DNA of 64,000 bases, taken from the IMG/VR virus record IMGVR_UViG_3300021365_000003; one strand, given 5' to 3'. Origin of the DNA: a virus. A program made the translations under genes and the position numbers. Position 1 is the first letter of the stretch, and each line of letters begins with the position of its first letter. Below the pieces are notes generated by a model. It was not told the origin of the DNA. It did no database searches and worked only from the letters and a program-made list of their open reading frames with translations. This document shows positions 1-64,000 of the stretch, one piece after another.

Positions 1-549
1 TTTGGTTACACAGAAAGAGTTGCGGAGCCTTGGTTCGCACCAGCTGGCTTTAACCGTGGCGGCCTCTCAGATGGCTCAACCGGCATTGTAGCAACTGGCG
101 TTTCTAAGCGACTATCCTCAAAGGAGAGAGATGACTTATACGGCGTAAACGTTAACCCGATTGCGCAGTTCCCACAAGAAGGAATCGTTATCTTCGGACA
201 GAAAACACTTCAGGCTAGTGCTTCTGCGCTTGACCGAGTCAATGTTCGTCGACTTCTTATTTTCCTCAAGAAGGAAATTTCAAGAATCGCAAGTACAACT
301 TTATTCCAGCCGAATGTTCGTGACACTTGGGCTCAGTTCCTTCTTAGGGCACGGCCGCTCTTGAATGATGTCAAGGCTAAGTTTGGCTTAGAAGATTATA
401 GGCTCATTCTTGATGAGACAACAACAACACCTGATCTAGTCGATCGGAACATACTGTATGCAAAAGTACTCCTCAAGCCGACCAGGGCAGTTGAGTTTAT
501 TGCAATCGACTTCGAAATTTTCCGCTCCGGCGCAAGTTTTGATAGCTAA
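1..549 (+). CDS. Tail sheath protein, C-terminal part (T4 gp18-like), truncated by window start
   Basis: Frame 1 is open from base 1 (FGYTERVAEPWFAPAGFNRGG...DRVNVRRLL...KPTRAVEFIAIDF). WFAPAG.NRG, NVRRL and PTRAVEFI are sheath motifs. The ORF track shows only 361..549. Confidence 0.93.
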   Translation, partial: FGYTERVAEPWFAPAGFNRGGLSDGSTGIVATGVSKRLSSKERDDLYGVNVNPIAQFPQEGIVIFGQKTLQASASALDRVNVRRLLIFLKKEISRIASTTLFQPNVRDTWAQFLLRARPLLNDVKAKFGLEDYRLILDETTTTPDLVDRNILYAKVLLKPTRAVEFIAIDFEIFRSGASFDS

Positions 550-550
550 G

Positions 551-558
551 ACTATTTA
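551..558 (+). promoter_or_regulatory. Putative late-promoter motif ACTATTTA (also at 2213, 36758, 36803, 42490, 46728, 58823)
   Basis: The same 8-mer recurs in intergenic gaps shortly upstream of + strand genes, including the tail tube gene. Confidence 0.55.
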
Positions 559-578
559 AGATAAAGGAGAAATAATAA

Positions 579-1127
579 ATGGCATTTTGGAGCAGCAGCA
601 CAGAGACCGAACCCCGTCGTAATTTTAAGTTTTTACTTCGTGTAAACAATCTAGATACTTGGGTAGTGAAAGGAGTTAACCTTCCAACGATAACAGTTGG
701 CGAAGCAACACATCATTTCTTAAATCACAGGTTTTATTTTCCTGGAACTATAGAATACAACACTATTTCCTTTACTGTGGTCGACGCCATTAATGAATCG
801 ACTTCGCAGACAATTATTAAAAGCTTTGTTAATTCAGGATATAAGGTTCCCGATGGTCAAACGCCCGCCGCTACATCATTACTAACCAAAAGAGGGTCCG
901 TTGGGGCATTAGGAGAAGTAACGATTGAGCAGCTAGGGTCTGGTGAGGATGGTGAAAAAAATAAAATAGGGTTTACCCTTCAAAATGCTTGGGTGAAAAA
1001 CATTGAATTCCCTCAGTCTTTGTCTTACGATAATGAAGATTTAAGTGAAATTAAAGTTGAACTTCGTTACGACTTTTTCAATTTCCTTGACGGCGCCGAC
1101 CCAATTAAAGGCTTCGGCGGCTCATAA
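579..1127 (+). CDS. Tail tube protein (T4 gp19-like)
   Basis: Follows the sheath gene; 182 aa; EPRRNFKF...LP.I.V...FPG..EYN.I.FT..D and L.NAW...LSY pattern; SD AAGGAG. Confidence 0.88.
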   Translation: MAFWSSSTETEPRRNFKFLLRVNNLDTWVVKGVNLPTITVGEATHHFLNHRFYFPGTIEYNTISFTVVDAINESTSQTIIKSFVNSGYKVPDGQTPAATSLLTKRGSVGALGEVTIEQLGSGEDGEKNKIGFTLQNAWVKNIEFPQSLSYDNEDLSEIKVELRYDFFNFLDGADPIKGFGGS

Positions 1128-1154
1128 AAAGTTTATTAACCTCATAGGAGTATA

Positions 1155-2003
1155 ATGAGAAATAACCAAGACCGTTTGGGGGCTCCCGAAGTCCCCCAGG
1201 CATCCCCGGAACCAGCACCTGCAATGGCCCAGCAGGGTGCTGACTTTTCTTTTGTGGCCGCAAATGATATTGTTGAGCTTCCATCAAATGGTGAGTTCTA
1301 TCCAGAGGGTCATCCTCTTCGAAAGAACCCAACAATAGAAGTAAGACAAATGACCGCTAAGGAGGAAGACATTCTTCTAAACCAATCATACCTAAAGCAA
1401 GGCACTGTTGTTGAAAAGCTTTTACGCTCTTTGATGGTAACAAAAGACTTTGACTTAGACGACCTTTTGATTGGAGACAAGAATGCGATCTTGACCCAAG
1501 TGCGAAGATCTGCTTATGGTGATGAATACCCAGTTGAGGCAGTTTGCCGCTCTTGTATGAAAAAAACCGAAGTAACTTTTGACTTGGAGGAATGTGTTCG
1601 CAACAAACCTCTAACTTTGTCCGAAGGCGTTGAGGCAACAGGGAAAGGAACATTTACCTTTACAGCACCAAAGACAAAAGCCAAAGTTGAGATACGCTTT
1701 CTAACAGGCAAGGATGAAAAAGCCTTAGCCGACAAGGAAAAGAAATATAAAAAGCATAACGTTGACTTTTCAGCCGGCCTAGAAACTTACAGGCTCGTTA
1801 TTGTTTCTGTAAATGATAATCCGGACTTAGTTGGATCTTATGTAGAAAACATGCCTCTTCGGGACTCCAAGAAGCTCAAGCAGGTAATGAAAGACATCCA
1901 GCCAGGGGTTGAGATGAAGGGCGACTTTACTTGCCCTTCCTGTGATACGGAGGTTGAAATGGATCTACCAATCAACTTTCGCTTCCTTTGGCCTGACATC
2001 TAG
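1155..2003 (+). CDS. Baseplate hub / tail assembly chaperone (T4 gp26-like)
   Basis: VELPSNGEFYP, MTAKEEDIL, DLLIGDKNAIL..VR..YG and two CxxC motifs; lies between the tube and tape-measure genes. Confidence 0.8.
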   Translation: MRNNQDRLGAPEVPQASPEPAPAMAQQGADFSFVAANDIVELPSNGEFYPEGHPLRKNPTIEVRQMTAKEEDILLNQSYLKQGTVVEKLLRSLMVTKDFDLDDLLIGDKNAILTQVRRSAYGDEYPVEAVCRSCMKKTEVTFDLEECVRNKPLTLSEGVEATGKGTFTFTAPKTKAKVEIRFLTGKDEKALADKEKKYKKHNVDFSAGLETYRLVIVSVNDNPDLVGSYVENMPLRDSKKLKQVMKDIQPGVEMKGDFTCPSCDTEVEMDLPINFRFLWPDI

Positions 2004-2178
2004 TTACCAAGAAGCAATCTACGAAGAGTTGTTTGCCCTAAAATACCATGGCGGCTTTTCTTTGTTCGAATCTTATTCAATTCCAGTCGGCCTCAGAAAA
2101 TGGTTTATTCAAAGATTGATTAAACAAAAGGAAGACGAAAAAGAAGCAACGGAGAAAGCTAGAAAAAGCAACAAATAA
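1942..2178 (+). CDS. gp51-like small tail assembly ORF, possibly expressed by +1 frameshift from the upstream gene
   Basis: YEELFALKYHGGFS...Y..PV.LR.WFI..L pattern; contains no ATG; overlaps the end of 1155..2003 in the +1 frame. Confidence 0.6.
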   Translation: MIRRLKWIYQSTFASFGLTSSYQEAIYEELFALKYHGGFSLFESYSIPVGLRKWFIQRLIKQKEDEKEATEKARKSNK

Positions 2179-2179
2179 C

Positions 2180-2208
2180 AAAACCCGCTTTATGGCGGGT
2201 TTTCTTTT
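2180..2208 (+). terminator. Rho-independent terminator
   Basis: AAAACCCGC-TTTATG-GCGGGTTTT followed by CTTTT. Confidence 0.85.
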
Positions 2209-2239
2209 ATAAACTATTTACTGTGTTAGGAGGAAAATT

Positions 2240-2584
2240 ATGTCTGAACGAAAAGAAATTAATGAAGAGAACACATTGAATTTAAATTCAGGTGATTTGG
2301 TTCAAGAATATTATGCTGCCCGTCAAGGGGCTAAGTTAAAATCAACAATATTAAAGATGCTTGGATTTAAAGATTATTCAAGAATTTTTGATGTTTCCCA
2401 CATTACCGGAACAAGATCTCAAGTCGACTCTTTTACAAGGGCCATCGGTGGTGAAAAAAGATATATGAAAGCTGTTGAAAAATACGGTTTGAACAACCCT
2501 CGCACTTACGCTTCAAAGTCAAAGTTGAACACAGCTGTCAGGAACTTTGAGCGTGAAACTGGAATGAAGTGGCCCATTAAGTAA
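2240..2584 (+). CDS. Hypothetical protein (tail module)
   Basis: 114-aa ORF with SD AGGAGG and an upstream ACTATTTA motif. Confidence 0.7.
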   Translation: MSERKEINEENTLNLNSGDLVQEYYAARQGAKLKSTILKMLGFKDYSRIFDVSHITGTRSQVDSFTRAIGGEKRYMKAVEKYGLNNPRTYASKSKLNTAVRNFERETGMKWPIK

Positions 2585-2608
2585 TTTGGGTTTTAAGGTA
2601 ATTTTGTA

Positions 2609-5239
2609 ATGGCGAATGATGATCAAAATAAAACAAAGGAATTAGCTGGGATATCTAAAAAAGTTGCAAAAGGAAAAAAGCTCTCCCTTGAAGAACAAAA
2701 GCTTTTAAACTTAGAAAAGAAAAAAAGTTTAGATCTCTCGCTAAAAGAACTTGAAGCCCAAGTAAAGTCCGGCCAACTAACACAAGGGCAAGCGGATCTT
2801 GAAAGACAAATAGCATTAACAAAAAAGGAAATTTATGAGCTTTCGGAAGGCCAAGCCGAGATCGACGTCGAGCGCCTCGCAGGCCTCCAAAAAACGCTAG
2901 AATTAACAGAAAACCTTTCAAGCGCAATTAATGACTCTGCAACACAAGGCGGCCTCTTAGCTGATAAAATTGCCCCGATAAGTAATTCTTTCTCCAGAGC
3001 GGCAGTAGCTAGTCTTGAAGCTGGAGAGGGAGCTAAAGGCCTGGGCGCCGCACTTAAAGCCGCATTTGGGGCATATGCTTTTAACGCTGCTAAGGGCCTA
3101 AGTGTTTCAAAGATGTTCTTTTCAAGTTTGGAACTCCTTGCTGAAACAACCATAAAGGCAGTTTCTGCCCTTGATAGCGCCGGTGCTTCTTTCGTTCAGA
3201 ACACAGGGGCTTCTCGTGACTTTGCAAGAGCAGCATTTGAGACTAGAGATTCCTTGGGTCTTGTGGGCATCAGCGGCGCCGAAGCCGTTGGGGTAATGGG
3301 AGACCTTTACTCAAACTTTAGCGAGTTCTCAGAGTTGTCACGAGGCTCACAGCAAGGCTTTATAGAGTTATCTGCGCAAATAGAGAAACTTGGTGGCGAC
3401 GCCGCAGGTATGGCACAGACATTTACAAAAGTCGCAGGAATGTCATTAGCTGAAACAGAAACGGCAATGAGAGAAGTTGCCGGCGCAGCAGATGCTCTTG
3501 GTATACCTTTTAGTCAAGTGTCGGCTGACCTTGTCGGAATGGGCGAGCTGTTTGCAAAGATGGGTGATGGCGCACTTGACGTTTTCTTGGAACTACAAGC
3601 AGCCGCAAAAGCAACCGGAATGTCCGTTCAGAGCCTTTATAACATTGTGGGCCAATACGATACCTTTGAGGCCTCATCACAAGCAGCCGGACGCCTGAAC
3701 ATGGTCTTAGGTGGTAACTTGCTTGATACGTATTCTCTTTTGAATGCTACAGAAGAAGAAAGAATAGAACTATTACAAAGAGCAATGGAACAGTCTTCAA
3801 TGACTTTTGACGAAATGGATCGCTTCCAGAAAAGGGAAGTTTCAGATGCACTTAACATCTCGATGGAAGAGGCAGCACAGTTATTTGGAGCAACTCGTGA
3901 AGAAGTGCACGAAACAGCCGCAGAGCTAATGCATGCCGGGATGTCTGCAGAAGAGTTAGCCGATAGGACAAGAGAAGCTTCAACCGCAATGGATAAGTTT
4001 AAGGTTCTTATGGGCAACTTGGCGCTCATTGTTGGGCCTATTGTGCAAACTTTAAACGGGCTGGTTAATGGTCTCTTGAAACTTTCCGACGCCCTCGGCG
4101 GTTCAATAATTGGCTCTTTCGCTGCTCTGACCCTCGGCTTGATCGGTGCGAAGGCAGCATTTATACTATTTTCCAAGGCGGCGGGCGCTAGCGTCGAGTT
4201 CCTGGTCGACAAAGTCTCGTCGAAATTTAAAAGTCTAGTAGGTTCTGCCGCAGAGGCTTCTGAAGGTGTTGAAGAGATTGCAGGAAATACCGGTGATGCA
4301 GTTAAAAGCTTCGGTAAGAAAGCCGCCGAGGGCTCCAAGGGCTTGCTGGCGTTTGGCGCAGCAATGCTTATGGTCGGCGCCGGCATTGGTTTGGCTGCTT
4401 GGGGGATGTCGACATTGGTTGCGGCGTTCGGTGATTTAAATGGTGGCCAGATCGCCGGTGCTGTTCTTGCAATTGGGCTGCTTGGTGCCGCAATTGTTGG
4501 CCTTGGCTATCTAATGGCGACCGCAGGTGCGCCCGCAATTGCCGGGTTCTCGGCATTTGGCGTCGCTATGCTTGCGGTCGGTGCCGGCACGTTCGTCGCT
4601 GCTCTTGGGGTGTCAAAACTAGTTGCGAGCTTTGCAGGGATGGATGCAGGAAACATTTTGGCAATAGGAGAAAGTTTGCTTAAAATGTCCCTTGGGGCGC
4701 TAGCCCTCGCAGCAGCTGTAGCAGTTCTAGCTATACCCGGCGCCGGATTCGGGATTAGAAAGTTAGGAAAAATGTTCCGGAAGGTTAGAGAGCAGATAGA
4801 TCTATTAAATGTTGAAAAAGTATCGTCCTTTGCCACAGTCCTTTCTTCTATGGCGCAACTAGCATCAATGTCCTTAACAGATACGGGAGTGCCTGAATAT
4901 ATAGCTGCTATTGGTAAAGCTTTAGATGAACTCCCCGATAGCACAGAAAAAACGGTTGCTTTCAAGGCAACAGCAGACTCATTGGCCAACCTAATGCGAA
5001 TTGCCTCAACCGTCGAAGCTGAACAAGTAGCAAGAATAGAGACGATTATTGGCGCCGTCTCAAACGCTGAAGGTGCTGAAAGCACTAACCAGCTGGTTGC
5101 AGCAATTAGCAGACTGGTCAACGAGCGAGCCAACAATGAAGGAACAACGAACGTGATAGAGCTTGATGGGCGAGTGTTGGCTAAGTGGCTTGACCGCTAT
5201 GATACTGCAAGATTTACGGGCGCCGCTCTCGCTCGATAA
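2609..5239 (+). CDS. Tape measure protein
   Basis: 876 aa, Ala/Gly-rich and helical, with hydrophobic repeated segments; canonical position after the chaperone genes. Confidence 0.85.
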   Translation: MANDDQNKTKELAGISKKVAKGKKLSLEEQKLLNLEKKKSLDLSLKELEAQVKSGQLTQGQADLERQIALTKKEIYELSEGQAEIDVERLAGLQKTLELTENLSSAINDSATQGGLLADKIAPISNSFSRAAVASLEAGEGAKGLGAALKAAFGAYAFNAAKGLSVSKMFFSSLELLAETTIKAVSALDSAGASFVQNTGASRDFARAAFETRDSLGLVGISGAEAVGVMGDLYSNFSEFSELSRGSQQGFIELSAQIEKLGGDAAGMAQTFTKVAGMSLAETETAMREVAGAADALGIPFSQVSADLVGMGELFAKMGDGALDVFLELQAAAKATGMSVQSLYNIVGQYDTFEASSQAAGRLNMVLGGNLLDTYSLLNATEEERIELLQRAMEQSSMTFDEMDRFQKREVSDALNISMEEAAQLFGATREEVHETAAELMHAGMSAEELADRTREASTAMDKFKVLMGNLALIVGPIVQTLNGLVNGLLKLSDALGGSIIGSFAALTLGLIGAKAAFILFSKAAGASVEFLVDKVSSKFKSLVGSAAEASEGVEEIAGNTGDAVKSFGKKAAEGSKGLLAFGAAMLMVGAGIGLAAWGMSTLVAAFGDLNGGQIAGAVLAIGLLGAAIVGLGYLMATAGAPAIAGFSAFGVAMLAVGAGTFVAALGVSKLVASFAGMDAGNILAIGESLLKMSLGALALAAAVAVLAIPGAGFGIRKLGKMFRKVREQIDLLNVEKVSSFATVLSSMAQLASMSLTDTGVPEYIAAIGKALDELPDSTEKTVAFKATADSLANLMRIASTVEAEQVARIETIIGAVSNAEGAESTNQLVAAISRLVNERANNEGTTNVIELDGRVLAKWLDRYDTARFTGAALAR

Positions 5240-5253
5240 AATAGGAGAAACTG

Positions 5254-6042
5254 ATGGCAAATTATATATCTACATATGCGCAAAAAAAGCAATATTATTT
5301 TCAATTCTATTCTGTAATCTCCGGTATGTTTGTTGCATTCCCGGCCTTGATAACTCAGTTGGAAGATAAGTTTTCTCCGAATTGGACTTCTGAGAACGTT
5401 TTTGGACGACAGGATCCAATCTTAACTTTTCAAAACACTGAAAGAACAATCGATGTTGCTTTTGATGTGCCCTCCGACAGTATCGAAACGGCAGAAAGAA
5501 ACTTAACCAATCTCAACCGATTGATTAGTTTTCTTTATCCAGCATATTCAACTAGTGGCACTTCAAATACGATATCAGCATCTCCTTTATTGCGTATAAA
5601 GTTTGCAAATTTGATTTATGACCATTCAAAAGGAATTTCCGGTGACAGCCCAGAATCTGGACTAGTTTGCGGCATAAACAACTTTTCCCATAGTTTTAAA
5701 TTTGATGGGTCTGCCGGCTGGGTTGATAAAGTTGGTTCGGCAATTCCTGCTTTCTTCTCAATAAGTTTTTCAGCCACAATCCTTCACACCCACGACCTGG
5801 GATATGTTGAAGGTATGCCAGCAACAAACATGACCGAATTTCCTTATTTTATATCCGACTCTACACCCTCAACTTCCGAAGGTCGCATTGGAAGGGCCTT
5901 GGCAAGTATTGATTCCGCAGCTGCCGGCGCTACCGAAGCTGGCCAAGCAGCTGTCGCTCTTGGCTTCACAGCAACGAATGCCTTATCCGAGGCAAGTACG
6001 GCCGGTGATACAAGCGGGATAACAGAATCCGGAACCGACTAG
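5254..6042 (+). CDS. Baseplate / tail-tube initiator protein (gp48/gp54-like)
   Basis: W....FGR.DPI..F.NT.R.I...F and LYP.Y...PLLRIKF motifs; directly after the tape measure gene. Confidence 0.65.
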   Translation: MANYISTYAQKKQYYFQFYSVISGMFVAFPALITQLEDKFSPNWTSENVFGRQDPILTFQNTERTIDVAFDVPSDSIETAERNLTNLNRLISFLYPAYSTSGTSNTISASPLLRIKFANLIYDHSKGISGDSPESGLVCGINNFSHSFKFDGSAGWVDKVGSAIPAFFSISFSATILHTHDLGYVEGMPATNMTEFPYFISDSTPSTSEGRIGRALASIDSAAAGATEAGQAAVALGFTATNALSEASTAGDTSGITESGTD

Positions 6043-6057
6043 CAAAAGAGTTAAACA

Positions 6058-6393
6058 ATGTCAAGATATTTAAACAAAAGAATTTTCCAAGCCAATAGAG
6101 CGCCGGCAACAAGAGAAATGCTAAGATCCAGAGACCTAATAAACACCAGGTTGATTGAAACAGCTCATATCCAGCCTCTCTCCAACGAGGAAAGGAAAAA
6201 ATATTCAATGCGAACTGCTATTTGGCAAAGAAGAACAAGGTTGTTTAAATTAGCTTTTGAATTTTATGGAGACTCAAAGCTTTGGTGGGTTATTGCTTGG
6301 TTCAATCAAAAGCCAACCGACGCACACTTTTCTGTGGGGGATGAAGTTTTGATTCCTTTTCCTTTGGAGCAAATCTACGAGAGGTTTATCTAA
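6058..6393 (+). CDS. Baseplate wedge LysM-like protein (gp53/tail X-like)
   Basis: RL.KLAFEFYGDSKLWWVIAWFN...GD.VLIP motif. Confidence 0.78.
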   Translation: MSRYLNKRIFQANRAPATREMLRSRDLINTRLIETAHIQPLSNEERKKYSMRTAIWQRRTRLFKLAFEFYGDSKLWWVIAWFNQKPTDAHFSVGDEVLIPFPLEQIYERFI

Positions 6394-9300
6394 ATGGCTG
6401 CGCTTTCAGATAGTGACCGAGAGCTGCTAAGGGAAAATGTAAGGTTGACTCGGGACATCATAGAACCTTGGTTGGCTTTCACCCAGGCGAAGCAGAGACA
6501 AGGAGCCACATTTGAACTAGGCAGCTTCCAGGAACAAAATTTCACTTGGGAATTTCGAGACGTGCTCCGGAGCGGCCGGCCGAGGTTTGAAGGGGAGCTG
6601 GTTACACGTAGGATGCGGGAAGACGCCCTCGACGAACGCAAGGCAAACCGAGACTTGGTCGTCACCAGTGGCCACGACGCCGATGAAGTGCGTGAACTTG
6701 AAATTCAAATCAGAGACGACCCTGGTAGCGTAACCAGTACTTCAGAGCAATTCGAAACAACCGACGAAAACGAAGCGGCAAACTTTCTGTTAAACAGGCA
6801 GCAAGGAGTGTTGGCATGTCTTAACGAACGAATAATTGAGAGCTTTTTTGATTTAGAAAACACCAGTCAGACAAACATCGTGCAAGTAAGCACACCAGAT
6901 GAGCACCTGTTGATCAATTTTCTTTTAAGAAGACCCGACCTTCTTCCATTTTTTGCGATCAGAACTCCTTATCTATCTTTATTAGTGCCAAAAATAAGAC
7001 TGTATAAAAAAATATATAAAAAAAACAACGATGGGTCATACAGTGAAATCGACAACGGGATATTAGAATTTAAATTTAAATCATTTACAGAAAATAAATC
7101 ACTTGAAAGAATAACTCAATCTAAATCTGGAAGAGCCGGCGGCGCTGGAATTAAAAGTGTTAATTGGTCGTACGAAGGCAACAATCCAGAAACCGTTAGA
7201 TCGTTTGTTAATTTTGATATATCGTTATTCTTTCAAAGCTTAAGCGACTTTATTGGAATTAGTGCCAATGATGCACAAGCTGCCCTAGAGGACCCCAGAA
7301 ATACTGACTTGATCAGCCTTATTGGTGCTGGTGTTGGAATCGCAAACGGTGATGATGAATCTGCGCAACCTCTTTATAAATATGAAATTTTAGCACATGT
7401 AGGTTGGGAAATTGATCATAAAATCAACCACGACCTTGCCAACGATCAAAGTGTAAGAGCACTAAAAGAGATCATCAACCAAACAAATACCAGATTGCGT
7501 CTATCTTTAAAGGATCATAGCCTAAACTTCAATGCCGACGGCACATTAACTTTAGACATTAGCTATTTTTCAGCTATCGATGAGTATTTTTCTGACGAGT
7601 CGCTTAACATACTAAGAATCGGTCTTCCTCCCGCTATCGAGTCAGTTAATCAAGCAGCTGCAAATACTGCCGGCCAAACGGAGCAAGAATCTCCAGCCGA
7701 CAAGCAAGAATTGGATCCTTGTGCGACTTCTAGAACTAGCACTAGCGACAACTCTGCCGATACTGACACCGACACCGACGAGTTGAACGAACGAGAGGTT
7801 GCTCTATTGGATGCGTTGAGAACTACTGGAAATGATAATATTATTCAAAATTATAATAATATATTTACTGGACTGCTGGAAGGCAACAAGGTTTGGAAAG
7901 TTACAATAAACGCAGACGTCATTGAAGAAATAAGAGCCGCCGAAGTTAAGGAATCTCGGGTTCCGTTTAACGATGACTTCAGAAGCCTCGAAATAAGGCG
8001 CCTTACAGAAAGTGTCCTAATGAACCTTAGCGCTAATTCCCAATTCAATGTCAGCCAGGGGTTCTTCCACCAGGGAACTGGAATCGACCCCGGCGAAGTC
8101 GCTGCTAGCGCCGCCGCCGCCGACACACCGAACCTTTCTGATGCTGATCTGGATGCAGCTCAACGAGAAAGACTTCTAGAAAACTATAGCGAGAACGACG
8201 GCGCCCGGCTTGTAATAAACTTTATAAGATTAGGAGACCTCATAGACAGAGTTGTTGAGGGCCTAAAAAACACAGAAGGCACTGCTTTGAAGGAAAGATC
8301 GGACGATTTTAAATTTATTACCGGGCTCTACACCTATAGAGATATGGACAACACTAGAAAAGCTTATAATTATTCCGATATGCTCATTTCAATTGATGGC
8401 TTTAGATCTTTCTTTATTGAAAATATCATAAGGCCATTAAAAACAAGGTACAGCTTGACTGCTTTTATTAAGGATTTGGCAAGTAAGTTTTCCTATGTCA
8501 ACTCAATTAGATTGGCTTCATCTGGTGACATTGTTAGCCCTGAAGGAGTGCCGCATGTTGCTTCTTTTGAAGGTCCGGACATAGGTATAAGCGACCAGCT
8601 TCGAGACGCTGCAACCCGAGACGCTATATTCGGCGGTCCCGGCCTGGCGCCTGACCTCCAGGCCGGTATAGATTATAGGAATAGCGTTGCTGACAAGGAG
8701 CCTGTCTATGCAGGAAGTGTTGGCAATGTGATATCCGCCGCTCCATCGTCTGGCGATCAAAGGTTAATCTCTTATTTTATCCTACGCAGTAATGGTCAGA
8801 CCATAGAGCGCAAAGCTGATGAAGAAGAGGATGCTCGGGTAGGGATATATCACGTGAAGTTAGGTTCAGACAGAGGTATTTTAAAATCAATTAAATTTCG
8901 AAAAGATGAAATTGAAGGACGCCGAGAAGGCAGGATTGTCCGTGCTGGTGGTTTAAACCTGTCAGCACTAAGAGAAAAGTATGATGCTACGATAACAATC
9001 TTTGGTGCCCCTTTCATTTTTCCAGGGACGTATATATATATCAACCCATCAATGGTCGGCTATGGTCACGGTTCTACTTCTGCAGCAAGAGTTTTAGGCT
9101 TGGGTGGGTATTATTTTATTAATAAAGTTATAAACTCAATTGGATCCGATGGAAAATTTGAAACAGAAGTTGAAGCTAGTTGGGAGGCGTTTTCCGGCAC
9201 CAGTTGCAACAGACCTGAATTGGAAATCATTCAGGCCGGTTCCAGCGCAGCGGATGAAGTACTTCAAGAACCGCCCACCGCCCTTGAGAGACTTGCGTCG

Positions 9301-9483
9301 GCTGCTAGCGACATAGTTACAAGCGCCGGCCAAGCCTTAAACAACAATTATAGCCAGCCAGCAGCTGCAGCGGTTACACAAGCCGGCCAGACCTTAAACA
9401 ACAATGTTAGCCAGCCAGCAGCCGCAGCGACCACACAAGCCGGCCGAAACGTGAACTCAACACTCTCAGATCTCGGATTTTAA
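6394..9483 (+). CDS. Large baseplate hub-like structural protein
   Basis: 1029 aa; C-terminal YDATITIFG.PFIFPGTYIYI...LGLGGYYFI.KV...F.T resembles the end of gp27/GpD-type hubs; position in the tail module. Confidence 0.6.
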   Translation: MAALSDSDRELLRENVRLTRDIIEPWLAFTQAKQRQGATFELGSFQEQNFTWEFRDVLRSGRPRFEGELVTRRMREDALDERKANRDLVVTSGHDADEVRELEIQIRDDPGSVTSTSEQFETTDENEAANFLLNRQQGVLACLNERIIESFFDLENTSQTNIVQVSTPDEHLLINFLLRRPDLLPFFAIRTPYLSLLVPKIRLYKKIYKKNNDGSYSEIDNGILEFKFKSFTENKSLERITQSKSGRAGGAGIKSVNWSYEGNNPETVRSFVNFDISLFFQSLSDFIGISANDAQAALEDPRNTDLISLIGAGVGIANGDDESAQPLYKYEILAHVGWEIDHKINHDLANDQSVRALKEIINQTNTRLRLSLKDHSLNFNADGTLTLDISYFSAIDEYFSDESLNILRIGLPPAIESVNQAAANTAGQTEQESPADKQELDPCATSRTSTSDNSADTDTDTDELNEREVALLDALRTTGNDNIIQNYNNIFTGLLEGNKVWKVTINADVIEEIRAAEVKESRVPFNDDFRSLEIRRLTESVLMNLSANSQFNVSQGFFHQGTGIDPGEVAASAAAADTPNLSDADLDAAQRERLLENYSENDGARLVINFIRLGDLIDRVVEGLKNTEGTALKERSDDFKFITGLYTYRDMDNTRKAYNYSDMLISIDGFRSFFIENIIRPLKTRYSLTAFIKDLASKFSYVNSIRLASSGDIVSPEGVPHVASFEGPDIGISDQLRDAATRDAIFGGPGLAPDLQAGIDYRNSVADKEPVYAGSVGNVISAAPSSGDQRLISYFILRSNGQTIERKADEEEDARVGIYHVKLGSDRGILKSIKFRKDEIEGRREGRIVRAGGLNLSALREKYDATITIFGAPFIFPGTYIYINPSMVGYGHGSTSAARVLGLGGYYFINKVINSIGSDGKFETEVEASWEAFSGTSCNRPELEIIQAGSSAADEVLQEPPTALERLASAASDIVTSAGQALNNNYSQPAAAAVTQAGQTLNNNVSQPAAAATTQAGRNVNSTLSDLGF

Positions 9484-9490
9484 TAATTAA

Positions 9491-10573
9491 ATGACCATAC
9501 AAGAATTTAACATAGGCAAAATCATACAAAACTCCTCAAGAAGGATTAGAACAAACTATAATAGTGATCTAGACTATAAGCTTTTCTTAGATACAGACTT
9601 GTTTCCACTTATCCCAAAAGACGACAAACTTATTGGGTTTAGTCAAGATTCTTTTGTTTTAGAAGAAGTAGCCGAACAATACAAAAAGTTTACAGATCTA
9701 ATAACAAGAAAAATGCTTCAGAAGAAAGTTGGTTTCGAGTTTTATAACTTTACAAAAAAACCAGACTTTTCCAATAACAACTTATTAGAAGCATACGCAA
9801 ACAATCTAAATACTTATTATGGCTTACTTGTAAATTACATAGACGGAAGAAATATAAAGATAAGAAACGTCACAGATTTTTATAATACCTTTCTAGATTA
9901 CATTGGAAAATACTCTAACATCTTGCCCTTGACTTTTTACAACTTAAACTTTAAGAAACGGTTGTATTTCGAAAACACCGGATTATCAATAGTCATAAAG
10001 CAAAAAGGCGCTGGTAGCCCAACAGGGATCTTTACAGACTTTCTTAGAAATACCAGAAGCACCAACGATTATGTAAAGATAGCAAATTTACAAGGCTTTG
10101 AGGTTGATCTTGCAAATCCTTATCGCTTGGTGTATAATCCATACAGAAAGATAAATAACGTTGACATCAAGCAGTTCTATACTGACAACTTTTTTAACTA
10201 TTTTGATTTAGAGTTTAGTTATCTTGACATGATGATTACAACAATGTATAATCAATACAACAAAGACCGTTTTGCGAACCACTTCTCTGACAAGGACAAG
10301 ATCTATTTTCCAAACGAGATGTGCAAGAACCAAATAAGAACAATAAAAGAAAACATTAATAAAGAAGGAACATTAACAAAAGAGCAAAAACTAAAACTTT
10401 ACTTTTTTGCGCTTCTATCGGAAACAAACCAAAACGAGATGCCAAATAAAGACAAGGTATTTCATAACGCTTTGGCCGTGGCGAATTCTCTTGACATGCC
10501 GTCCGCAATGCGCTATACTGTAGCCCAAGTCAGGAGATCGTCCAAGACCACCACGCTCACCCCGGTTTTTTAA
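9491..10573 (+). CDS. Hypothetical protein
   Basis: 360-aa AT-rich ORF, coupled to the next gene by a TAATG overlap. Confidence 0.7.
   Translation: MTIQEFNIGKIIQNSSRRIRTNYNSDLDYKLFLDTDLFPLIPKDDKLIGFSQDSFVLEEVAEQYKKFTDLITRKMLQKKVGFEFYNFTKKPDFSNNNLLEAYANNLNTYYGLLVNYIDGRNIKIRNVTDFYNTFLDYIGKYSNILPLTFYNLNFKKRLYFENTGLSIVIKQKGAGSPTGIFTDFLRNTRSTNDYVKIANLQGFEVDLANPYRLVYNPYRKINNVDIKQFYTDNFFNYFDLEFSYLDMMITTMYNQYNKDRFANHFSDKDKIYFPNEMCKNQIRTIKENINKEGTLTKEQKLKLYFFALLSETNQNEMPNKDKVFHNALAVANSLDMPSAMRYTVAQVRRSSKTTTLTPVF
10491..10519 (+). promoter_or_regulatory. Sigma70-type promoter inside the 3' end of the upstream gene
   Basis: TTGACA-17 nt-TATACT, about 55 nt before the polA-like start. Confidence 0.65.
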
Positions 10574-11757
10574 TGTTCCAAACCCTTGATACGAAAAACA
10601 AATGCCACGCTGTCTATGAAGACGGCGTTTTTCATTTTGACGGTGCTGAAACAAAAGCCGCAAAAACTTGGTCTTATCACCACGCAACCGACAAAGAAGA
10701 GCTACAGGTTGGAAACATTTGGGCTGGTGGTCGCTCTCTAAAAGAATGTTGCCCAGCCGATGTTATGCCAGAATACTTGGAGATTGAGAAAAAACTCCAA
10801 GCTTTTAACATGGCTTTTGGCGCCGTCGACTTTAACGTCCAAGAATGGTGCGTATACGACTTTATGCCGCTTTCTTTCCTGATTGATCTTTGCGAGGTAA
10901 AAAATAAAATAACTGAAAACGTTCTACAAAACTATACCAAGCCAAGATCTTATGACCACCTATTGGAAGTACACCGACTTCTCTCTGAGATGAACCACAA
11001 GCAAGTTCTTTTTGACTTTGATGTGGCGGCACAGGTAAGCACGACAAAGGCCTTACAAGGCAAACTACGAAGCCTGAGAGGTATAAACAAGTGGGTTCAC
11101 TACGATCCTTATGGCACAATCACAGGAAGGTTGAGCACAAAGCCAAATACGTTCCCGATTCTCAACCTCCCGCACGAGTTCAAAACAGCAGTGCGTCCGC
11201 ATAACGATCTTTTTGTTGAGTTGGACTATAACGCAGCTGAACTTCGCACAATGTTGGCTTTGGCCGGTAAAGAACAGCCCGAAGAAGACATCCACGAATG
11301 GAACATGAAAAACGTGTTCTCTCGCATTGAGGATCGTGATCAAGCAAAGAAGAAAGCTTTCCAGTGGCTTTACGGTAAAACCGCCGCAAACAAAACTTTG
11401 GAAAAGGTTTACGATAAAGATAAGATCAAAACTGACTGGTTCCATCACGATTTTATCAAGACACCATTTGGTCGTGCGATTGAGTGTGATGACGACCACG
11501 CAATCAATTATGTTATTCAGTCAACAACCGCAGACGTTGTTTATGAGAATGCAAGCAAAGTCAATGAACTTCTGAAAGGACGCCAAACAAGCTTAGCCTT
11601 TATCGTTCACGACTGTATTATTTTGGACCTAAGCAAAAAAGATCTTGACTTGATCGACGATTTGGTGCATACTTTCTCTAACACTCGCTTTGGAGACTTT
11701 CGAACGACCCTCAAGGCAGGTAAGACACTCGGCGGTATGCAGGAGATTGCTTTATGA
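10573..11757 (+). CDS. Compact family-A DNA polymerase (polymerase domain only)
   Basis: TITGRLS; motif A LDYNAAELR; motif B RDQAKKKAFQWLYG; NYVIQSTTAD; motif C VHD. Only 394 aa. Confidence 0.85.
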   Translation: MFQTLDTKNKCHAVYEDGVFHFDGAETKAAKTWSYHHATDKEELQVGNIWAGGRSLKECCPADVMPEYLEIEKKLQAFNMAFGAVDFNVQEWCVYDFMPLSFLIDLCEVKNKITENVLQNYTKPRSYDHLLEVHRLLSEMNHKQVLFDFDVAAQVSTTKALQGKLRSLRGINKWVHYDPYGTITGRLSTKPNTFPILNLPHEFKTAVRPHNDLFVELDYNAAELRTMLALAGKEQPEEDIHEWNMKNVFSRIEDRDQAKKKAFQWLYGKTAANKTLEKVYDKDKIKTDWFHHDFIKTPFGRAIECDDDHAINYVIQSTTADVVYENASKVNELLKGRQTSLAFIVHDCIILDLSKKDLDLIDDLVHTFSNTRFGDFRTTLKAGKTLGGMQEIAL

Positions 11758-12614
11758 TTGAAAAAGTTATTGGTATTGGCGACGGCGGAAGCCAGATTGC
11801 CGAACATTTTAAAAAGTATTATGATTATTCTGTTCTTTGCGTTTCTGAAAAAGGTGATATCAAGATCCCGAAAACGAAAAAAGTAGAAGAGTTAGAAAGT
11901 AAGATGTTCGAGACCAAGAAAAAGTGGTCAAAAACATTAAAAACCTTTGCTGCAGACGATAAGTTGCTTTTTGTTGTTAATGGAGCAGCAAGGTCAGCAG
12001 CAACTTCCTTGGTTTTGATGGAAGAAGTCAAAGAAAACCCAAAAACGGTTATCTTTGTTAAATCAGACCCAAATACAATCAACGGAACAGCAAAATTACA
12101 ACAAAGAGCCGCCCTGATGGTTATGCAGGAGTTTGCTCGCTCCGGATTGATCGAAAAAATGTTTATTGTTGATAATATGGCCTTAGAGAAGATCAGCCCA
12201 GAAGTCAACATTCTAAACTATTATGAACAACTAAACGATCTTATTGTTTCGACTTTTCACATGATCAACTTCTGTAAGGACCAGCGCCCCGTGCTAAATA
12301 CGACGGACGATCCGGTGGAAACCGCCCGCATCGCAACGTTTGGAGCCTTTAACGTCGAGAACGGTGAAAAAAAACTTTTTTATTCTCTTGACTTCCCGAG
12401 AGAGACGAGCTATACTTATGTTCTGAACGATGAGGCGCTAAAGGAACCGGCTAGGCTGATGAACATTAAAGACATCAACACAGCAGCAAACAATACAGAG
12501 CCATCAAATGCATCATCATTTGTTATTTATCGCTCGGACTTAGAACACAACTATGGATATATTGTTCAATACAGCACGATGATCCAAGAACAGTTGATAG
12601 AAAACCAGAACTGA
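11754..12614 (+). CDS. Tubulin/FtsZ-like protein (degenerate signature)
   Basis: N-terminal KVIGIGDGGSQIA matches the FtsZ/tubulin T1 loop; IVDN and LNDLI motifs are present; the GGGTGSG loop is not recognisable. Confidence 0.6.
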   Translation: MIEKVIGIGDGGSQIAEHFKKYYDYSVLCVSEKGDIKIPKTKKVEELESKMFETKKKWSKTLKTFAADDKLLFVVNGAARSAATSLVLMEEVKENPKTVIFVKSDPNTINGTAKLQQRAALMVMQEFARSGLIEKMFIVDNMALEKISPEVNILNYYEQLNDLIVSTFHMINFCKDQRPVLNTTDDPVETARIATFGAFNVENGEKKLFYSLDFPRETSYTYVLNDEALKEPARLMNIKDINTAANNTEPSNASSFVIYRSDLEHNYGYIVQYSTMIQEQLIENQN

Positions 12615-12652
12615 GGCACCACGATCGCCGCCGGACATTTTTTCGTTTTTAC

Positions 12653-12682
12653 GTGGATAAGATCCGGCGCTCGATCGTCTAA
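12653..12682 (+). repeat. 30-bp dispersed element, copy 1 of 10 (GTGGATAAGATCC-N4-CTCGWTCGTCTAA)
   Basis: Direct match to the consensus; preceded by C, so the DnaA box has one mismatch. Confidence 0.9.
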
Positions 12683-12728
12683 CTAATGTGAGGCGCTCAA
12701 GGGCGTCTGACCGATGAGAAACGAGTGC

Positions 12729-12757
12729 TTGACATTCGCCACTCTCTGGTGTATAAT
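12729..12757 (+). promoter_or_regulatory. Consensus sigma70 promoter for ssb-recA
   Basis: TTGACA-17 nt-TATAAT. Confidence 0.9.
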
Positions 12758-12810
12758 AAACTAAATTCGGTGGCCATTCGGGTCGCCGCAGCCAACCATA
12801 GGAGGTACAC

Positions 12811-13548
12811 ATGGCTATTGATATGAGCAAAATGAAGAAGAAGCTTGACAAGCTGAACAACAAGGGTAACGGCGGAGGTCGGTATCTAAAGATGGAGATC
12901 GGGAATACTTATGAGATTCGTATTCTTCCTACGCCTGATGGCGATCCATTCAAGCAGTATTTTGTCCACTATCGTGTGGGCGACTCTCAACCGTTCCTCT
13001 CGCCAAAGAAGAACTTCAACGAGGATGATGCGCTTGATCGGTTCGTGCGAAAACTTTATGATGAGGGTTCGGAAGAAAGCCGAAACATGGCTCGTGACTT
13101 GTCTGCTAAGGCTCGTTTCTTCTCACCTGTAATTGTTCGTGGACAGGAAGATGATGGTCCAAAGGTTTGGTCTTACTCGAAGACTGTATACCAGGAGCTT
13201 CTAAAGACTGTGCTGGATCCGGACTTTGGTGACATCACAGACCCAAGTGCTGGATTCGATCTCAAGGTTACTTACGATAAGCCGAATGGTAAGATGTATC
13301 CTGAGACCGTGGTTCGTCCTCGACCAAAGGCTACAAAGCTTTCCAAGGATGAGAATCAGACCGAAGAGTGGCTCGCAAACCTTCCGGACATTGATGGAAT
13401 GCAAACCCGAAAGACTCCGGCAGAGGTTCAGGAAATCCTAGATGCCTTTCTTATGTCTGACGACGTAGATCCGGAAGAGATGGCTAGTGAGACTATCCGC
13501 TCTGGTGGCGGCAGTCGAGTGGCCAACGCAATTGCCGACTTGGTATAG
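12811..13548 (+). CDS. Single-stranded DNA-binding protein (T4 gp32-like)
   Basis: IRILP..DGDPF...VHY, RFFSPVIVRG.E..GPKVW and DPDFGDITDP..GFD motifs; acidic C-terminus. Confidence 0.85.
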   Translation: MAIDMSKMKKKLDKLNNKGNGGGRYLKMEIGNTYEIRILPTPDGDPFKQYFVHYRVGDSQPFLSPKKNFNEDDALDRFVRKLYDEGSEESRNMARDLSAKARFFSPVIVRGQEDDGPKVWSYSKTVYQELLKTVLDPDFGDITDPSAGFDLKVTYDKPNGKMYPETVVRPRPKATKLSKDENQTEEWLANLPDIDGMQTRKTPAEVQEILDAFLMSDDVDPEEMASETIRSGGGSRVANAIADLV

Positions 13549-13555
13549 GGGGTTT

Positions 13556-14641
13556 ATGGGGATCAAAGATCTAAAAGATATCCTAAATAAGAAAATGGGC
13601 GCAATCGTCGCTCATGATCTTACAAAGGAAAACCCAACAGAGGTGAAAGATTGGATCCCCACAGGTTCTCGGTGGCTTGACTCTATTATTTGTAAGGGTC
13701 AAGTTGCCGGGATCCCTGTTGGGAAGTGGACTGAAATCGCCGGCCTGGAGTCGACGGGTAAGTCTTACATGGCGGCACAGATTGCTGCTTCGGCTCAACG
13801 TAAAGGTATTCAGGTTGTTTATTTTGATTCAGAATCATCAATCGATCCTGCTTTCTTGACGTCGGCAGGTTGTGAGCTAGAGGATTTGCTTTATGTTCAG
13901 GCAACTACCGTTGAAGATGTGCTTGGATCAATAGAAACAATCCTAGAACAAACCGAAGATCGTGTTTTGTTTATTTGGGACTCGTTGGCTATGACACCAG
14001 CAAGAGCAGATCTAGAGAAAGATTTCAACCCTCAAGCAACAATGGCAATGAAGCCAAGAGTGCTAGCAAAGGGAACAGAAAAGCTTTCAATTCCAGTCGC
14101 AGACAAGCAAGCAACTGTTTTGATTCTAAATCAGCTCAAAACAAACATTACCTCAAACATCGCTGAGGCAATGACCACACCTTTCTTCACTCCAGGCGGC
14201 AAAGCACTTTCGTATGTTTATTCGCTTCGGATTTGGCTTACAGGTTCAAAAGCAAAGAAAAACTTTATTACAGATGAAACTGGCTTCCGCCTTGGTAAGC
14301 TTGTGCGCTGTAAGCTAGAAAAGTCAAGGTTTGGAACCGAAGGTCGAAACTGTGAGTTCAAGATTATGTTTGGGACAGACAGCCCAGGTATTCTTGATGA
14401 GGAGTCTTGGTTGGATGCAATTAAGATTTCCGATCGAGTAAAGTCCGGTGCGTGGTATACTCTAACGTTCCGTGATGGGACCGAGAAAAAGTTCCGTGCT
14501 GCTGATTGGCTCAAAGAGCTAGAAGATCCTTTATTCCGACGTGAGATCTTAGATATCATGGACGAAGTAGTAGTAAGGAAATTCGATGAAAGAACAGGAA
14601 ACGCAGAAGATTACTACGACGAAGAGAGCACCGACGAGTAG
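13556..14641 (+). CDS. uvsX: RecA/UvsX recombinase
   Basis: IPTGS..LD, Walker A GLESTGKS, YFDSE, IWDS, LNQL and TPGGKAL motifs. Confidence 0.93.
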   Translation: MGIKDLKDILNKKMGAIVAHDLTKENPTEVKDWIPTGSRWLDSIICKGQVAGIPVGKWTEIAGLESTGKSYMAAQIAASAQRKGIQVVYFDSESSIDPAFLTSAGCELEDLLYVQATTVEDVLGSIETILEQTEDRVLFIWDSLAMTPARADLEKDFNPQATMAMKPRVLAKGTEKLSIPVADKQATVLILNQLKTNITSNIAEAMTTPFFTPGGKALSYVYSLRIWLTGSKAKKNFITDETGFRLGKLVRCKLEKSRFGTEGRNCEFKIMFGTDSPGILDEESWLDAIKISDRVKSGAWYTLTFRDGTEKKFRAADWLKELEDPLFRREILDIMDEVVVRKFDERTGNAEDYYDEESTDE

Positions 14642-15017
14642 GGAAAGGAGGATGCTGGGCCTTGCTGCAAAGCAGGCCAGCACCTCTAACTTCCCTGTGT
14701 TTAGGCACGGTGCTGTTTTAGCGAAGGGATCAAAAGTTTTGAGTTTGGGCGTCAATAAGAATCAGTTTAATTCTTTTGCGGCTAAGTTCAAGAAAAAACC
14801 AGAACACGCTACTGTTCACGCAGAACTTGGTTGTATTCTAGGGGTTGACAGACGTTCAACCTCTGGAGCAACCATTTATGTCGTGCGCATTAGCCCACAA
14901 GGAGAATGGCGTATGTCAAAGCCTTGTTGTATGTGCCAAGCCGCAATGCGGCACGTTGGTATCAGACGAGTGATTTACTCTGTCGACGAAAAATTTATAG
15001 GAGAAATGAAATTATGA
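14586..15017 (+). CDS. Zinc-dependent cytidine/deoxycytidylate deaminase family protein
   Basis: HAE and SKPCxxC motifs, plus HGAVL. Confidence 0.85.
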   Translation: MKEQETQKITTTKRAPTSRERRMLGLAAKQASTSNFPVFRHGAVLAKGSKVLSLGVNKNQFNSFAAKFKKKPEHATVHAELGCILGVDRRSTSGATIYVVRISPQGEWRMSKPCCMCQAAMRHVGIRRVIYSVDEKFIGEMKL

Positions 15018-15409
15018 ACGGACAACTAGTTGAATACCACAACCCATCATATGGCGAGCGGTATGGTGTTGTAAAAGAAATGCGAAAAGATGGAAAAACG
15101 TTGATTGCGACAAGCTGGCACGCATTATCCGGAGGCAAGTTCGGGCCGACAACAAGAACGTCAGGCGAAAAAGCTTTTATTAGACTAACACCAGAAGACA
15201 TGTATACTCGTCAAGGGTCAATCCAAGACCATTTTGAACGACTTTGGAAGACAAGAAATGGGGGTGTGGCCCCTACAAAGACCCTTGTATTTGCGAACAC
15301 ATTAGCAGACGGGACACTTGAAGGAGAGATTAGTTTCTTACCAGCCCAGATGGCCGAAGAACTAGTCGACTATTTTCTGAGTGAGGGATGGTTTGCAAAT
15401 GCCGAATAA
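15014..15409 (+). CDS. Hypothetical protein
   Basis: ATG at 15014 with SD GGAG; ATGA overlap with the upstream gene. Confidence 0.65.
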   Translation: MNGQLVEYHNPSYGERYGVVKEMRKDGKTLIATSWHALSGGKFGPTTRTSGEKAFIRLTPEDMYTRQGSIQDHFERLWKTRNGGVAPTKTLVFANTLADGTLEGEISFLPAQMAEELVDYFLSEGWFANAE

Positions 15410-16382
15410 AAAGATTATGATCATCGATGCCCTCAATATGTTTTTGAGGTCATATGTTGTAAACCCCTCTCTTGGACCTAATGGGGATCCGATCGGTGGG
15501 TTCTATGGCTTTCTCAAGTCAATGCAGAAATGTATTCGTGAGATCGATCCGCAAGAAGTCCACATCTGTTGGGACGGACCAGGAGGGGCAGTTCGCAAAA
15601 GATCCGAGAACAAAGGATACAAAGAAGGTCGTAAGCCAATCAAAATGAATTGGAACTATAACCATCTTACTGACGATGACAAACTAAAAAACAAAGTTTG
15701 GCAACAACTGCGCTTGATAGAGTATTTGGAGACCTTGCCGGTAAAGCAATACCTCCACAAAGGAATAGAGGCTGATGATATTATTGCTTATTTATGTACT
15801 TTCCCAGGCTCGAAAGACGCAGTAAAGATCATTGTATCCAGCGACAAGGACTTTTTACAGCTTTGCTCTAATGATACTATTTTATACCGTCCCATTTCAG
15901 ATAGTTTTGAGACTCATAAAACAGTAACAGAAAAGTATAAAGTTCACCCAACCAATATGGCGCTGGCTAGGGCCGTAGAGGGCGACAAATCAGACAACCT
16001 ACCCGGTGTGAAGGGTGTCGGCATCAAGACGCTTGTAAAGGCCTTTCCGTTCCTTTCAGAGGATAAGTTCTATGGGGTTGATGACATTCTCAAAGGCTGT
16101 AGAAAGGTAGAAAAGAAAATGTCTGTCCATAAAAAGCTGCTAGAGTCCAAGGACCTTTTATACAGCAATTACAAAATGATGCAACTTTATGCGCCAGACA
16201 TTCCGATTGGGGTTGCGGACGGCACAAAAGAAGTGTATAATGAACCGTTCTCGTATAGTCAAAAAGACTTTGATGCGAAACTGATTAAAGAAGGGTTGGG
16301 TGCCTATGACTGGTCCTCACTCCGTCTTTTTTCTAGAATGGTAATGAACAACCAAAGAACCCTAGCGAAACAAGGAGCATAG
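15399..16382 (+). CDS. 5'-3' exonuclease / T4 RNase H-like flap endonuclease
   Basis: IIDALN, WDG, YKEGR, EADD, SSDKDFLQL and GDKSDNLPGVKGVG motifs. Confidence 0.92.
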   Translation: MPNKKIMIIDALNMFLRSYVVNPSLGPNGDPIGGFYGFLKSMQKCIREIDPQEVHICWDGPGGAVRKRSENKGYKEGRKPIKMNWNYNHLTDDDKLKNKVWQQLRLIEYLETLPVKQYLHKGIEADDIIAYLCTFPGSKDAVKIIVSSDKDFLQLCSNDTILYRPISDSFETHKTVTEKYKVHPTNMALARAVEGDKSDNLPGVKGVGIKTLVKAFPFLSEDKFYGVDDILKGCRKVEKKMSVHKKLLESKDLLYSNYKMMQLYAPDIPIGVADGTKEVYNEPFSYSQKDFDAKLIKEGLGAYDWSSLRLFSRMVMNNQRTLAKQGA

Positions 16383-16384
16383 CT

Positions 16385-17773
16385 ATGATTAAAGATACAA
16401 CATTTGGTAATAAAGACGGGTTCGAGAAGTTTGGTAAGTCTTTCCAAGAAAAGCTTTGCAAACTTATTATGTTCGATCGTCCTTTTGCCGATCAAATGGA
16501 AGAAGTCCTGGACGTGTCTTTTTTCGAGAACAAAGCTTTACAAGAACTAACAAAGCTTATTTTCAGACATAGAACAGAATACAGTGTTCATCCGTCCGAA
16601 GAAACCTTAGAGACTTTGGTAAGAACTGAAATCACAGATCTTCCAGAGTCAGTCCAGGCAACGATTCGAAACTTTGTTGCAAAATCTATTGGAAACCAGA
16701 TTGTAGCAGATTCTGATTATATTAAGAATCAGGCATTAGACTTTTGCAAGAAGCAGAAACTCCAAGAAGCTATTTTACATTCTATCTCTTTGATCAAAAG
16801 CTCTTCGTTTGACGAGGTGAAAGGAGTTATCGACGAAGCACTAAAGCTTGGAATGGACAATGACTTTGGTCACGACTTTATCAAGGACTTTGATGCTCGG
16901 TATGTGGAAAAGCCCAGGCACCCCGTTACAACAGGATGGTCGCTTATTGACGATCTAACACAAGGTGGCCACGGTATTGGAGAACTAGGTGTAGTTATCG
17001 CACCAACAGGAGCAGGAAAATCAATGGCCTTGGCCCATCTAGGAGCACAAGCTGCGAAAGCAGGTAAGACTGTTGTTCATTATACACTAGAGCTGTCTGA
17101 TAAGGTGGTAGCACAAAGATACGATTCTTGTATTTCCGAGATCAAACTAAACGAACTAAGAAATAGAAAAGAAGATGTTTTAGACTCGATTAAAGAGATT
17201 GAGGGCGCCATTATTGTAAAGGAGTATCCAACAAAATCAGCATCTGTTGCGACTCTTGACCGCCACTTGGAAAAGCTAGTATCAAGAGGCATTCCTATTG
17301 GAACAATCGTTGTTGATTATGCCGATCTTTTAAAGTCCGTAACTAGTTATAAGGACAAAAGATTTGAACTTGAATCTATCTATGAAAACCTACGAGGTCT
17401 AGCACAAAAATACGCTTGTCCTATTTGGACCGCATCTCAGACAAACCGCTCTGGTGTTAATGCCGAAATCGTAACGATGGAAGCTATTTCAGAAGCATTT
17501 AGTAAGTGCTTTGTTGCTGATTTTATTTGCTCGCTCTCTAGGACAATCGATGATCGAAACAATAATACCGGCCGTTTGTATGTCGCAAAAAACAGAAACG
17601 GTGCGGATGGGCTAGTTTTTCCTTTATATATGGATACCAGCAATGTTAAGATTCGAGTTTTGGAGCCAACAAATGAATCAATCGAAGATCTAAAAAAGAA
17701 TACAGCAAAAAGACAGATGAATCATCTGCGAGAACAATACAAACAAATGAAAACTGAAGGAGAAAATAGTTAA
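16385..17773 (+). CDS. Replicative DNA helicase (DnaB/T4 gp41-like)
   Basis: Walker A APTGAGKS, YTLEL, VVDYADL, WTASQTNR and KNRNG motifs. Confidence 0.93.
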   Translation: MIKDTTFGNKDGFEKFGKSFQEKLCKLIMFDRPFADQMEEVLDVSFFENKALQELTKLIFRHRTEYSVHPSEETLETLVRTEITDLPESVQATIRNFVAKSIGNQIVADSDYIKNQALDFCKKQKLQEAILHSISLIKSSSFDEVKGVIDEALKLGMDNDFGHDFIKDFDARYVEKPRHPVTTGWSLIDDLTQGGHGIGELGVVIAPTGAGKSMALAHLGAQAAKAGKTVVHYTLELSDKVVAQRYDSCISEIKLNELRNRKEDVLDSIKEIEGAIIVKEYPTKSASVATLDRHLEKLVSRGIPIGTIVVDYADLLKSVTSYKDKRFELESIYENLRGLAQKYACPIWTASQTNRSGVNAEIVTMEAISEAFSKCFVADFICSLSRTIDDRNNNTGRLYVAKNRNGADGLVFPLYMDTSNVKIRVLEPTNESIEDLKKNTAKRQMNHLREQYKQMKTEGENS

Positions 17774-19632
17774 TGGAACTTGCTACAAAGATTTTATCAG
17801 ACATCACGGTGCACATGAAGTACGCCAAATACGACCCGGTCCAACAGCGTAGGGAAAGTTGGGACGAGTTGGTAAATAGAAATATGTATTTGCATGTTAA
17901 GAAATACCCAGATCTAGCCGGGGAGATCGTCAATGTTTATGAGGACTATGTAAGACCTAGAAAGGTTCTTCCTTCAATGCGCTCAATGCAGTTTGCTGGA
18001 AAGCCTATTGAGGTTGCGCCAAACAGAGTATACAACTGCGCCTACCTGCCTATCGACCACTCAGCAGCTTTTTCCGAGACAATGTTTCTTCTTCTTGGAG
18101 GAACAGGTGTGGGATACTCAGTACAAACTCACCACGTTGAAAAGCTTCCTGAGATCCGCCGGCCAAATGAAAAAAGAACCCGTCGTTTTCTTATTGGCGA
18201 CTCAATTGAAGGCTGGGCTGATTCTGTAAAAGCACTAATCTTATCTTACTATCGTGGTACTTCTAGGATTCGTTTTGACTTTTCAGACATCCGACCAAAA
18301 GGTGCTCGTCTAGTTACATCAGGAGGCAAAGCGCCAGGACCGCAGCCTTTGCGTGAGTGTCTTGTAAAGCTTGAAGGCATTCTTTCACAGAAGGAAGATG
18401 GTGATAAGCTTGACCCAATCGAAGTCCATGATATGATTTGCCATATTGCGGATGCTGTCCTTGCGGGAGGCATTCGCCGTGCCGCTCTTATCGCTCTTTT
18501 CTCAGCTGATGATGATGAAATGATTGCTTCAAAGGTTGGAGACTGGTGGGAAGCAAACCCACACCGTGGTCGAGCAAACAACTCAGCTGTAATCCTACGC
18601 CACAAAGTTGATAAAGATTATTTTCTTTCACTTTGGGATCGAATCCAAAAGTCAGGTTCAGGTGAGCCCGGTATCTACCTATCAAACGATAAGGATTGGG
18701 GGACAAACCCTTGTTGTGAAATCGCACTTCGCCCTTATCAGTTCTGTAACCTAACTGAGATCAATGCTTCAGATCTTGACTCACAAGAAGAGTATGAAGC
18801 TCGTTGCCGTGCTGCTGCTTTCCTAGGCACGCTCCAAGCCGGCTATACAGACTTTCACTACTTGCGTGATGTTTGGCGAAGAACAACAGAGAAAGACGCA
18901 CTTATTGGCGTATCAATGACCGGCATCGCATCAGGAGCAGTGTTGGATCTGGATATGGAAGCAGGCGCAAGATCAGTAAAAGAAGAAAATAAAAGAGTTG
19001 CCGATCTTATTGGTATTCGACAAGCCGCAAGAACCACTTGTGTGAAGCCGGCTGGTACAACTTCACTAACGCTTGGAACATCATCAGGTATTCATGCGTG
19101 GCATAGTGACTATTACATTCGTCGGCTTCGCTTGGGCAAGAATGAAGCAATCTATTCTTATCTCTCGGAGAACCATCCAGAGTTAGTTGAGGATGAATAC
19201 TTCCGACCACACGACACAGCAGTTGTTTCAGTTCCTCAAAAGGCTCCTGAAGGGGCTATCTACCGAACAGAAAGCGCCCTATCACTACTCAAGCGCATTG
19301 AACGAGTTTCACGTGATTGGGTAAAGTCCGGACACCGGAAGGGAGAGAACACACACAACGTTTCAGCAACTGTCTCAGTTCGTGAAAGTGAATGGGATGA
19401 TGTTGGTGAATGGATGTGGGAAAACAGGAATGTCTATAACGGTCTCTCTGTTCTTCCCTATTCTGATCACACGCACGTTCAGTTACCTTTCCAAGAGTGC
19501 TCAAAAGAAGAATACAATGCTTTGCTTGGAGCGCTAAAAGATGTTGATCTTACAAAGATCATTGAAACAGAAGACAATACAGACTTAGCAGGCGAACTAG
19601 CTTGCGTCGCCGGAAGCTGCGAAGTAAAATAA
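17773..19632 (+). CDS. nrdJ: Class II (adenosylcobalamin-dependent) ribonucleotide reductase
   Basis: LPSMR..QFAG, YNC, GGTGVGYS, TNPCCEIAL, FCNLTE, VKPAGTTS and a C-terminal CVAGSC; no beta-subunit gene nearby. Confidence 0.9.
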   Translation: MELATKILSDITVHMKYAKYDPVQQRRESWDELVNRNMYLHVKKYPDLAGEIVNVYEDYVRPRKVLPSMRSMQFAGKPIEVAPNRVYNCAYLPIDHSAAFSETMFLLLGGTGVGYSVQTHHVEKLPEIRRPNEKRTRRFLIGDSIEGWADSVKALILSYYRGTSRIRFDFSDIRPKGARLVTSGGKAPGPQPLRECLVKLEGILSQKEDGDKLDPIEVHDMICHIADAVLAGGIRRAALIALFSADDDEMIASKVGDWWEANPHRGRANNSAVILRHKVDKDYFLSLWDRIQKSGSGEPGIYLSNDKDWGTNPCCEIALRPYQFCNLTEINASDLDSQEEYEARCRAAAFLGTLQAGYTDFHYLRDVWRRTTEKDALIGVSMTGIASGAVLDLDMEAGARSVKEENKRVADLIGIRQAARTTCVKPAGTTSLTLGTSSGIHAWHSDYYIRRLRLGKNEAIYSYLSENHPELVEDEYFRPHDTAVVSVPQKAPEGAIYRTESALSLLKRIERVSRDWVKSGHRKGENTHNVSATVSVRESEWDDVGEWMWENRNVYNGLSVLPYSDHTHVQLPFQECSKEEYNALLGALKDVDLTKIIETEDNTDLAGELACVAGSCEVK

Positions 19633-19670
19633 CGACCGCTCTGCTCGATCCGGCCGGAAGCAAATAACAC

Positions 19671-19699
19671 TTGACTTCCGGCCGGATGCGTGCTAGAAT
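19671..19699 (+). promoter_or_regulatory. Sigma70-type promoter overlapped by a 13-bp inverted repeat
   Basis: TTGACT-17 nt-TAGAAT with extended TG; inverted repeat 19648..19660 / 19675..19687. Confidence 0.75.
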
Positions 19700-19766
19700 G
19701 ATATCTGTTGAGTGGAGGAGCGCCCGTCGCCCCCGGCTCGCAAACTAACATAAATGGAGGACAATT

Positions 19767-20036
19767 ATGAAAGAAGAAGAAAAGACAGAAAAGATCCGAG
19801 AGTTCATTCAGACTTTTGATGCTATTGAGCAAGAAATGGAACCCTACAAGGACGCAAAGCGAGATCTTCGTGCGAACTACAAAGAAAACGAATGGCTTAC
19901 CGGAGATGAGATGCGACTAGCAGTAAGGGCCTATCGTATGCTCAAGAAGGATGAAAACCTAGAAGAACTACAAGAAATGTATAGTAAGCTTTTGACTACT
20001 ATCTCAACAAAGCGAGGTTATTCAGATGCATCTTAA
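19767..20036 (+). CDS. Small DNA-binding protein, GapR/T4 DsbA-like
   Basis: IREFIQTFDAIEQE...DAKRDLRANYK...MR.AVR pattern resembles DUF2312/DsbA coiled coils. Confidence 0.55.
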   Translation: MKEEEKTEKIREFIQTFDAIEQEMEPYKDAKRDLRANYKENEWLTGDEMRLAVRAYRMLKKDENLEELQEMYSKLLTTISTKRGYSDAS

Positions 20037-20322
20037 CCCTTGCAATCGGTTCTTGCATATTTCATTGATTGAGCCTGAGCCTGAAAAAGAAACTAAAGAA
20101 GCAAAAGTGCTGCTTCCAGACGACTACCTGAAAGAAGTAAAACAAAGATACCGAACAGCTAGCCTTCTTGGTGTTGGAGAGCAGTGCACAGTGTTTTCTT
20201 CTAGCGACGTTGGTAGTACCTTGGTCGTAGTCGATACAACTATGATGGAAAGCTTTGTCGATCCAAGCGGAAAAGAGCAGTTTTTCATTCTAGAAAGTCA
20301 CATTTTAGGCACTTACCGATAA
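20026..20322 (+). CDS. groES: Co-chaperonin GroES-like
   Basis: 98 aa; LNP.NRFL.I, a mobile loop KVLLPD, LGVG, and C-terminal ILESHILG. Confidence 0.72.
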   Translation: MHLNPCNRFLHISLIEPEPEKETKEAKVLLPDDYLKEVKQRYRTASLLGVGEQCTVFSSSDVGSTLVVVDTTMMESFVDPSGKEQFFILESHILGTYR

Positions 20323-20331
20323 AGGAGATAA

Positions 20332-20670
20332 ATGAGAAAACTAATAGTAGTGGGTACCCTCTTATTGGCGCTAGGGTTTTCCCGTAAAGCAGCAGCCGAT
20401 TGTATTTGTTACGGTATTAACTGGCAATCAGACTATGAGTATGCAACTTTAGAATGCCTGCAGGATACCGATCCTTGTCAAATACCAGAAGTTATCGGAG
20501 AAGACAATAGAGTATGGGAGATCATTCCAATTGGAGAGTGGCCATCCGGCTTGACTGAGCTGGTCTGTGATCAACATACTTGTAGTGAATGCGGGACTGC
20601 TGTTTATGACTGTGATAATGTTAGACCATCAATGAGGCGACGCCTTGTTGATACAATCGAGGGTTGCTAA
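20332..20670 (+). CDS. Secreted cysteine-rich hypothetical protein
   Basis: Signal peptide ending AAA and multiple Cys residues. Confidence 0.65.
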   Translation: MRKLIVVGTLLLALGFSRKAAADCICYGINWQSDYEYATLECLQDTDPCQIPEVIGEDNRVWEIIPIGEWPSGLTELVCDQHTCSECGTAVYDCDNVRPSMRRRLVDTIEGC

Positions 20671-21374
20671 TGGAAATCAAAGATGAAACAATCTATTTGT
20701 ATGGAGATGAGATCGGAAGATGCGACTTTATACAATCATGGGGAAATGACATTATGGCTGTCAATGCGGCCAGAGCCTCATTTGGCGTTGAGAAAGAAGA
20801 TCTAGATGAAAAAGATAAAAAACTTATCAACTTTTTAGTGAAGCATAAACATACGTCAGTGTTTGAGCACGGCGGAATCACTTTTAGATGTGTTGTGCCT
20901 TTGTTTGTACGCTCTCAACATCATCGCCATAGGACTTGGTCTTATAACGAGATCTCAAGGCGATACACAAACGTCAACCTGCAGTTCTATGAGCCAGAAA
21001 GCTTTAGAACCCAGCATAAAAGCAACAGGCAAGCATCAAACGATAAAGATCTGATCAACCCAGAGCTACAACATTGCTTACGAACCCGAAGGGTCAGCGA
21101 TCACGTTCGGGTCCACCATGTTCAAAGTATTGAGCTTTTCGATACAATGATTGGAGCAGGAGTTTGTCGAGAACAAGCAAGAGGAGTACTGCCTCAGAAC
21201 CTCTACACAACTTACTATGCATCGGCTAATGTCTCAAACATTATAAAGTTCATTGGGCTTAGAGACAAGCCGGAAGCACAACAAGAGATTCGGGTGTTAG
21301 CACAAGCAATGAAAAAGTTCTTAGAAAGAGAGTTCCCACACACAGCAAAAGCAATGGAGGCTGGTTATGATTGA
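20670..21374 (+). CDS. thyX: Flavin-dependent thymidylate synthase
   Basis: H.SVFEH, RHRTWSYNEISRRY, REQAR.VLP and AQ.EIR motifs. Confidence 0.95.
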   Translation: MEIKDETIYLYGDEIGRCDFIQSWGNDIMAVNAARASFGVEKEDLDEKDKKLINFLVKHKHTSVFEHGGITFRCVVPLFVRSQHHRHRTWSYNEISRRYTNVNLQFYEPESFRTQHKSNRQASNDKDLINPELQHCLRTRRVSDHVRVHHVQSIELFDTMIGAGVCREQARGVLPQNLYTTYYASANVSNIIKFIGLRDKPEAQQEIRVLAQAMKKFLEREFPHTAKAMEAGYD

Positions 21375-21448
21375 TTATTTTATTTTTGGACTGACTGCAT
21401 CGTTCGTTCTCGTTTTTGGCTTTGCCTATCTTTCAGCACTGAAAGGGG

Positions 21449-22303
21449 ATGATTGAGTATGAATACGATGAAGTTGTTGTTGGGGGCAACATTTCTTCAT
21501 TGGTTTTTGCCATAGAAAATAAACTTCCAATCATCTCAACCCGATGGGAAGACTTTCAGATGTATGATAGATTAGAATACGATGAAAGATGGGTAGAAAC
21601 GTTTGATAAAGTGGGGATCCCAAGCGATCACTGGGAAGCCGATTATAAAACTCATACAAAAAAGATAATGAGTTCCGGCTTATCAGAGCTGCTTGGGATT
21701 CTTCATTTGTATCATGGAAGGCATTACCCAAAAATCTATTGCCCTTTCAACGATGGAATGTATTTCCACAAAGGAAAGATGAGGATTATCGCAAGCAACA
21801 AGTTTGACTTTCACGTAAAAGCCAACACATACCACGTTTTCGATGCTGAACAGATAAAAAACAAATCGTTTGAGGTCGAGAGCATCGAAAATAAAAAAGA
21901 GTTTCGAATAGTTGATTATCTTATAGCAAAGAAGCCACTGAGATATCCAGGCAATGGAGTTCAGGGCAATGACTTTTTTGTAAATGAGATCATCACAAAA
22001 AACGTTAGAGAACATTATGCGATCTCTTATCTAAACAGCCGTCAGATAAACAGACACAACTATGCTGACTATTCTGTTCGTTTCAAAGCACAAGACATAA
22101 TGAAGGCTGCCGGCATCACAGGATACGCTAGAGCAGACAAGCCACACCTTTTTCGTGGCATCTCATTAAGACCTCAAAAAAGAGAAATTTACTCTTTAGA
22201 GAAAAAAAATTATAAAAATGTGGATAATTTTCGCTTCCCAAACGTCCAACATAGATGGGGTGTTTGCGAAAGTTTACTAAAATTGGATTTACCGGCGCTA
22301 TGA
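21449..22303 (+). CDS. Hypothetical protein with a Rossmann-like N-terminus
   Basis: Begins YDEVVVGG; no further motif recognised. Confidence 0.55.
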   Translation: MIEYEYDEVVVGGNISSLVFAIENKLPIISTRWEDFQMYDRLEYDERWVETFDKVGIPSDHWEADYKTHTKKIMSSGLSELLGILHLYHGRHYPKIYCPFNDGMYFHKGKMRIIASNKFDFHVKANTYHVFDAEQIKNKSFEVESIENKKEFRIVDYLIAKKPLRYPGNGVQGNDFFVNEIITKNVREHYAISYLNSRQINRHNYADYSVRFKAQDIMKAAGITGYARADKPHLFRGISLRPQKREIYSLEKKNYKNVDNFRFPNVQHRWGVCESLLKLDLPAL

Positions 22304-23139
22304 CAGGACTAGGAACAGTAACAAACATGGTTGGAGTTATTCCTTCTTTTGACCGACGCATTGACTTTGGTTTTGAATGGGATGATTGCCTAACACCATT
22401 AGAACACGACTATACCCTTCTAGAAAGGTCGGTAATGGAGTGCGCAACTGTTGGATGTTCCAGTATTTGGATTTGTTGCGACCCTCACATGATTCCTCTA
22501 ACAAAAGAAAGGATAGGGGAGGTCGCATTAGACCCAGTTTGGGCAAGGCGGCCTTTTGAGAAAGAAGGATGGAAACTCAAAAGATATATTCCAATTTTTT
22601 ATGTGCCTATAAACTCAATGCACATAAACAAAATGGAGAGTGTTGCTTGGCAAATCATTTGGGCAGCACATTCATCTTATTATGTATCAAAGTTTATCTC
22701 AAAATGGACAACATACGATAAAGTTTATGTTTCTTCTCCTTTTGGGGTGTATGACTTTGAGGTCCTAAGAGAAAAGCGAGAGATCATCCGAAAAAACAAT
22801 GTCTTTTTACAATACGACAACAAAGACGCAACACACGACATACCGCTTGGTTTTTGTTTTACCGCAGAAGATTTTATCGAGTCCCGAAGAAACCTTCGTC
22901 GGCTTTTTACCGAAAAAGGCAAAGAAATATACGAAGAAGGAACAAAATGGGTCTTTGATAACATAAAAAACAAAGATTACGAGCTAATTACTATAGAGGA
23001 GTTTTATCCCCTAAGAACATTCCAAGATCTAAGAAACTATTATGGGTCCAGCCTAGCTTTTGATTATAAAAAGAAGAACTGGCTCGTACCAAAAGTTTGG
23101 TTTGACCGAACAAGCACAAAGGAGAATAAAAATGAATAA
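22300..23139 (+). CDS. Nucleotidyltransferase-fold hypothetical protein
   Basis: GVIP...L.P...TLLERSVMEC...GC..IWI resembles the N-terminus of NTP-sugar transferases. Confidence 0.45.
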   Translation: MTGLGTVTNMVGVIPSFDRRIDFGFEWDDCLTPLEHDYTLLERSVMECATVGCSSIWICCDPHMIPLTKERIGEVALDPVWARRPFEKEGWKLKRYIPIFYVPINSMHINKMESVAWQIIWAAHSSYYVSKFISKWTTYDKVYVSSPFGVYDFEVLREKREIIRKNNVFLQYDNKDATHDIPLGFCFTAEDFIESRRNLRRLFTEKGKEIYEEGTKWVFDNIKNKDYELITIEEFYPLRTFQDLRNYYGSSLAFDYKKKNWLVPKVWFDRTSTKENKNE

Positions 23140-23431
23140 GTTATTTGCTTTACTTTTAGCAACGTTGTTTATGACGAGTTGCGAAATCTATACTAACCAA
23201 GTTTACATGAGAGATCCAGTAGTCCCACATTATTCTTTTGATACGTGGTATGGGCCTGATTGCTATAACTCAGATCTTCAACATACAACGGGCTATGACT
23301 CACACGTTTGTAAGTGGCACTGCGCATCTTATGATGGCCAGTATAGAGTAAGCTTAGAGATTCGCTTTGAAGAGCAATACAATAACGAGTGGCGAATCAG
23401 AGAATACGTAAGTCCACATAACTGCTATTAG
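23132..23431 (+). CDS. Putative lipoprotein
   Basis: MNKLFALLLATLFMTSC is a lipobox-like signal. Confidence 0.65.
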   Translation: MNKLFALLLATLFMTSCEIYTNQVYMRDPVVPHYSFDTWYGPDCYNSDLQHTTGYDSHVCKWHCASYDGQYRVSLEIRFEEQYNNEWRIREYVSPHNCY

Positions 23432-23451
23432 CATATCCGGTATATCAGAAA

Positions 23452-23886
23452 ATGGCTATTGAAAGAACAAATCCAATCCACGCTAAAATGTTTATTTACA
23501 TTAGTCACATTCTTCCGCATATCAACGCTGGAAGGATTTGGATTTGTAGCACTACCCTTGCCTTGGTCCGAGCCGACGGAGAGGGCTGGTATGCCTATCA
23601 GGACCTTGCAAGACTAGCTGAAGAGTTTAGTCAAGGCAAAAAGAATGGAAAACAAGTAAAACAAGTGATTGATGACTTTGCTGAGGGTAAATGGAATACC
23701 AAGCTAAAAAAAGAAGCAAAGATTCTTTATACGAAGCTAGCCGAAAAAGCAAACAACAAGCTTCAAGACGCAACTTATTTTGTTTACGGAAGCTTTCCAC
23801 CTGACAACAAAGCACAACTAAGCACAGAGAATGCTAACTTTGTATTAGGGTTGGCGCTTCGAAAACTAGACGAACTGAAAAAATAA
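23452..23886 (+). CDS. Hypothetical protein
   Basis: 144-aa ORF in operon context. Confidence 0.65.
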   Translation: MAIERTNPIHAKMFIYISHILPHINAGRIWICSTTLALVRADGEGWYAYQDLARLAEEFSQGKKNGKQVKQVIDDFAEGKWNTKLKKEAKILYTKLAEKANNKLQDATYFVYGSFPPDNKAQLSTENANFVLGLALRKLDELKK

Positions 23887-24266
23887 TGATCAAGACAGAA
23901 GATCGAATAAAAAAGAACGGAGAGGTCTTCACACCTGACTGGCTAGTAAAAGAAATGTTAGGCAAGCTTCCAGAAGATGCTTGGGAACCAGATAAAACAT
24001 TCTTAGAGCCAGCAGGAGGCGACGGAAACTTTGTAGAGGCTATTATCAAAGAGAAAGTGTCACGAGGCCACGATCCGCACAAAGCACTACAAACCACATA
24101 CGCAGTCGAACTAATGGAAGACAACGTTATAAAAATGAAGTGGCGAGCAATCTTAGCAGCAGGTCTAAACGTTGATGATGAGGCGGCTAGGGAGATTGTA
24201 GACAGAAACATTCGACAAGGCAATTTCTTAGAGATTGATGATTTTGTTGAGTTTTTCAATGTTTGA
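23886..24266 (+). CDS. N6-adenine DNA methyltransferase, N-terminal (SAM-binding) half
   Basis: GEVFTP and FLEPAGGDGNF (motif I); stops before motif IV. Confidence 0.8.
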   Translation: MIKTEDRIKKNGEVFTPDWLVKEMLGKLPEDAWEPDKTFLEPAGGDGNFVEAIIKEKVSRGHDPHKALQTTYAVELMEDNVIKMKWRAILAAGLNVDDEAAREIVDRNIRQGNFLEIDDFVEFFNV

Positions 24267-25152
24267 CGTTATAGTTGGAAATCCACCTTATCAAGAAAAG
24301 AAAGCCGAGAACAAAACCTCAAAAAAGATCTGGGATAAGTTTGTTGATAGAACATTAGATCTCCTAAATAAAGAAGCTTATCTTTGCTTAGTCCATCCGG
24401 CTGGTTGGCGCAACTATGGAGGACGATGGAAAAAACTAGCCAACAAGATGTTAGAAAGAAAGTTTTTATATTTAGATATCAACGATGTAAAGGCCGGCAT
24501 CGCAACTTTCGACGTTCAGACAAGATATGACTGGTATGTCCTCCAAAACAAAGAAGCCGGCGGCGAGACACTGATCAAAGATCAAAACAACAAGGTATAT
24601 ACCTACGATATATCAAACTTAGATTTCATTCCCAGTGGTAAGTTTGAGGAGATCTTCAAACTAGTAGCCACCGAGCAGCAAGATACTGTAGAAATGATAT
24701 ATGATTCATCTTACCACAGTCAGCGTGAATGGATGAACAAAGAAAAGACATCAACGTTTGTTTACCCTTGTATAATAAACGTTGCCAAAGAAGATAAACT
24801 ATCATTATGGTGGTCGAAGCGCAAGAAAGGCCACTTTGGGGAAAAGAAAGTTATCTTCGGTAAACGAGGCGCCAATGTTCTTGTCGACGCCAAAGGAGAA
24901 TACGGCCTTTGCGAAGATGGTAGAGCAATTATTGATAAAGAATTAGCACTACCACTGGTCAAACAAGCAATGCAAAGCAAGAAGTTTGTTGAGCTAATGA
25001 AGTTTTGTGATGTTGGTGGTTTAAAAGTTACATACAACCATAGAGTTATCGCTTTGTTTCGAAAAGACTTTTGGAAAGAATTTATCGATGACAATGCTTT
25101 GTATCTGTATTACGCCCAGCAGAACGATGTCCTCGGAACGCTTGACTTCTGA
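24259..25152 (+). CDS. N6-adenine DNA methyltransferase, C-terminal half (Eco57I-like)
   Basis: Begins MFDVIVGNPPY (motif IV) in the +1 frame relative to the upstream half. Confidence 0.8.
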   Translation: MFDVIVGNPPYQEKKAENKTSKKIWDKFVDRTLDLLNKEAYLCLVHPAGWRNYGGRWKKLANKMLERKFLYLDINDVKAGIATFDVQTRYDWYVLQNKEAGGETLIKDQNNKVYTYDISNLDFIPSGKFEEIFKLVATEQQDTVEMIYDSSYHSQREWMNKEKTSTFVYPCIINVAKEDKLSLWWSKRKKGHFGEKKVIFGKRGANVLVDAKGEYGLCEDGRAIIDKELALPLVKQAMQSKKFVELMKFCDVGGLKVTYNHRVIALFRKDFWKEFIDDNALYLYYAQQNDVLGTLDF

Positions 25153-25170
25153 CCCTGGCCGTGGTACAAT
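25142..25170 (+). promoter_or_regulatory. Sigma70-type promoter
   Basis: TTGACT-17 nt-TACAAT; the downstream ACGGCTCT..CGTG.AAAAC is shared with the promoter at 31176. Confidence 0.75.
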
Positions 25171-25201
25171 ACGGCTCTGGCGTGAAAAAACGTAAATAAA
25201 T

Positions 25202-25231
25202 GTGGATAAGATCCTCGGCTCGTTCGTCTAA
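25202..25231 (+). repeat. 30-bp element, copy 2
   Basis: GTGGATAAGATCCTCGGCTCGTTCGTCTAA. Confidence 0.92.
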
Positions 25232-25315
25232 TAGATGAGCCCGCCGATTCTGGTGGCTCACTAGCTTACCCACCGCCCCGCCGACACCGGCCAATCGAAA
25301 AAAACGCACGTGAGT

Positions 25316-25345
25316 GTGGATAAGATCCTCGGCTCGTTCGTCTAA
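25316..25345 (+). repeat. 30-bp element, copy 3
   Basis: Identical core to copy 2; part of a 47-bp direct repeat with copy 4. Confidence 0.92.
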
Positions 25346-25385
25346 CAAATACACCGGCCTTAGCGCCCAAACCAAAGGAGAGAAA

Positions 25386-25964
25386 GTGTCATTGACAAAT
25401 AATCAAAAAGAGAGAATCAAGGAGAACTGGACGTCCTATGTTGATGAAGCTTATAAAGGGATGCTAAAAGAGAACGACACAAGAGAACTAGGGAAGTTTC
25501 TAGCACAAGCTAATGAATATTTTCAAAGAGATTGGATTAATTTTAATACAAGCTTACATGTTACTGCAGAGACTCTAGGAAACGACAATGATAAGAACCG
25601 GTCAGGGTATGATCTACTTTCTTTAAATAAATTAAGAATTCAAAGTAAATTTCGCTCCAGCACACTTCACTTAGAGTGCACCAGAAGGATCAGCAAGAAA
25701 AACACAGGGTCAGCTTCCGCTAGTGGGCATGTAGCCTATGGTGTTGATGAGGCAGATGTATTTGTGTTCACTCGCCCCCATGGTAATTATGAAGATCCTG
25801 AAAATGCAGAGATATTAGCGATTCCAGCTAAAGCACTAGAAGACCCAAAACACCCTGGCTTCTTGAAGAGAAGTGTTCCGAAGAAAGTTTATAAAGATTA
25901 TATCGGGAAAGCTAAAGAGGTTCTAGAAGAGTTAGAACGGGAGAAGCAGAATGAAAGAAAATAG
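25386..25964 (+). CDS. Putative restriction endonuclease (PD-(D/E)xK-like)
   Basis: GTG start with SD AGGAG; SGYDLL...RIQSK motif; adjacent to a methyltransferase. Confidence 0.5.
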   Translation: MSLTNNQKERIKENWTSYVDEAYKGMLKENDTRELGKFLAQANEYFQRDWINFNTSLHVTAETLGNDNDKNRSGYDLLSLNKLRIQSKFRSSTLHLECTRRISKKNTGSASASGHVAYGVDEADVFVFTRPHGNYEDPENAEILAIPAKALEDPKHPGFLKRSVPKKVYKDYIGKAKEVLEELEREKQNERK

Positions 25965-26916
25965 TTTTTTTGTAGGAGATTGCCTAGAAGCGATGAAGGG
26001 GCTAGAAGAAGAAAGTATTAGTATGGTCTATCTAGATCCTCCTTACAATACCGGTAGGAACTTTGGAGAGTTTGATGACAAGTTTGGATCTATGGCAGAG
26101 TATGCACAGGGGTTTTTAGCGCCAAGAATCAAAGAATGCCACAGGATCTTAAAGAAAGATGGCAACATTATTGTTCACGTAGAACCAAAAAACAGCCACT
26201 ATGTTCGTCTTGTTCTGGATGATGTTTTTGGTCAGAAACTATTCCGAAACGAAATAGCCTGGAAAAGTGGCGGAAATGCAAAAAACAAAAAGCAACTAGG
26301 AAGATATCACGATACAATAATCGTTTATTCGAAATCTAAAAAATCTATTTATAATCCCCTATATCTTCCGTATGATGAAAAATACAAGAAAAGGTCATCC
26401 GCAAAGAGATGTGAAAAAACAGGACGTTGGTTCGTTACGACAGCAATACATAATTCACAACCAGATGTAAACCCGAGAAAGAATTTGAGATATTCTTGGA
26501 ATGGGCATCATAAGCAGTGGTATGTGTTAGAAGAGAAAATGAAACACCTTCATCATAATGAAAGGTTGGTTTACAATGCTAAGGGTATACCTAGAATCAA
26601 AAGATACTTGGATGAGATGGACGGGATCCCAATAAAAGACTTGTGGTTAGACATTCCTCAAATACAAGGCAATGAGAAACTAGACTATCCAACACAAAAG
26701 CCCGTTAAACTATTAGAAAGGATTATCTATCTTTACAGCAATGAGGGAGACAGCGTGCTAGACCCCTTTGGAGGGTCAGGCACAACTGCCCGAGCCGCTT
26801 TAAACTTGGGTCGACAATATATGGTAATCGACGTCAACGAAAAAGCAAAAGAAGTTTTTCTAGAAAGTTTAGAACCACAACAAACAAAGAGGAAAAATGA
26901 GCTATGCAGCCAGTAG
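25951..26916 (+). CDS. Beta-class N4/N6 DNA methyltransferase
   Basis: GDCL, YLDPPY, YPTQKP..LLERII and VLDPFGGSGTT motifs. Confidence 0.93.
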   Translation: MKENSFFVGDCLEAMKGLEEESISMVYLDPPYNTGRNFGEFDDKFGSMAEYAQGFLAPRIKECHRILKKDGNIIVHVEPKNSHYVRLVLDDVFGQKLFRNEIAWKSGGNAKNKKQLGRYHDTIIVYSKSKKSIYNPLYLPYDEKYKKRSSAKRCEKTGRWFVTTAIHNSQPDVNPRKNLRYSWNGHHKQWYVLEEKMKHLHHNERLVYNAKGIPRIKRYLDEMDGIPIKDLWLDIPQIQGNEKLDYPTQKPVKLLERIIYLYSNEGDSVLDPFGGSGTTARAALNLGRQYMVIDVNEKAKEVFLESLEPQQTKRKNELCSQ

Positions 26917-26937
26917 TCCGAAAAAACGCACGTGAGT

Positions 26938-26967
26938 GTGGATAAGATCCTCGGCTCGTTCGTCTAA
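26938..26967 (+). repeat. 30-bp element, copy 4 (16 nt upstream of the tRNA)
   Basis: Identical core to copies 2 and 3. Confidence 0.92.
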
Positions 26968-26983
26968 TAGATGGACCCGGAAC

Positions 26984-27055
26984 GCCGCCGTAGCTCAACG
27001 GCAGAGCAACGCACTTGTAATGCGTAGGCTATCGGTTCAAATCCGATCGGCGGCT
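26984..27055 (+). tRNA. trnT: tRNA-Thr (anticodon UGU), CCA not encoded
   Basis: Acceptor GCCGCCG/CGGCGGC; D stem GCTC/GAGC; anticodon arm ACGCA-CTTGTAA-TGCGT; T arm ATCGG-TTCAAAT-CCGAT. Confidence 0.96.
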
Positions 27056-27069
27056 TTAGATAAGGAGGA

Positions 27070-27312
27070 GTGATGGCAGAACTAAATGATAGAACGGTGC
27101 GTGAATCAAGCTTGAATACACTTCGAAAGATGATGGACGCACCAAGAAAGAAGACAGAAAGAAAGAAGAATCTAAACAAACTGATTTCTGTTTTGATTAA
27201 AGAACTTAAACAAGACTTGGCAGAAGATGAAGAAATGAAGCTTTATTTTGCCTTGTCGAGAGCCCCAATCACAGAGATTAAGAAAACTCTCGTGTCTGGC
27301 GAAATTACATAA
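27070..27312 (+). CDS. Hypothetical protein
   Basis: 80 aa; SD AAGGAGG. Confidence 0.65.
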   Translation: MMAELNDRTVRESSLNTLRKMMDAPRKKTERKKNLNKLISVLIKELKQDLAEDEEMKLYFALSRAPITEIKKTLVSGEIT

Positions 27313-27323
27313 AAAGGAGAAGA

Positions 27324-30300
27324 ATGAAAGAAAGAACTGAATCAAAACTTAAATTTGTAAACTTACATGGGCACTCTTGTGTTGGATCTCCTTTTGACGC
27401 TCTAGGCTATCCGGATGAGCACATGGACTTCAGCTACAACAATGGGTGTGATGCTGTTGCTCTAACCGATCATGGAAACATGAACGGCTTTTCTCATCAA
27501 TACCTTCATTGGAAGAAGATGAAGAACGAAGGAAAAGAGTTTAAGGCCGTGTATGGGGTTGAGGCTTACTTCCATCCTTCGATCAAAGATTGGAAAGAAG
27601 AAAAGCTTCGTATCGAAGAAGACAAGAAGCAAGCAAAGAAGCTGGCCAAGGCTGAAGGAATGTCTATTGAGGATGAGGGATCGACTCGTTCAAGAAACTC
27701 TCCAATCAATCACCGACGTCACCTTGTGCTCTTGGCGCAGAACCAGACCGGTCTAAACAATCTTTTCTCGCTTGTCTCTAAGTCACACCAAGGGGACAAC
27801 TATTATCGATATCCCAGAATGGATTACGATCTTCTTCGTGAGCACTCCGAAGGGGTTATTGTAACTTCTGCTTGTCTTGGCGGATACATTGCTAAGATTA
27901 TGTGGCAGATGTTAGATCAATCTGATGAGGAGATCATCGCAGAAGCGGTAAGCCAATCCAAAGAAATGCTTGAGATCTTTGGAGAGCGATTCTTTCTAGA
28001 ACTACAGTGGAACTCTATCCCAGAGCAGCACAGACTAAACAAGATTATTATTGCTGTGGCTCAAGAACTAAACATTGAGCTTGTATCAACTGCGGATGCA
28101 CACTATCCCAGCCCAGAGCTTTGGAAGGACCGCTTGCTTTACAGGAACTTGGGTTGGATGAACAGAAAGTCCAATCCAGACTATGAGATCAGCATCCCTG
28201 AAACCTTAGAGGAAGTTGGGTATGAGCTGTATCCTAAGAATGGCGATCAGATGTGGCAGGCATACAAAGACTATTCTGCTGAAGTTGGAGAAACTTACGA
28301 TGATGATCTAGTCCGTGGTAGTATTGAAAGAACTCACTGGATCACACACGAACTGATTTCTGACTTTGAGCCGGATGCTGAAGTTCGCCTTCCTGACTTT
28401 GTTGTGCCGGAAAGTGAAACAGCTGATAGCCAGTTGGTGAAACTAGCGATTGAAGGAATGACAGAGTTTGGCCTCGCTGATAATGACGAGTATGTTGCCA
28501 GGATCCGTGAAGAGATAGAAGTAATCAAAGAGCGAGGTTTTGCAAAATACTTTCTTACAATGAAGGCAATTGCTGATAGAGCCAACGAGATGATGCTTTC
28601 AGGCCCAGGTCGTGGTTCAGCAGCAGGCTCTCTTTTGGCTTATGTGCTAAAGATTACACAGATCGATCCAATCAAGCACGGGCTTTTGTTCTCTCGTTTT
28701 ATGACGAAAGACGCAACAGACTATCCGGATATTGACTTTGATGTCTCACGCAGTATGGAGATCAAAGAAGTGTTGGCAAAAGAATGGGGTGAGGATTCGG
28801 TTGTACCAATCTCAAACTTCAACACTCTCAAACTAAGATCTCTAATCAAAGATGTCTCAAAGTTCTATGGTATTCCCTTCACAGAGGTCAACAAAGTAAC
28901 TTCTGTTATGATCAAGGAAGCCACGCCACTAGCAAAGGCAGCGCACGGTATGACTGCCGGTATGTATGTACCAACTTATGAAGAAACAGTTCTCTATTCC
29001 GAAAGCTTACAGAGTTTCCTAGCAAAGTATCCTGAAGTTGGTGAGCGCCTTAGTGCTTTATTAGGACAAGTCCGTTCTCTTTCTAGGCACGCCGGTGGTG
29101 TTGTTGTTGGAGACGATCTAAAGAAGTGGATGCCCCTTATCGCATCTGGTGGAGTTGTACAAACCCCGTGGTCAGAAGGACAAAACGTTCGCCACTTGGA
29201 GCCACTTGGCTTTATCAAGTTTGATGTTCTTGGCCTAACAACACTAGCCATTATGGAAGGTGCGATCTATCACATTCTTCGTAGGCATCACGGCATTGAA
29301 GAGCCAACGTTCGATCAGATCCGAGACTTTTATGATAAAAACCTTCATCCGGACAAGATCGATCTAGACGATGCAGAAGTATACAATGACATTTTCCAAG
29401 CAGGAAAGTGGGCCGGCATCTTCCAATTCGCCAATGAAGGAGCACAAAAGCTTTGCTCAAACTCAAAAGTAGAGTCCATTATTGATCTTTCCGCCGTGAC
29501 TTCCATTTATCGACCTGGGCCTCTTTCGGCTGGTGTTGATAAAGATTATATCGCAGCAAAGGAAAGCCCTCAGTACATCAAGTACGACCATCCAATCATT
29601 CGCACGATCTTGGAGCCAACATACGGCTTTATGATTTTCCAGGAGCAGATTGCTCAGTTGGCTGCTGAACTTGGAAAGGGCCTTACTCTTGATGATGGAA
29701 ACAAGCTTAGAAAGTTGCTTACAAAGAAGGGCCTCTCTGAAAAGAAGATGAAGGAGAAAGCAGACATTAAACAAAAGTTCTTGGAGGGCTGTTATGAAAA
29801 GGGTTATAAGGGCGGCGAAGAGCTTTGGAGAAAGTTTGAGTACTTCTCTGGCTACGGCTTTAACAAGTCTCACGCTGTTTGTTATTCTGTTATTAGCTAT
29901 CAGTGCGCTTGGCTTTATAAGTATTTTCCATCCGAATGGACCGCTGCGTTTTTGGATAACGAACCGGATGCGAAAAAGGAAGCAGCGATTGCGACAGCGA
30001 AAGGAGCAGGATTTAATGTAGAGAAGATCAGCATCAACTCTTCCGGTCGTTGCTGGGAAATCTCTCAAGATGGTCAAACTCTTTATCAGCCACTATCTTC
30101 TATCAAGGGGTTGGGTGACGCTGCTATCAATGAAATTATGGCTCATCGCCCATTTCACAAAGTAGAAGACCTTATCTTTTCAGAAGAGATTTCATACTCC
30201 AAGCTAAACAAGAAAGCGCTCGATGTTCTTTGTCGGGCTCAGGCTCTAAACTCTTTGGTCGATGAAAGGTTTACAGGACTGAAACACTTTTGGTCTGCTG

Positions 30301-30767
30301 TGTGTGTCGATCGGCCAAAGATCTATAAGAAGATCCAAAAGTCACACGATAAACTAGCCGAGAACATCAAAGAGTATGCTCCCGAAAAGGACTTCTCAGA
30401 TGTTGAAAGGATTGAGTATCTCTCAGATCTGACCGGGGTGTTCCCAATGTCGCTAGTTGTTGATGATAACTTGCTCCAAGATCTTCACCATCAAGGTGTG
30501 CCCCCTATCTCTGAGTTCGATCCTGAGCTTTTGGTTTGCTGGTTCATTCCTCGCAAAGTAACTGAGCGCAAGACAAAGAAAGGAAAAACATACTGGATTG
30601 TTGATGTTACAGACAGCAACAGTGAGATGATCGCAATCAAGTGCTGGGCTGTCCAAAAGAATGATGTTGTTCATCTAAACAGACCCTACGCAGCAAAGCT
30701 TGACTATTGCGACAACTGGGGCTTTTCAACTCGCTCAATCAAACATCGCTTCAAGTTGCTTTCCTGA
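27324..30767 (+). CDS. dnaE: DNA polymerase III alpha subunit (family C)
   Basis: PHP motifs LHGHS, TDHG and SACL.G; GRGSAAGSL; PDIDFD; HAGGVV; KFDVLGL; GFNKSHA. Confidence 0.96.
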   Translation: MKERTESKLKFVNLHGHSCVGSPFDALGYPDEHMDFSYNNGCDAVALTDHGNMNGFSHQYLHWKKMKNEGKEFKAVYGVEAYFHPSIKDWKEEKLRIEEDKKQAKKLAKAEGMSIEDEGSTRSRNSPINHRRHLVLLAQNQTGLNNLFSLVSKSHQGDNYYRYPRMDYDLLREHSEGVIVTSACLGGYIAKIMWQMLDQSDEEIIAEAVSQSKEMLEIFGERFFLELQWNSIPEQHRLNKIIIAVAQELNIELVSTADAHYPSPELWKDRLLYRNLGWMNRKSNPDYEISIPETLEEVGYELYPKNGDQMWQAYKDYSAEVGETYDDDLVRGSIERTHWITHELISDFEPDAEVRLPDFVVPESETADSQLVKLAIEGMTEFGLADNDEYVARIREEIEVIKERGFAKYFLTMKAIADRANEMMLSGPGRGSAAGSLLAYVLKITQIDPIKHGLLFSRFMTKDATDYPDIDFDVSRSMEIKEVLAKEWGEDSVVPISNFNTLKLRSLIKDVSKFYGIPFTEVNKVTSVMIKEATPLAKAAHGMTAGMYVPTYEETVLYSESLQSFLAKYPEVGERLSALLGQVRSLSRHAGGVVVGDDLKKWMPLIASGGVVQTPWSEGQNVRHLEPLGFIKFDVLGLTTLAIMEGAIYHILRRHHGIEEPTFDQIRDFYDKNLHPDKIDLDDAEVYNDIFQAGKWAGIFQFANEGAQKLCSNSKVESIIDLSAVTSIYRPGPLSAGVDKDYIAAKESPQYIKYDHPIIRTILEPTYGFMIFQEQIAQLAAELGKGLTLDDGNKLRKLLTKKGLSEKKMKEKADIKQKFLEGCYEKGYKGGEELWRKFEYFSGYGFNKSHAVCYSVISYQCAWLYKYFPSEWTAAFLDNEPDAKKEAAIATAKGAGFNVEKISINSSGRCWEISQDGQTLYQPLSSIKGLGDAAINEIMAHRPFHKVEDLIFSEEISYSKLNKKALDVLCRAQALNSLVDERFTGLKHFWSAVCVDRPKIYKKIQKSHDKLAENIKEYAPEKDFSDVERIEYLSDLTGVFPMSLVVDDNLLQDLHHQGVPPISEFDPELLVCWFIPRKVTERKTKKGKTYWIVDVTDSNSEMIAIKCWAVQKNDVVHLNRPYAAKLDYCDNWGFSTRSIKHRFKLLS

Positions 30768-30806
30768 TAAGAACATCAGCCAACTAACTAAGACAAAGGA
30801 GGAAGT

Positions 30807-31133
30807 GTGGAGAAGGGCCAAAAAGTAATCAAGCTTCAAGAAGGTGCGATCTACCTAGGAGAAGTCAAAGAGGTGAAAGAAAGTAGTTTTTATAGGCCCA
30901 TCAGTGCAAGAGTGCATTGGATCAGGCCTGTGTCTTCCGGAAGCAGCACAAACAATTGCAGCCAAGACGAAGATCTAGAGTGGGTTGACGGTGAAAAACT
31001 AGTTGTATTTGATCCAGAAGAGCTTTTTGAAAGCCTAAGTGAACTTTACCGGGAGGACTATAATGCTCTCCCTAGGTTGCAAAGGATGTGTGTTTCGGCT
31101 TACGCTGCAAGGTTTTTAGCCGGAAAAGAATAA
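30807..31133 (+). CDS. Small hypothetical protein (SH3/KOW-like pattern)
   Basis: KGQKV...LGEV...RVHW; SD GGAGG. Confidence 0.6.
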   Translation: MEKGQKVIKLQEGAIYLGEVKEVKESSFYRPISARVHWIRPVSSGSSTNNCSQDEDLEWVDGEKLVVFDPEELFESLSELYREDYNALPRLQRMCVSAYAARFLAGKE

Positions 31134-31175
31134 ACCACTAGTATTATATTCAACCCCACGGCGGGCACGGAATGC

Positions 31176-31205
31176 TTGACATCCGGCCCTGAACCGTGGT
31201 ATAAT
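31176..31205 (+). promoter_or_regulatory. Sigma70-type promoter
   Basis: TTGACA-18 nt-TATAAT. Confidence 0.75.
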
Positions 31206-31241
31206 ACGGCTCTATCGTGGAAAAACAACGCTCGGAGGCGT

Positions 31242-31442
31242 ATGGACACCGAAATTAGAATCGGATCGCTCGTTGGCTGGGACAGCCCTCGTGGCGATTA
31301 CGGGATCGTCGTTGGAGGCAGCAGCGATCCTCGAACCTCACACATTATTCGTGTTGATTGGTTTGGAAGAAAAGATAAGAAAGTATTGACCCCCAATACA
31401 ATAAGTAGGTTTGATAAAAGACTATACTTGATCAGTGAATAA
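31242..31442 (+). CDS. Small hypothetical protein (SH3/KOW-like pattern)
   Basis: IRIGSLV...YGIVV...RVDW; SD GGAGG. Confidence 0.6.
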   Translation: MDTEIRIGSLVGWDSPRGDYGIVVGGSSDPRTSHIIRVDWFGRKDKKVLTPNTISRFDKRLYLISE

Positions 31443-31758
31443 AACAATGGAAATAACTAATAGGAGAAAAATGATTATTAATGATACAGTAATGCAGGTC
31501 CAAGGAAACTCTTTGCTTGTTGGCACAGTCAGCGAAACAAAGAAGGAGAACGGATGGCTTTTTGCTCGGGTAGATTGGGTTCCGACAGAGGCACGACAAG
31601 GGATCGAAACAAACCTTGAGAGCTTGTTGGAGATCCGAAGAGAAGATTACAACCCAGAAACTGAATGGATTCGCTGTTCTAAGTTGATCAATGTAAACGC
31701 CGAGGCTCTTATTGAGGCTCTTCATCAAAGCAAGCAGTCTGATACGACCGCCCAGTGA
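31435..31758 (+). CDS. Hypothetical protein
   Basis: Similar pattern to 30807 (VGTV...ARVDW...EW). Confidence 0.6.
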   Translation: MNKTMEITNRRKMIINDTVMQVQGNSLLVGTVSETKKENGWLFARVDWVPTEARQGIETNLESLLEIRREDYNPETEWIRCSKLINVNAEALIEALHQSKQSDTTAQ

Positions 31759-32012
31759 AAACTAACGCAAGGTTTATAAAAGACATTGACAGCAATAGAA
31801 AGTTATGGCAAATGCCTGATGGTGTGTATATCCAAACATCCTTCTCAGACAAGGTCGTCGCTTCGTACGAAACGGCGGCATTCTATGCCAACGCCGAGGG
31901 AGAGGTTGTGGATTGGATAGACTTGGTTGTCGCATTCTCTTCAGAGCCTGCGCACGAATACGTTATCGAAAAAGTCCTAAAAAAATACAACCGACTCGGA
32001 CTTACAGAATAA
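31755..32012 (+). CDS. Hypothetical protein
   Basis: 85-aa coupled ORF. Confidence 0.55.
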   Translation: MKTNARFIKDIDSNRKLWQMPDGVYIQTSFSDKVVASYETAAFYANAEGEVVDWIDLVVAFSSEPAHEYVIEKVLKKYNRLGLTE

Positions 32013-32025
32013 AGGAGAAAAGAAA

Positions 32026-32490
32026 ATGTATCTTAATGATTATTGGGACGGGGAATGCCTTGCTGATCCGGGGGTGTTCGGATGGCGATCATGCCCCAAT
32101 CCCTGCTGTGACGAAAAAAATGAACTCTCCGCTAAAAAGGAGAAAGGTAGAACAAAGAAGCACCACCATTCCATGCTTGACGTTATTAGCAAAATGGGAT
32201 TTATTCCAGTTAGCGAACGCAATACCATCAACTTTAAAACCAGGCTCGTACCAGGCACTAGACACAAGCGAGACTATATTTCCTTTGTCAATTGGCCGGG
32301 AGATCTCGTGGTCCAGGCGCTTAAAGAACATGGCTTCTGGTGGGACCCGCAGAAAAAACATTGGCATAGAGTTCACGCTGACGACGGGTTCAGAGAGGCC
32401 GCCGAAAACACAATTTCCTTGCAAGATGATTGGGCAAGGGCGTGCGGCCATTGGATGGAGGATGTTGGAGAACCGAACGGCCCTTATTAA
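32026..32490 (+). CDS. Hypothetical protein
   Basis: SD AAGGAG; contains the ALKEHGFWWDP.KK.W motif. This is the credible ORF here, not the long 31913 extension. Confidence 0.7.
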   Translation: MYLNDYWDGECLADPGVFGWRSCPNPCCDEKNELSAKKEKGRTKKHHHSMLDVISKMGFIPVSERNTINFKTRLVPGTRHKRDYISFVNWPGDLVVQALKEHGFWWDPQKKHWHRVHADDGFREAAENTISLQDDWARACGHWMEDVGEPNGPY

Positions 32491-32536
32491 CATGAAAAAT
32501 ACTTACCAAAACGTAAAAGAAATAAAAGGAGTGAGA

Positions 32537-33577
32537 ATGTATAGAGAAACAATGGGCGGCGTAAAGCCAGCCGGCGAAATCACAGCAGATGTTGTTGTTG
32601 GGCTTCAGTATGGTGATTGTGGTAAGGGAAAAATTACACACGATCTATGTAAGAACGGCAATTACACTCACGTTATGAGGTTTGGCGGCGGTCCAAATGC
32701 CGGTCATACAATCTATCATGAAGGCCAAAAGCTTGTAACTCATCACATTCCTAGTGGAGTGTTCTTTGGGATCAAATCTATTATTGGCAACGGATGCGTT
32801 ATTGACCCCTATGCCCTCCTACAAGAAATCAAAGATCTTGAGGCGGCTGGTATTGATGTTGTATCAAACCTTCGCATTGCTCAAAACGCACACATTATTA
32901 CAAAGGAACATAAAAATGAAGATAAAAGAGACGAAAAGATTGGAACGACTAGAAGAGGTTGTGGTCCTGCTTATCGTGATAAATATGGTCGAAGTGGCGT
33001 ACATGCTGGTGGATGCTCTTTTGTAGGTGAGCTGGCCTTTATGAAAGATTTGGTTATTGATCTTTACGAAGAGTTTTATAGCGACAAAAACACTTATGTG
33101 CTCTGTGAGGGCGCACAAGGCTTTGGTATTGACATTGACTGGGGTGATTACCCTTATGTTACATCAAGCCACTGTACGACGGCTGGTGCGCTTCTGAACG
33201 GTATTCCACCACAAGCAATCAACCGTGTTTGGGGTGCTGCGAAGGTTTATGAAACTTATGTTGGAGCAAAAAATTTCCAAGGTGACGATCCTCTTTTAGG
33301 ACAACTACAAGAGGCCGGCCAAGAGTTTGGAGCAACCACAGGAAGAAAGCGCCAAACAAACTGGATTGATCTTGACTTTCTCGCTAAATCGTGTAGAATG
33401 AATGGTGTAACTGACCTCGTGATCAACAAGATGGATGTTATGCGTGAGGTAATGGGAGACGAAGAGTGGGAAAGCGACTTCCGCCATCGTGTATCAAACG
33501 TTGCCGAACAATGCGGCGTTCCACGAGTTTACTTCTCAGACAACCCCTATTCTATTCTTTCACAGGAGGCAGCATAA
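32537..33577 (+). CDS. purA: Adenylosuccinate synthetase (short form)
   Basis: GLQYGDCGKGK, GGPNAGHT, IGTTRRG.GPAY.DK, EGAQG, YPYVTSS and GATTGRKR motifs. Confidence 0.93.
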   Translation: MYRETMGGVKPAGEITADVVVGLQYGDCGKGKITHDLCKNGNYTHVMRFGGGPNAGHTIYHEGQKLVTHHIPSGVFFGIKSIIGNGCVIDPYALLQEIKDLEAAGIDVVSNLRIAQNAHIITKEHKNEDKRDEKIGTTRRGCGPAYRDKYGRSGVHAGGCSFVGELAFMKDLVIDLYEEFYSDKNTYVLCEGAQGFGIDIDWGDYPYVTSSHCTTAGALLNGIPPQAINRVWGAAKVYETYVGAKNFQGDDPLLGQLQEAGQEFGATTGRKRQTNWIDLDFLAKSCRMNGVTDLVINKMDVMREVMGDEEWESDFRHRVSNVAEQCGVPRVYFSDNPYSILSQEAA

Positions 33578-33578
33578 A

Positions 33579-33974
33579 ATGATTGAATATAAAGTAAAAG
33601 CATGGTCCAACGGAAGCAAAGTGTGGTACCTAAACGGCAAGCTTCACCGTGAAGATGGTCCTGCTGTTGAGAGGGCCAACGGATACAAAGAATGGCGGCT
33701 AAACGACAAGCTTCACCGTGAAGATGGTCCTGCTGTTGAGTATGCCAGCGGAACCAAAGAATGGTATCTAAACGGAAAGCGTCACCGTGAAGATGGCCCG
33801 GCTGTTGAGAGGGCCAGCGGAGACAAAATGTGGTTCTTAGATGGACAACAACTGACCGAAGATGAACACTGGCTAGTCACACCAACCAAGCCACCCAGCA
33901 CCCCATGCGCCCAAACACTTTCCGCAAAGGTTGTCGAGATTGATGGAAAGAAATACAAACTAACAGAGGTATAA
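33579..33974 (+). CDS. Solo HREDGPA-repeat protein (3 repeats, unique N- and C-termini)
   Basis: SD AGGAGG; repeats nearly identical at DNA level to the arrays at 49-64 kb. Confidence 0.88.
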   Translation: MIEYKVKAWSNGSKVWYLNGKLHREDGPAVERANGYKEWRLNDKLHREDGPAVEYASGTKEWYLNGKRHREDGPAVERASGDKMWFLDGQQLTEDEHWLVTPTKPPSTPCAQTLSAKVVEIDGKKYKLTEV

Positions 33975-33977
33975 AAA

Positions 33978-34433
33978 ATGACTAAACTAAACCTAAAAGT
34001 AAAACAACTTGAGAACTTTTACAACCTCAAGCAAAGAGGACAAGGCGATGCTGGTATTGATCTTTACGCAACAGAAGATTGTATTGTCCGACCAGGAGAA
34101 CAAACACTGGTAAAAACAGGCATCTCTGTTTCGTTTTCAGCTGATTACTATCTTCGTATTGCGCCACGCTCTGGTCTTGCCTATAAAAACGGCATTGATG
34201 TAATGGCCGGTGTTATTGACTCTTCTTATCGTGGAGAGATTGGAGTTATTTTGAGAAACCATTCTGTTACGACCGAGGAGAGCACCGGAGCATTTATCAT
34301 CAATCGTGGTGATCGTATCGCACAAATGATTCCAGAACACATTTCACAAGAAGACTTTGTGTTTGTGGAAGATCTAGATGATAGCAACCGTGGAGAAGGT
34401 GGTTTTGGATCAACAGGGGTGCGAGATGAATGA
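33978..34433 (+). CDS. dut: Trimeric dUTPase
   Basis: AGIDL, PRSGLA, GVIDSSYRGEI, GDRIAQ and RGEGGFGSTG motifs. Confidence 0.96.
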   Translation: MTKLNLKVKQLENFYNLKQRGQGDAGIDLYATEDCIVRPGEQTLVKTGISVSFSADYYLRIAPRSGLAYKNGIDVMAGVIDSSYRGEIGVILRNHSVTTEESTGAFIINRGDRIAQMIPEHISQEDFVFVEDLDDSNRGEGGFGSTGVRDE

Positions 34434-34680
34434 TTATCACGCACAGTTACTTATCCAACAGCGCCGCAAGGAAACAAGGCTCATACTTTACGCTTTCACG
34501 GGGCTTTTCCTTCTAGCACTATTTGGCTTGGGTTTGGTCGCATCAGGCAAGGATGCGCAAGCCCGGATCGAATGTTTAGAACAGGAAGGACAAATCATTC
34601 CGGCCGGCAGCGATGTTGCTTGGGTATGCGCCCAAGCAACACAAACTTCTCAAAACAATCAAAAGGAGATCAATGAATAA
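34426..34680 (+). CDS. Small membrane protein
   Basis: One hydrophobic segment. Confidence 0.55.
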   Translation: MNDYHAQLLIQQRRKETRLILYAFTGLFLLALFGLGLVASGKDAQARIECLEQEGQIIPAGSDVAWVCAQATQTSQNNQKEINE

Positions 34681-35170
34681 GCAAACAATGAACACAATGA
34701 TGTCATCAAAAAAGATGGACTGGCAAACACCAAAAGAATTTTATAGCAAATTGAACAAGGAGTTTAGCTTTACACTAGACCCGGCAACAAATGGCTCAAA
34801 TGCTTTATGTACAAACTATTTCACAGAAGCAGAAGATGCCTTAGTCCAATCGTGGAAGGGCGAGACTTGTTATGTTAATCCGCCTTATGGCCGAGTGCTA
34901 AAAGAATGGATTCGTAAGGCCTATGAAGAAAGCAAGGACTCAGGAACTACTGTAGTTATGCTTATCCCGGCACGCCCAGACACAAAGTATTGGGCAGAAT
35001 ATGTTATGCAAGCCAATGAAATCCGCTTTGTGAAAGGTCGTCTAAAGTTTGGTGGTGGTGAAGCAAACGATCCAGCACCATTCCCGTCAGCAGTCGTTGT
35101 TTTCAGAGGCGGTCACAATGGACAGCAAAATCTTTGTGGCCCGGTTGTCTCAATGATGGAAAGAGCATGA
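34673..35170 (+). CDS. Phage Dam-family N6-adenine methyltransferase
   Basis: DWQTP, F.FTLDPA, NPPY, VMLIPAR.DT..W and GRLKF motifs. Confidence 0.9.
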   Translation: MNKQTMNTMMSSKKMDWQTPKEFYSKLNKEFSFTLDPATNGSNALCTNYFTEAEDALVQSWKGETCYVNPPYGRVLKEWIRKAYEESKDSGTTVVMLIPARPDTKYWAEYVMQANEIRFVKGRLKFGGGEANDPAPFPSAVVVFRGGHNGQQNLCGPVVSMMERA

Positions 35171-35376
35171 AATCAAAAGAAGCAGTAGATCACCCCGACC
35201 ACTACAATAAAGGCATTGAAACAATTGATTACATTGAAAGCTGGAAAATGGATTTCAATCAAGGAAACGTGATCAAGTATGTTTCACGATACTCAATGAA
35301 AGGCGGCCCAGAAGATCTCAAGAAAGCCAAATGGTATCTAGAAAGAATGATCGATCAAGAGGAAAAAAATGTATAA
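35167..35376 (+). CDS. DUF3310 / T7 gp1.7-like protein
   Basis: VDHPDHY..GIETIDYI...GNVIKY..R...KG..EDLKKA.WYL. Confidence 0.85.
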   Translation: MKSKEAVDHPDHYNKGIETIDYIESWKMDFNQGNVIKYVSRYSMKGGPEDLKKAKWYLERMIDQEEKNV

Positions 35377-36391
35377 ACAAACAATCACATTTGGGGATGT
35401 TTTGTTGGAACCACAATACTCCGACATTATATCAAGGAAACAAATTTCACTAGCAACGCCTTTGGATTATGAACTAAATCTAGAGATTCCCATTATTGCT
35501 TCTCCGATGGACACAGTAAGTGAATGGGAAATGGCTGCAGCAATGTCTAAGCTTGGAGGAATGGCTGTTGTTCATAGATACAATACAATCGCTGAACAAG
35601 CAGCCGAGGTAGAAGACGCCTTGGATGTACCAAACTGTTCTGTTGTTGGAGCAGCAGTTGGTGTGAGTGGAGACTTTATTGAGCGAGCCATTGAATGTTA
35701 TGCGTCAGGAGCAAAAGTTATTTGTATTGATGTTGCTCACGGCGATCATTCTCTTGTAAGCGAGGCTATTGATTCCTTGCGAAGAGAGCTTGGAATGAAC
35801 GTTCACATTATGGCCGGCAATGTTGCGACGCTTGAAGGCTTCAACCGATTGGCCGATTGGGGTGCTGACTCTATTCGTGTAGGCATTGGTGGAGGAAGTA
35901 TTTGCTCAACCCGTATCCAAACAGGCCACGGCGTTCCAACCCTTCAGTCTATTATTGACTGTGCTCAAACAGATCGCAGCGCCATTCTTATTGCTGACGG
36001 CGGTATCAAAAACTCTGGTGACATTGTAAAAGCTTTGGCTGCTGGCGCTGATGCTGTAATGTTGGGTTCGTTATTGGCCGGAACTGATGAAACGCCCAGT
36101 GAAACTTTCCGCAATCGTGATGGTCGCTGCTTTAAAGCTTATCGTGGTATGGCATCTGCCGAAGCACAAAAAGCTTGGCGTGGAAAAACTTCGTCCTTAG
36201 AAGGCGTATCTACCACTATTCCTTGTAAAGGCTCTGTATACAATGTTGTAGAAGAACTACTTACTGGTGTGAGGTCAGGCTTTTCCTATTCCGGAGCGAG
36301 AGACATTGTTGAGCTACAAAGCAAAGCAACATTCATTCGCCAGTCCCACAACGCAGCAGTTGAGTCCAGCACCCACATCTTACATCGATGA
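35369..36391 (+). CDS. IMP dehydrogenase / GMP reductase family (no CBS domain)
   Basis: [33 protein letters not shown] and YRGMAS motifs. Confidence 0.92.
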
Positions 36392-36741
36392 GCGAAGATC
36401 AAAAGCCAAACATAGTAGAGTATGAGCCAAAGTATAAAAACTTAACTTTCTCTATTGGCGAAAAGCTCCACGCTGATTTTCGTATTAGACTAAAGTATGA
36501 AGGCATTGGCCAAGGAAAGTTTCTTCGTTGGGTTATTCTCCAGTTCGTAAATCAAACATCACTCTTAGAGAAGCTGATTGAAGAATACAAGAAAGACAAC
36601 GGAAACCTTTCCAAAACCCGTGAAAAAAAGATCCGCAAGGAAAAAGAAAAAACAAAGAAAGTGAGACAAAGTTTCTCTCTTTCAGAAGAAGAGTTAGGAT
36701 CTATTTTTGACATTATTGAAATAGAAATGCCTGACTTGTAG
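36388..36741 (+). CDS. Hypothetical protein
   Basis: 117-aa coupled ORF. Confidence 0.6.
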   Translation: MSEDQKPNIVEYEPKYKNLTFSIGEKLHADFRIRLKYEGIGQGKFLRWVILQFVNQTSLLEKLIEEYKKDNGNLSKTREKKIRKEKEKTKKVRQSFSLSEEELGSIFDIIEIEMPDL

Positions 36742-36852
36742 TTTTTATAAATAACATACTATTTATAACTGGTGGAATAAAAAGTTTTTTTATTTTTATC
36801 ATACTATTTACTACAAACACTTATTTTTAATATAACAAAGGAGTTATAACAA

Positions 36853-37422
36853 ATGGCTAAGAAGACACTACTTTCAGAGGGACACATTCGTAAGTTCATG
36901 AAGCTTGCGGCTATTGGGCCTCTTACCGAAAACTTCCTCTCAGAAGAAGAAGAGCCAATGGAAGAAGCAACCGAACTCACCGAAGCTGAAGAAGTCGAGG
37001 AAGAGGAAGAAGTGGAAATGGACGCTCCTGAAGGCGACATGGAAATGGAAATGGGTGAAGAGGAGATGGAAATGGACGCACCTGCCGACGACGGCGAGGA
37101 CGCAATCAAAGCCGCTCTTGAGCAACTCATTGACGCCATCAAAGCCGCTCCGGAAACAGACATCGCTGTTGACGCAGCCGATGAGATGGACGAAATGGCC
37201 GAGCCAGTGGAAGAAATGGCTCACCCAATGGAAGAGACATCATGTGGTGACCATATGGAAGAAGACATGTACGAAGAGCTAAACGAAACCGTTGAGGTTG
37301 TCGATACTCAGGACATCGTAAAGAAAGTCACCCGCAGAGTTGCGGAGCGACTAGTCAAAGAGTCAAAGCAGGACAAACTTGCCGAAGTTCTAGCAGCGAA
37401 GATCGCAGCAAAACTTGGCTAA
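36853..37422 (+). CDS. Highly acidic protein (scaffold/internal-protein-like)
   Basis: Glu/Met-rich; preceded by two ACTATTTA motifs and a TATAAATA (36746). Confidence 0.7.
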   Translation: MAKKTLLSEGHIRKFMKLAAIGPLTENFLSEEEEPMEEATELTEAEEVEEEEEVEMDAPEGDMEMEMGEEEMEMDAPADDGEDAIKAALEQLIDAIKAAPETDIAVDAADEMDEMAEPVEEMAHPMEETSCGDHMEEDMYEELNETVEVVDTQDIVKKVTRRVAERLVKESKQDKLAEVLAAKIAAKLG

Positions 37423-37455
37423 GACCTTGACTTAGAAAAATAAGTGTTTAACTTT

Positions 37456-37485
37456 AAAAGACCGCAGATTATGCGGTCTTTTTTT
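37456..37485 (+). terminator. Rho-independent terminator
   Basis: AAAAGACCGCA-GATTA-TGCGGTCTTTT followed by a T run. Confidence 0.85.
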
Positions 37486-37498
37486 ATTAGAGGAAAAA

Positions 37499-37873
37499 AT
37501 GGATACGTGGACTATCATTGGCGTGTTTTTTCTAGGAGTATTCTCTTATCGCTTTCTAGCATCACTCTTAAACTATACACATTCCTATAACTTTCTAACA
37601 TACTGCCTTGCTTCTTGCTTGACTATGATTAGATCGTTTGGAAAAGATGTAGTAACAGTTAAAGAAAGGCTAATTAAGCAAATGGAAGATCTAGACATTC
37701 CGGAAAAAGAAAAAGAAGTCATGAAAAAAAGAATGGAAAAAACTCTCAATGACTGGCAATCTGTTACGTTTGTCCGTGTTGTTGCCGTTATTCCAAAAGA
37801 GTTCTCAAAAGTCTTGAAAACTAATGAGATCTGTGATAAGATCAAGGATGCCTTTAGCGAGGTAAACAAATAA
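37499..37873 (+). CDS. Hypothetical membrane protein
   Basis: Hydrophobic N-terminus. Confidence 0.6.
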   Translation: MDTWTIIGVFFLGVFSYRFLASLLNYTHSYNFLTYCLASCLTMIRSFGKDVVTVKERLIKQMEDLDIPEKEKEVMKKRMEKTLNDWQSVTFVRVVAVIPKEFSKVLKTNEICDKIKDAFSEVNK

Positions 37874-37900
37874 AATTTATTCTTCACAAAACGAGGTAAA

Positions 37901-38569
37901 ATGAAGAAGAAGAAGAACAATCTAAACGAAGAGCATGAAGAGACAGTAGAAGAAGAATCCCCTGGCGCAATCCATTTCTCGCTGCCAGCACAACCAGCCG
38001 AGAAGGACCTCCGAACCGTAGCCGTTTTTGGAGCAATCAACGAAGAGAAGTGCGCAGATGTTACATCAGGCATTTATTATCTTTGGCAGAACACCCCAGA
38101 GTTGTTTACCGAGGAGGAGTTAGCAGAACACGAAGGGTTGTTGCAACCCGAACAAGACATTCGTATGATCATCTCAACTTATGGCGGAGAGGTCTTAGAG
38201 ATGTTTGGTATTATTGACCTTATGAACATGACAAAGTCTAGTGGTGTCGACATTGAGACTATTGGCCTAGGCAAAGTAATGTCTGCCGGCGTAGCTATTC
38301 TAGCTGCTGGGACAAAGGGTAAGCGTCTTGTTGCCCGAAACTGTCGTCTTATGCTTCACCAAGCGTCCGCAGGGACAATGGGCTCTGTGCACAACATGGA
38401 GAACGAACTGGAAGAAGTAAAGGTCCTGCAGGATATGTATGTTCGCTGCGTTGCCGAGAACTCAAACTTATCCATCAAGAAGATCAAGAAAATGTTTTCG
38501 TCAAACTCAAATCATTACATCTCAGCAGAACAAGCTGTTGAGTATGGGATCGCTGACGAAGTAATCTAA
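37901..38569 (+). CDS. clpP: ClpP-family protease subunit
   Basis: ISTYGG, IGLG.VMSAG, GTKGKR, LMLHQ and SAEQAVEYGIAD motifs. Confidence 0.88.
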   Translation: MKKKKNNLNEEHEETVEEESPGAIHFSLPAQPAEKDLRTVAVFGAINEEKCADVTSGIYYLWQNTPELFTEEELAEHEGLLQPEQDIRMIISTYGGEVLEMFGIIDLMNMTKSSGVDIETIGLGKVMSAGVAILAAGTKGKRLVARNCRLMLHQASAGTMGSVHNMENELEEVKVLQDMYVRCVAENSNLSIKKIKKMFSSNSNHYISAEQAVEYGIADEVI

Positions 38570-38577
38570 GGAGTATT

Positions 38578-40164
38578 ATGAAGAACTATCAAAGCAAACA
38601 AAATCTATCTAATAGTATCTCAGAAGCAGTTCAGACTTTAGCTGAGAACGTCCAAACAACTTTAGGTCCGAGAGGACGAAATGTTATTCTTCACAAGAAG
38701 GATGCGCCACCCATCATTACGAAAGATGGTGTAACCATTTCAGAGTTTATTGAGTTTGAAGATCCATTCCAAAACTCGGCAGCACAGATTGTAAAACAGG
38801 CTGCTCGTAAAACTGCGCAGAATGCTGGTGATGGAACTACAACAACAACAGTTCTAGCAAACGCAATCTATCAGCAAGCACGCCGACACGTTCTTGCTGG
38901 AACAGCGCCCATTGAGATCAAACGTGGTCTAGACAAAGTGGCCGCAGCGATTGTTGATGAGTTAGAAGAAAACAAGCGACCTGTTGAGAGCTTGGAAGAC
39001 GTAAGGCACATCGCAACCATCTCTGCTAATAACGATAGTGTGATTGGCGACATTGTTGCAACTGCAATTGATAAGGCTGGAAACGATGGATCAGTCCAAA
39101 TTGAAGAAGCTCGTTCAGTTGATACAACTGTCGACATCCTAGAAGGCTTCCGTTTTGACTCTGGGTTTGTTTCTCCAGCATTCATTACAAACGAAAGAGC
39201 AGGGACTTGCAACTATGAGAATGCCCTGATTTTGGTTGCTGATGAGAAGATCGATACAGTCGAACAAATCTTTCCAGTGCTTGAGTTGGTCGCTAGAGAA
39301 GGAAGGCCACTAGTTATTGTTGCCGATCAGATTGACGGACAGGCTCTTGCTGCGCTTATTATGAACTCGCAGCGAGGCACAATGAAAGTGGTTGCCGTAA
39401 AAGCACCAAGATACGGAGAAGAAAGAAAGAACATTCTTAAGGACTTAGCCGCATCAACAGGCGCAACCTTGGCTTCTGTTGATGCTGGAGTGCTCGTGAA
39501 AGATCTAGCTTTGAAAGATCTGGGCCTCTGTAAGTCTATTAGCATTGGTCGTGCTCAAACTGTCGTTGTCGGCGGAAAAGGAGATCTAGAAGATGTACAG
39601 GAACGTATTGACACCCTTAAAAACGAAATTGCGCTATGCGATGACATGGTTCTTTGTGAAAGAATCCAGGAAAGAATTACTCGCCTTGCTTCTGGCGTTG
39701 CTATTATTCGTGTTGGTGCTTCAACAGAAGTAGAAATGACCGAGAAAAAGCACCGCATTGAAGATGCCCTAGAAGCAGTCAGCGCAGCGCAGGCTGAAGG
39801 AATCATTGCTGGTGGGGGTTCTACCCTTTATCGTATTGGTCGCCGTCTGGGTAGTCGTGAATCACTTGGTTACGATGACTGGGAGATGGATCATCCGGAT
39901 CAAAGAACCGCAGTGGCTATTATGAGAGAAGCAACAAAAGCTCCTTTACAGATTATGTGTGATAATGCTGGAGAGTCCTTTGATTTGATCAGTAGGCAGC
40001 TCCATCAGGAAGGCCGTTCTTGGGACTTTACAAAGGAAGGAGTTGTTGATGCTTATGAAACAGGCATCCTCGATCCGGTCAAGGTTACAAAAAATGCTGT
40101 CTTGAACGCAGTTTCTGTTGCCGGCACACTAATTACTACAGACTATGCTATTGTAGAGGGCTAA
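38578..40164 (+). CDS. groEL: Chaperonin GroEL
   Basis: TLGPRGRNV, ITKDGVT, AGDGTTT, KAP.YG, EKKHRIEDAL and GILDP.KV motifs. Confidence 0.96.
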   Translation: MKNYQSKQNLSNSISEAVQTLAENVQTTLGPRGRNVILHKKDAPPIITKDGVTISEFIEFEDPFQNSAAQIVKQAARKTAQNAGDGTTTTTVLANAIYQQARRHVLAGTAPIEIKRGLDKVAAAIVDELEENKRPVESLEDVRHIATISANNDSVIGDIVATAIDKAGNDGSVQIEEARSVDTTVDILEGFRFDSGFVSPAFITNERAGTCNYENALILVADEKIDTVEQIFPVLELVAREGRPLVIVADQIDGQALAALIMNSQRGTMKVVAVKAPRYGEERKNILKDLAASTGATLASVDAGVLVKDLALKDLGLCKSISIGRAQTVVVGGKGDLEDVQERIDTLKNEIALCDDMVLCERIQERITRLASGVAIIRVGASTEVEMTEKKHRIEDALEAVSAAQAEGIIAGGGSTLYRIGRRLGSRESLGYDDWEMDHPDQRTAVAIMREATKAPLQIMCDNAGESFDLISRQLHQEGRSWDFTKEGVVDAYETGILDPVKVTKNAVLNAVSVAGTLITTDYAIVEG

Positions 40165-40166
40165 CT

Positions 40167-40967
40167 GTGCTTCATTCCATCTTTCGAAAACTGTTAACTG
40201 AAGACAAGCGTTCCACCGAAACAGGATACAAAAATGAAAACAAGATTGAATCTTACTTTTCACAGTATCTTGTTCAGGACGGGACAGCAAAGAATGATCG
40301 AGTAAAGTCCGACATTGTGATTGAAGTTCCGGGCCACCAAGACCCAATTGGAATTGAAGTAAAGACAACGTTAGATACAGAGTTCGGTCAATTAACAGTC
40401 GGCTACGACACAGAAAGAGAACGATGGGTGATCCACAACTCGAACTTTAACAAAGACAAGAGTAAAGAAAATAAAAAGTATATGGACCGGTTCTTTGTAA
40501 AGTATCTTCAACCATACCTAAAAGATCTTAAACCTCCCGCAGGATCAAACAACATCCTAAAGAAAAGAGGAGAGCGAGATCAAATAGTTGTTGGGCTTTA
40601 CAAGGAACCGGGGCATAAGAAAACACTTGAGGCAATGCAGAATTCTTGGTTTGGAGAAGGCAAGGAACACAGAATAGAGTTATCCCCAGCCATTCTACAA
40701 AAGTATTATAACACCAAGGGAGATGATCTAATCCAGATCAACGGCTTGGGCTTGTATAAATTATCTGACCGCTTTGATATAGCCATTCCCTACTTTAGTG
40801 AATTGGTGTTCAGAGCGGATGCAAAGTTTCATATCAAAAACCACGGCGATTCTTTTACTTTCAACATTGCTTTTCGTGCTGATGATTTAGATCAGGACAG
40901 AAGCAAAATGTCAAGATTGGATATATCAAAAAAAGAAGACGCAAATAAACTTATTAAAGAAATCTAG
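40167..40967 (+). CDS. Hypothetical protein with a PD-(D/E)xK-like motif
   Basis: G...E...KSDIV...IEVKT; YY..KG...IQI.G.GLY is shared with 46740..47567. Confidence 0.55.
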   Translation: MLHSIFRKLLTEDKRSTETGYKNENKIESYFSQYLVQDGTAKNDRVKSDIVIEVPGHQDPIGIEVKTTLDTEFGQLTVGYDTERERWVIHNSNFNKDKSKENKKYMDRFFVKYLQPYLKDLKPPAGSNNILKKRGERDQIVVGLYKEPGHKKTLEAMQNSWFGEGKEHRIELSPAILQKYYNTKGDDLIQINGLGLYKLSDRFDIAIPYFSELVFRADAKFHIKNHGDSFTFNIAFRADDLDQDRSKMSRLDISKKEDANKLIKEI

Positions 40968-40978
40968 GAGATAAAGTT

Positions 40979-41272
40979 GTGCCACAGGAACAGTTTGAAG
41001 TTACGGTAACTAAGTTAGATGGGAAGATTGATCGGCTAACAGACACGATTGAGTCAATTAGATTTGCTCAAACGGATATGTATGAAAAGGTCACGAACAT
41101 TGAAAAAGCAATCTACAATCCAGATGAAGGGCTTTATGCTCGCCTCAAAGAGCAAGAGTCAGATCTTGAAGATTTAAAAGAGTTTAAAGCAAACATTACA
41201 AAGTTTCTTTGGATTATTACTTCGGGCATGACTGGCATCCTTATAAAATTTGGCTTTGATTTATCCGGATAG
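40979..41272 (+). CDS. Coiled-coil protein with a C-terminal membrane anchor
   Basis: GTG start with SD AGGAG; hydrophobic C-terminus. Confidence 0.6.
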   Translation: MPQEQFEVTVTKLDGKIDRLTDTIESIRFAQTDMYEKVTNIEKAIYNPDEGLYARLKEQESDLEDLKEFKANITKFLWIITSGMTGILIKFGFDLSG

Positions 41273-41275
41273 TGC

Positions 41276-41303
41276 TTGACAAAAAGAGCTGATGTGTTAT
41301 AAT
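41276..41303 (+). promoter_or_regulatory. Sigma70-type promoter
   Basis: TTGACA-16 nt-TATAAT. Confidence 0.7.
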
Positions 41304-41367
41304 GAAACCATAGTCAAGCGGCTGTGGTTTTTCATTTGGCGCAAAGCAAACTAAGGGAGACAAACAA

Positions 41368-41718
41368 ATGAGAGTTAATTTACAATACTCTATTGAATTA
41401 GAGGACGTCTTTAAAGAACTGACTTTACTTCACGTGAGAAAGAACGAAGCTGTGTTACAACAGATTTTTACCAATTCTCAAACGCTTGAAACAAAACTAG
41501 GGGAGGAGAGCCTCAAGGGCTCGTTAAAACAAATAGAGATACTAAGAACCCAGCTGGCGCATTTTGACTCAACTTTGGCTGACATTGGAGCAATGTTAGA
41601 AGGTTATGAAATGGTTGTAGCGCAGCAGGTATTACAAAAACAAACAGAGGAAACAAATGAGCAACTTAGTGAAACTAACGAGAGTGGAGAAGGTGGGCAA
41701 GAACTTCAGCCTGAGTGA
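41368..41718 (+). CDS. Hypothetical protein
   Basis: 116 aa; SD GGAG. Confidence 0.65.
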   Translation: MRVNLQYSIELEDVFKELTLLHVRKNEAVLQQIFTNSQTLETKLGEESLKGSLKQIEILRTQLAHFDSTLADIGAMLEGYEMVVAQQVLQKQTEETNEQLSETNESGEGGQELQPE

Positions 41719-41938
41719 AGTATACGTCAATCCTGAATCAGTTTCTTACGTAATGGAGAATGTGCTCCTAAAAAGAAATCTGAACGAATCTAAAGAAGCT
41801 TGGCCGGATGATGTATCACAGATGCATCGCTTTTCAACAATTCACATAAATGGCCACACTCCCATCAATGTAGTTGGAGATCCAGCACTCGTTGAACAAA
41901 AGATCTTTGAGTCAAACAAACAACTACTCAAGGGGTAG
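41657..41938 (+). CDS. Hypothetical protein
   Basis: 93 aa; SD GAGG. Confidence 0.6.
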   Translation: MSNLVKLTRVEKVGKNFSLSEVYVNPESVSYVMENVLLKRNLNESKEAWPDDVSQMHRFSTIHINGHTPINVVGDPALVEQKIFESNKQLLKG

Positions 41939-42023
41939 AATGGTAATAAATATTTGACACCATTATAAAAGTGCATATATTTATACCCAATTAACATCTT
42001 AAACAAAATTAAAGGAGAAAAAA

Positions 42024-42422
42024 ATGTTAAGAACAGCATACACAAGGCACGACCGACTACTTGATTCATTATTTGGAAATAACTGGTCAGCCAGACGACC
42101 GGCACACATGCGTGCACAATTATCTGCGAATACTGAAAACAATGCTTATCGGATTCAAAGAGAGGAAGGGCAGTGCACAATCGTGGTTCCACTTCCAGGT
42201 GCAAAACGAGAGGACATCAATGTTTCTCTTGACGGAAACATCCTAGCTATCTCTTGCAAGTCAGAACTAGGCTTTGGGTTTGAGGATTTCGACACAACTT
42301 TTAGAACGACCGAAGGCACTTCTGAAAGCCACATCCAAGCATCCTATGAAGATGGAATTCTACGTGTTGTTGTAAAGGAGCCAGAAGTTCAGATTACAAC
42401 AAAACAAATCCCAGTCAGCTAA
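42024..42422 (+). CDS. Small heat-shock protein (Hsp20)
   Basis: LPG.KREDINV.L.GN.L.I, I.ASYEDGIL.V and C-terminal IPV. Confidence 0.88.
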   Translation: MLRTAYTRHDRLLDSLFGNNWSARRPAHMRAQLSANTENNAYRIQREEGQCTIVVPLPGAKREDINVSLDGNILAISCKSELGFGFEDFDTTFRTTEGTSESHIQASYEDGILRVVVKEPEVQITTKQIPVS

Positions 42423-42440
42423 AAAGGCTGAGTCTAAGAG

Positions 42441-42467
42441 AAAAGCAGTCAAACGACTGCTTTTTTT
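42441..42467 (+). terminator. Rho-independent terminator
   Basis: AAAAGCAGTC-AAAC-GACTGCTTTTTTT. Confidence 0.85.
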
Positions 42468-42525
42468 ATTGTTTTTTTGTTCATGCATGACTATTTATGT
42501 TAGATCGTAAAAAAAGGTAAAATAA

Positions 42526-44229
42526 ATGAGTGAAAATTTCAATGAGAAATGGCGTACTTTTGTTTCCAATGACAAAGACAAAGAAGAAGTTGTTGATACT
42601 TCTCTTTTGTTTGAAAATTTAGAAAAAGAAATAAACAAATTTGACATTCTTATCAACGAAATGTCAAAAATAGACTTATCAACACCAAGAGTTATAGAGG
42701 GTCGCTCCGTTCTATCTGAAGAGAGGAGATCATTAACCTTCTCAGATCTTCCAGACATTCCCATATCAGAAATTGGCTGGTCTTCCATGGTCACGACAGA
42801 GGAAGGGAAAGAAGTACCTTCTCAGCAGCGCCAGCAACTAGAGCAGTTCTTAAAAAACATTGATGGGGCAACACTAGAAGCCAAGGTGGCGTCACTATCT
42901 AACTTCTATAAAATGGGCGACTCTGTTAAAAATAAACTAGCCGGCGCTCAATCATCCTCAAAAGCAATCGCAGAAGCTATTTCTTATTTGACCTTCTTTA
43001 AAACTTTGACTCAGGTTATAACAAGTTTTAACGCTTCGGCGGCTGGTTTTACTTTTGAATCTTTCTTAGCTGTTTTGCTTGGTGGCTCACAGATTGCAAC
43101 TGGCGCCGGTACAATTGCTGATTTTAGAACAGGACAAGGAGAGCCGGTGTCTCTCAAGCTTTATAAAGAAGGCAGCCTAGAAGTGGCTGGATCCTATAGG
43201 GACCTTGTGAATGATCTTCTTAAAGATGGTAAGATGAGATATATTTGTGTCACTAAGAATTTAAGTGGTCCAGCCGGCATACAAGAAGGCAGTTTGAGGT
43301 TCTATTCATTTAATTTTACTCTAGAAAACTTATATAACATTTTTGGCAATTCTGGGCAAAAAGACTCTAGCGACTGCATGCTACTTCCTGCTTCGTTTAT
43401 AAAAACAGGCGGAAAAGACATCAGCGCTCTAAGCTTGTCAAAGAAAAAACAATTTCCTTCAGCAGAAGAAGTTAACAAAATGTTTGTTGAAAAGTTTAAA
43501 GAACAAGCTTCATCTTCTTTAGGCCTTACAGATCAAGAGATAGAAGAGGCCTTGCGTAAAATCGATTTTGCCAACAATGATGATCTATACAATACAAACA
43601 AAGTAAGAGGAAAAAACAAATTTAAATCGTCCAATAGACTATCCTTTTTGCAAATCAACACAGAAACAGACGGTGAGTCGGTCACTCTGGGGTTAGCACC
43701 CTTGGCCAATGATGTTAACAATGCAATAATAGCAGACCTTAAAACTTCTACAGGCAGATCAGAGGAAGAAAGAGCGAAAATAAGCAAAGAATACTTTAGT
43801 GGCGATAAAAAGATTCAAGTAAAGAGATCACAAGATTTTTATCAAAAAGCAAATGATGAGCTTAAGAAAAAGTGCTTGCAAGTTTCTTATGGCTATAGCA
43901 GCAATAAACAGTTTAAATTAAGTGAAAAAATGATTCAGAACATTGTTGGCCTGAGCCAGCCAACCACCCAAGGCGTCTTATCAGGAGGGCAATCCCAGGT
44001 TGGTATTGGTTCTATAGAAATAGGATCAACAAAAATTTCAGAAGTTCTTAAACAAGTATCAGAAGTGTTGAATGAAAACATATTTGACATCTTCAATAAC
44101 CTCAAAGCTCTAACAACTAACATTCAAGGCTATTTTGCTGGTGGTTTGGAAGACGATGCAAAAGCGTCCGCAGCTCAAAAAAATGCTGATAACATTGAAA
44201 AGAAAACGGGCGAACTAAAGGATAAATAA
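42526..44229 (+). CDS. Large hypothetical protein (possible late/virion protein)
   Basis: 567 aa; ACTATTTA upstream; contains AGFTFE...IADF...SLK, which resembles a nuclease motif. Confidence 0.7.
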   Translation: MSENFNEKWRTFVSNDKDKEEVVDTSLLFENLEKEINKFDILINEMSKIDLSTPRVIEGRSVLSEERRSLTFSDLPDIPISEIGWSSMVTTEEGKEVPSQQRQQLEQFLKNIDGATLEAKVASLSNFYKMGDSVKNKLAGAQSSSKAIAEAISYLTFFKTLTQVITSFNASAAGFTFESFLAVLLGGSQIATGAGTIADFRTGQGEPVSLKLYKEGSLEVAGSYRDLVNDLLKDGKMRYICVTKNLSGPAGIQEGSLRFYSFNFTLENLYNIFGNSGQKDSSDCMLLPASFIKTGGKDISALSLSKKKQFPSAEEVNKMFVEKFKEQASSSLGLTDQEIEEALRKIDFANNDDLYNTNKVRGKNKFKSSNRLSFLQINTETDGESVTLGLAPLANDVNNAIIADLKTSTGRSEEERAKISKEYFSGDKKIQVKRSQDFYQKANDELKKKCLQVSYGYSSNKQFKLSEKMIQNIVGLSQPTTQGVLSGGQSQVGIGSIEIGSTKISEVLKQVSEVLNENIFDIFNNLKALTTNIQGYFAGGLEDDAKASAAQKNADNIEKKTGELKDK

Positions 44230-44232
44230 TAA

Positions 44233-45321
44233 ATGACTGAACAAGATCTTATTTCTCTTATTGAGGAAATCATAGAAGAAAAGAAAGAAGACCGCTGCAC
44301 TCGTATCGCAAAGCGTAAATACGATGTTTGGCCTTCTGCTTATGCTTCCGGTGCTGTTGTAAGATGCCGCAAGGGGAAGATCTGGAAAGGCCTCAAAGAA
44401 GAAGAGTTAGCAGAGCTTTCCGAAGAAGAACTTTTAGAGATCTTGGCCGAAGAAGAAGATGAACCGCTTGACGAAAAGAAAAGAAAACTAACCAAAAAGC
44501 CTTCATCAGAAACTTCACTTCGAGATTGGTTTGGCCGAAAGGGTGCCCCAGGCAAAAAAGGCGGTTGGGTTGACTGTAATGCCCCGATCAGGAAAGACGG
44601 TAAGATCACAGGTTATAAGAGTTGCGGTCGCCAAGAAGGTGAGAAAAGATCTAAATACCCTGCTTGCCGCCCCACAAAGGCTGCATGTAAGGACAAAGGG
44701 AACTGGGGAAAGAAGGCAAAGAAGAAGAATGAATCAATGGAAAACATAGAAGAACAAATCTTATTAGAGGTAATGCAACTTCTTGAGTCAACAAACATCT
44801 CAGAAGGATTGCAATACCACATAGATAACAAAATACCCCTAACAGAGGTTGTCTATAGACCGCTCTCAGAGGGCTTTATGAGCCTTATGAAAGAAGCCCG
44901 CAACCTATACTCCCTTGGACTGTATGAAGCCCTCACAGAGGAAGAGAAGGACATTCTGGAGAGTGATTTAGGTGACGTTGGTGTATACGAAGGGCAAGAA
45001 GTCCCGCTTGGTATACCGATGCTCGAAGAACAAGAGTTAGACGAAGCCGATTATAAAGGCAAGGAAGTAGAATTAGGGAAGCCAAAGAAAGGCGGCTCAA
45101 AAAAATACTATGTTTATGTAAGGAATCCAAAAACAGGAAACGTCAAGAAAGTATCATACGGTTCTCCTGATATGAAATCTAACTGGAATGACCCAGAAGC
45201 TAGAAAGTCTTTTGCTGCTAGACATAAATGTGCTGAGAAGAAAGACAAAACATCTCCGGGATATTGGTCGTGCCGGAGTCATAGGCACTTTGGCAAAAAC
45301 GTTTCGGGAACATACTGGTAA
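44233..45321 (+). CDS. Multi-module basic/Cys-containing phage protein
   Basis: WPSAYASG, LRDWF..WVD, KYPACRP and ARKSFAARH.C...YWSC modules separated by Glu-rich linkers. Confidence 0.75.
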   Translation: MTEQDLISLIEEIIEEKKEDRCTRIAKRKYDVWPSAYASGAVVRCRKGKIWKGLKEEELAELSEEELLEILAEEEDEPLDEKKRKLTKKPSSETSLRDWFGRKGAPGKKGGWVDCNAPIRKDGKITGYKSCGRQEGEKRSKYPACRPTKAACKDKGNWGKKAKKKNESMENIEEQILLEVMQLLESTNISEGLQYHIDNKIPLTEVVYRPLSEGFMSLMKEARNLYSLGLYEALTEEEKDILESDLGDVGVYEGQEVPLGIPMLEEQELDEADYKGKEVELGKPKKGGSKKYYVYVRNPKTGNVKKVSYGSPDMKSNWNDPEARKSFAARHKCAEKKDKTSPGYWSCRSHRHFGKNVSGTYW

Positions 45322-45340
45322 GAAATAAAAGGAAACTAAA

Positions 45341-45982
45341 ATGAGCAAGCCCTATAAAGATAAGATAATTTCTGAAAATAAGCGCATTCGACTTTTCGAG
45401 CATGCCACTATCGATAAAAACGATCTAGAATGGCACCGTGATAAAGAAAGTCGCTTGGTTGAGGTTATTGAGGCAAATGGTTGGAAGTTCCAGTACGACG
45501 ATGAGCTTCCTGTTGCGCTCAATGAAGGCGATCAACTGTTTATCCCTAAAGAAGAATTTCACCGAACCATCAAAGGTCACGGTGATTTGGTTGTTGAAAT
45601 CACAGAAAACCCTTCACAAAAAGCAATCCAAGAAGCAAAAGGCTCAACAAAAGGATATATTTACGAAGTTGTGGTAAGAATGGTTACAGATCGAAACAGA
45701 AACAAGTCAGAGATTGTCAATGACCTTCGTTCGATCAAGGATGTAACAGTTGTTTCTATCATCCCAGGGCAGGACTTCAAGCTACAAAAAGGAGTAGCAA
45801 GGGAGAAGACCCTAATCAAAATCAAATTCACCCCTGGCGCTTCTCCTGTAAAGAAAATGCAACAAATAAAAGGGGCAGCGTTCGGAAGGTCTTCTGACGG
45901 AGGCTGTTCTCATCCAAAGATCCAAGGTTTGATCGAGCTAGACTTTAAAAGAGAAACACTCAAACCAATCCGAACTTACTAA
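45341..45982 (+). CDS. Hypothetical protein with an N-terminal cupin-like domain
   Basis: LEWHRD...GWKFQ.D..LP..L..GD.LFIP...FHR. Confidence 0.6.
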   Translation: MSKPYKDKIISENKRIRLFEHATIDKNDLEWHRDKESRLVEVIEANGWKFQYDDELPVALNEGDQLFIPKEEFHRTIKGHGDLVVEITENPSQKAIQEAKGSTKGYIYEVVVRMVTDRNRNKSEIVNDLRSIKDVTVVSIIPGQDFKLQKGVAREKTLIKIKFTPGASPVKKMQQIKGAAFGRSSDGGCSHPKIQGLIELDFKRETLKPIRTY

Positions 45983-45993
45983 AGGAAAGCAAA

Positions 45994-46587
45994 ATGAAAG
46001 ACCAACCGACTGTAAGCTTTGACTTTGATAGCACAATCCTAAAAAATGAATGGGATGAAGAAGAAGGAATGGATGTTCCGGTAGGTTTAGACCCAATAAC
46101 AGCAGACCTTATCAAAAAAGAGCGCAATGCTGGTAATAAGGTTGTTATTGTAACTTCACGATACGGTCCAAAACCAGCCTTTGGTCGTGATAATGAAGAT
46201 TTGTTTGAGATTGCCTACGATCTAAGTATTGAGGACGTTTATTTTACTAACGGCGAAGATAAAGTGAAAACTCTTCTTGACTTGAACGTTATAAGGCACT
46301 ATGATGATGATCCTCATGAACACAAAGCAATAAAGGACAAGAAAGCAAAAATTGAGTTGCCAACAATGTTCTTGAGGGAAAGCAAAAAAGAGCCGGCTAT
46401 TAAGATCTTGATAAGGAAACTAGTGCTACAAGAGCTAGAAGCCTATCAAAAGAAAATACAGAAAGGCTATGTAAAGAAACGAAATAAGTATCTTACGACT
46501 GGGCCACAACCCGCTGGCGCACCTTATAACAAAAAGCCAAAACAAACCCGCTCAAAATCAGCACCCCCTGGATTTGGTGGTAGCTAG
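45994..46587 (+). CDS. HAD-superfamily hydrolase-like protein
   Basis: SFDFDSTI, IVTSR, a conserved K and HYDD motifs. Confidence 0.7.
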   Translation: MKDQPTVSFDFDSTILKNEWDEEEGMDVPVGLDPITADLIKKERNAGNKVVIVTSRYGPKPAFGRDNEDLFEIAYDLSIEDVYFTNGEDKVKTLLDLNVIRHYDDDPHEHKAIKDKKAKIELPTMFLRESKKEPAIKILIRKLVLQELEAYQKKIQKGYVKKRNKYLTTGPQPAGAPYNKKPKQTRSKSAPPGFGGS

Positions 46588-46630
46588 TTTGAAACAAAAC
46601 GCACTCCCCCCGGCGTTTTTTCATTTTTAT

Positions 46631-46660
46631 GTGGATAAGATCCTCGCCTCGATCGTCTAA
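46631..46660 (+). repeat. 30-bp element, copy 5
   Basis: GTGGATAAGATCCTCGCCTCGATCGTCTAA. Confidence 0.92.
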
Positions 46661-46739
46661 CTTATGAGGCCGGCGAGCAGCCAAATTCACTAATCGTTTC
46701 GCAGACCCGAATAAACAAGCAAAAGGAACTATTTACAGT

Positions 46740-47567
46740 ATGAAGCACCATAAACTTATAATGGAAAACTGGAGAGGCTTTATCAACGAAGGCACAATCG
46801 AAGAGTCTTCAAACCAAAGAGGCTTTGAGTACGAGAATGAAGTCATTGCAGCTTTGAATGCGGTAGGCGCTTCGGGAGATATCACATCAGGAGCAGGGGC
46901 ATCTGCTGCTGCTGCCGATGCGGACATCAAGATAGGAGATCAGATCTACAAAATTGAAGTAAAACTTGATAAAGATGCGCAGATGGGCGGAACATCACTG
47001 CGTTATTATCCCGATCGGACAGAGGGCGGAAAGTACTTTGATATTGTTTGCAAATCTGTTGAAGAAGATACAATCGACATCATGGAGGAATCTTTAACAC
47101 CAATCATTCCGGATCTAGATAAGTTTTTAGAGTTTGTCGGCGTTAGCAAGCTCCCGGCAACAATAGAAAAAGATAAATGGGTTGAAGCAGTGGCTCTTGG
47201 TTTGCTTAAGCCTTTGAACGTAAAGATCAAGAGAACAACAAGGTTCATCACCAACCACTATAAGAAAAAAGGAATTGACTATATCCAAATTGGCGGATCT
47301 GGCCTTTTCTACCTTGGTGAAAATCCAGCAAATTTGCCAGTTCCAAAACTAGAAGGTGATATCAATATTGAGCTTCGACCTGGAAGATCTGGATCGAAAA
47401 CAAGAAAAGATGGAACAAGTGTCGTTGGTGCGGGAATTCGTGTACAGGGAAGGTTACAATTTAAAGGATCATCGCCTTATACACTAGACGATCCAGAGAG
47501 CGTAAGGAAAATGCTTGCGACCAAAGAGATAGAACAAAATGATCAAGATAACAATCAAGAACAATAA
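46740..47567 (+). CDS. Hypothetical protein with a PD-(D/E)xK-like motif
   Basis: RGFEYE...ADADI...KIEVK; paralog-like to 40167. Confidence 0.6.
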   Translation: MKHHKLIMENWRGFINEGTIEESSNQRGFEYENEVIAALNAVGASGDITSGAGASAAAADADIKIGDQIYKIEVKLDKDAQMGGTSLRYYPDRTEGGKYFDIVCKSVEEDTIDIMEESLTPIIPDLDKFLEFVGVSKLPATIEKDKWVEAVALGLLKPLNVKIKRTTRFITNHYKKKGIDYIQIGGSGLFYLGENPANLPVPKLEGDINIELRPGRSGSKTRKDGTSVVGAGIRVQGRLQFKGSSPYTLDDPESVRKMLATKEIEQNDQDNNQEQ

Positions 47568-47958
47568 AGCAGCTCTATCTTGTCCTGAGCCAACACAGGA
47601 CTTAGAACTAAACACAAAAAACAGAAACGCTGCGATCAAGGCAGACTATATCAAGTATGGTCCGCTAAACCTTGAAGATAAAGAATATTGGAAAGGACTT
47701 GCTGATCATTGGAACACAACAGAAGAGGTGGCAAAAGAAAGCCTTTGTGGGAACTGTGTTGCATTTGACATCTCACAAAGAATGTTAGAATGTATGCCTG
47801 GACCAACCTCAGAGCCTGTTGAAGATAAAGAAGGCCATTTAGGTTATTGTTGGATGCATTCTTTCAAATGCCACAGTGCGAGATCGTGTATGACTTGGGC
47901 TGCTGGTGGTCCAATAACAAAAGACAGCGTTTCTTATGAGTGGCAGAACAAGAAATAA
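47539..47958 (+). CDS. Cys-rich hypothetical protein
   Basis: CGNC..F and GYCW...FKC...RSC..W pattern. Confidence 0.65.
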   Translation: MIKITIKNNKAALSCPEPTQDLELNTKNRNAAIKADYIKYGPLNLEDKEYWKGLADHWNTTEEVAKESLCGNCVAFDISQRMLECMPGPTSEPVEDKEGHLGYCWMHSFKCHSARSCMTWAAGGPITKDSVSYEWQNKK

Positions 47959-47972
47959 ATAAAACAAAACGC

Positions 47973-48000
47973 TTGACTTTCGCTCAGAATACAGTATAAT
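47973..48000 (+). promoter_or_regulatory. Sigma70-type promoter
   Basis: TTGACT-16 nt-TATAAT. Confidence 0.65.
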
Positions 48001-48032
48001 AGTATAACACTTGAAACACGGAGAGTTGTACT

Positions 48033-48257
48033 ATGAACCCCTTACAAACGGCAGCAGTTGCACATTTTGAGGCAGTGCGAACACGAGCGCTAGCAAATCT
48101 ACAAGTTTGCTTATCCAGCCCTGTTGGAGTTGGAAGCCACACAGACATTGTTGATGACATAGTAGATTTTATCAATGATGTCGCAAATGCTGAAGCCGGC
48201 CTAGAAATTCTTTCACGAGTTGTGGAAGATGATCCAGTTGGATCAGAAGAAGAATAA
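48033..48257 (+). CDS. Small hypothetical protein
   Basis: PVGVG.H.DIVD motif; SD GGAG. Confidence 0.65.
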   Translation: MNPLQTAAVAHFEAVRTRALANLQVCLSSPVGVGSHTDIVDDIVDFINDVANAEAGLEILSRVVEDDPVGSEEE

Positions 48258-48281
48258 ACCGATACTAACAAAGGAGAAAAA

Positions 48282-48659
48282 ATGAAAAACATTATGTATC
48301 AAACAATCGCTCTTGCTCTTGGAACAATCCTTATTATGGGATGCTCGGAAGAGGAAGAAACACCCCCAACTGATGACACTGGCGCTGCTGATGTTATTAG
48401 CGACGCTGAAGGATCAGGAGATGTGCCTGAAACCGACACTGTTGAAGATACCGTTGAGGATACAGTAGCCGATACTGTTGAAGACAGTGTTGAGGACGCA
48501 GTAACCGATTCGGCGGAAGATACCGTTGGAGACACAGTAGTCGATACTGATGAAACTGATGTAGAGGATGACTCCGGTTCGTCGTCTGATAGTGATGACG
48601 GATCTGATACTGATGAAACCGATGTAGAGGATGATGATGGATCTGATTCTGATGAGTAA
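48282..48659 (+). CDS. Acidic low-complexity lipoprotein
   Basis: Lipobox-like ILIMGC followed by DTVE/DTDETDVEDD repeats. Confidence 0.7.
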   Translation: MKNIMYQTIALALGTILIMGCSEEEETPPTDDTGAADVISDAEGSGDVPETDTVEDTVEDTVADTVEDSVEDAVTDSAEDTVGDTVVDTDETDVEDDSGSSSDSDDGSDTDETDVEDDDGSDSDE

Positions 48660-48736
48660 TAAAGATGCTGTATTGGGATCGTGAATCCTTTTTACAGTTT
48701 GCTTATTCATTGCTGAAGCTTCTTCGGCTATAATGC

Positions 48737-48772
48737 AAAACCCCGCTGGTTGAAAGATCAGCGGGGTTTTTT
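48737..48772 (+). terminator. Rho-independent terminator
   Basis: AAAACCCCGCTG...CAGCGGGGTTTTTT. Confidence 0.85.
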
Positions 48773-48781
48773 CGTCTTTAT

Positions 48782-48811
48782 GTGGATAAGATCCTCGCCT
48801 CGATCGTCTAA
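48782..48811 (+). repeat. 30-bp element, copy 6
   Basis: Identical core to copy 5. Confidence 0.92.
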
Positions 48812-48850
48812 CTAGCGAGCCCCCCGATCTTACTCCCCCGACGATGAAAA

Positions 48851-49048
48851 ATGAAAATTGGTGACTTAGTAGAAATGTGCTCCTTACCACTTGCCTATCG
48901 AAATGGACCAAGTAAGTACTATGGAATGGGGCTGGTAGATAAAATAATCGATTCAGATCATTATAGTGTTGATTGGATCATACTACCTTGGACGGAAGTG
49001 AGATACATACCTTATATATCCAAAGCTTTGCTAAGAGAAATAAAATGA
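48851..49048 (+). CDS. Small SH3/KOW-like protein leading array 1
   Basis: MKIGDLV...GLV...YSVDW; ATGA overlap with the first array gene. Confidence 0.65.
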   Translation: MKIGDLVEMCSLPLAYRNGPSKYYGMGLVDKIIDSDHYSVDWIILPWTEVRYIPYISKALLREIK

Positions 49049-50638
49049 ATAAACCTGAATGTAAAACTTATCCCAACGGAGACAAAGAGTGGTATCTAAA
49101 CGGAAAGCATCACCGTGAAGATGGCCCTGCTTGTGAGTATCCCAACGGAACCAAAGAATGGTGGCTAAACGGAAAGCGCCACCGTGAAGATGGTCCGGCT
49201 TGTGAGTGGGCCAACGGAGCCAAATTGTGGTATCTAAACGGTAAGCGTCACCGTGAAGATGGTCCGGCTGTTGAGTATGCCAACGGGCGCAAAGGGTGGT
49301 ATCTAAACAACAAAAAAGTCGATCCGGAAACTATTGTGGATCTATGGCTCGCAAAAAACATCTACTGCTTTTACAACCGTGAAACAAACAGTTTGGAGTT
49401 TGAGTAAAGATGAATAAACCTGAATGTAAAACTTATGCCAACGGAACCAAAGAATGGTATCTAAACGGCAAGCTTCACCGTGAAGATGGCCCGGCTGTTG
49501 AGTTGGCCAACGGAAACAAAGAATGGTATCTAAACGGCAAGCTTCACCGTGAAGATGGTCCTGCTGTTGAGAGGGCCAACGGATACAAAGAATGGCGGCT
49601 AAACGGCAAGCTTCACCGTGAAGATGGCCCGGCTGTTGAGTATGCCAGCGGAGCCAAAGAGTGGCATCTAAACGGAAAGCGCCACCGTGAAGATGGCCCG
49701 GCTGTTGAGAGGACCAACGGACACAAAGAATGGTATCTAAACGGAAAGCGCCACCGTGAAGATGGTCCGGCTTGTGAGGATACCAACGGAACCAAAGAAT
49801 GGTACGTAAACAACAAAGAAGCCGATCCGGAAACCATTGTGGATCTATGGCTCGCAAAAAACATCTACTGCTTTTACAACGTTGAAACAAACAGTTTGGA
49901 GTTTGAGTAAATGAATAAACCTGAATGTAAAACTTATGCCAACGGAGCCAAAGAATGGTATCTAAACGGCAAGCTTCACCGTGAAGATGGCCCGGCTGTT
50001 GAGTTGGCCAGCGGAAACAAAGCGTGGTTCCTAAACGACAAGCTTCACCGTGAAGATGGCCCTGCAATTGAGTATGCCAACGGAAACAAATGGTGGTTCC
50101 TAAACAACAAAAAAGCCGATCCGGAAACTATTGTGGATCTATGGCTCGCAAAGAACATCTACTGTTTTTACAACCGTGAAACAAACAGTTTGGAGTTTGA
50201 GTAAAGATGAATAAACCTGAATGTAAAATTTATGCCAACGGAACCAAAGAATGGCGGCTAAACGGAAAGCGCCACCGTGAAGATGGCCCGGCTCTAGAGT
50301 GTGCCGACGGATCCAAAGAATGGTTCCTAAACGGAAAGCGTCACCGTGAAGATGGTCCGGCTTTTGAGTGGCTCGACGGAGAAAAAGAATGGTTCCTAAA
50401 CGGCAAGCTTCACCGTGAAGATGGCCCGGCTTGTGAGTATGCCAACGGAGACAAACATTGGTATCTAAACGGCAATCTTCACCGTGAAGATGGCCCGGCT
50501 GTTGAGTATTCCAACGGAACCAAAGCGTGGTGGCTAAACCACGGAGAAGTCGATCCGGAAACCATTGTGGATCTATGGCTCGCAAAGAACATCTACTGTT
50601 TTTACAACCGTGAAACAAACAGTTTGGAGTTTGAGTAA
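49045..50638 (+). repeat. HREDGPA-repeat gene array 1: 49045..49407 (3 repeats), 49410..49910 (5), 49911..50204 (2), 50207..50638 (4)
   Basis: Four intact paralogs MNKPEC...DPETIVDLWLAKNIYCFYN.ETNSLEFE built from 69-bp units. Confidence 0.95.
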
Positions 50639-50682
50639 AAATGAAACAAATCGCTCCGGTGCGTCACTTTTTTCGATTTTAT

Positions 50683-50712
50683 GTGGATAAGATCCTCGCC
50701 TCGATCGTCTAA
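50683..50712 (+). repeat. 30-bp element, copy 7
   Basis: Lies within an 85-bp trailer shared with array 2. Confidence 0.92.
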
Positions 50713-50806
50713 CTAATGAGCGCCCAAAAGCCCACCAAGCTGCGCACCGAGGGGTTTTCGGCCCCCTCTCTTGAAACAAACCCTCCTTCAACAACAAAGG
50801 AAAAAA

Positions 50807-51292
50807 ATGTCGTTATGGAACTGGCACGTAGAATTTGAACTCAAAGAAGATCATCAAAAGATCATTGGAAAATTAACAGATGAACTTTGGAAAGAGTATG
50901 ATCTGCCGGCTGACGAACGAGAGCACTTCTTGTTTGAAGCGAGGAATGAAACAAAGTATCCTCGTTGGGGTTGGCAGGACTCCACTCAAAAAGACCTTCA
51001 TTCAGAGTTTGTTGATGCTGTTTATTCAAATTGCTTTACCACATTTTTGGAATGCTTCTTTGGTAATTTGAATGTATACGCACATAATTCTATCACAATG
51101 GAAGATTATTGTGGAGAGGAATGTTATGAAGCCGTTGATCAACTTCAAGAATTCCTTGCCTTAGTTTGTAAGCCAAAAGAAACATTCATTGAGAGCCAGT
51201 ATGTAGAGGATGACTGCTTACCCTTTAGACACGTTTTGTGTGAAGATGGATCTTGGGAGAATGTTTACCCGGCACTCAAATGGCCTGAATAA
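50807..51292 (+). CDS. Hypothetical protein
   Basis: Acidic ORF; ATG after AAGG. Confidence 0.65.
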   Translation: MSLWNWHVEFELKEDHQKIIGKLTDELWKEYDLPADEREHFLFEARNETKYPRWGWQDSTQKDLHSEFVDAVYSNCFTTFLECFFGNLNVYAHNSITMEDYCGEECYEAVDQLQEFLALVCKPKETFIESQYVEDDCLPFRHVLCEDGSWENVYPALKWPE

Positions 51293-51333
51293 CAAACAAC
51301 ACTATAATCAATTATTTCTTCTTGGAAAAAACA

Positions 51334-51579
51334 ATGAAACTAAAACTTGGAAATCTGGTTACTTTAGAAAACCCTAAGAATGGGCAACCATACAAAAACT
51401 ACTATGGCTTACTCACAAACATTAGAGACATAGAAAATAAGAATTCAAAATCAGAAATCTCAGACACAGATCCAAACTTTATTTTTTGTCAATGCACTAT
51501 TGATTGGCTTGAGTCTCCTTACGGTCAAAGAACGGAGACTTGTAACGCAACTTATGTAAGGGAGTATAACAATGCTTAG
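51334..51579 (+). CDS. Small SH3/KOW-like hypothetical protein
   Basis: LKLGNLV...YGLL...IDW pattern. Confidence 0.55.
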   Translation: MKLKLGNLVTLENPKNGQPYKNYYGLLTNIRDIENKNSKSEISDTDPNFIFCQCTIDWLESPYGQRTETCNATYVREYNNA

Positions 51580-51763
51580 AACTTTTATGTCCGGATTCTC
51601 ACAACAAGCTGGCAAAATGGTAGCAGAAGTTGTGGTACAAATGGCGATGCAAACTAAAACTGCACAAACACTAATTTATTCTGTAATGCAACAACCAGCC
51701 GCAGAGATTGAAGAGAAAACTAGGCCAATGGGGTTTGCGCCAAGTGGAAAAGGAGTGGAATAA
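51572..51763 (+). CDS. Small hypothetical protein
   Basis: Coupled ORF with SD GGAG. Confidence 0.55.
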   Translation: MLRTFMSGFSQQAGKMVAEVVVQMAMQTKTAQTLIYSVMQQPAAEIEEKTRPMGFAPSGKGVE

Positions 51764-52467
51764 TGTCTATGAAGATCAAAGTGACTATCCCTTCAGTAGA
51801 GTTCGTACAAGCTGATTCCGCTATTAGGCGATCTTTGTTCAAGATCCTAGAAGCCGGCGGAACAATTCCAGAAAATGATATGATGGAGGTTTGGAGGGGT
51901 CTTAGCGGACCTGTGCGTTGTGAGTGGGCAGTCAAAATGGCTGGAACAATACAATTGCAGCCTACACATATCCAAGAACTACAAGAACACCACAAGCGAT
52001 CAACTAAGCTACAGACATACCTCTTTACCTCTCAAAAAAGCTTATCTGATGAAGAAACTAACAGGATGTTTGCGACCTGGACCGAGGTGGTAAAAAGAGC
52101 GTTCAATAAACAGATGTCTTCAGGCTACCCGCTATACGGATCAGGTTCAGGCAAACTTAGGAGATTCGTTGTATCTCTCCTGGGGAGCGGTTGTCATTAC
52201 ATTGACCGATTAGACGAACAAACTTTGTATGACATAAGTTCATTCGTTTCTTCTCACGTCACAGCGGCTGATACAAAGCTCGGGCACTCGTATAAATATG
52301 TGCCTTGGTTTATCAGTCAATATATTGAGATGCTAAGCCGGGGCACAAGGAATTCCGTCTTGGTGCCTTTGCTGGCTTCTCCAAATCAGAAAATTAGCAA
52401 ATTAGCTGAAAGCGCTTATAGCAAAGTAGCAATAAATAGCCTAGATAATTCATCTATCTTGAAATAA
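51763..52467 (+). CDS. Hypothetical protein
   Basis: 234 aa; SD AGGAG. Confidence 0.65.
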   Translation: MSMKIKVTIPSVEFVQADSAIRRSLFKILEAGGTIPENDMMEVWRGLSGPVRCEWAVKMAGTIQLQPTHIQELQEHHKRSTKLQTYLFTSQKSLSDEETNRMFATWTEVVKRAFNKQMSSGYPLYGSGSGKLRRFVVSLLGSGCHYIDRLDEQTLYDISSFVSSHVTAADTKLGHSYKYVPWFISQYIEMLSRGTRNSVLVPLLASPNQKISKLAESAYSKVAINSLDNSSILK

Positions 52468-52500
52468 ATCACCCCGATCGGCCACTTTTTTCGATTTTAT

Positions 52501-52530
52501 GTGGATAAGATCCCTCGCTCGATCGTCTAA
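52501..52530 (+). repeat. 30-bp element, copy 8
   Basis: GTGGATAAGATCCCTCGCTCGATCGTCTAA. Confidence 0.92.
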
Positions 52531-52588
52531 CTGATGAGAGACGAATTCCCGCCGATAAAGGCAAAAACAACAACCTAGTAGGAAAAAA

Positions 52589-53995
52589 ATGACAGAACGA
52601 ACTTGTAGATATTGTGGTGAAGCCGGACATAATGTTCGCAGTTGTAAAGAGAAAGCTCGCACAACTGATTTGGCTGCACAGATCTTGCCACGCCTGTTGA
52701 GAGATCTACCAGCAGCAATCAAGAAAGCCGCTCCGATCCATTCGCTTGATGCATCAATGATTGAATGCGAAGTAACGCCAAGATCTGGTTATATCAAGCT
52801 CAGTTGGAACCAGTCTTCTGAACTGCAGAACTTGATTGTTGATAAGATTAGCAATTACTCTAAGTTCCAATTTGAAGATTCTCGATTGCTAAAAGAATCT
52901 ATGTCGATCAAGATCAAAGAAGGTAAAAACCAAGTACTGTCTTTCTTTGTAACTGGAGAAGTACCCAATGAGAATCACTATTATTTTAGGTTACAAAAGG
53001 CAATTGGGTTTTTGGAACTAGACTTTAGTGGTTTTGTTCAAAGTATGCTAGAGGCCAACAGCGACAATCAGTACAAGAAGATTTGGAAGGAAGTTGTAGA
53101 GCCGACTATGAAAAACGGCAACTACTCAAATTATGAAGGAAAAGAAGGTGCTCTAGTCATTGCTTTCTTGCGTTCTCATCTCAGGAACGTTCAAAGTTCA
53201 GCGCTGAATAAAAGAAACGGTAGTGGAAGTGAGTTCTTTTCTTCTATGGTTTCTGCTATCCATATGGATTCAAGCAACAAGTCTTCAGCATACAAGAATG
53301 TAGAGCATACAAAATATGAAGGAGAATGGTATAACGATCAGTCTCCGGACATAGAGATCAGTTGGATGGATGATGAACGGCTTAGTAGAAACCTTAGCTT
53401 CAAGCTAACACAAGCGCTGACGTCAGAGATTGAAACTTTAGTCAAAGAGTATGCGCAAGAGCTACTTTTCAGCCATGCCAAGAGTATAACATTGCAATCC
53501 GCCAGTAGAGGATACGGCATTAGTACGATTTCGCACTTGATTGATTTTATGATACCCAACTACAACAAACTAGATGGAGTCAATAATACAGCCGAAGTAA
53601 ATTCTGCTTACTTTAGCACTGTGACAGTCGGTGGAAACTTGTTCTATGAAGAAGGCACGCCTATGAAGGCCACCACCGACATGATGGAAAAGTGTACTGC
53701 TCTCCTTCAGCCACGCAAGACAAGAGATCTTGCTAGTGACTTCATAAAAATGGCTCATTCCGGCGGGTACGCACAAACGTTTGAGAAGGGAAAAATGATC
53801 GGCGGAACAACCGGCTCCTCATCAATTGCGAGAACATTGGATGTGAGACAAAAGAAGTGGAACGGCGAACCTGAAGCTGTTACATATGTTGCCTTCTACC
53901 CTGGTAACAATTGCTCAGTCTCTATTAGTGATCTTGTAAACTCCATTTTGGAAATATACGCTTTTGCTGAAATGTCGTCAAAGGAGAATGAATGA
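52589..53995 (+). CDS. Hypothetical protein with an N-terminal zinc knuckle
   Basis: CRYCGEAGHNVRSC (CCHC). Confidence 0.75.
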   Translation: MTERTCRYCGEAGHNVRSCKEKARTTDLAAQILPRLLRDLPAAIKKAAPIHSLDASMIECEVTPRSGYIKLSWNQSSELQNLIVDKISNYSKFQFEDSRLLKESMSIKIKEGKNQVLSFFVTGEVPNENHYYFRLQKAIGFLELDFSGFVQSMLEANSDNQYKKIWKEVVEPTMKNGNYSNYEGKEGALVIAFLRSHLRNVQSSALNKRNGSGSEFFSSMVSAIHMDSSNKSSAYKNVEHTKYEGEWYNDQSPDIEISWMDDERLSRNLSFKLTQALTSEIETLVKEYAQELLFSHAKSITLQSASRGYGISTISHLIDFMIPNYNKLDGVNNTAEVNSAYFSTVTVGGNLFYEEGTPMKATTDMMEKCTALLQPRKTRDLASDFIKMAHSGGYAQTFEKGKMIGGTTGSSSIARTLDVRQKKWNGEPEAVTYVAFYPGNNCSVSISDLVNSILEIYAFAEMSSKENE

Positions 53996-54183
53996 AAGAA
54001 GGGGATTTAGTAACTATGCCCATGATGCCTATGCGCACAAGGGAGTGTCCCGACAATCTAGGCTTAGTTATTGGGTGGGATGAAGCAGGAGATCCGTGGA
54101 TAGATTGGATTTACCCAACTAAGTTTTGGATGAGTCCATCGGTCGAATACAAAGAAGACCTGCTAATCGTATCGGAGGCATAG
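53992..54183 (+). CDS. Small SH3/KOW-like hypothetical protein
   Basis: MKEGDLV...LGLVI...IDW...EDL.IVS. Confidence 0.6.
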   Translation: MKEGDLVTMPMMPMRTRECPDNLGLVIGWDEAGDPWIDWIYPTKFWMSPSVEYKEDLLIVSEA

Positions 54184-54458
54184 AATTGAGAATTGGTAAA
54201 GTGATAAAATACAAGACCCAGCAGGTAAAGGTTGTAGGGTTTTTAGACGCAGAGAATGAAATAACTTATAAGTATAAACCCCAGCATCGGATCATCGTTC
54301 AAGACAAAGAAGGTGTCAAGTGGGTTCATCAAAACAACAAGGAAAGAAAATGAGTTCAGAAAAAATCACAAAAAAGCAAATTTGTCAGGCTTGCTTTAGT
54401 TTTATTGATAGTAAAGAAAAGAAGTCGCTTTGCCGACACTGCGAAACAAAGTATAAAA

Positions 54459-54704
54459 ATGAAGCAAAAGTTTGAGTTAGCAGATCTGGTATGTTCTACC
54501 TACGGGACCACATATGGCGAGGACATCTCTAACTTTGATAGTGACCGCAGTATGGGCTTGGTTGTTGATATTATCGAGCCAGTGATTGCCGATCTGGGTG
54601 AGGACAAGCCGCCACTAGAATGTGTCTATTGTATTGAGTGGCTAACCGGAGCAAGCTGTGGGAGCATTGAGAAGTTTAGTGGTAAATACCTAATGAAGGT
54701 ATGA
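54459..54704 (+). CDS. Small SH3/KOW-like protein leading array 2
   Basis: FELADLV...MGLVVDI...YCIEW; start position uncertain. Confidence 0.55.
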   Translation: MKQKFELADLVCSTYGTTYGEDISNFDSDRSMGLVVDIIEPVIADLGEDKPPLECVYCIEWLTGASCGSIEKFSGKYLMKV

Positions 54705-54714
54705 GTTTGAGTAA

Positions 54715-56965
54715 ATGAATAAACCTGAATGTAAAACTTATCCCAACGGAAACAAAGAATGGTTCCTAAACGGAGAGCATCACCGTGAAGATGGTCCGGC
54801 TGTTGAGTGGGCCAACGGAGAAAAATGGTGGTATCTAAACGGCAAGCTTCACCGTGAAGATGGTCCGGCTGCTGAGTTGGGCGACGGAACCAAAGAATGG
54901 TGGCTAAACGGAAAGCGTCACCGTGAAGATGGTCCGGCTAGTGAGTTGGGCAGCGGAATCAAATATTGGTATCTAAACGGAAAGCGCCACCGTGAAGATG
55001 GCCCGGCTTGCGAGTGGGCCAACGGATACAAAGCGTGGTGGCTAAACCACGAAAAAGTCGATCCGGAAACAATTGTGGATCTATGGCTCGCAAAAAACAT
55101 CTACTGTTTTTATAACCGTGAAACAAACAGTTTGGAGTTTGAGTAAAGATGAATAAACCTGAATGTAAAACTTATGCCAACGGAACCAAAGAATGGTGGC
55201 TAAACGACAGGCTTCACCGTGAAGATGGCCCTGCAGTTGAGTATGCCAACGGAAACAAAGAATGGTATCTAAACGACAAGCTTCACCGTGAAGATGGCCC
55301 TGCAATTGAGTTGGCCAACGGACACAAATCGTGGCATCTAAACGGAAAGTGTCACCGTGAAGATGGCCCGGCTGTTGAGTTGGCCAACGGAAACAAAGCG
55401 TGGTATCTAAACCACGAAAAAGTCGATCCGGAAACTATTGTGGATCTATGGCTGGCAAAGAACATCTACTGCTTTTACAACGTTGAAACAAACAGTTTAG
55501 AGTTTGAGTAAAGATGAATAAACCTGAATGTAAAACTTATCCCAACGGAGACAAAGTGTGGTACCTAAACGGAGAGCATCACCGTGAAGATGGTCCGGCT
55601 GTTGAGTGGGCCAACGGACACAAAGTGTGGTGTCTAAACGGAAAGCGCCACCGTGAAGATGGCCCGGCTATTGAGTATGCCAGCGGAGACAAAGAATGGT
55701 ATCTAAACGACAAGCTTCACCGTGAAGATGGTCCGGCTGTTGAGTATGCCAGCGGAACCAAAGAATGGTATCTAAACCACGAAAAAGTCGATCCGGAAAC
55801 TATTGTGGATCTATGGCTGGCAAAGAACATCTACTGCTTTTACAACGTTGAAACAAACAGTTTAGAGTTTGAGTAAATGAATAAACCTGAATGTAAAACT
55901 TATCCCAACGGAGACAAAGTGTGGTCGCTAAACGGCAAGCTTCACCGTGAAGATGGCCCGGCTGTTGAGTGGGCCAACGGGCGCAAAGAATGGTTTCTAA
56001 ACGGAAAGCTTCACCGTGAAGATGGCCCGGCTATTGAGTATGCCAACGGGCGCAAAGAATGGTTTCTAAACGGAAAGCTTCACCGTGAAGATGGCCCGGC
56101 TAGTGAGTGGGCCAACGGAACCAAAGTGTGGTATCTAGACGACGAAAAAGCCGATCCGGAAACTATTGTGGATCTATGGCTCGCAAAAAACATCTACTGC
56201 TTTTACAACGTTGAAACAAACAGTTTAGAGTTTGAGTAAATGAATAAACCTGAATGTACAACTTATCCCAACGGACACAAAGTGTGGCATCTAAACGGAA
56301 AGCGTCACCGTGAAGATGGCCCTGCTTATGAGTATGCCAGCGGAACCAAAGCGTGGTGGCTAAACGGAAAGCTTCACCGTGAAGATGGTCCGGCTGTTGA
56401 GTATGCCAGCGGAACCAAAGAATGGTTTCTAAACGGAAGGCGCCACCGTGAAGATGGCCCGGCTAGTGAGAGGGCCAACGGAACCAAAGTGTGGTATCTA
56501 AACAATAAAGAAGTCGATCCGGAAACCATTGTGGATCTATGGCTGGCAAGGAACATCTACTGCTTTTACAACCCTGAAACAAACAGTTTGGAGTTTGAGT
56601 AAATGAATAAACCTGAATGTACAACTTATCCCAACGGAAGCAAAGACTGGTATCTAAACGGCATGCTTCACCGTGAAGATGGTCCGGCTGTTGAGTGGGC
56701 CAACGGAACCAAAGAATGGCGGCTAAACGGAAAGCGCCACCGTGAAGATGGTCCGGCTAGTGAGTGGGCCAACGGAAACAAAGTGTGGTGGCTAAACGGA
56801 GAACTCCACCGTGAAGATGGTCCTGCTTGTGAGTATGCCGACGGATCCAAAGAATGGTGGCTAAACAATAAAGAAGTCGATCCGGAAACTATTGTGGATC
56901 TATGGCTCGCAAAAAACATCTACTGCTTTTACAACGTTGAAACAAACAGTTTAGAGTTTGAGTAA
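54715..56965 (+). repeat. HREDGPA-repeat gene array 2: 54715..55146 (4 repeats); 55149..55511, 55514..55876, 55877..56239, 56240..56602, 56603..56965 (3 each)
   Basis: Six intact head-to-tail paralogs separated by 0 or 2 nt. Confidence 0.95.
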
Positions 56966-57009
56966 AAATGAAACAAATCGCTCCGGTGCGTCACTTTTTT
57001 CGATTTTAT

Positions 57010-57039
57010 GTGGATAAGATCCTCCGCTCGATCGTCTAA
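57010..57039 (+). repeat. 30-bp element, copy 9
   Basis: GTGGATAAGATCCTCCGCTCGATCGTCTAA. Confidence 0.92.
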
Positions 57040-57086
57040 CTATTGAGCGCAGAATGACCCCGACACCGATTACCAAGGAAGAAAAA

Positions 57087-57767
57087 ATGGAAAATGTAAA
57101 TGCTACTTTAGAGTATCTCGCTTCTTCAAAGATCCAAGCTCGCCTTTCAGACTGGGAAAAGAGTTTTACAAATTCTCTAAGCACACAGTTCAAGAATCGT
57201 GGGGAACTATCAAGTCGCCAGATTGATACTTTAGGTGGTGTATACCAAAAGCACGCTCCTAGTATGATCAACGCACAAGCCAAATTTGAGAAGCAGTTCA
57301 AAGAAGATGGAACCACCCAGCAACTGTGGGAAGCAGTAATCTCTTACTACGAAGAAAACCCGCCTTATTACTCTAATGTCATCCGAGAAACAAGAAACAA
57401 CAAAGAGTTTATTCCTCATCGGGCTTTGTATATCAAGATGACAGAAAACACCTACTTCCAAAAGTGGCTAGAACTAAAAAACAAAGAGCCGGCTTTTGAC
57501 GTTGGTGATCTAGTAAGAGCGCACGGCCAAAGTCCAAATCAGATATTTCTACAAAACGCATATGGTAAGTTAGGAACCAGGCCACACATTTATAGCCATA
57601 GCAATTGGGCGAAAGCAAAGAAAGAAAAGCATATGTTCTTAATTGAGAGCATCTGTAAAGACACTTGGACTGCTTCTATGGGATCGAAACTATACAAAGT
57701 TATAGACATCTCAGGGGACACACCTTACAGTCTTTACTTTGAAGAGCGTCACCTCAAAAAGGTTTAG
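57087..57767 (+). CDS. Hypothetical protein
   Basis: LSDWEKSF..SL..Q...LS.RQ motif and a C-terminal FDVGDLV SH3-like segment. Confidence 0.7.
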   Translation: MENVNATLEYLASSKIQARLSDWEKSFTNSLSTQFKNRGELSSRQIDTLGGVYQKHAPSMINAQAKFEKQFKEDGTTQQLWEAVISYYEENPPYYSNVIRETRNNKEFIPHRALYIKMTENTYFQKWLELKNKEPAFDVGDLVRAHGQSPNQIFLQNAYGKLGTRPHIYSHSNWAKAKKEKHMFLIESICKDTWTASMGSKLYKVIDISGDTPYSLYFEERHLKKV

Positions 57768-57773
57768 CCACTT

Positions 57774-58088
57774 ATGAAAAAGAACGACGTACATACTATC
57801 GATGCTGTAAAAGGCGCTCTTACACCAATCAATACAGTGGCTTTGGCTTGTTTTGTTGCTGGTAAGTTTACAGGCATCTGTGCCGCAGCAACAATCCTTT
57901 CCTTACAACTAGAGCTTGGAAAGGTGCTTTTGATCGCATACGCTTTGTTAGTTGGAACATCAATCGCTCTTTCTCTTATTGACTGGTTTCTAATCTCGTC
58001 AAGAACAAAGAAAGAAAAGCCAGAACTATCAGAGCAGGAACTAATCAAAATGGCTAATCAATACGGGCTAAAGATTACAAAAGCCTGA
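57774..58088 (+). CDS. Membrane protein
   Basis: Two hydrophobic segments. Confidence 0.6.
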   Translation: MKKNDVHTIDAVKGALTPINTVALACFVAGKFTGICAAATILSLQLELGKVLLIAYALLVGTSIALSLIDWFLISSRTKKEKPELSEQELIKMANQYGLKITKA

Positions 58089-58112
58089 TTAGATAAGTTG
58101 CTCTTGTGAAGA

Positions 58113-58314
58113 GTCTTTTGAGAGCTTGGACATTTGTTCGAGTTATCCGTTAGTGACCAATGTTAGAGGTAAACTTGGGAAAGCGAATATTATTACGAAA
58201 CCTCAGTGTTGGTGAGAGCCCAACAAAAAGTCGTAATGGGAAATAGGAAATCCGCCTAGTAAGTCCAATCAAAAGGCAAAGGAGATAGAGGTTCAAGTCC
58301 TCTTTACGGCACTA
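58113..58314 (+). ncRNA. Candidate structured RNA ending in a tRNA-like domain (58230..58311)
   Basis: Acceptor GTCGTAA/TTACGGC, D arm GGA-AATAGGAAA-TCC, T arm AGAGG-TTCAAGT-CCTCT; non-canonical anticodon arm; ORF-free gap on the + strand. Confidence 0.6.
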
Positions 58315-58398
58315 AAAATTTTGTGAAACAAAACCTTTTTTCGGCCCCCCCGCTTTTGAAAGAAAGCACCACCACAACAAAAAGAGCAGAGAGAGAAA

Positions 58399-58590
58399 AT
58401 GACAGGAGAACAATACACATACCTGAAAGCAATCGAACTAATGGGAGATTGGGTTTCTTTTCTTAAAGATGTTCGCACAGAAAGTGAAGAATCAGGACTT
58501 GAAGAACCTGAACCTACTGAGATGATTGAGTTTTTCGAGCAACAAATCAGATCGATCGTACTAGCAATCCCCCCTAGTGGTGAAGCCTAA
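58399..58590 (+). CDS. Small hypothetical protein
   Basis: 63-aa ORF. Confidence 0.5.
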   Translation: MTGEQYTYLKAIELMGDWVSFLKDVRTESEESGLEEPEPTEMIEFFEQQIRSIVLAIPPSGEA

Positions 58591-58618
58591 AACAAACACA
58601 AACAACAAAGGAGAAAAG

Positions 58619-58795
58619 ATGAGGCCACCAGATTTTGAAATTAGCCAAGAAGTCGTAGTTGATGGAACAGACTATGGAACTATTACTTTTATCGATAAAA
58701 ATGACGATGAAGAAATGTATTGCGTTGAAAGTGCCTTGACCGGCTCAACTTATTACATTAGAAACACACGCCGGCTGGAGGCAGCAAACACCTGA
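58619..58795 (+). CDS. Small SH3-like hypothetical protein
   Basis: SD AAGGAG; FEISQEV...YGTI...YCV. Confidence 0.55.
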   Translation: MRPPDFEISQEVVVDGTDYGTITFIDKNDDEEMYCVESALTGSTYYIRNTRRLEAANT

Positions 58796-58860
58796 CAACA
58801 TCGATTGCTTACACAACATCACACTATTTAGAAGAACGCTCCAAGAACAAGGAAAAAAAC

Positions 58861-59226
58861 ATGGTAAAGATCCAACAGAAAGAATACTTTGAACAGAAAG
58901 CACTGGAACTTGAGGAACTTATCTCAGGGTTGTATCCAGAGCTATACACAGAACCAAGGATCGATCCAGACGAAGGAACTGTAGCATTACAGGCAGAACT
59001 ACGTATTCCGCACTTTGAAGGAACGTTCTTTGTTGAGTGGGTGTATTATGTCAATGAAGAGGACAAAGACTTTGCTTACGAGTGTGTAATCTTTACCACC
59101 GAAGGGGAAGAGCTTGGGTTGGTGTATTCAGACAGCCCAATGAAGGCAGCAACAGAATGTGCTCAGGAGGTGCAGAAAATGCTTCTTGAAACAAGTGGCT
59201 GGCTGTCTTCAGTCTTTCTTGAATAA
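58861..59226 (+). CDS. Acidic hypothetical protein
   Basis: 121 aa; ACTATTTA upstream. Confidence 0.6.
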   Translation: MVKIQQKEYFEQKALELEELISGLYPELYTEPRIDPDEGTVALQAELRIPHFEGTFFVEWVYYVNEEDKDFAYECVIFTTEGEELGLVYSDSPMKAATECAQEVQKMLLETSGWLSSVFLE

Positions 59227-59259
59227 AAGCCCTCCCCGATCCGATTTTTTCGATTTTAT

Positions 59260-59289
59260 GTGGATAAGATCCTCCGCTCGATCGTCTAA
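59260..59289 (+). repeat. 30-bp element, copy 10
   Basis: Identical core to copy 9. Confidence 0.92.
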
Positions 59290-59364
59290 CTAATGAACCG
59301 GCGGCGCTCGTCTTACACTGCGAGCGGTTAGCCATTTATAATTACTCTCTAAAGGAGAAAGTGT

Positions 59365-60504
59365 ATGACTGTACAATTTGATTTTACTTCTGCTCTTCCG
59401 CTTATCAACAGCATTCTCGACGTGAAACTTCCCGTTATGGTCCGAGGTCGTCACGGTGTCGGAAAGTCGGAGGTTGCATACATGATCGGTCGTGAAAGAA
59501 AACTTCCTGTTGTGGAGATTCGTGCTTCACAGCTTGCCGACGTTGGTGATCTTGTGGGACTTCCTATTGTTTCTGAAACATCGGAGTATACCAAGTTCAG
59601 CCCAACTGAAAGGCTTTGGATTGCGTGTGATCGTCCGGTGCTTCTATTCTTGGATGAGGTAGACCGTGGAACGGATGACATTACTCAGGCATTCATGGAA
59701 CTCACAGATAGTAGAAAGATTGCTGGGCAACATCTACACCCTGAAACTTTGATTATTGCTGCAACAAACGGCGGCGATCGTGAAGGTGCTGATCAATACA
59801 GTGTGCGAGACTTTGATCCTGCTGTAATGGATAGGTGGGTATGCTATGATGTTGAACCATCTGTTCAGGATTGGATCCAATGGGCAACTGATGGAAACAT
59901 CAACAAGATGATCACCGAGTTCGTACAAAAGAATACTAGCACATCCGGTGTGTGTGTATTCTTGGAGAACTTGGGAGATTTCCAACCTAACAAAGTATAC
60001 CCTTCTCGACGTTCTTGGAAGCGCTTCAATGATTGCCTTGAAGCAGCCGGTCTAATGAAGAAAGATAGTTTTGACATTTCAGTCATTCACAATCTAGGAG
60101 TAGGCTTTATTGGTGTTGAGGCGGCGGTTGGGTTTATGTCCTTCTTGGAAAACTACAAGTTTGATGTAAGCCTGGATGATATCCTCCTTGGAAAGAAAAC
60201 ACCAGACTTCAATGCTTGGGACGCTGTTGATCATACTCGCTATACATCACAAGCTGTTTCTTTGGGTTGGTTCTCTGACTGGTCAAAGTCCAATCCTGAT
60301 GAAAAAGAGGTGACTCGTGTTGCAAAGCGTGTTGCAAAGTGGATGGCTTCTGATACTTTCCCGGCAGACAACTCTGTAACCTTCTTCAAGGAGATTGTTA
60401 CGAGCACAAAGGAAGGAAAGGTATTCCACAAGTACTGTGGTAAGGCCCTCAACCAACTGTTTGTGCACTCCAACAGGACAGACAATGAGATCAATCAGTC
60501 TTAG
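59365..60504 (+). CDS. MoxR-type AAA+ ATPase
   Basis: Walker A GRHGVGKS, DLVGLP, Walker B LFLDEVDR, AATN, DPA..DRW and PSRRSW motifs. Confidence 0.9.
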   Translation: MTVQFDFTSALPLINSILDVKLPVMVRGRHGVGKSEVAYMIGRERKLPVVEIRASQLADVGDLVGLPIVSETSEYTKFSPTERLWIACDRPVLLFLDEVDRGTDDITQAFMELTDSRKIAGQHLHPETLIIAATNGGDREGADQYSVRDFDPAVMDRWVCYDVEPSVQDWIQWATDGNINKMITEFVQKNTSTSGVCVFLENLGDFQPNKVYPSRRSWKRFNDCLEAAGLMKKDSFDISVIHNLGVGFIGVEAAVGFMSFLENYKFDVSLDDILLGKKTPDFNAWDAVDHTRYTSQAVSLGWFSDWSKSNPDEKEVTRVAKRVAKWMASDTFPADNSVTFFKEIVTSTKEGKVFHKYCGKALNQLFVHSNRTDNEINQS

Positions 60505-60558
60505 TAAGCACGTCTAGTAATTAAGAACTCCGTCAATACAAAGAATCCAGCTAAGATA

Positions 60559-61794
60559 ATGTCATATACACGCAAAGAATTCAACAAAGACCTTTTCGCA
60601 ACTGTAAAGAACGAAGTGTTCTTGGCACATTGCGTTGCGCAAATTGCTCGCACACCTACAAACGATCTGCCAACAGCGGCGATTGGCTACCACAAAGAAA
60701 AGAACAAGTTCACTATGTGGTACAACCCTGAGTTTATGGGTGGGTTGTCGGCAAAGCATCGTCGAGGTGTTATTCTTCATGAGTTGTTTCATTTCATCAA
60801 CCAGCACATTACGACTCGGCTGCCAGAACCAAAGTATATGAAGATTTGGAACTATGCAACCGACCTTGCGATCAATGATCATATCAGTCATCTATTGCCG
60901 GAGTTCTGCTTAGTTCCGGGGCGTGGTCCTTTCTCGGATCTTGAGAAGTTCCCACACAATAAAACTGCTGACTTCTACTTTGAGATCCTGAAAGAAAACC
61001 AGGACAAGCTAGAAGAGAAGATCAAAGAAATGATGAAGGAGGCAGAATCGCAGGCTTCTGAAGATGGTGAAGGCGCAAGTGGAAACTCGTTCTTTGATAA
61101 TCATGATGAATGGCTTTCCGATCCCAGTGAAGCAGCAGGTGGATCACAAGAAATCGCAGAGCAGAAGGCAAAGCAGATTTTGCAAAAAGCTACAAATGAA
61201 GCTACAAAGGCTGCTAGTTGGGGAATGGTGTCTGCTGAAATGCGAAAGAAGATCATTGAGGCATTGACACCACAAATCAATTGGAAGTCTGTTCTGCGCC
61301 AGTTCATTCAGTCTTCGCAAAAAGCAAACAAGCGAAACTCGGTAATGAAGATCAATCGGCGTAAGCCATACATTCGACCGGGACGGCGACAAAACTATGT
61401 TGCAAACATTGCCGTGGCTGTGGATATGTCAGGCTCGGTAGATGAAAAACTTCTCACTAGTTTCTTTGCTGAACTTGATGGACTTGCAAAGTATGCGACT
61501 TTCACTGTTGCGCCATTTGATACTAAGGTTCTTGACGAGCATGTTTATGTTCATGAAAAAGGAAAGAAAGGCCCAAAGGAAAGGGTGTATTGCGGTGGAA
61601 CTGACTTTAGAGCGCCCACAGAGTATGTGAATGAGCGCAAAGAGTTTGACGCATTGATTGTTCTCACTGACTTGTGTGCTCCGGCCCCTGGATCTTGTCG
61701 GGTAAAGCGAATGTGGCTGACGAATGAAGCAAATGCCGAACGGCCAGCATTTGATCCAAAGTCAGTCAATGAGCGCCTGCTAGTTGTAAAGTGA
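60559..61794 (+). CDS. DUF2201-type metallopeptidase + VWA domain protein
   Basis: HELFH, WNYATDLAIN, MIDAS-like VDMSGS, GGTDF and LTD motifs. Confidence 0.88.
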   Translation: MSYTRKEFNKDLFATVKNEVFLAHCVAQIARTPTNDLPTAAIGYHKEKNKFTMWYNPEFMGGLSAKHRRGVILHELFHFINQHITTRLPEPKYMKIWNYATDLAINDHISHLLPEFCLVPGRGPFSDLEKFPHNKTADFYFEILKENQDKLEEKIKEMMKEAESQASEDGEGASGNSFFDNHDEWLSDPSEAAGGSQEIAEQKAKQILQKATNEATKAASWGMVSAEMRKKIIEALTPQINWKSVLRQFIQSSQKANKRNSVMKINRRKPYIRPGRRQNYVANIAVAVDMSGSVDEKLLTSFFAELDGLAKYATFTVAPFDTKVLDEHVYVHEKGKKGPKERVYCGGTDFRAPTEYVNERKEFDALIVLTDLCAPAPGSCRVKRMWLTNEANAERPAFDPKSVNERLLVVK

Positions 61795-62102
61795 GGTTGG
61801 AACAAATGCGTCATCAACTTGGGAGCTTAGTTGTGAGGAAAGTCAATGTTCGCATAGACTGTGAGGAGTGTGGTCCAAGTTATGTTCCATGTTCTCTGGT
61901 TTCACTGATACTAGACAACCAAGTTCGACATTCAGGCCGAGGTGTCAAGTTGGAGTTAGAACCTCTATACTTTCAAACATTTCCGACTCCAAAAGAAACT
62001 GAAAGCATCCCGCATAGTCAAGAGTGGCTTTTAGACTATTACACAAAACCTATCAACCGATTCACGTCAAGAGGATCGCTACACAAGTTCCAAGATGTAT
62101 GA
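61791..62102 (+). CDS. Hypothetical protein leading array 3
   Basis: LGSLVV and CxxC; ATGA overlap with the first array gene. Confidence 0.55.
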   Translation: MRLEQMRHQLGSLVVRKVNVRIDCEECGPSYVPCSLVSLILDNQVRHSGRGVKLELEPLYFQTFPTPKETESIPHSQEWLLDYYTKPINRFTSRGSLHKFQDV

Positions 62103-64000
62103 ATAAACCTGAATGTAAAACTTATCCCAGCGGAAACAAACATTGGTTCCTAAACGGAAAGCGCCACCGTGAAGATGGCCCGGCTATTGAGAGGGCCAAC
62201 GGAACCAAAGAATGGTTTCTAAACGGAGAACACCACCGTGAAGATGGCCCGGCTGTTGAGTATGCCAACGGAAGCAAAGCGTGGTGGCTAAACGACAAGC
62301 TTCACCGTGAAGATGGCCCGGCTGTTGAGTATGCCAACGGGCGCAAAGGGTGGTATCTAAACGGAAAGCGCCACCGTGAAGATGGTCCGGCTTGTGAGGA
62401 TACCAACGGATACAAAGAATGGCTTCTAAACGACGAAGAAGTTGATCCGGAAACCATTGTGGATCTATGGCTGGCAAAGAACATCTACTGCTTTTACAAC
62501 GTTGAAACTGATTGCTTAGAGTTTGAGTAAAGATGAATAAACCTGAATGTGAAACTTATCCCAACGGACACAAAGCGTGGTATCTAAACGGAAAGCGTCA
62601 CCGTGAAGATGGTCCGGCTTGTGAGTATCCCAGCGGAACCAAAGTGTGGTGTCTAAACGGAAAGCGCCACCGTGAAGATGGCCCTGCTTGTGAGAATGCC
62701 AGCGGAGACAAAGAATGGTATCTAAACGACAAGCTTCACCGTGAAGATGGTCCGGCTGTTGAGTGGGCCAACGGAACCAAAGAGTGGTGGCTAAACGACG
62801 AAGAAGTCGATCCGGAAACTATTGTGGATCTATGGCTCGCAAAAAACATCTACTGTTTTTACAACCGTGAAACAAACAGTTTAGAGTTTGAGTAAATGAA
62901 TAAACCTGAATGTAAAACTTATCCCAACGGAACCAAAGCGTGGTATCTAAACGGAAAGCGTCACCGTGAAGATGGCCCTGCTTGTGAGTATTCCAACGGA
63001 AACAAAGAATGGTTCCTAAACGGAAAGCTTCACCGTGAAGATGGCCCAGCTGTTGAGTGGGCCAACGGAGGCAAAGAATGGCGGCTAAACGGAAAGCTTC
63101 ACCGTGAAGATGGCCCTGCTGCTGAGTATGCCAACGGAACCAAATATTGGTATCTAAACGGCAAGCTTCACCGTGAAGATGGCCCTGCTGTTGAGTATAC
63201 CAACGGAACCAAATATTGGTGTCTAAACAACAAAGAAGTCAATCCAGAAACCATTGTGGATCTATGGCTGGCAAGGAACATCTACTGCTTTTACAACCCT
63301 GAAACAAACAGTTTGGAGTTTGAGTAAATGAATAAACCTGAATGTAAAACTTATCCCAACGGAGACAAAGTGTGGTATCTAAACGGTAAGCATCACCGTG
63401 AAGATGGCCCGGCTATTGAGTGGGCCAACGGAGACAAAGTGTGGTATCTAAACGGTAAGCATCACCGTGAAGATGGTCCGGCTGTTGAGGATGCCAACGG
63501 AAACAAAGTGTGGTACCTAAACGGCAAGCTTCACCGTGAAGATGGTCCGGCTGTTGAGAGGGCCAGCGGACACAAAGAATGGTTCCTAAACGGAAAGCTT
63601 CACCGTGAAGATGGCCCGGCTTGTGAGAGGGCCAACGGAAACAAAGAATGGTATCTAAACCACGAAGAAGCCGATCCAGAAACCATTGTGGATCTATGGC
63701 TGGCAAGGAACATCTACTGCTTTTACAACCCTGAAACAAACAGTTTGGAGTTTGAGTAAATGAATAAACCTGAATGTACAACTTATCCCAACGGACACAA
63801 AGACTGGTATCTAAACGGCAAGCTTCACCGTGAAGATGGTCCGGCTGTTGAGTGGGCCAACGGAACCAAAGAATGGCGGCTAAACGGAAAGCGCCACCGT
63901 GAAGATGGCCCGGCTGTTGAGTGGGCCAACGGAAACAAAGAATGGCGGCTAAACGGAAAGCGCCACCGTGAAGATGGTCCGGCTTGCGAGTGGGCCAACG
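62099..64000 (+). repeat. HREDGPA-repeat gene array 3: 62099..62530 (4 repeats), 62533..62895 (3), 62896..63327 (4), 63328..63759 (4), 63760..>64000 (at least 3, truncated by window end)
   Basis: Same architecture as arrays 1 and 2; continues past the window. Confidence 0.95.

Follow-up and report, generated by a model that had tools for sequence, protein, structure and literature searches.

A repeated two-block element in an uncultured T4-like phage is probably a promoter read by a phage-encoded ECF-type sigma factor

The repeated intergenic elements of an uncultured T4-like phage are most likely promoters which are read by a sigma factor encoded by the phage itself. We put the probability of this reading, which is based on sequence analysis, at roughly 0.7. 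A first-pass annotation of a 64,000-nt stretch of the genome (the window) had considered that the elements might form a class of phage promoters whose -10 element resembles that of ECF sigma factors, and this proposal is now well supported by the two-block anatomy of the element and by the presence of the phage sigma factor which the annotation had suggested looking for and which is indeed of the ECF type.

Results

The pattern GTGGATAAGATCC-N4-CTCG(A/T)TCGTCTAA matches the window ten times with 0 mismatches, always on the + strand (Table 1), compared to 0 matches in 100 dinucleotide-preserving shuffles. The matches agree exactly with the coordinates given in the first-pass annotation, and its description of the surroundings was also confirmed: all ten copies are intergenic and gene-oriented, lie between + strand ORFs and have a T-tract (TTTTTTCGATTTTAT) or an A-tract upstream, and copy 4 ends at the reported distance from the tRNA-Thr gene. 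A degenerate eleventh copy lies within the 3' end of ORF 21449-22303. The 216-aa ORF behind copy 3 is read from a GTG at 25314, while its real start is probably a GTG near 25386.

Table 1. Elements and neighbouring features in the window, numbered from its first nucleotide.
Feature	Description	Position	Strand
Element copy 1	9-mer CGTGGATAA; T-tract upstream; heads SSB / UvsX-like / DnaB-like / RNR block	12653..12682	+
sigma70-type promoter	perfect TTGACA-N17-TATAAT, 47 nt after copy 1 in tandem, upstream of SSB gene (12811)	12729..12757	+
Degenerate eleventh copy	GTGGATAA-N15-CGTCCAA, same register; A-tract upstream	22220..22249	+
Element copy 2	A-tract class, CTCGTTCGTCTAA-TAGATG; tandem pair with copy 3	25202..25231	+
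Element copy 3	heads 216-aa ORF and N6_N4 DNA methylase gene (25951-26916)	25316..25345	+
Element copy 4	16 nt before tRNA-Thr (26984-27055), followed by DnaE-type DNA polymerase gene	26938..26967	+
Dam-family methylase	N6-adenine methylase of the phage (PF05869)	34613..35170	+
Element copy 5	T-tract class, CTCGATCGTCTAA-CTTATGA; heads 275-aa ORF at 46740	46631..46660	+
Intrinsic terminator	strong hairpin, 15 pairs and T-run, directly upstream of copy 6	48737..48770	+
Element copy 6	heads first array of repeat-protein genes	48782..48811	+
Element copy 7		50683..50712	+
Element copy 8	heads 468-aa ORF at 52589	52501..52530	+
Element copy 9	131-nt upstream flank common to copy 7	57010..57039	+
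Element copy 10	heads AAA ATPase (59365) and DUF2201/VWA gene (60559)	59260..59289	+

Scanning the rest of the genome, as the annotation had proposed, revealed further copies, and the complete 168.9-kb phage genome contains 19 copies plus one degenerate copy. The 19 copies are all intergenic; 16 follow the gene strand, and the remaining three lie on the opposite strand, where they sit ahead of genes of that strand. Only two blocks are conserved, namely TG(G/A)ATAAGATCC and CGTCTAA (referred to below as the -35 and -10 blocks), which are separated by 10 nt and flanked by short conserved stretches of ca. 5 nt upstream (TTTAT) and ca. 7 nt downstream (CTAATGA). The nearly invariant spacer sequence described in the annotation is confined to the window copies; the 10 nt vary freely across the genome and its relatives. 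An alignment of 50 copies from seven related loci reaches maximal information content nowhere but at element positions 2-13 and 24-30, and the spacer carries little information; CGTCTAA is invariant in 50 of these 50 aligned copies, which were gathered with a pattern that itself contains CGTCTAA. The spacing GATAAG-N16-TCTAA is held in 19/19 copies and also in relatives. As a separate observation, the window copies have spacer bases in common which are not expected to be required by a sigma factor.

Homologous elements were found 235 times in 116 metagenome contigs, and their sequences bear on a second proposal of the annotation, according to which the elements act via host DnaA: they would be promoters gated by this protein or, like datA, a sink titrating it once phage DNA amplifies. 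In vitro, DnaA binds its consensus box in any context, and a box overlapping a -35 element could repress. The perfect box TGTGGATAA (consensus 9-mer TTATCCACA) is present in 16 of the 19 elements, a match to the 9-mer shared with the DnaA box clusters of oriC and datA, and, of the 19 perfect boxes found genome-wide (1.35 expected), only three lie outside the elements. In the window it occurs 10 times (0.56 expected), nine times in elements and once, at 22219, at the head of the degenerate eleventh copy. However, only 53 of the 235 homologous elements (23%) carry the 9-mer, whole lineages contain TGAATAAG or CGAATAAG instead, and the 12 copies of the related phage L041, located through CGTCTAA alone, read cTGAATAAGATCC (cTGAATAAG). 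Relatives keep (G/A)ATAAGATCC-N10-CGTCTAA without TGTGGATAA, a pattern which the annotation itself had named as refuting a role of DnaA. Moreover, conservation in this genome spans positions -5 to +13 and runs past both box edges, and the strict gene orientation is needless for titration. In contrast to oriC and datA, the phage boxes are gene-oriented and spread over 68 kb, form part of a longer conserved unit and are not kept in relatives. Nor is there any enrichment of relaxed DnaA boxes elsewhere in the genome (14 outside the elements versus ca. 21 expected for the whole genome). We consider an action via DnaA as highly improbable; as the comparison between lineages shows, the box is not the conserved core of the element, and its match is a by-product of the -35 block that is specific to this lineage.

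The GATC site had also been highlighted. GATC is, however, common throughout the genome (1.58x), and its presence in the element is therefore not special. Yet it is conserved inside the -35 block and a Dam-family methylase is encoded by the phage, so that the elements may be sensitive to methylation.

The ECF-type sigma factor of the phage (383 aa; G000:C1:79154-80305, minus strand) is encoded ca. 12.7 kb past the 3' end of the window. It matches Sigma70_r2 (PF04542) with 45 bits and the sigma70-ECF profile TIGR02937 with 51.4 bits, above the cut-off of 42.9 bits. Among proteins of solved structure it is closest to AlgU and E. coli sigma-E (RpoE), with which the stretch FRGDSAF-TW is identical. 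Region 2 is clear. The alignment with AlgU/RpoE extends through the divergent region 4 as far as their residues 186-188, but the Pfam r4_2 model gives no match there; the predicted structure has low confidence (mean pLDDT 51) and is weak in region 4 (pLDDT 50-63). A region 2 of the RpoE type joined to a diverged region 4 fits an RpoE-like -10 element with a novel -35 element. A search of the phage genome for a T7-type RNA polymerase gave no hit, and tblastn of the sigma factor against cultured phages revealed no similarity. ECF sigma genes are usually autoregulated; an element is absent ahead of the phage sigma gene. All contigs with a sigma-factor homologue and enough flank also carry the element (L011, L040-L043, L046, L088, L098, L115). 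Three types of sigma core with <40% identity, differing both in the loop of region 2 and in the helix of region 4, are found together with one and the same promoter sequence; covariation therefore does not support the assignment of this reader to the site, except in a single TGG/TGA case. Both contigs with the P0011-type sigma factor carry the variant TGAATAAGATCC.

The gene strand also carries 15 copies of a different, late-type element, CTATTTATA(A/G), 10 of them reading CTATTTATAA, against 0 copies on the other strand. This element precedes the genes of the S77 prohead protease and the scaffold/gp23 proteins as well as tail-region genes. A candidate gp55-like late sigma factor was detected by a weak match (phrog_234, E 5e-4). 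The head module is of the T4 type and includes the S77 protease (Peptidase_S77, 99 bits), gp23 and gp20.

Discussion

On the basis of these data we propose that each element serves as a promoter for the host RNA polymerase core carrying the phage ECF-type sigma factor. The block TG(G/A)ATAAGATCC would constitute the -35 element contacted by the divergent region 4, the variable 10 nt the promoter spacer, and CGTCTAA the -10 element contacted by the RpoE-like region 2, while the upstream T- or A-tract might act as an UP-like element. Transcription is predicted to start ca. 6-8 nt past CGTCTAA, inside the conserved CTAATGA, and promoter activity should depend on the blocks TGGATAAG and CGTC. The class would drive the non-structural part of the genome, i.e. 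clusters of small ORFs, replication and recombination genes, tRNAs and arrays of repeat proteins, and would work beside consensus sigma70 promoters and the late-type element CTATTTATAA. With 12 conserved nt the -35 block exceeds the usual site of region 4, and a second factor or methylation may therefore contribute.

The RpoE/AlgU promoters of Proteobacteria (ECF02-type; consensus GAACTT-N16/17-TCtgA, PMC3819740) share with the phage element the 16-nt block spacing, the GTCTAA-type -10 element and the AT-rich upstream tract (PMC3819740, PMC4336711); GTCTAC and GTCTAT serve as -10 elements in RpoE promoters of Shewanella (PMC4336711). In principle, a host RpoE/AlgU-type ECF sigma factor induced by envelope stress at infection could read the elements, whereas the phage factor reads something else. 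The -10 element and the spacing, which match those of host RpoE/AlgU promoters (PMC3819740, PMC4336711), agree with this, and a constant promoter despite three swapped sigma cores is as expected of a conserved host reader. However, in place of GGAACTT the phage has the 12 conserved nt of TG(G/A)ATAAGATCC; its GGATAAG differs from GGAACTT at 4 of 7 positions. The -35 element reads GGATAAG or GAATAAG without the AAC core of GGAAC and therefore points to a distinct specificity outside the RpoE regulon type. In addition, the phage factor has a region 2 that resembles RpoE and a region 4 that has diverged, precisely the combination required, and no further repeated motif whose -10 element is of the GTC type was seen which it might read instead. 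We therefore regard a host reader as unlikely. The phage factor further deviates from RpoE/AlgU in being phage-encoded, in its 150 extra C-terminal residues and terminal tags, and in having neither a visible anti-sigma partner nor autoregulation by the element.

Among phages, the gp36 proteins of phiEco32 and SU10 are diverged ECF-type factors redirecting the host core to phage-specific promoters, as proposed here, and these phages, like the present one as far as the search for a T7-type enzyme shows, lack an RNA polymerase of their own (PMC12276001, PMC4281155). The promoters of gp36 carry AATGTA near -11 and serve middle and late genes, and the gp36 gene has a sigma70 promoter (PMC12276001, PMC4281155); in contrast, the sites described here are bipartite and stand ahead of replication genes and others of early type, and a late-type element precedes the sigma gene. 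Alternatively, the block TGGATAAGATCC might be the site of a phage activator, comparable to the MotA box of T4 or to phiEco32 gp79/gp36, which recruits the host sigma70 holoenzyme. The length of the conserved block (12 nt) and its small palindrome GGAT-AAG-ATCC are compatible with such an activator, and middle promoters of T4-type phages follow this logic (PMC12276001, PMC4122927). Nevertheless, direct reading of the sequence gave no TAnnnT hexamer downstream of the element at a distance usable as a sigma70 -10 element and no TTGACA/TATAAT pair within it, the invariant downstream block CGTCTAA is a typical ECF -10 element, and consensus sigma70 promoters stand separately in the same genome. 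Activator-dependent recruitment of sigma70 is accordingly a very improbable explanation.

Several features bear on a possible delivery of the sigma factor in the virion. Its gene is preceded by a terminator and CTATTTATAA, the late-type element also present ahead of head genes. In seven of nine related phages a terminator T-run and CTATTTATAA come directly before the sigma gene, at a distance of ca. 40 nt from the start codon; CTATTTATAA is located further upstream in the L041/L045 lineage. The sigma factor is nearly invariant over its first 21 and its last 16 residues, whereas identity in the core falls to ca. 30%, and synonymous changes in distant relatives show that selection acts at the protein level. 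The N-terminal tag is common to the sigma factor and six other proteins, one of which adjoins the prohead protease gene, and 7/7 tagged proteins have an I/L-x-E site near residue 14. In T4, gp21 cuts after L/I-x-E, cargo enters the head by way of capsid-targeting tags, and Alt is processed at its two ends (PMC9026906). The present phage resembles T4 in its head module and in a shared N-terminal tag with I/L-x-E, and its sigma factor resembles Alt, which also acts on host transcription, in the conservation of both termini (PMC9026906); the candidate cargo is, however, a sigma factor instead of an ADP-ribosyltransferase. Bearing a T4-style capsid-targeting tag, the sigma factor may therefore be packaged and injected. 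As a tentative scenario built on this analogy, to which we assign somewhat less than even odds, the sigma factor would be synthesised late alongside the head proteins, loaded into the head via its N-terminal tag, trimmed at both ends by the gp21-like protease and injected, so that the elements fire in the next infection. The ca. 20 elements would then be immediate-early promoters on the incoming genome for which no new phage protein is needed. Methylation of the GATC in the -35 block by the phage Dam enzyme might in addition limit their firing to parental DNA. The phages N4 and phiKZ inject RNA polymerases, and an injected sigma factor would, if the scenario is correct, be the counterpart of these enzymes.

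The comparison of the elements with the PeSL cassettes of T4, also suggested in the first-pass annotation, holds for position and evolutionary behaviour but not for composition. T4 PeSL and PmSL consist of a terminator stem-loop and an early or middle promoter and are found in hyperplastic regions (PMC4122927). Like PeSL, the phage elements are short conserved units of probable promoter function with AT-rich upstream sequences, located between ORFans and varying in presence among relatives (PMC4122927); they are, however, neither of the sigma70 nor of the MotA type, and the stem-loop is not constant: the copy at 48782 is the only one preceded by a clear terminator, and a further two or three copies have weak hairpins upstream. 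The elements might even be mainly recombination cassettes that shuffle genes in plastic regions, with promoter activity as a secondary trait. Their location between ORFans, tRNAs and repeat-gene arrays of a T4-type genome is in line with this idea, as are the shared spacer bases of the window copies and the gain or loss of copies among relatives, exemplified by L015/L016 without a copy before the tRNA/polymerase genes and L041/L045 without one before UvdE. On the other hand, bipartite conservation and strict orientation are requirements of a promoter, and stem-loops accompany only a few copies. A predominant cassette role is in our view very unlikely, although a cassette role as such can be compatible with promoter function. 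Flanks are alike beyond ca. 45 bp in one pair of copies only, and the 131-nt flank common to copies 7 and 9 is due to the paralogy of the upstream genes.

Genome context and putative promoter classes

The window corresponds to the minus strand of positions 93029-157028 of a 168,882-bp IMG/VR record (coordinates on its reverse complement, rc, minus 11,854 give window coordinates), which is complete and circular because its two ends overlap by ca. 137 nt. Nearly all genes of the whole genome share a single transcription direction. They include a T4-type head module composed of a Peptidase_S77 prohead protease, a Gp23 capsid protein and a T4-like portal, and a replication set consisting of a gp32-like SSB, a UvsX-like recombinase, a DnaB-like helicase, RNR and a DnaE-type polymerase. 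The nearest cultured capsids, with 36–41% identity, are those of Flavobacterium phage immuto, Rhodothermus phage RM378 and a Microcystis phage. Despite the T4-type head, the replicative polymerase is of the DnaE (Pol III alpha) and not of the family B type; its gene is about 1 kb longer in 85%-identity relatives (contig L015), which suggests an intein or an inserted endonuclease.

Three putative promoter classes are found: the element, the consensus sigma70 promoter and a late-type element, CTATTTATA(A/G). Across the genome, ribosome-binding sites stand out, as do consensus sigma70 promoters. Scanning it for sigma70 promoters with at least 11/12 matches revealed 17 on the gene strand versus 2 on the opposite strand, and perfect TTGACA-N16-18-TATAAT (12/12) occurs five times, on the gene strand. 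The SSB and UvdE genes each carry a sigma70 promoter and an ECF-type element in tandem, an arrangement which relatives keep in the case of UvdE.

Coordinates of the features in the window, the whole genome (G000, rc) and its contig pieces (L036–L039)
Feature	Position	Strand	Remarks
Element copies 1–10	window 12653, 25202, 25316, 26938, 46631, 48782, 50683, 52501, 57010, 59260	+	
Element subclass 1			T-tract upstream; CTCGATCGTCTAA-CTAATGA
Element subclass 2			A-tract upstream; CTCGTTCGTCTAA-TAGATG
Perfect sigma70 promoters	window 12729-12757, 31176, 41276; rc 22078, 165951	gene strand	
CTATTTATA(A/G) sites	window 36759; rc 1265, 1552, 3886, 84456, 84991, 86007, 88538, 137018, 153134, 160900		
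Tagged genes	rc 1303, 84495, 85031, 85423, 86047, 88214, 88578		outside window (L038, L039); one adjoins the prohead protease gene
Sigma factor gene	G000:C1:79154-80305	-	383 aa
gp55-like candidate	L036:3944-4648	-	phrog_234 profile
DnaE-type polymerase	window 27324-30767		
PurA-like adenylosuccinate synthetase near GMP-reductase/IMPDH-family gene	window 31913-33577 and 35369-36391		
One-piece tmRNA	L037:9696-10006 = G000:C1:69696-70006	-	Rfam 104 bits; tag ANNNVEFDSVALAA
tRNAs (Asn, Met, Arg, Lys)	L037:6693-6766, L037:8512-8587, L038:7522-7596, L038:9841-9914		outside window
Weak Rfam tRNA call	window 58230-58311		missed by ARAGORN

Architecture and distribution of the element

The ten element copies described in the first-pass annotation were all recovered, without mismatch, on the plus strand and at the coordinates stated there, and 100 dinucleotide-preserving shuffles yielded no match to the pattern. 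As had been claimed, every copy in the window lies between plus-strand ORFs in gene orientation, and copy 4 is separated from tRNA-Thr by 16 nt. The proposed search for further copies raised their number to 19 in the whole genome. The gene strand carries 16 of them, from rc 24.5 to 92.6 kb, and the opposite strand three, in a divergent cluster (rc 78.7–82.7 kb) where each precedes a same-strand ORF; the half of the genome that encodes structural proteins is free of copies.

Two blocks, (G)TGGATAAGATCC and (T)CGTCTAA, stay constant and are accompanied by weaker TTTAT upstream and CTAATGA downstream; outside the window all of the 10-nt inter-block stretch is variable. Since longer flanks are common to a single pair of copies only, owing to the paralogy of the genes that precede them, the length of the unit is put at about 45 bp. 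The copy at 48782 has a strong terminator immediately upstream, and the hairpins at the other copies are weak or absent. A reading as an RNA or ssDNA hairpin, in which the variable N4 would pair with sequence further downstream to form a processing site or a promoter of the N4 hairpin type, was rejected, as no covariation was detectable: the longest complementary run averages 4.3 nt within a copy versus 4.1 nt with the arms of different copies. The comparison with T4 PeSL elements (PMC4122927), also suggested earlier, holds for position and turnover but not for composition.

In metagenomes, about 20 full-length homologues of the phage sigma factor were detected, and six of eight contigs taken from them contain the same element. 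Contig L011 carries 11 copies over its full record, nine of them in the locus, L042 carries seven, and in L040, L043 and L046 the element precedes UvdE. A scan with ATAAGATCC-N10-CGTCTAA revealed at least 235 elements in at least 116 contigs of aquatic and marine origin, estuarine samples included. Among the matches listed (235), 53 elements (23%) carry TGTGGATAA, ATAAG is preceded by TGG in 87, TGA in 55 and CGA in 39 cases, and a sigma-factor homologue is present in five contigs. The TGA variant is found in L115, which encodes a factor like the homologue P0011, and in L041. Because three sigma core types of less than 40% identity go with the same promoter, reader and site covary in the TGG/TGA case alone. 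Among cultured phages neither the sigma factor nor the element was found, the matches to the latter being at chance level, and relatives with 59% polymerase identity revealed neither in fragments that cover only 21–24% of a genome. This sharp and easily searchable signature marks a large uncultured T4-related group together with its early/replication regulon. A search with the GMP-reductase-like gene for a clue to the host gave nothing useful.

A phage sigma factor as the presumable reader

When parsed as GATAAG-N16-TCTAA, the element matches RpoE/AlgU promoters in geometry, the consensus of the latter being GAACTT-N16/17-TCtgA (PMC3819740); the -10 elements of Shewanella include GTCTAC and GTCTAT (PMC4336711). 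The elements differ from those of the RpoE regulon and are not members of it, because the AAC core of the -35 region is absent. The phage sigma factor that the first-pass annotation had suggested looking for was indeed found, as one sigma70-family protein identified in the genome by Sigma70_r2 (PF04542), which also scores above the cut-off of the ECF model TIGR02937. Among proteins of known structure it is closest to AlgU and E. coli sigma-E, sharing with them an identical FRGDSAF-TW and an alignable region 4, and the Pfam region-4 model did not match. Such a pairing of an RpoE-like region 2 and a diverged region 4 would suit sites in which an RpoE-like -10 is joined to a different -35. The predicted structure has a mean pLDDT of 51, below use for a fold search.

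Two other readers were considered. A T7-type RNA polymerase finds no PF00940 match in the genome, a weak argument since control genomes were likewise silent, and a sigma70 promoter of the MotA style is argued against by the lack of any TAnnnT hexamer 3' of the element. The data support the promoter reading, and judged by their sequences the elements probably resemble ECF promoters in their working. Phage-specific promoters recognised by phage sigma factors have been described before, and the elements would be a further variant of these; the nearest phage precedent, gp36 of phiEco32/SU10, differs in motif, timing and expression of the sigma gene (PMC12276001, PMC4281155).

DnaA box and methylation

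The perfect DnaA-box match within the upstream block had led to the proposals that the element is gated by DnaA or serves as a datA-like sink. The underlying enrichment was confirmed, as TGTGGATAA occurs ten times in the window versus 0.56 expected. Nine of these sites fall within elements, copy 1 having CGTGGATAA instead, and the tenth, at 22219, heads a degenerate eleventh copy, whose CGTC keeps the register. Genome-wide, 19 perfect boxes were counted, 16 in elements and one in the degenerate copy; the other two are a single portal-gene box, duplicated by the overlapping record ends. Outside the elements, 14 relaxed boxes were counted versus ca. 21 expected for the whole genome. Neither DnaA reading is supported, as the box is not the conserved unit in homologous elements. 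L041 contains, in a 4-kb divergent cluster, 12 copies of cTGAATAAGATCC-N10-CGTCTAA, with cTGAATAAGATCC instead of TGTGGATAAGATCC, in which blocks and spacing but not the 9-mer are kept. Since, moreover, conservation in this genome extends beyond both box edges and the sites follow gene orientation, the DnaA match is best regarded as a by-product of the -35 block of this lineage, and provides a worked example of how a perfect DnaA-box match can arise in a lineage-specific manner. In a host with a standard box, DnaA may still bind such sites, with a possible side effect.

GATC is over-represented 1.58-fold in the whole genome, and the phage encodes Dam-family and N6_N4 methylases. The GATC of the -35 block is retained in nearly all copies of all lineages, and its methylation may affect the element. 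A PurZ-dependent Z-genome, which would alter the DnaA and Dam arguments, was rejected, as the adenylosuccinate synthetase matches cellular PurA with an E value of 1e-56 versus 1e-14 to 1e-18 for PurZ. This PurA-like protein has about 220 extra N-terminal residues if its TTG start is real; together with the GMP-reductase/IMPDH-family gene it looks like a module for G-to-A nucleotide conversion, near which dUTPase, ClpP and GroEL genes are located.

Late-type element, putative capsid tags and possible virion delivery

Of the late-type element CTATTTATA(A/G), the whole genome has 15 copies, all of them on the gene strand. It has no -35 partner and is positioned 17–32 nt ahead of the start codons of genes for head, tail-region and tagged proteins, among them the prohead protease, scaffold/gp23 and a run of tagged proteins. 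A single-sequence search with T4 gp55 found nothing, and the weak gp55-like match obtained with the phrog_234 profile could represent its reader.

The N-terminal tag MK(I/L)(T/K)K..L..II.EE is common to seven unrelated proteins, all with I/L-x-E near residue 14. In T4, gp21 cuts after L/I-x-E, targeting tags load head cargo, and Alt is processed at its two ends (PMC9026906). The seven proteins are candidates for capsid-targeted cargo. The sigma factor is one of the seven, and its own I/L-x-E sites predict trimming after about residue 14 or 21 and before about residue 371. In seven of nine related phages a strong terminator and CTATTTATAA directly precede its gene, ca. 40 nt upstream of the start codon. 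The first 21 and the last 16 residues of the factor are near-invariant and the core is diverged; selection acts on the termini at the protein level, because distant relatives show synonymous changes there. Comparison with the homologues P0002-P0022 shows the gene to be a mosaic: in close relatives promoter and both terminal tags are identical in DNA, and despite these identical flanks the intervening core shares only ca. 34% protein identity. Apparently, the core has been exchanged between conserved flanks.

A sigma factor that is apparently made late and capsid-tagged would match promoters heading early-type and replication genes. Delivery with the virion is the simplest reconciliation of these properties, and we infer that the sigma factor might be injected in this way. 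If true, the idea of an injected sigma factor gains an early-gene promoter set and a matching late-made, capsid-tagged sigma factor, both in this genome.

With respect to base composition, CGCG is completely absent from the 168,882 bp versus ca. 275 expected occurrences. CCGG is 2.1-fold over-represented in the whole genome, and CATG, AATT, TGCA and TTAA reach 0.44–0.58 of expectation. The complete avoidance of CGCG suggests evasion of a CGCG-specific host restriction enzyme.

What the first reader, a model, noticed from the sequence alone, without database searches (positions are those of the whole stretch)
49045..64000. Three tandem arrays of modular, hypervariable repeat-protein genes: a candidate phage-encoded combinatorial binder library
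Seen in sequence: 15 head-to-tail paralogs in three arrays (4, 6 and at least 5 genes). Each is constant N-cap MNKPEC + n x 23-aa unit + constant C-cap DPETIVDLWLA(K/R)NIYCFYN.ET..LEFE. Complete genes are 97, 120, 143 or 166 aa, exactly 51+23n (n=2-5). All 14 complete ORFs are intact and no two are identical. Internal genes follow a (G/A)GAG about 9-11 nt before the ATG, contributed by the previous gene's end. With the solo gene at 33579 I count 54 HREDGPA units in the window. Established: HRxDGPA/MORN-like beta-hairpin repeats occur in phages and giant viruses. Cap-repeat-cap proteins with variable repeat number are the design of lamprey VLRs and DARPins, and TALEs likewise vary repeat number and specificity residues. 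Inference: this is a diversifying repertoire of binding proteins (for example anti-defence factors or host-protein binders), expanded and shuffled by recombination between 69-bp units, possibly using the phage's own UvsX. I know of no described system with this organisation.
Basis: partly seen in the sequence, partly recalled or inferred. Interest (0 to 1): 0.92.

Follow-up and report, generated by a model that had tools for sequence, protein, structure and literature searches.

The report
Fast-evolving phage repeat-protein gene arrays
A large marine phage carries 20 genes for small repeat proteins with a fixed frame and one fast-changing surface, which related phages reshuffle wholesale; they look like an evolving set of protein binders used inside the host cell, but their targets are unknown.

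Summary
Observation confirmed: 15 intact head-to-tail genes, lengths 51+23n, 54 units. The 169-kb genome has 16 such genes plus 4 with another cap. Not an artefact: array genes recur letter for letter in nine other assemblies. The model (pLDDT 96.6) is a MORN-like beta-hairpin ribbon. Six variable positions map, by inference, to one face, the MORN binding groove. Relatives with 92-96% identical flanks keep the three slots but have different gene numbers and no shared unit. Non-synonymous divergence on the face is about twice the neutral divergence; the scaffold is frozen. Silent sites are homogenised per lineage. In a single-copy bacterial orthologue beside sat-aprBA the same positions are fixed repeat by repeat, as expected of a binding surface. 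Best reading: an early, cytoplasmic binder repertoire evolving by gene conversion and unequal crossing-over under diversifying selection. It is not an on-the-fly library: no reverse transcriptase, and arrays are stable within a population. Targets and the anti-defence role are untested. The family is huge (at least 7,969 proteins), has no dedicated model, and I found no paper on it. This scan has already noted similar arrays in other phages.

The parts
49045..50638 (+). Array A: four repeat-protein genes (n=3,5,2,4), last genes of a promoter-like unit
   Evidence: identical in L082; one gene at this slot in relative L098
54715..56965 (+). Array B: six genes (n=4,3,3,3,3,3)
   Evidence: identical in L080, L082, L085; four genes in L098, three in L100
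62099..64000 (+). Array C: four complete genes (n=4,3,4,4) and the start of a fifth; six in the genome, ending at window-equivalent 64625
   Evidence: identical in L080, L081; six different genes in L099/L100, at least five in L098, 16-17 or more in L095/L096
33579..33974 (+). Solo gene, second cap family, three units drawn from the same unit pool
   Evidence: 10 of 12 units of this family have their nearest neighbour in the main family
48776..48815 (+). Repeated promoter-like element (GGATAA-N16-GTCTAA) heading the unit that ends in array A
   Evidence: promoter function inferred from orientation and spacing
50639..50716 (+). 3' flank of array A with the next promoter-like element; near-identical to the 3' flank of array B (56966-57043)
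52495..52534 (+). Promoter-like element heading the unit that ends in array B
59254..59293 (+). Promoter-like element heading the unit MoxR-vWA-ORF-array C
59365..61794 (+). MoxR-type AAA ATPase and DUF2201 metallopeptidase-vWA gene pair; syntenic landmark, not shown to be part of the system
   Evidence: no match near repeat genes in 79 other viral loci
13556..14641 (+). RecA/UvsX-like recombinase; candidate engine of shuffling (untested)
   Evidence: TIGR02012 E 8e-34, below the curated cut-off

Best explanation
The arrays encode small cytoplasmic proteins made before or during phage DNA replication. Each is a MORN-like ribbon of 23-residue beta-hairpins closed by a short N-cap strand and a helix-plus-hairpin C-cap. 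One face and the HREDGPA loop are a fixed scaffold. The other face (unit positions 1, 5, 7, 9, 14, 22) is a protein-binding groove. Gene conversion and unequal crossing-over among 69-bp units and whole genes homogenise the scaffold, change repeat and gene number and reshuffle face residues; selection favours new face variants. The product is an inherited, fast-evolving repertoire of binders to host proteins that themselves vary, most likely used to block or divert host functions including defence. Shown: anatomy, stability within a population, turnover between strains, excess non-synonymous diversity, per-lineage homogenisation. Predicted: fold. Inferred: face geometry, binding, timing, host targets.
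For: Fold: pLDDT 96.6, pTM 0.84; top PDB hits are MORN1 (E 1.8e-4) and MORN4/Myo3a (Z 8.0, rmsd 4.2, 113 aligned). Motif mapping onto the MORN consensus of PMC7725318 puts positions 22, 1, 5, 9 on the groove-lining LxY and YEGEW residues; that groove binds the Myo3a tail. Selection: diversity at first and second bases of face codons is 2.7-5.0 times that of four-fold silent sites in six genomes, p 0.0004-0.005. Against the nearest unit, face pN is 0.27 versus silent divergence 0.10-0.14 in flanking genes and scaffold pN 0.002-0.008. Turnover: 0 of 26 and 0 of 30 units of close relatives lie within 2 nt of a unit here. Concerted evolution: the scaffold Arg codon is CGT in 100% of units here, CGC in 84% in L095, CGA in 95% in L002; 31 of 36 caps are nearest to a cap of their own genome. 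Recombination: 64-78% of site pairs are incompatible and linkage falls with distance, p 0.006. Natural control: in 15 single-copy bacterial orthologues, most beside sat and aprBA, positions 7, 9, 14 are fixed per repeat yet differ between repeats; this signal tracks phage variability, rho 0.70, p 2e-4. Fusions to MazG and DUF3310 fit a portable adaptor. The same promoter-like element precedes the recombinase and polymerase regions, not the structural block.
Against: No target or binding is shown. The allele-step test gave p 0.01 here but 0.13 and 0.20 in relatives. Silent sites may not be neutral, and sites within a unit are not independent. MORN similarity is moderate (TM about 0.45, Z at most 8.0). 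The face assignment rests on secondary structure and hairpin rules, not coordinates. Arrays are unchanged across samples of one population, so selection is episodic rather than continuous. The host is unknown.
Confidence: 0.6

Rival explanations
1. Dosage accordion with a tolerant surface. All paralogs do one job (one target, a scaffold or a decoy); tandem repeats amplify and shuffle as a by-product of recombination, and the variable face is only unconstrained.
For: Tandem 69-bp repeats recombine by themselves; gene number swings from 1 to 6 at one slot and to 17 or more in a sister phage. Within face codons the step-based non-synonymous and silent rates are similar (3.4 versus 3.9). Whole-unit pN is below pS (0.15 versus 0.21).
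Against: Face pN exceeds neutral divergence about twofold between strains and 2.7-5 fold within genomes. The same positions are conserved repeat by repeat in the single-copy orthologue while other surface positions (11, 13, 17) drift. Face residues are rich in Tyr, Trp, Arg, Phe (38% together).
Confidence: 0.22
2. Binders of phage-encoded partners or of other mobile elements (adaptors for the neighbouring MoxR-vWA pair, for phage enzymes, or exclusion factors against competing phages), not of host proteins.
For: Array C follows MoxR-vWA here and in all close relatives. Repeats are fused to MazG and DUF3310 in other phages. Arrays sit beside a relaxase in mobile elements of Janthinobacterium and Duganella.
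Against: MoxR and vWA are slow-evolving (2-3% amino-acid change) and have no match near repeat genes in 79 other viral loci. A self-partner gives no reason for diversifying selection.
Confidence: 0.1
3. Targeted mutagenesis of DGR type diversifies the variable codons.
For: Position 5 is NNC in 66 of 68 units and holds all six single-step changes at the two adenines of AAC.
Against: No reverse transcriptase in the 93% complete genome. Adenines at silent positions of scaffold codons are fixed (AAA 68/68, GAA 68/68, CTA 67/68), which adenine-directed mutagenesis would not leave. No template repeat: all units lie inside ORFs.
Confidence: 0.03
4. Virion-displayed receptor-binding or decoration proteins that widen host range.
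For: Variable beta-ribbons are used as adhesins elsewhere (Fusobacterium MORN2, PMC4222103). Some distant members carry long N-terminal leaders like those on likely head proteins.
Against: These genes lie far from the tail and baseplate block, behind the promoter-like element shared with replication genes, and show no signal peptide or leader in the sequence.
Confidence: 0.04
5. Assembly artefact.
For: Short-read assemblers make chimeras in repeats; chimeric versions exist as singletons on short contigs.
Against: Identical array genes in nine other assemblies; reference proteins are on 9-16 contigs each; units differ by about 12 of 69 nt; arrays in the same slots in relatives.
Confidence: 0.01

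Closest known systems
MORN repeat proteins (MORN1 6t4d/6t68/6t69, MORN4-Myo3a 6jle; PMC7725318)
   Same: 23-residue period, one beta-hairpin per repeat, elongated twisted sheet, NGKxH turn; the variable positions map to the groove that binds protein in MORN4.
   Different: No GxG and no YEGEW motif; hairpin loop two residues shorter, linker two longer (HREDGPA). The groove is conserved in MORN but hypervariable here. Dedicated caps, tandem gene arrays, phage-borne.
Fusobacterium MORN2 gene expansion (PF07661; PMC4222103)
   Same: 22-23 aa repeats, variable repeat number, local duplication, strain-variable gene content, unknown function.
   Different: MORN2 proteins there carry signal peptides and are proposed adhesins; these are cytoplasmic, phage-borne and score below the PF07661 cut-off (23.4 versus 29.6 bits).
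DUF6745 (PF20530) and uncharacterised 'MORN-like' proteins of giant viruses and jumbo phages
   Same: Shares the HxxxGPA motif; structural neighbours in Harvfovirus (TM 0.80, rmsd 1.4), megaviruses, Atu_ph07 and P12053L.
   Different: Only about 20-30 of 206 profile positions match. No function is known, and no paper names DUF6745 or the motif.
Lamprey VLRs, DARPins, TALEs (from my own knowledge, not tested)
   Same: Cap-repeat-cap design with a fixed frame, variable surface residues and variable repeat number.
   Different: No somatic assembly from donor cassettes; every copy is a complete inherited gene; different fold; no repeat-to-target code shown.
PeSL cassettes in hyperplastic regions of T4-type phages (PMC2839356)
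   Same: Repeated promoter cassettes among small non-core genes; arrays A and B share a near-identical 3' flank with such a cassette.
   Different: PeSLs are sigma-70-like and shuffle unrelated genes; here the element looks ECF-like and the shuffling acts inside one paralog family. Cassette-mediated exchange was not tested.
Diversity-generating retroelements
   Same: Codon-focused hypervariability on a fixed scaffold.
   Different: No reverse transcriptase, no template repeat, no adenine-wide mutagenesis.

Membership tests
Canonical MORN (PF02493) | 23-residue repeat forming one beta-hairpin in an elongated sheet | tested here: met
   Period 69 nt; model and MORN fold hits
Canonical MORN (PF02493) | GxG and YEGEW motifs | tested here: not met
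   Unit consensus lacks both against the consensus in PMC7725318; no PF02493 hit
Canonical MORN (PF02493) | Protein binding through the central groove | not testable with these tools
   Only inferred from motif mapping and selection pattern
MORN_2 / YwqK-like (PF07661) | Score above the Pfam cut-off | tested here: not met
   Best 23.4 bits versus 29.6
MORN_2 / YwqK-like (PF07661) | Export signal, as in Fusobacterium members | tested here: not met
   By inspection, the 8-residue N-cap has no hydrophobic region; no predictor was run
DUF6745 (PF20530) | Score above cut-off with coverage of the domain | tested here: inconclusive
   One paralog passes (29.3 versus 27 bits) by summing repeats over positions 63-93 of 206; others fail
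Diversity-generating retroelement | Reverse transcriptase in the element | tested here: not met
   PF00078 search of the genome, 0 matches; genome 93% complete
Diversity-generating retroelement | Adenine-specific variation and a non-coding template repeat | tested here: not met
   Silent adenines fixed; all 68 units are in ORFs
VLR-type assembled repertoire | Incomplete germline gene completed from donor cassettes, with clone-to-clone diversity | tested here: not met
   All copies are complete genes; arrays are the same across samples
Phage anti-defence proteins | Rescue of a phage from a defence system, or binding to a defence protein | not testable with these tools
   Needs experiment; host unknown
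PeSL cassette | Sigma-70-like promoter joined to a terminator stem-loop | tested here: inconclusive
   No sigma-70 match at the elements and a terminator call before only one of them; motif looks ECF-like

The most novel reading that the evidence does not exclude
A phage counterpart of an antibody repertoire: each paralog neutralises a different, fast-evolving host immune protein, with specificity written as a six-residue code per repeat on a MORN-type groove and renewed by recombination. It would be a widespread, so far unrecognised class of modular counter-defence proteins in phages, giant viruses and mobile elements.
Probability: 0.3. Interest if true: 0.9.

Novelty: new variant of a known kind. 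Interest (0 to 1): 0.64.

Why it matters
Known phage counter-defence proteins are mostly one-off small genes (my own knowledge). A very large family that keeps a fixed frame and varies one surface would be a general solution to the arms race, and each paralog would be a bait for finding host defence proteins. The family is testable now: Celeribacter phage P12053L and Agrobacterium phage Atu_ph07 are cultured carriers, and cultured bacteria (Magnetovibrio blakemorei, Janthinobacterium, Duganella) carry it too. A compact natural binder scaffold with tens of thousands of variants also has value for protein engineering.

Tried and rejected
DGR: rejected. Adaptor for the neighbouring MoxR-vWA pair as a general rule: rejected, no match in 79 loci; a direct scan for MoxR relatives found none. 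Homodimer through the constant cap: the complex prediction gave no answer, and is used neither way. PDB sequence search: nothing significant. PADLOC and NCBIfam: no match for the repeat proteins; PHROGs only weak partial hits. Host and phage identity: the polymerase has only about 30% matches among cultured phages. Transcription: two metatranscriptome runs cover the arrays, but as contigs that also cover nearly the whole stretch, so expression is not shown. Within-population variants: L083 has an extra unit in gene A3, and about ten chimeric proteins exist, but they are singletons on short or low-depth contigs and cannot be told from misassembly. The three-gene difference between L095 and L096 (99.6% identical upstream) may be real but was not confirmed by reads. 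Turnover statistic: zero shared units is highly unlikely at 4% flank divergence (p below 1e-7) but not at 8% (p about 0.1), so the pN versus pS comparison carries the claim. Literature searches for the motif, DUF6745 and phage MORN arrays found nothing relevant; the library lacks most subscription papers. The original MORN4/Myo3a paper was not held.

Full report
Observation. The three arrays are as described: 14 complete, intact ORFs of 97-166 aa fitting 51+23n, a fifteenth cut by the window end, and 54 units with the solo gene. The window lies in a 168,882-base virus record, 93% complete, with a DnaE-type polymerase, GroEL and a RecA-like gene. The genome holds 16 genes of this cap type and 4 of a second cap type, 68 units in all, all on one strand. 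Sequencing runs that hold the stretch are marine. The host is unknown.

Artefact check. Array genes recur without a mismatch, bar one SNP and one 2-nt gap, in nine other assemblies, and reference proteins sit on 9-16 contigs each. These may come from one sampling campaign, so they show assembly robustness and short-term stability more than independence. Chimeric versions are singletons on short contigs and cannot be told from misassembly.

Anatomy. In the 56 main-family units eleven positions are invariant and position 23 nearly so; six are hypervariable (1, 5, 7, 9, 14, 22; 1.5-3.0 bits). The same positions are the main variable ones in most other lineages examined. The model has pLDDT 96.6: a ribbon of beta-hairpins, then a helix and a hairpin. 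Best solved matches are MORN1 (E 1.8e-4) and MORN4/Myo3a (Z 8.0, rmsd 4.2, 113 aligned), a moderate similarity. Strand alternation and hairpin pairing put the six variable positions on one face and the invariant K, W, L, H, A, E on the other. Mapping to the MORN consensus of PMC7725318 makes positions 22, 1, 5 and 9 the equivalents of the groove-lining residues, and that groove binds protein in MORN4. This mapping is inference; I did not have coordinates.

Evolution between strains. Relatives with 92-96% identical flanks keep the three slots but differ in content: slot A has 4 genes here and 1 in L098; slot B 6, 4 and 3; slot C 6, at least 5 and 6; repeat numbers run from 1 to 6. None of 26 and 30 units is within 2 nt of a unit here. 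Flanking genes differ by pS 0.10-0.14 and pN 0.02-0.035. Units, compared even with their nearest match, differ by pN 0.27 on the face and 0.002-0.008 on the scaffold. A sister phage at about 75% identity has 16-17 or more genes at slot C, and two near-identical versions differ by a three-gene block.

Mechanism of diversification. Silent codons are swept per lineage, caps cluster by genome (31 of 36), units mix freely between the two cap families, and linkage within a unit is very low and falls with distance. That is concerted evolution by gene conversion and unequal crossing-over. Face codons hold 2.7-5 times the diversity of four-fold silent sites in six genomes. A step-count test was significant here (p 0.01) but not in relatives, so selection is well supported, not proven. 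A DGR is ruled out: no reverse transcriptase, and silent adenines are fixed. Nothing shows diversity generated within a generation.

A natural control. About a dozen alphaproteobacterial genomes, mostly Rhodospirillales, carry one copy between sat and aprM-aprBA. Across 15 orthologues each repeat keeps its own residues at positions 7, 9 and 14 (77-88% of the variation explained by repeat index) while positions 11 and 17 drift (28%). This signal correlates with phage variability (rho 0.70). The face that changes fast in the phage is held fixed where the partner is presumably fixed, which favours a binding surface.

Context. An element reading GGATAA-N16-GTCTAA occurs about 17 times, pointing towards downstream genes where I checked, including replication genes and a tRNA. 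Each array ends such a unit, and arrays A and B share their 3' flank. The proteins show no export signal. I infer early or middle cytoplasmic expression. RNA runs cover the arrays but do not show transcription.

Distribution. At least 7,969 relatives of similar length exist. Arrays of 5-20 genes with lineage-specific caps are common in uncultured phages, occur beside a relaxase in bacterial mobile elements, and have structural neighbours in giant viruses. Some are fused to MazG or DUF3310. Two cultured phages carry members. No dedicated family model and no paper were found. Earlier notes of this scan describe the same kind of array in other phages; they are unchecked and not counted as support.

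Verdict. A real, undescribed variant of MORN-like repeat proteins organised as a fast-evolving gene repertoire. It works like a repeat-protein binder family; it is not a member of canonical MORN, DGR or VLR systems. Binder repertoire against host proteins 0.6; specifically counter-defence about 0.3. Interest 0.64.

Noticed in passing
window 12647, 25196, 25310, 26932, 46625, 48776, 50677, 52495, 57004, 59254 (+), about 7 more beyond the window: Repeated intergenic element with a perfect DnaA box, usually two GATC sites and ECF-like promoter spacing (GGATAA-N16-GTCTAA); its orientation follows the downstream genes where checked.
   Followed up: partly
L167:3902-4660 and L143, L154, L158, L160, L161, L165, L169, L174, L175, L178: Single-copy gene of this repeat family next to aprM-aprBA (sat on the other side in several) in Rhodospirillales, with a conserved code per repeat; candidate scaffold for sulfur-oxidation enzymes.
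   Followed up: partly
L107:3387-6764, L126:3226-5860, L151: Six- to seven-gene arrays wedged between a mobC-like gene and an MbeA-type relaxase in Janthinobacterium and Duganella; Acidovorax L151 has the same mob genes beside a repeat gene.
   Followed up: partly
L006:2946-3692, L006:1871-2284, L019:2136-2822, L057, L059, L060: Repeats fused to MazG or DUF3310 domains in other marine phages.
   Followed up: partly
genome, window-equivalent 72641-77875: Several unrelated ORFs share an N-terminal MKIT..L...IKEE leader, next to an ECF-like sigma factor gene; possibly head-packaged proteins.
   Followed up: no
window 46740-47567: Variable slot: replaced by different genes in L098 and bounded by loose ends in several sequencing runs.
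   Followed up: no
window 48282-48659: Lipoprotein-like ORF with an acidic 12-nt tandem repeat region.
   Followed up: no
window 32036-33577 and 35369-36391: Adenylosuccinate synthetase-like (PurA; also a weak PurZ match) and IMP dehydrogenase/GMP reductase-like genes.
   Followed up: no
window 63000 joined to 55331: Both RNA runs of one study hold an in-frame unit joining a C3-like left part to a B2-like right part with a new three-codon stretch; a strain variant or a relative.
   Followed up: no
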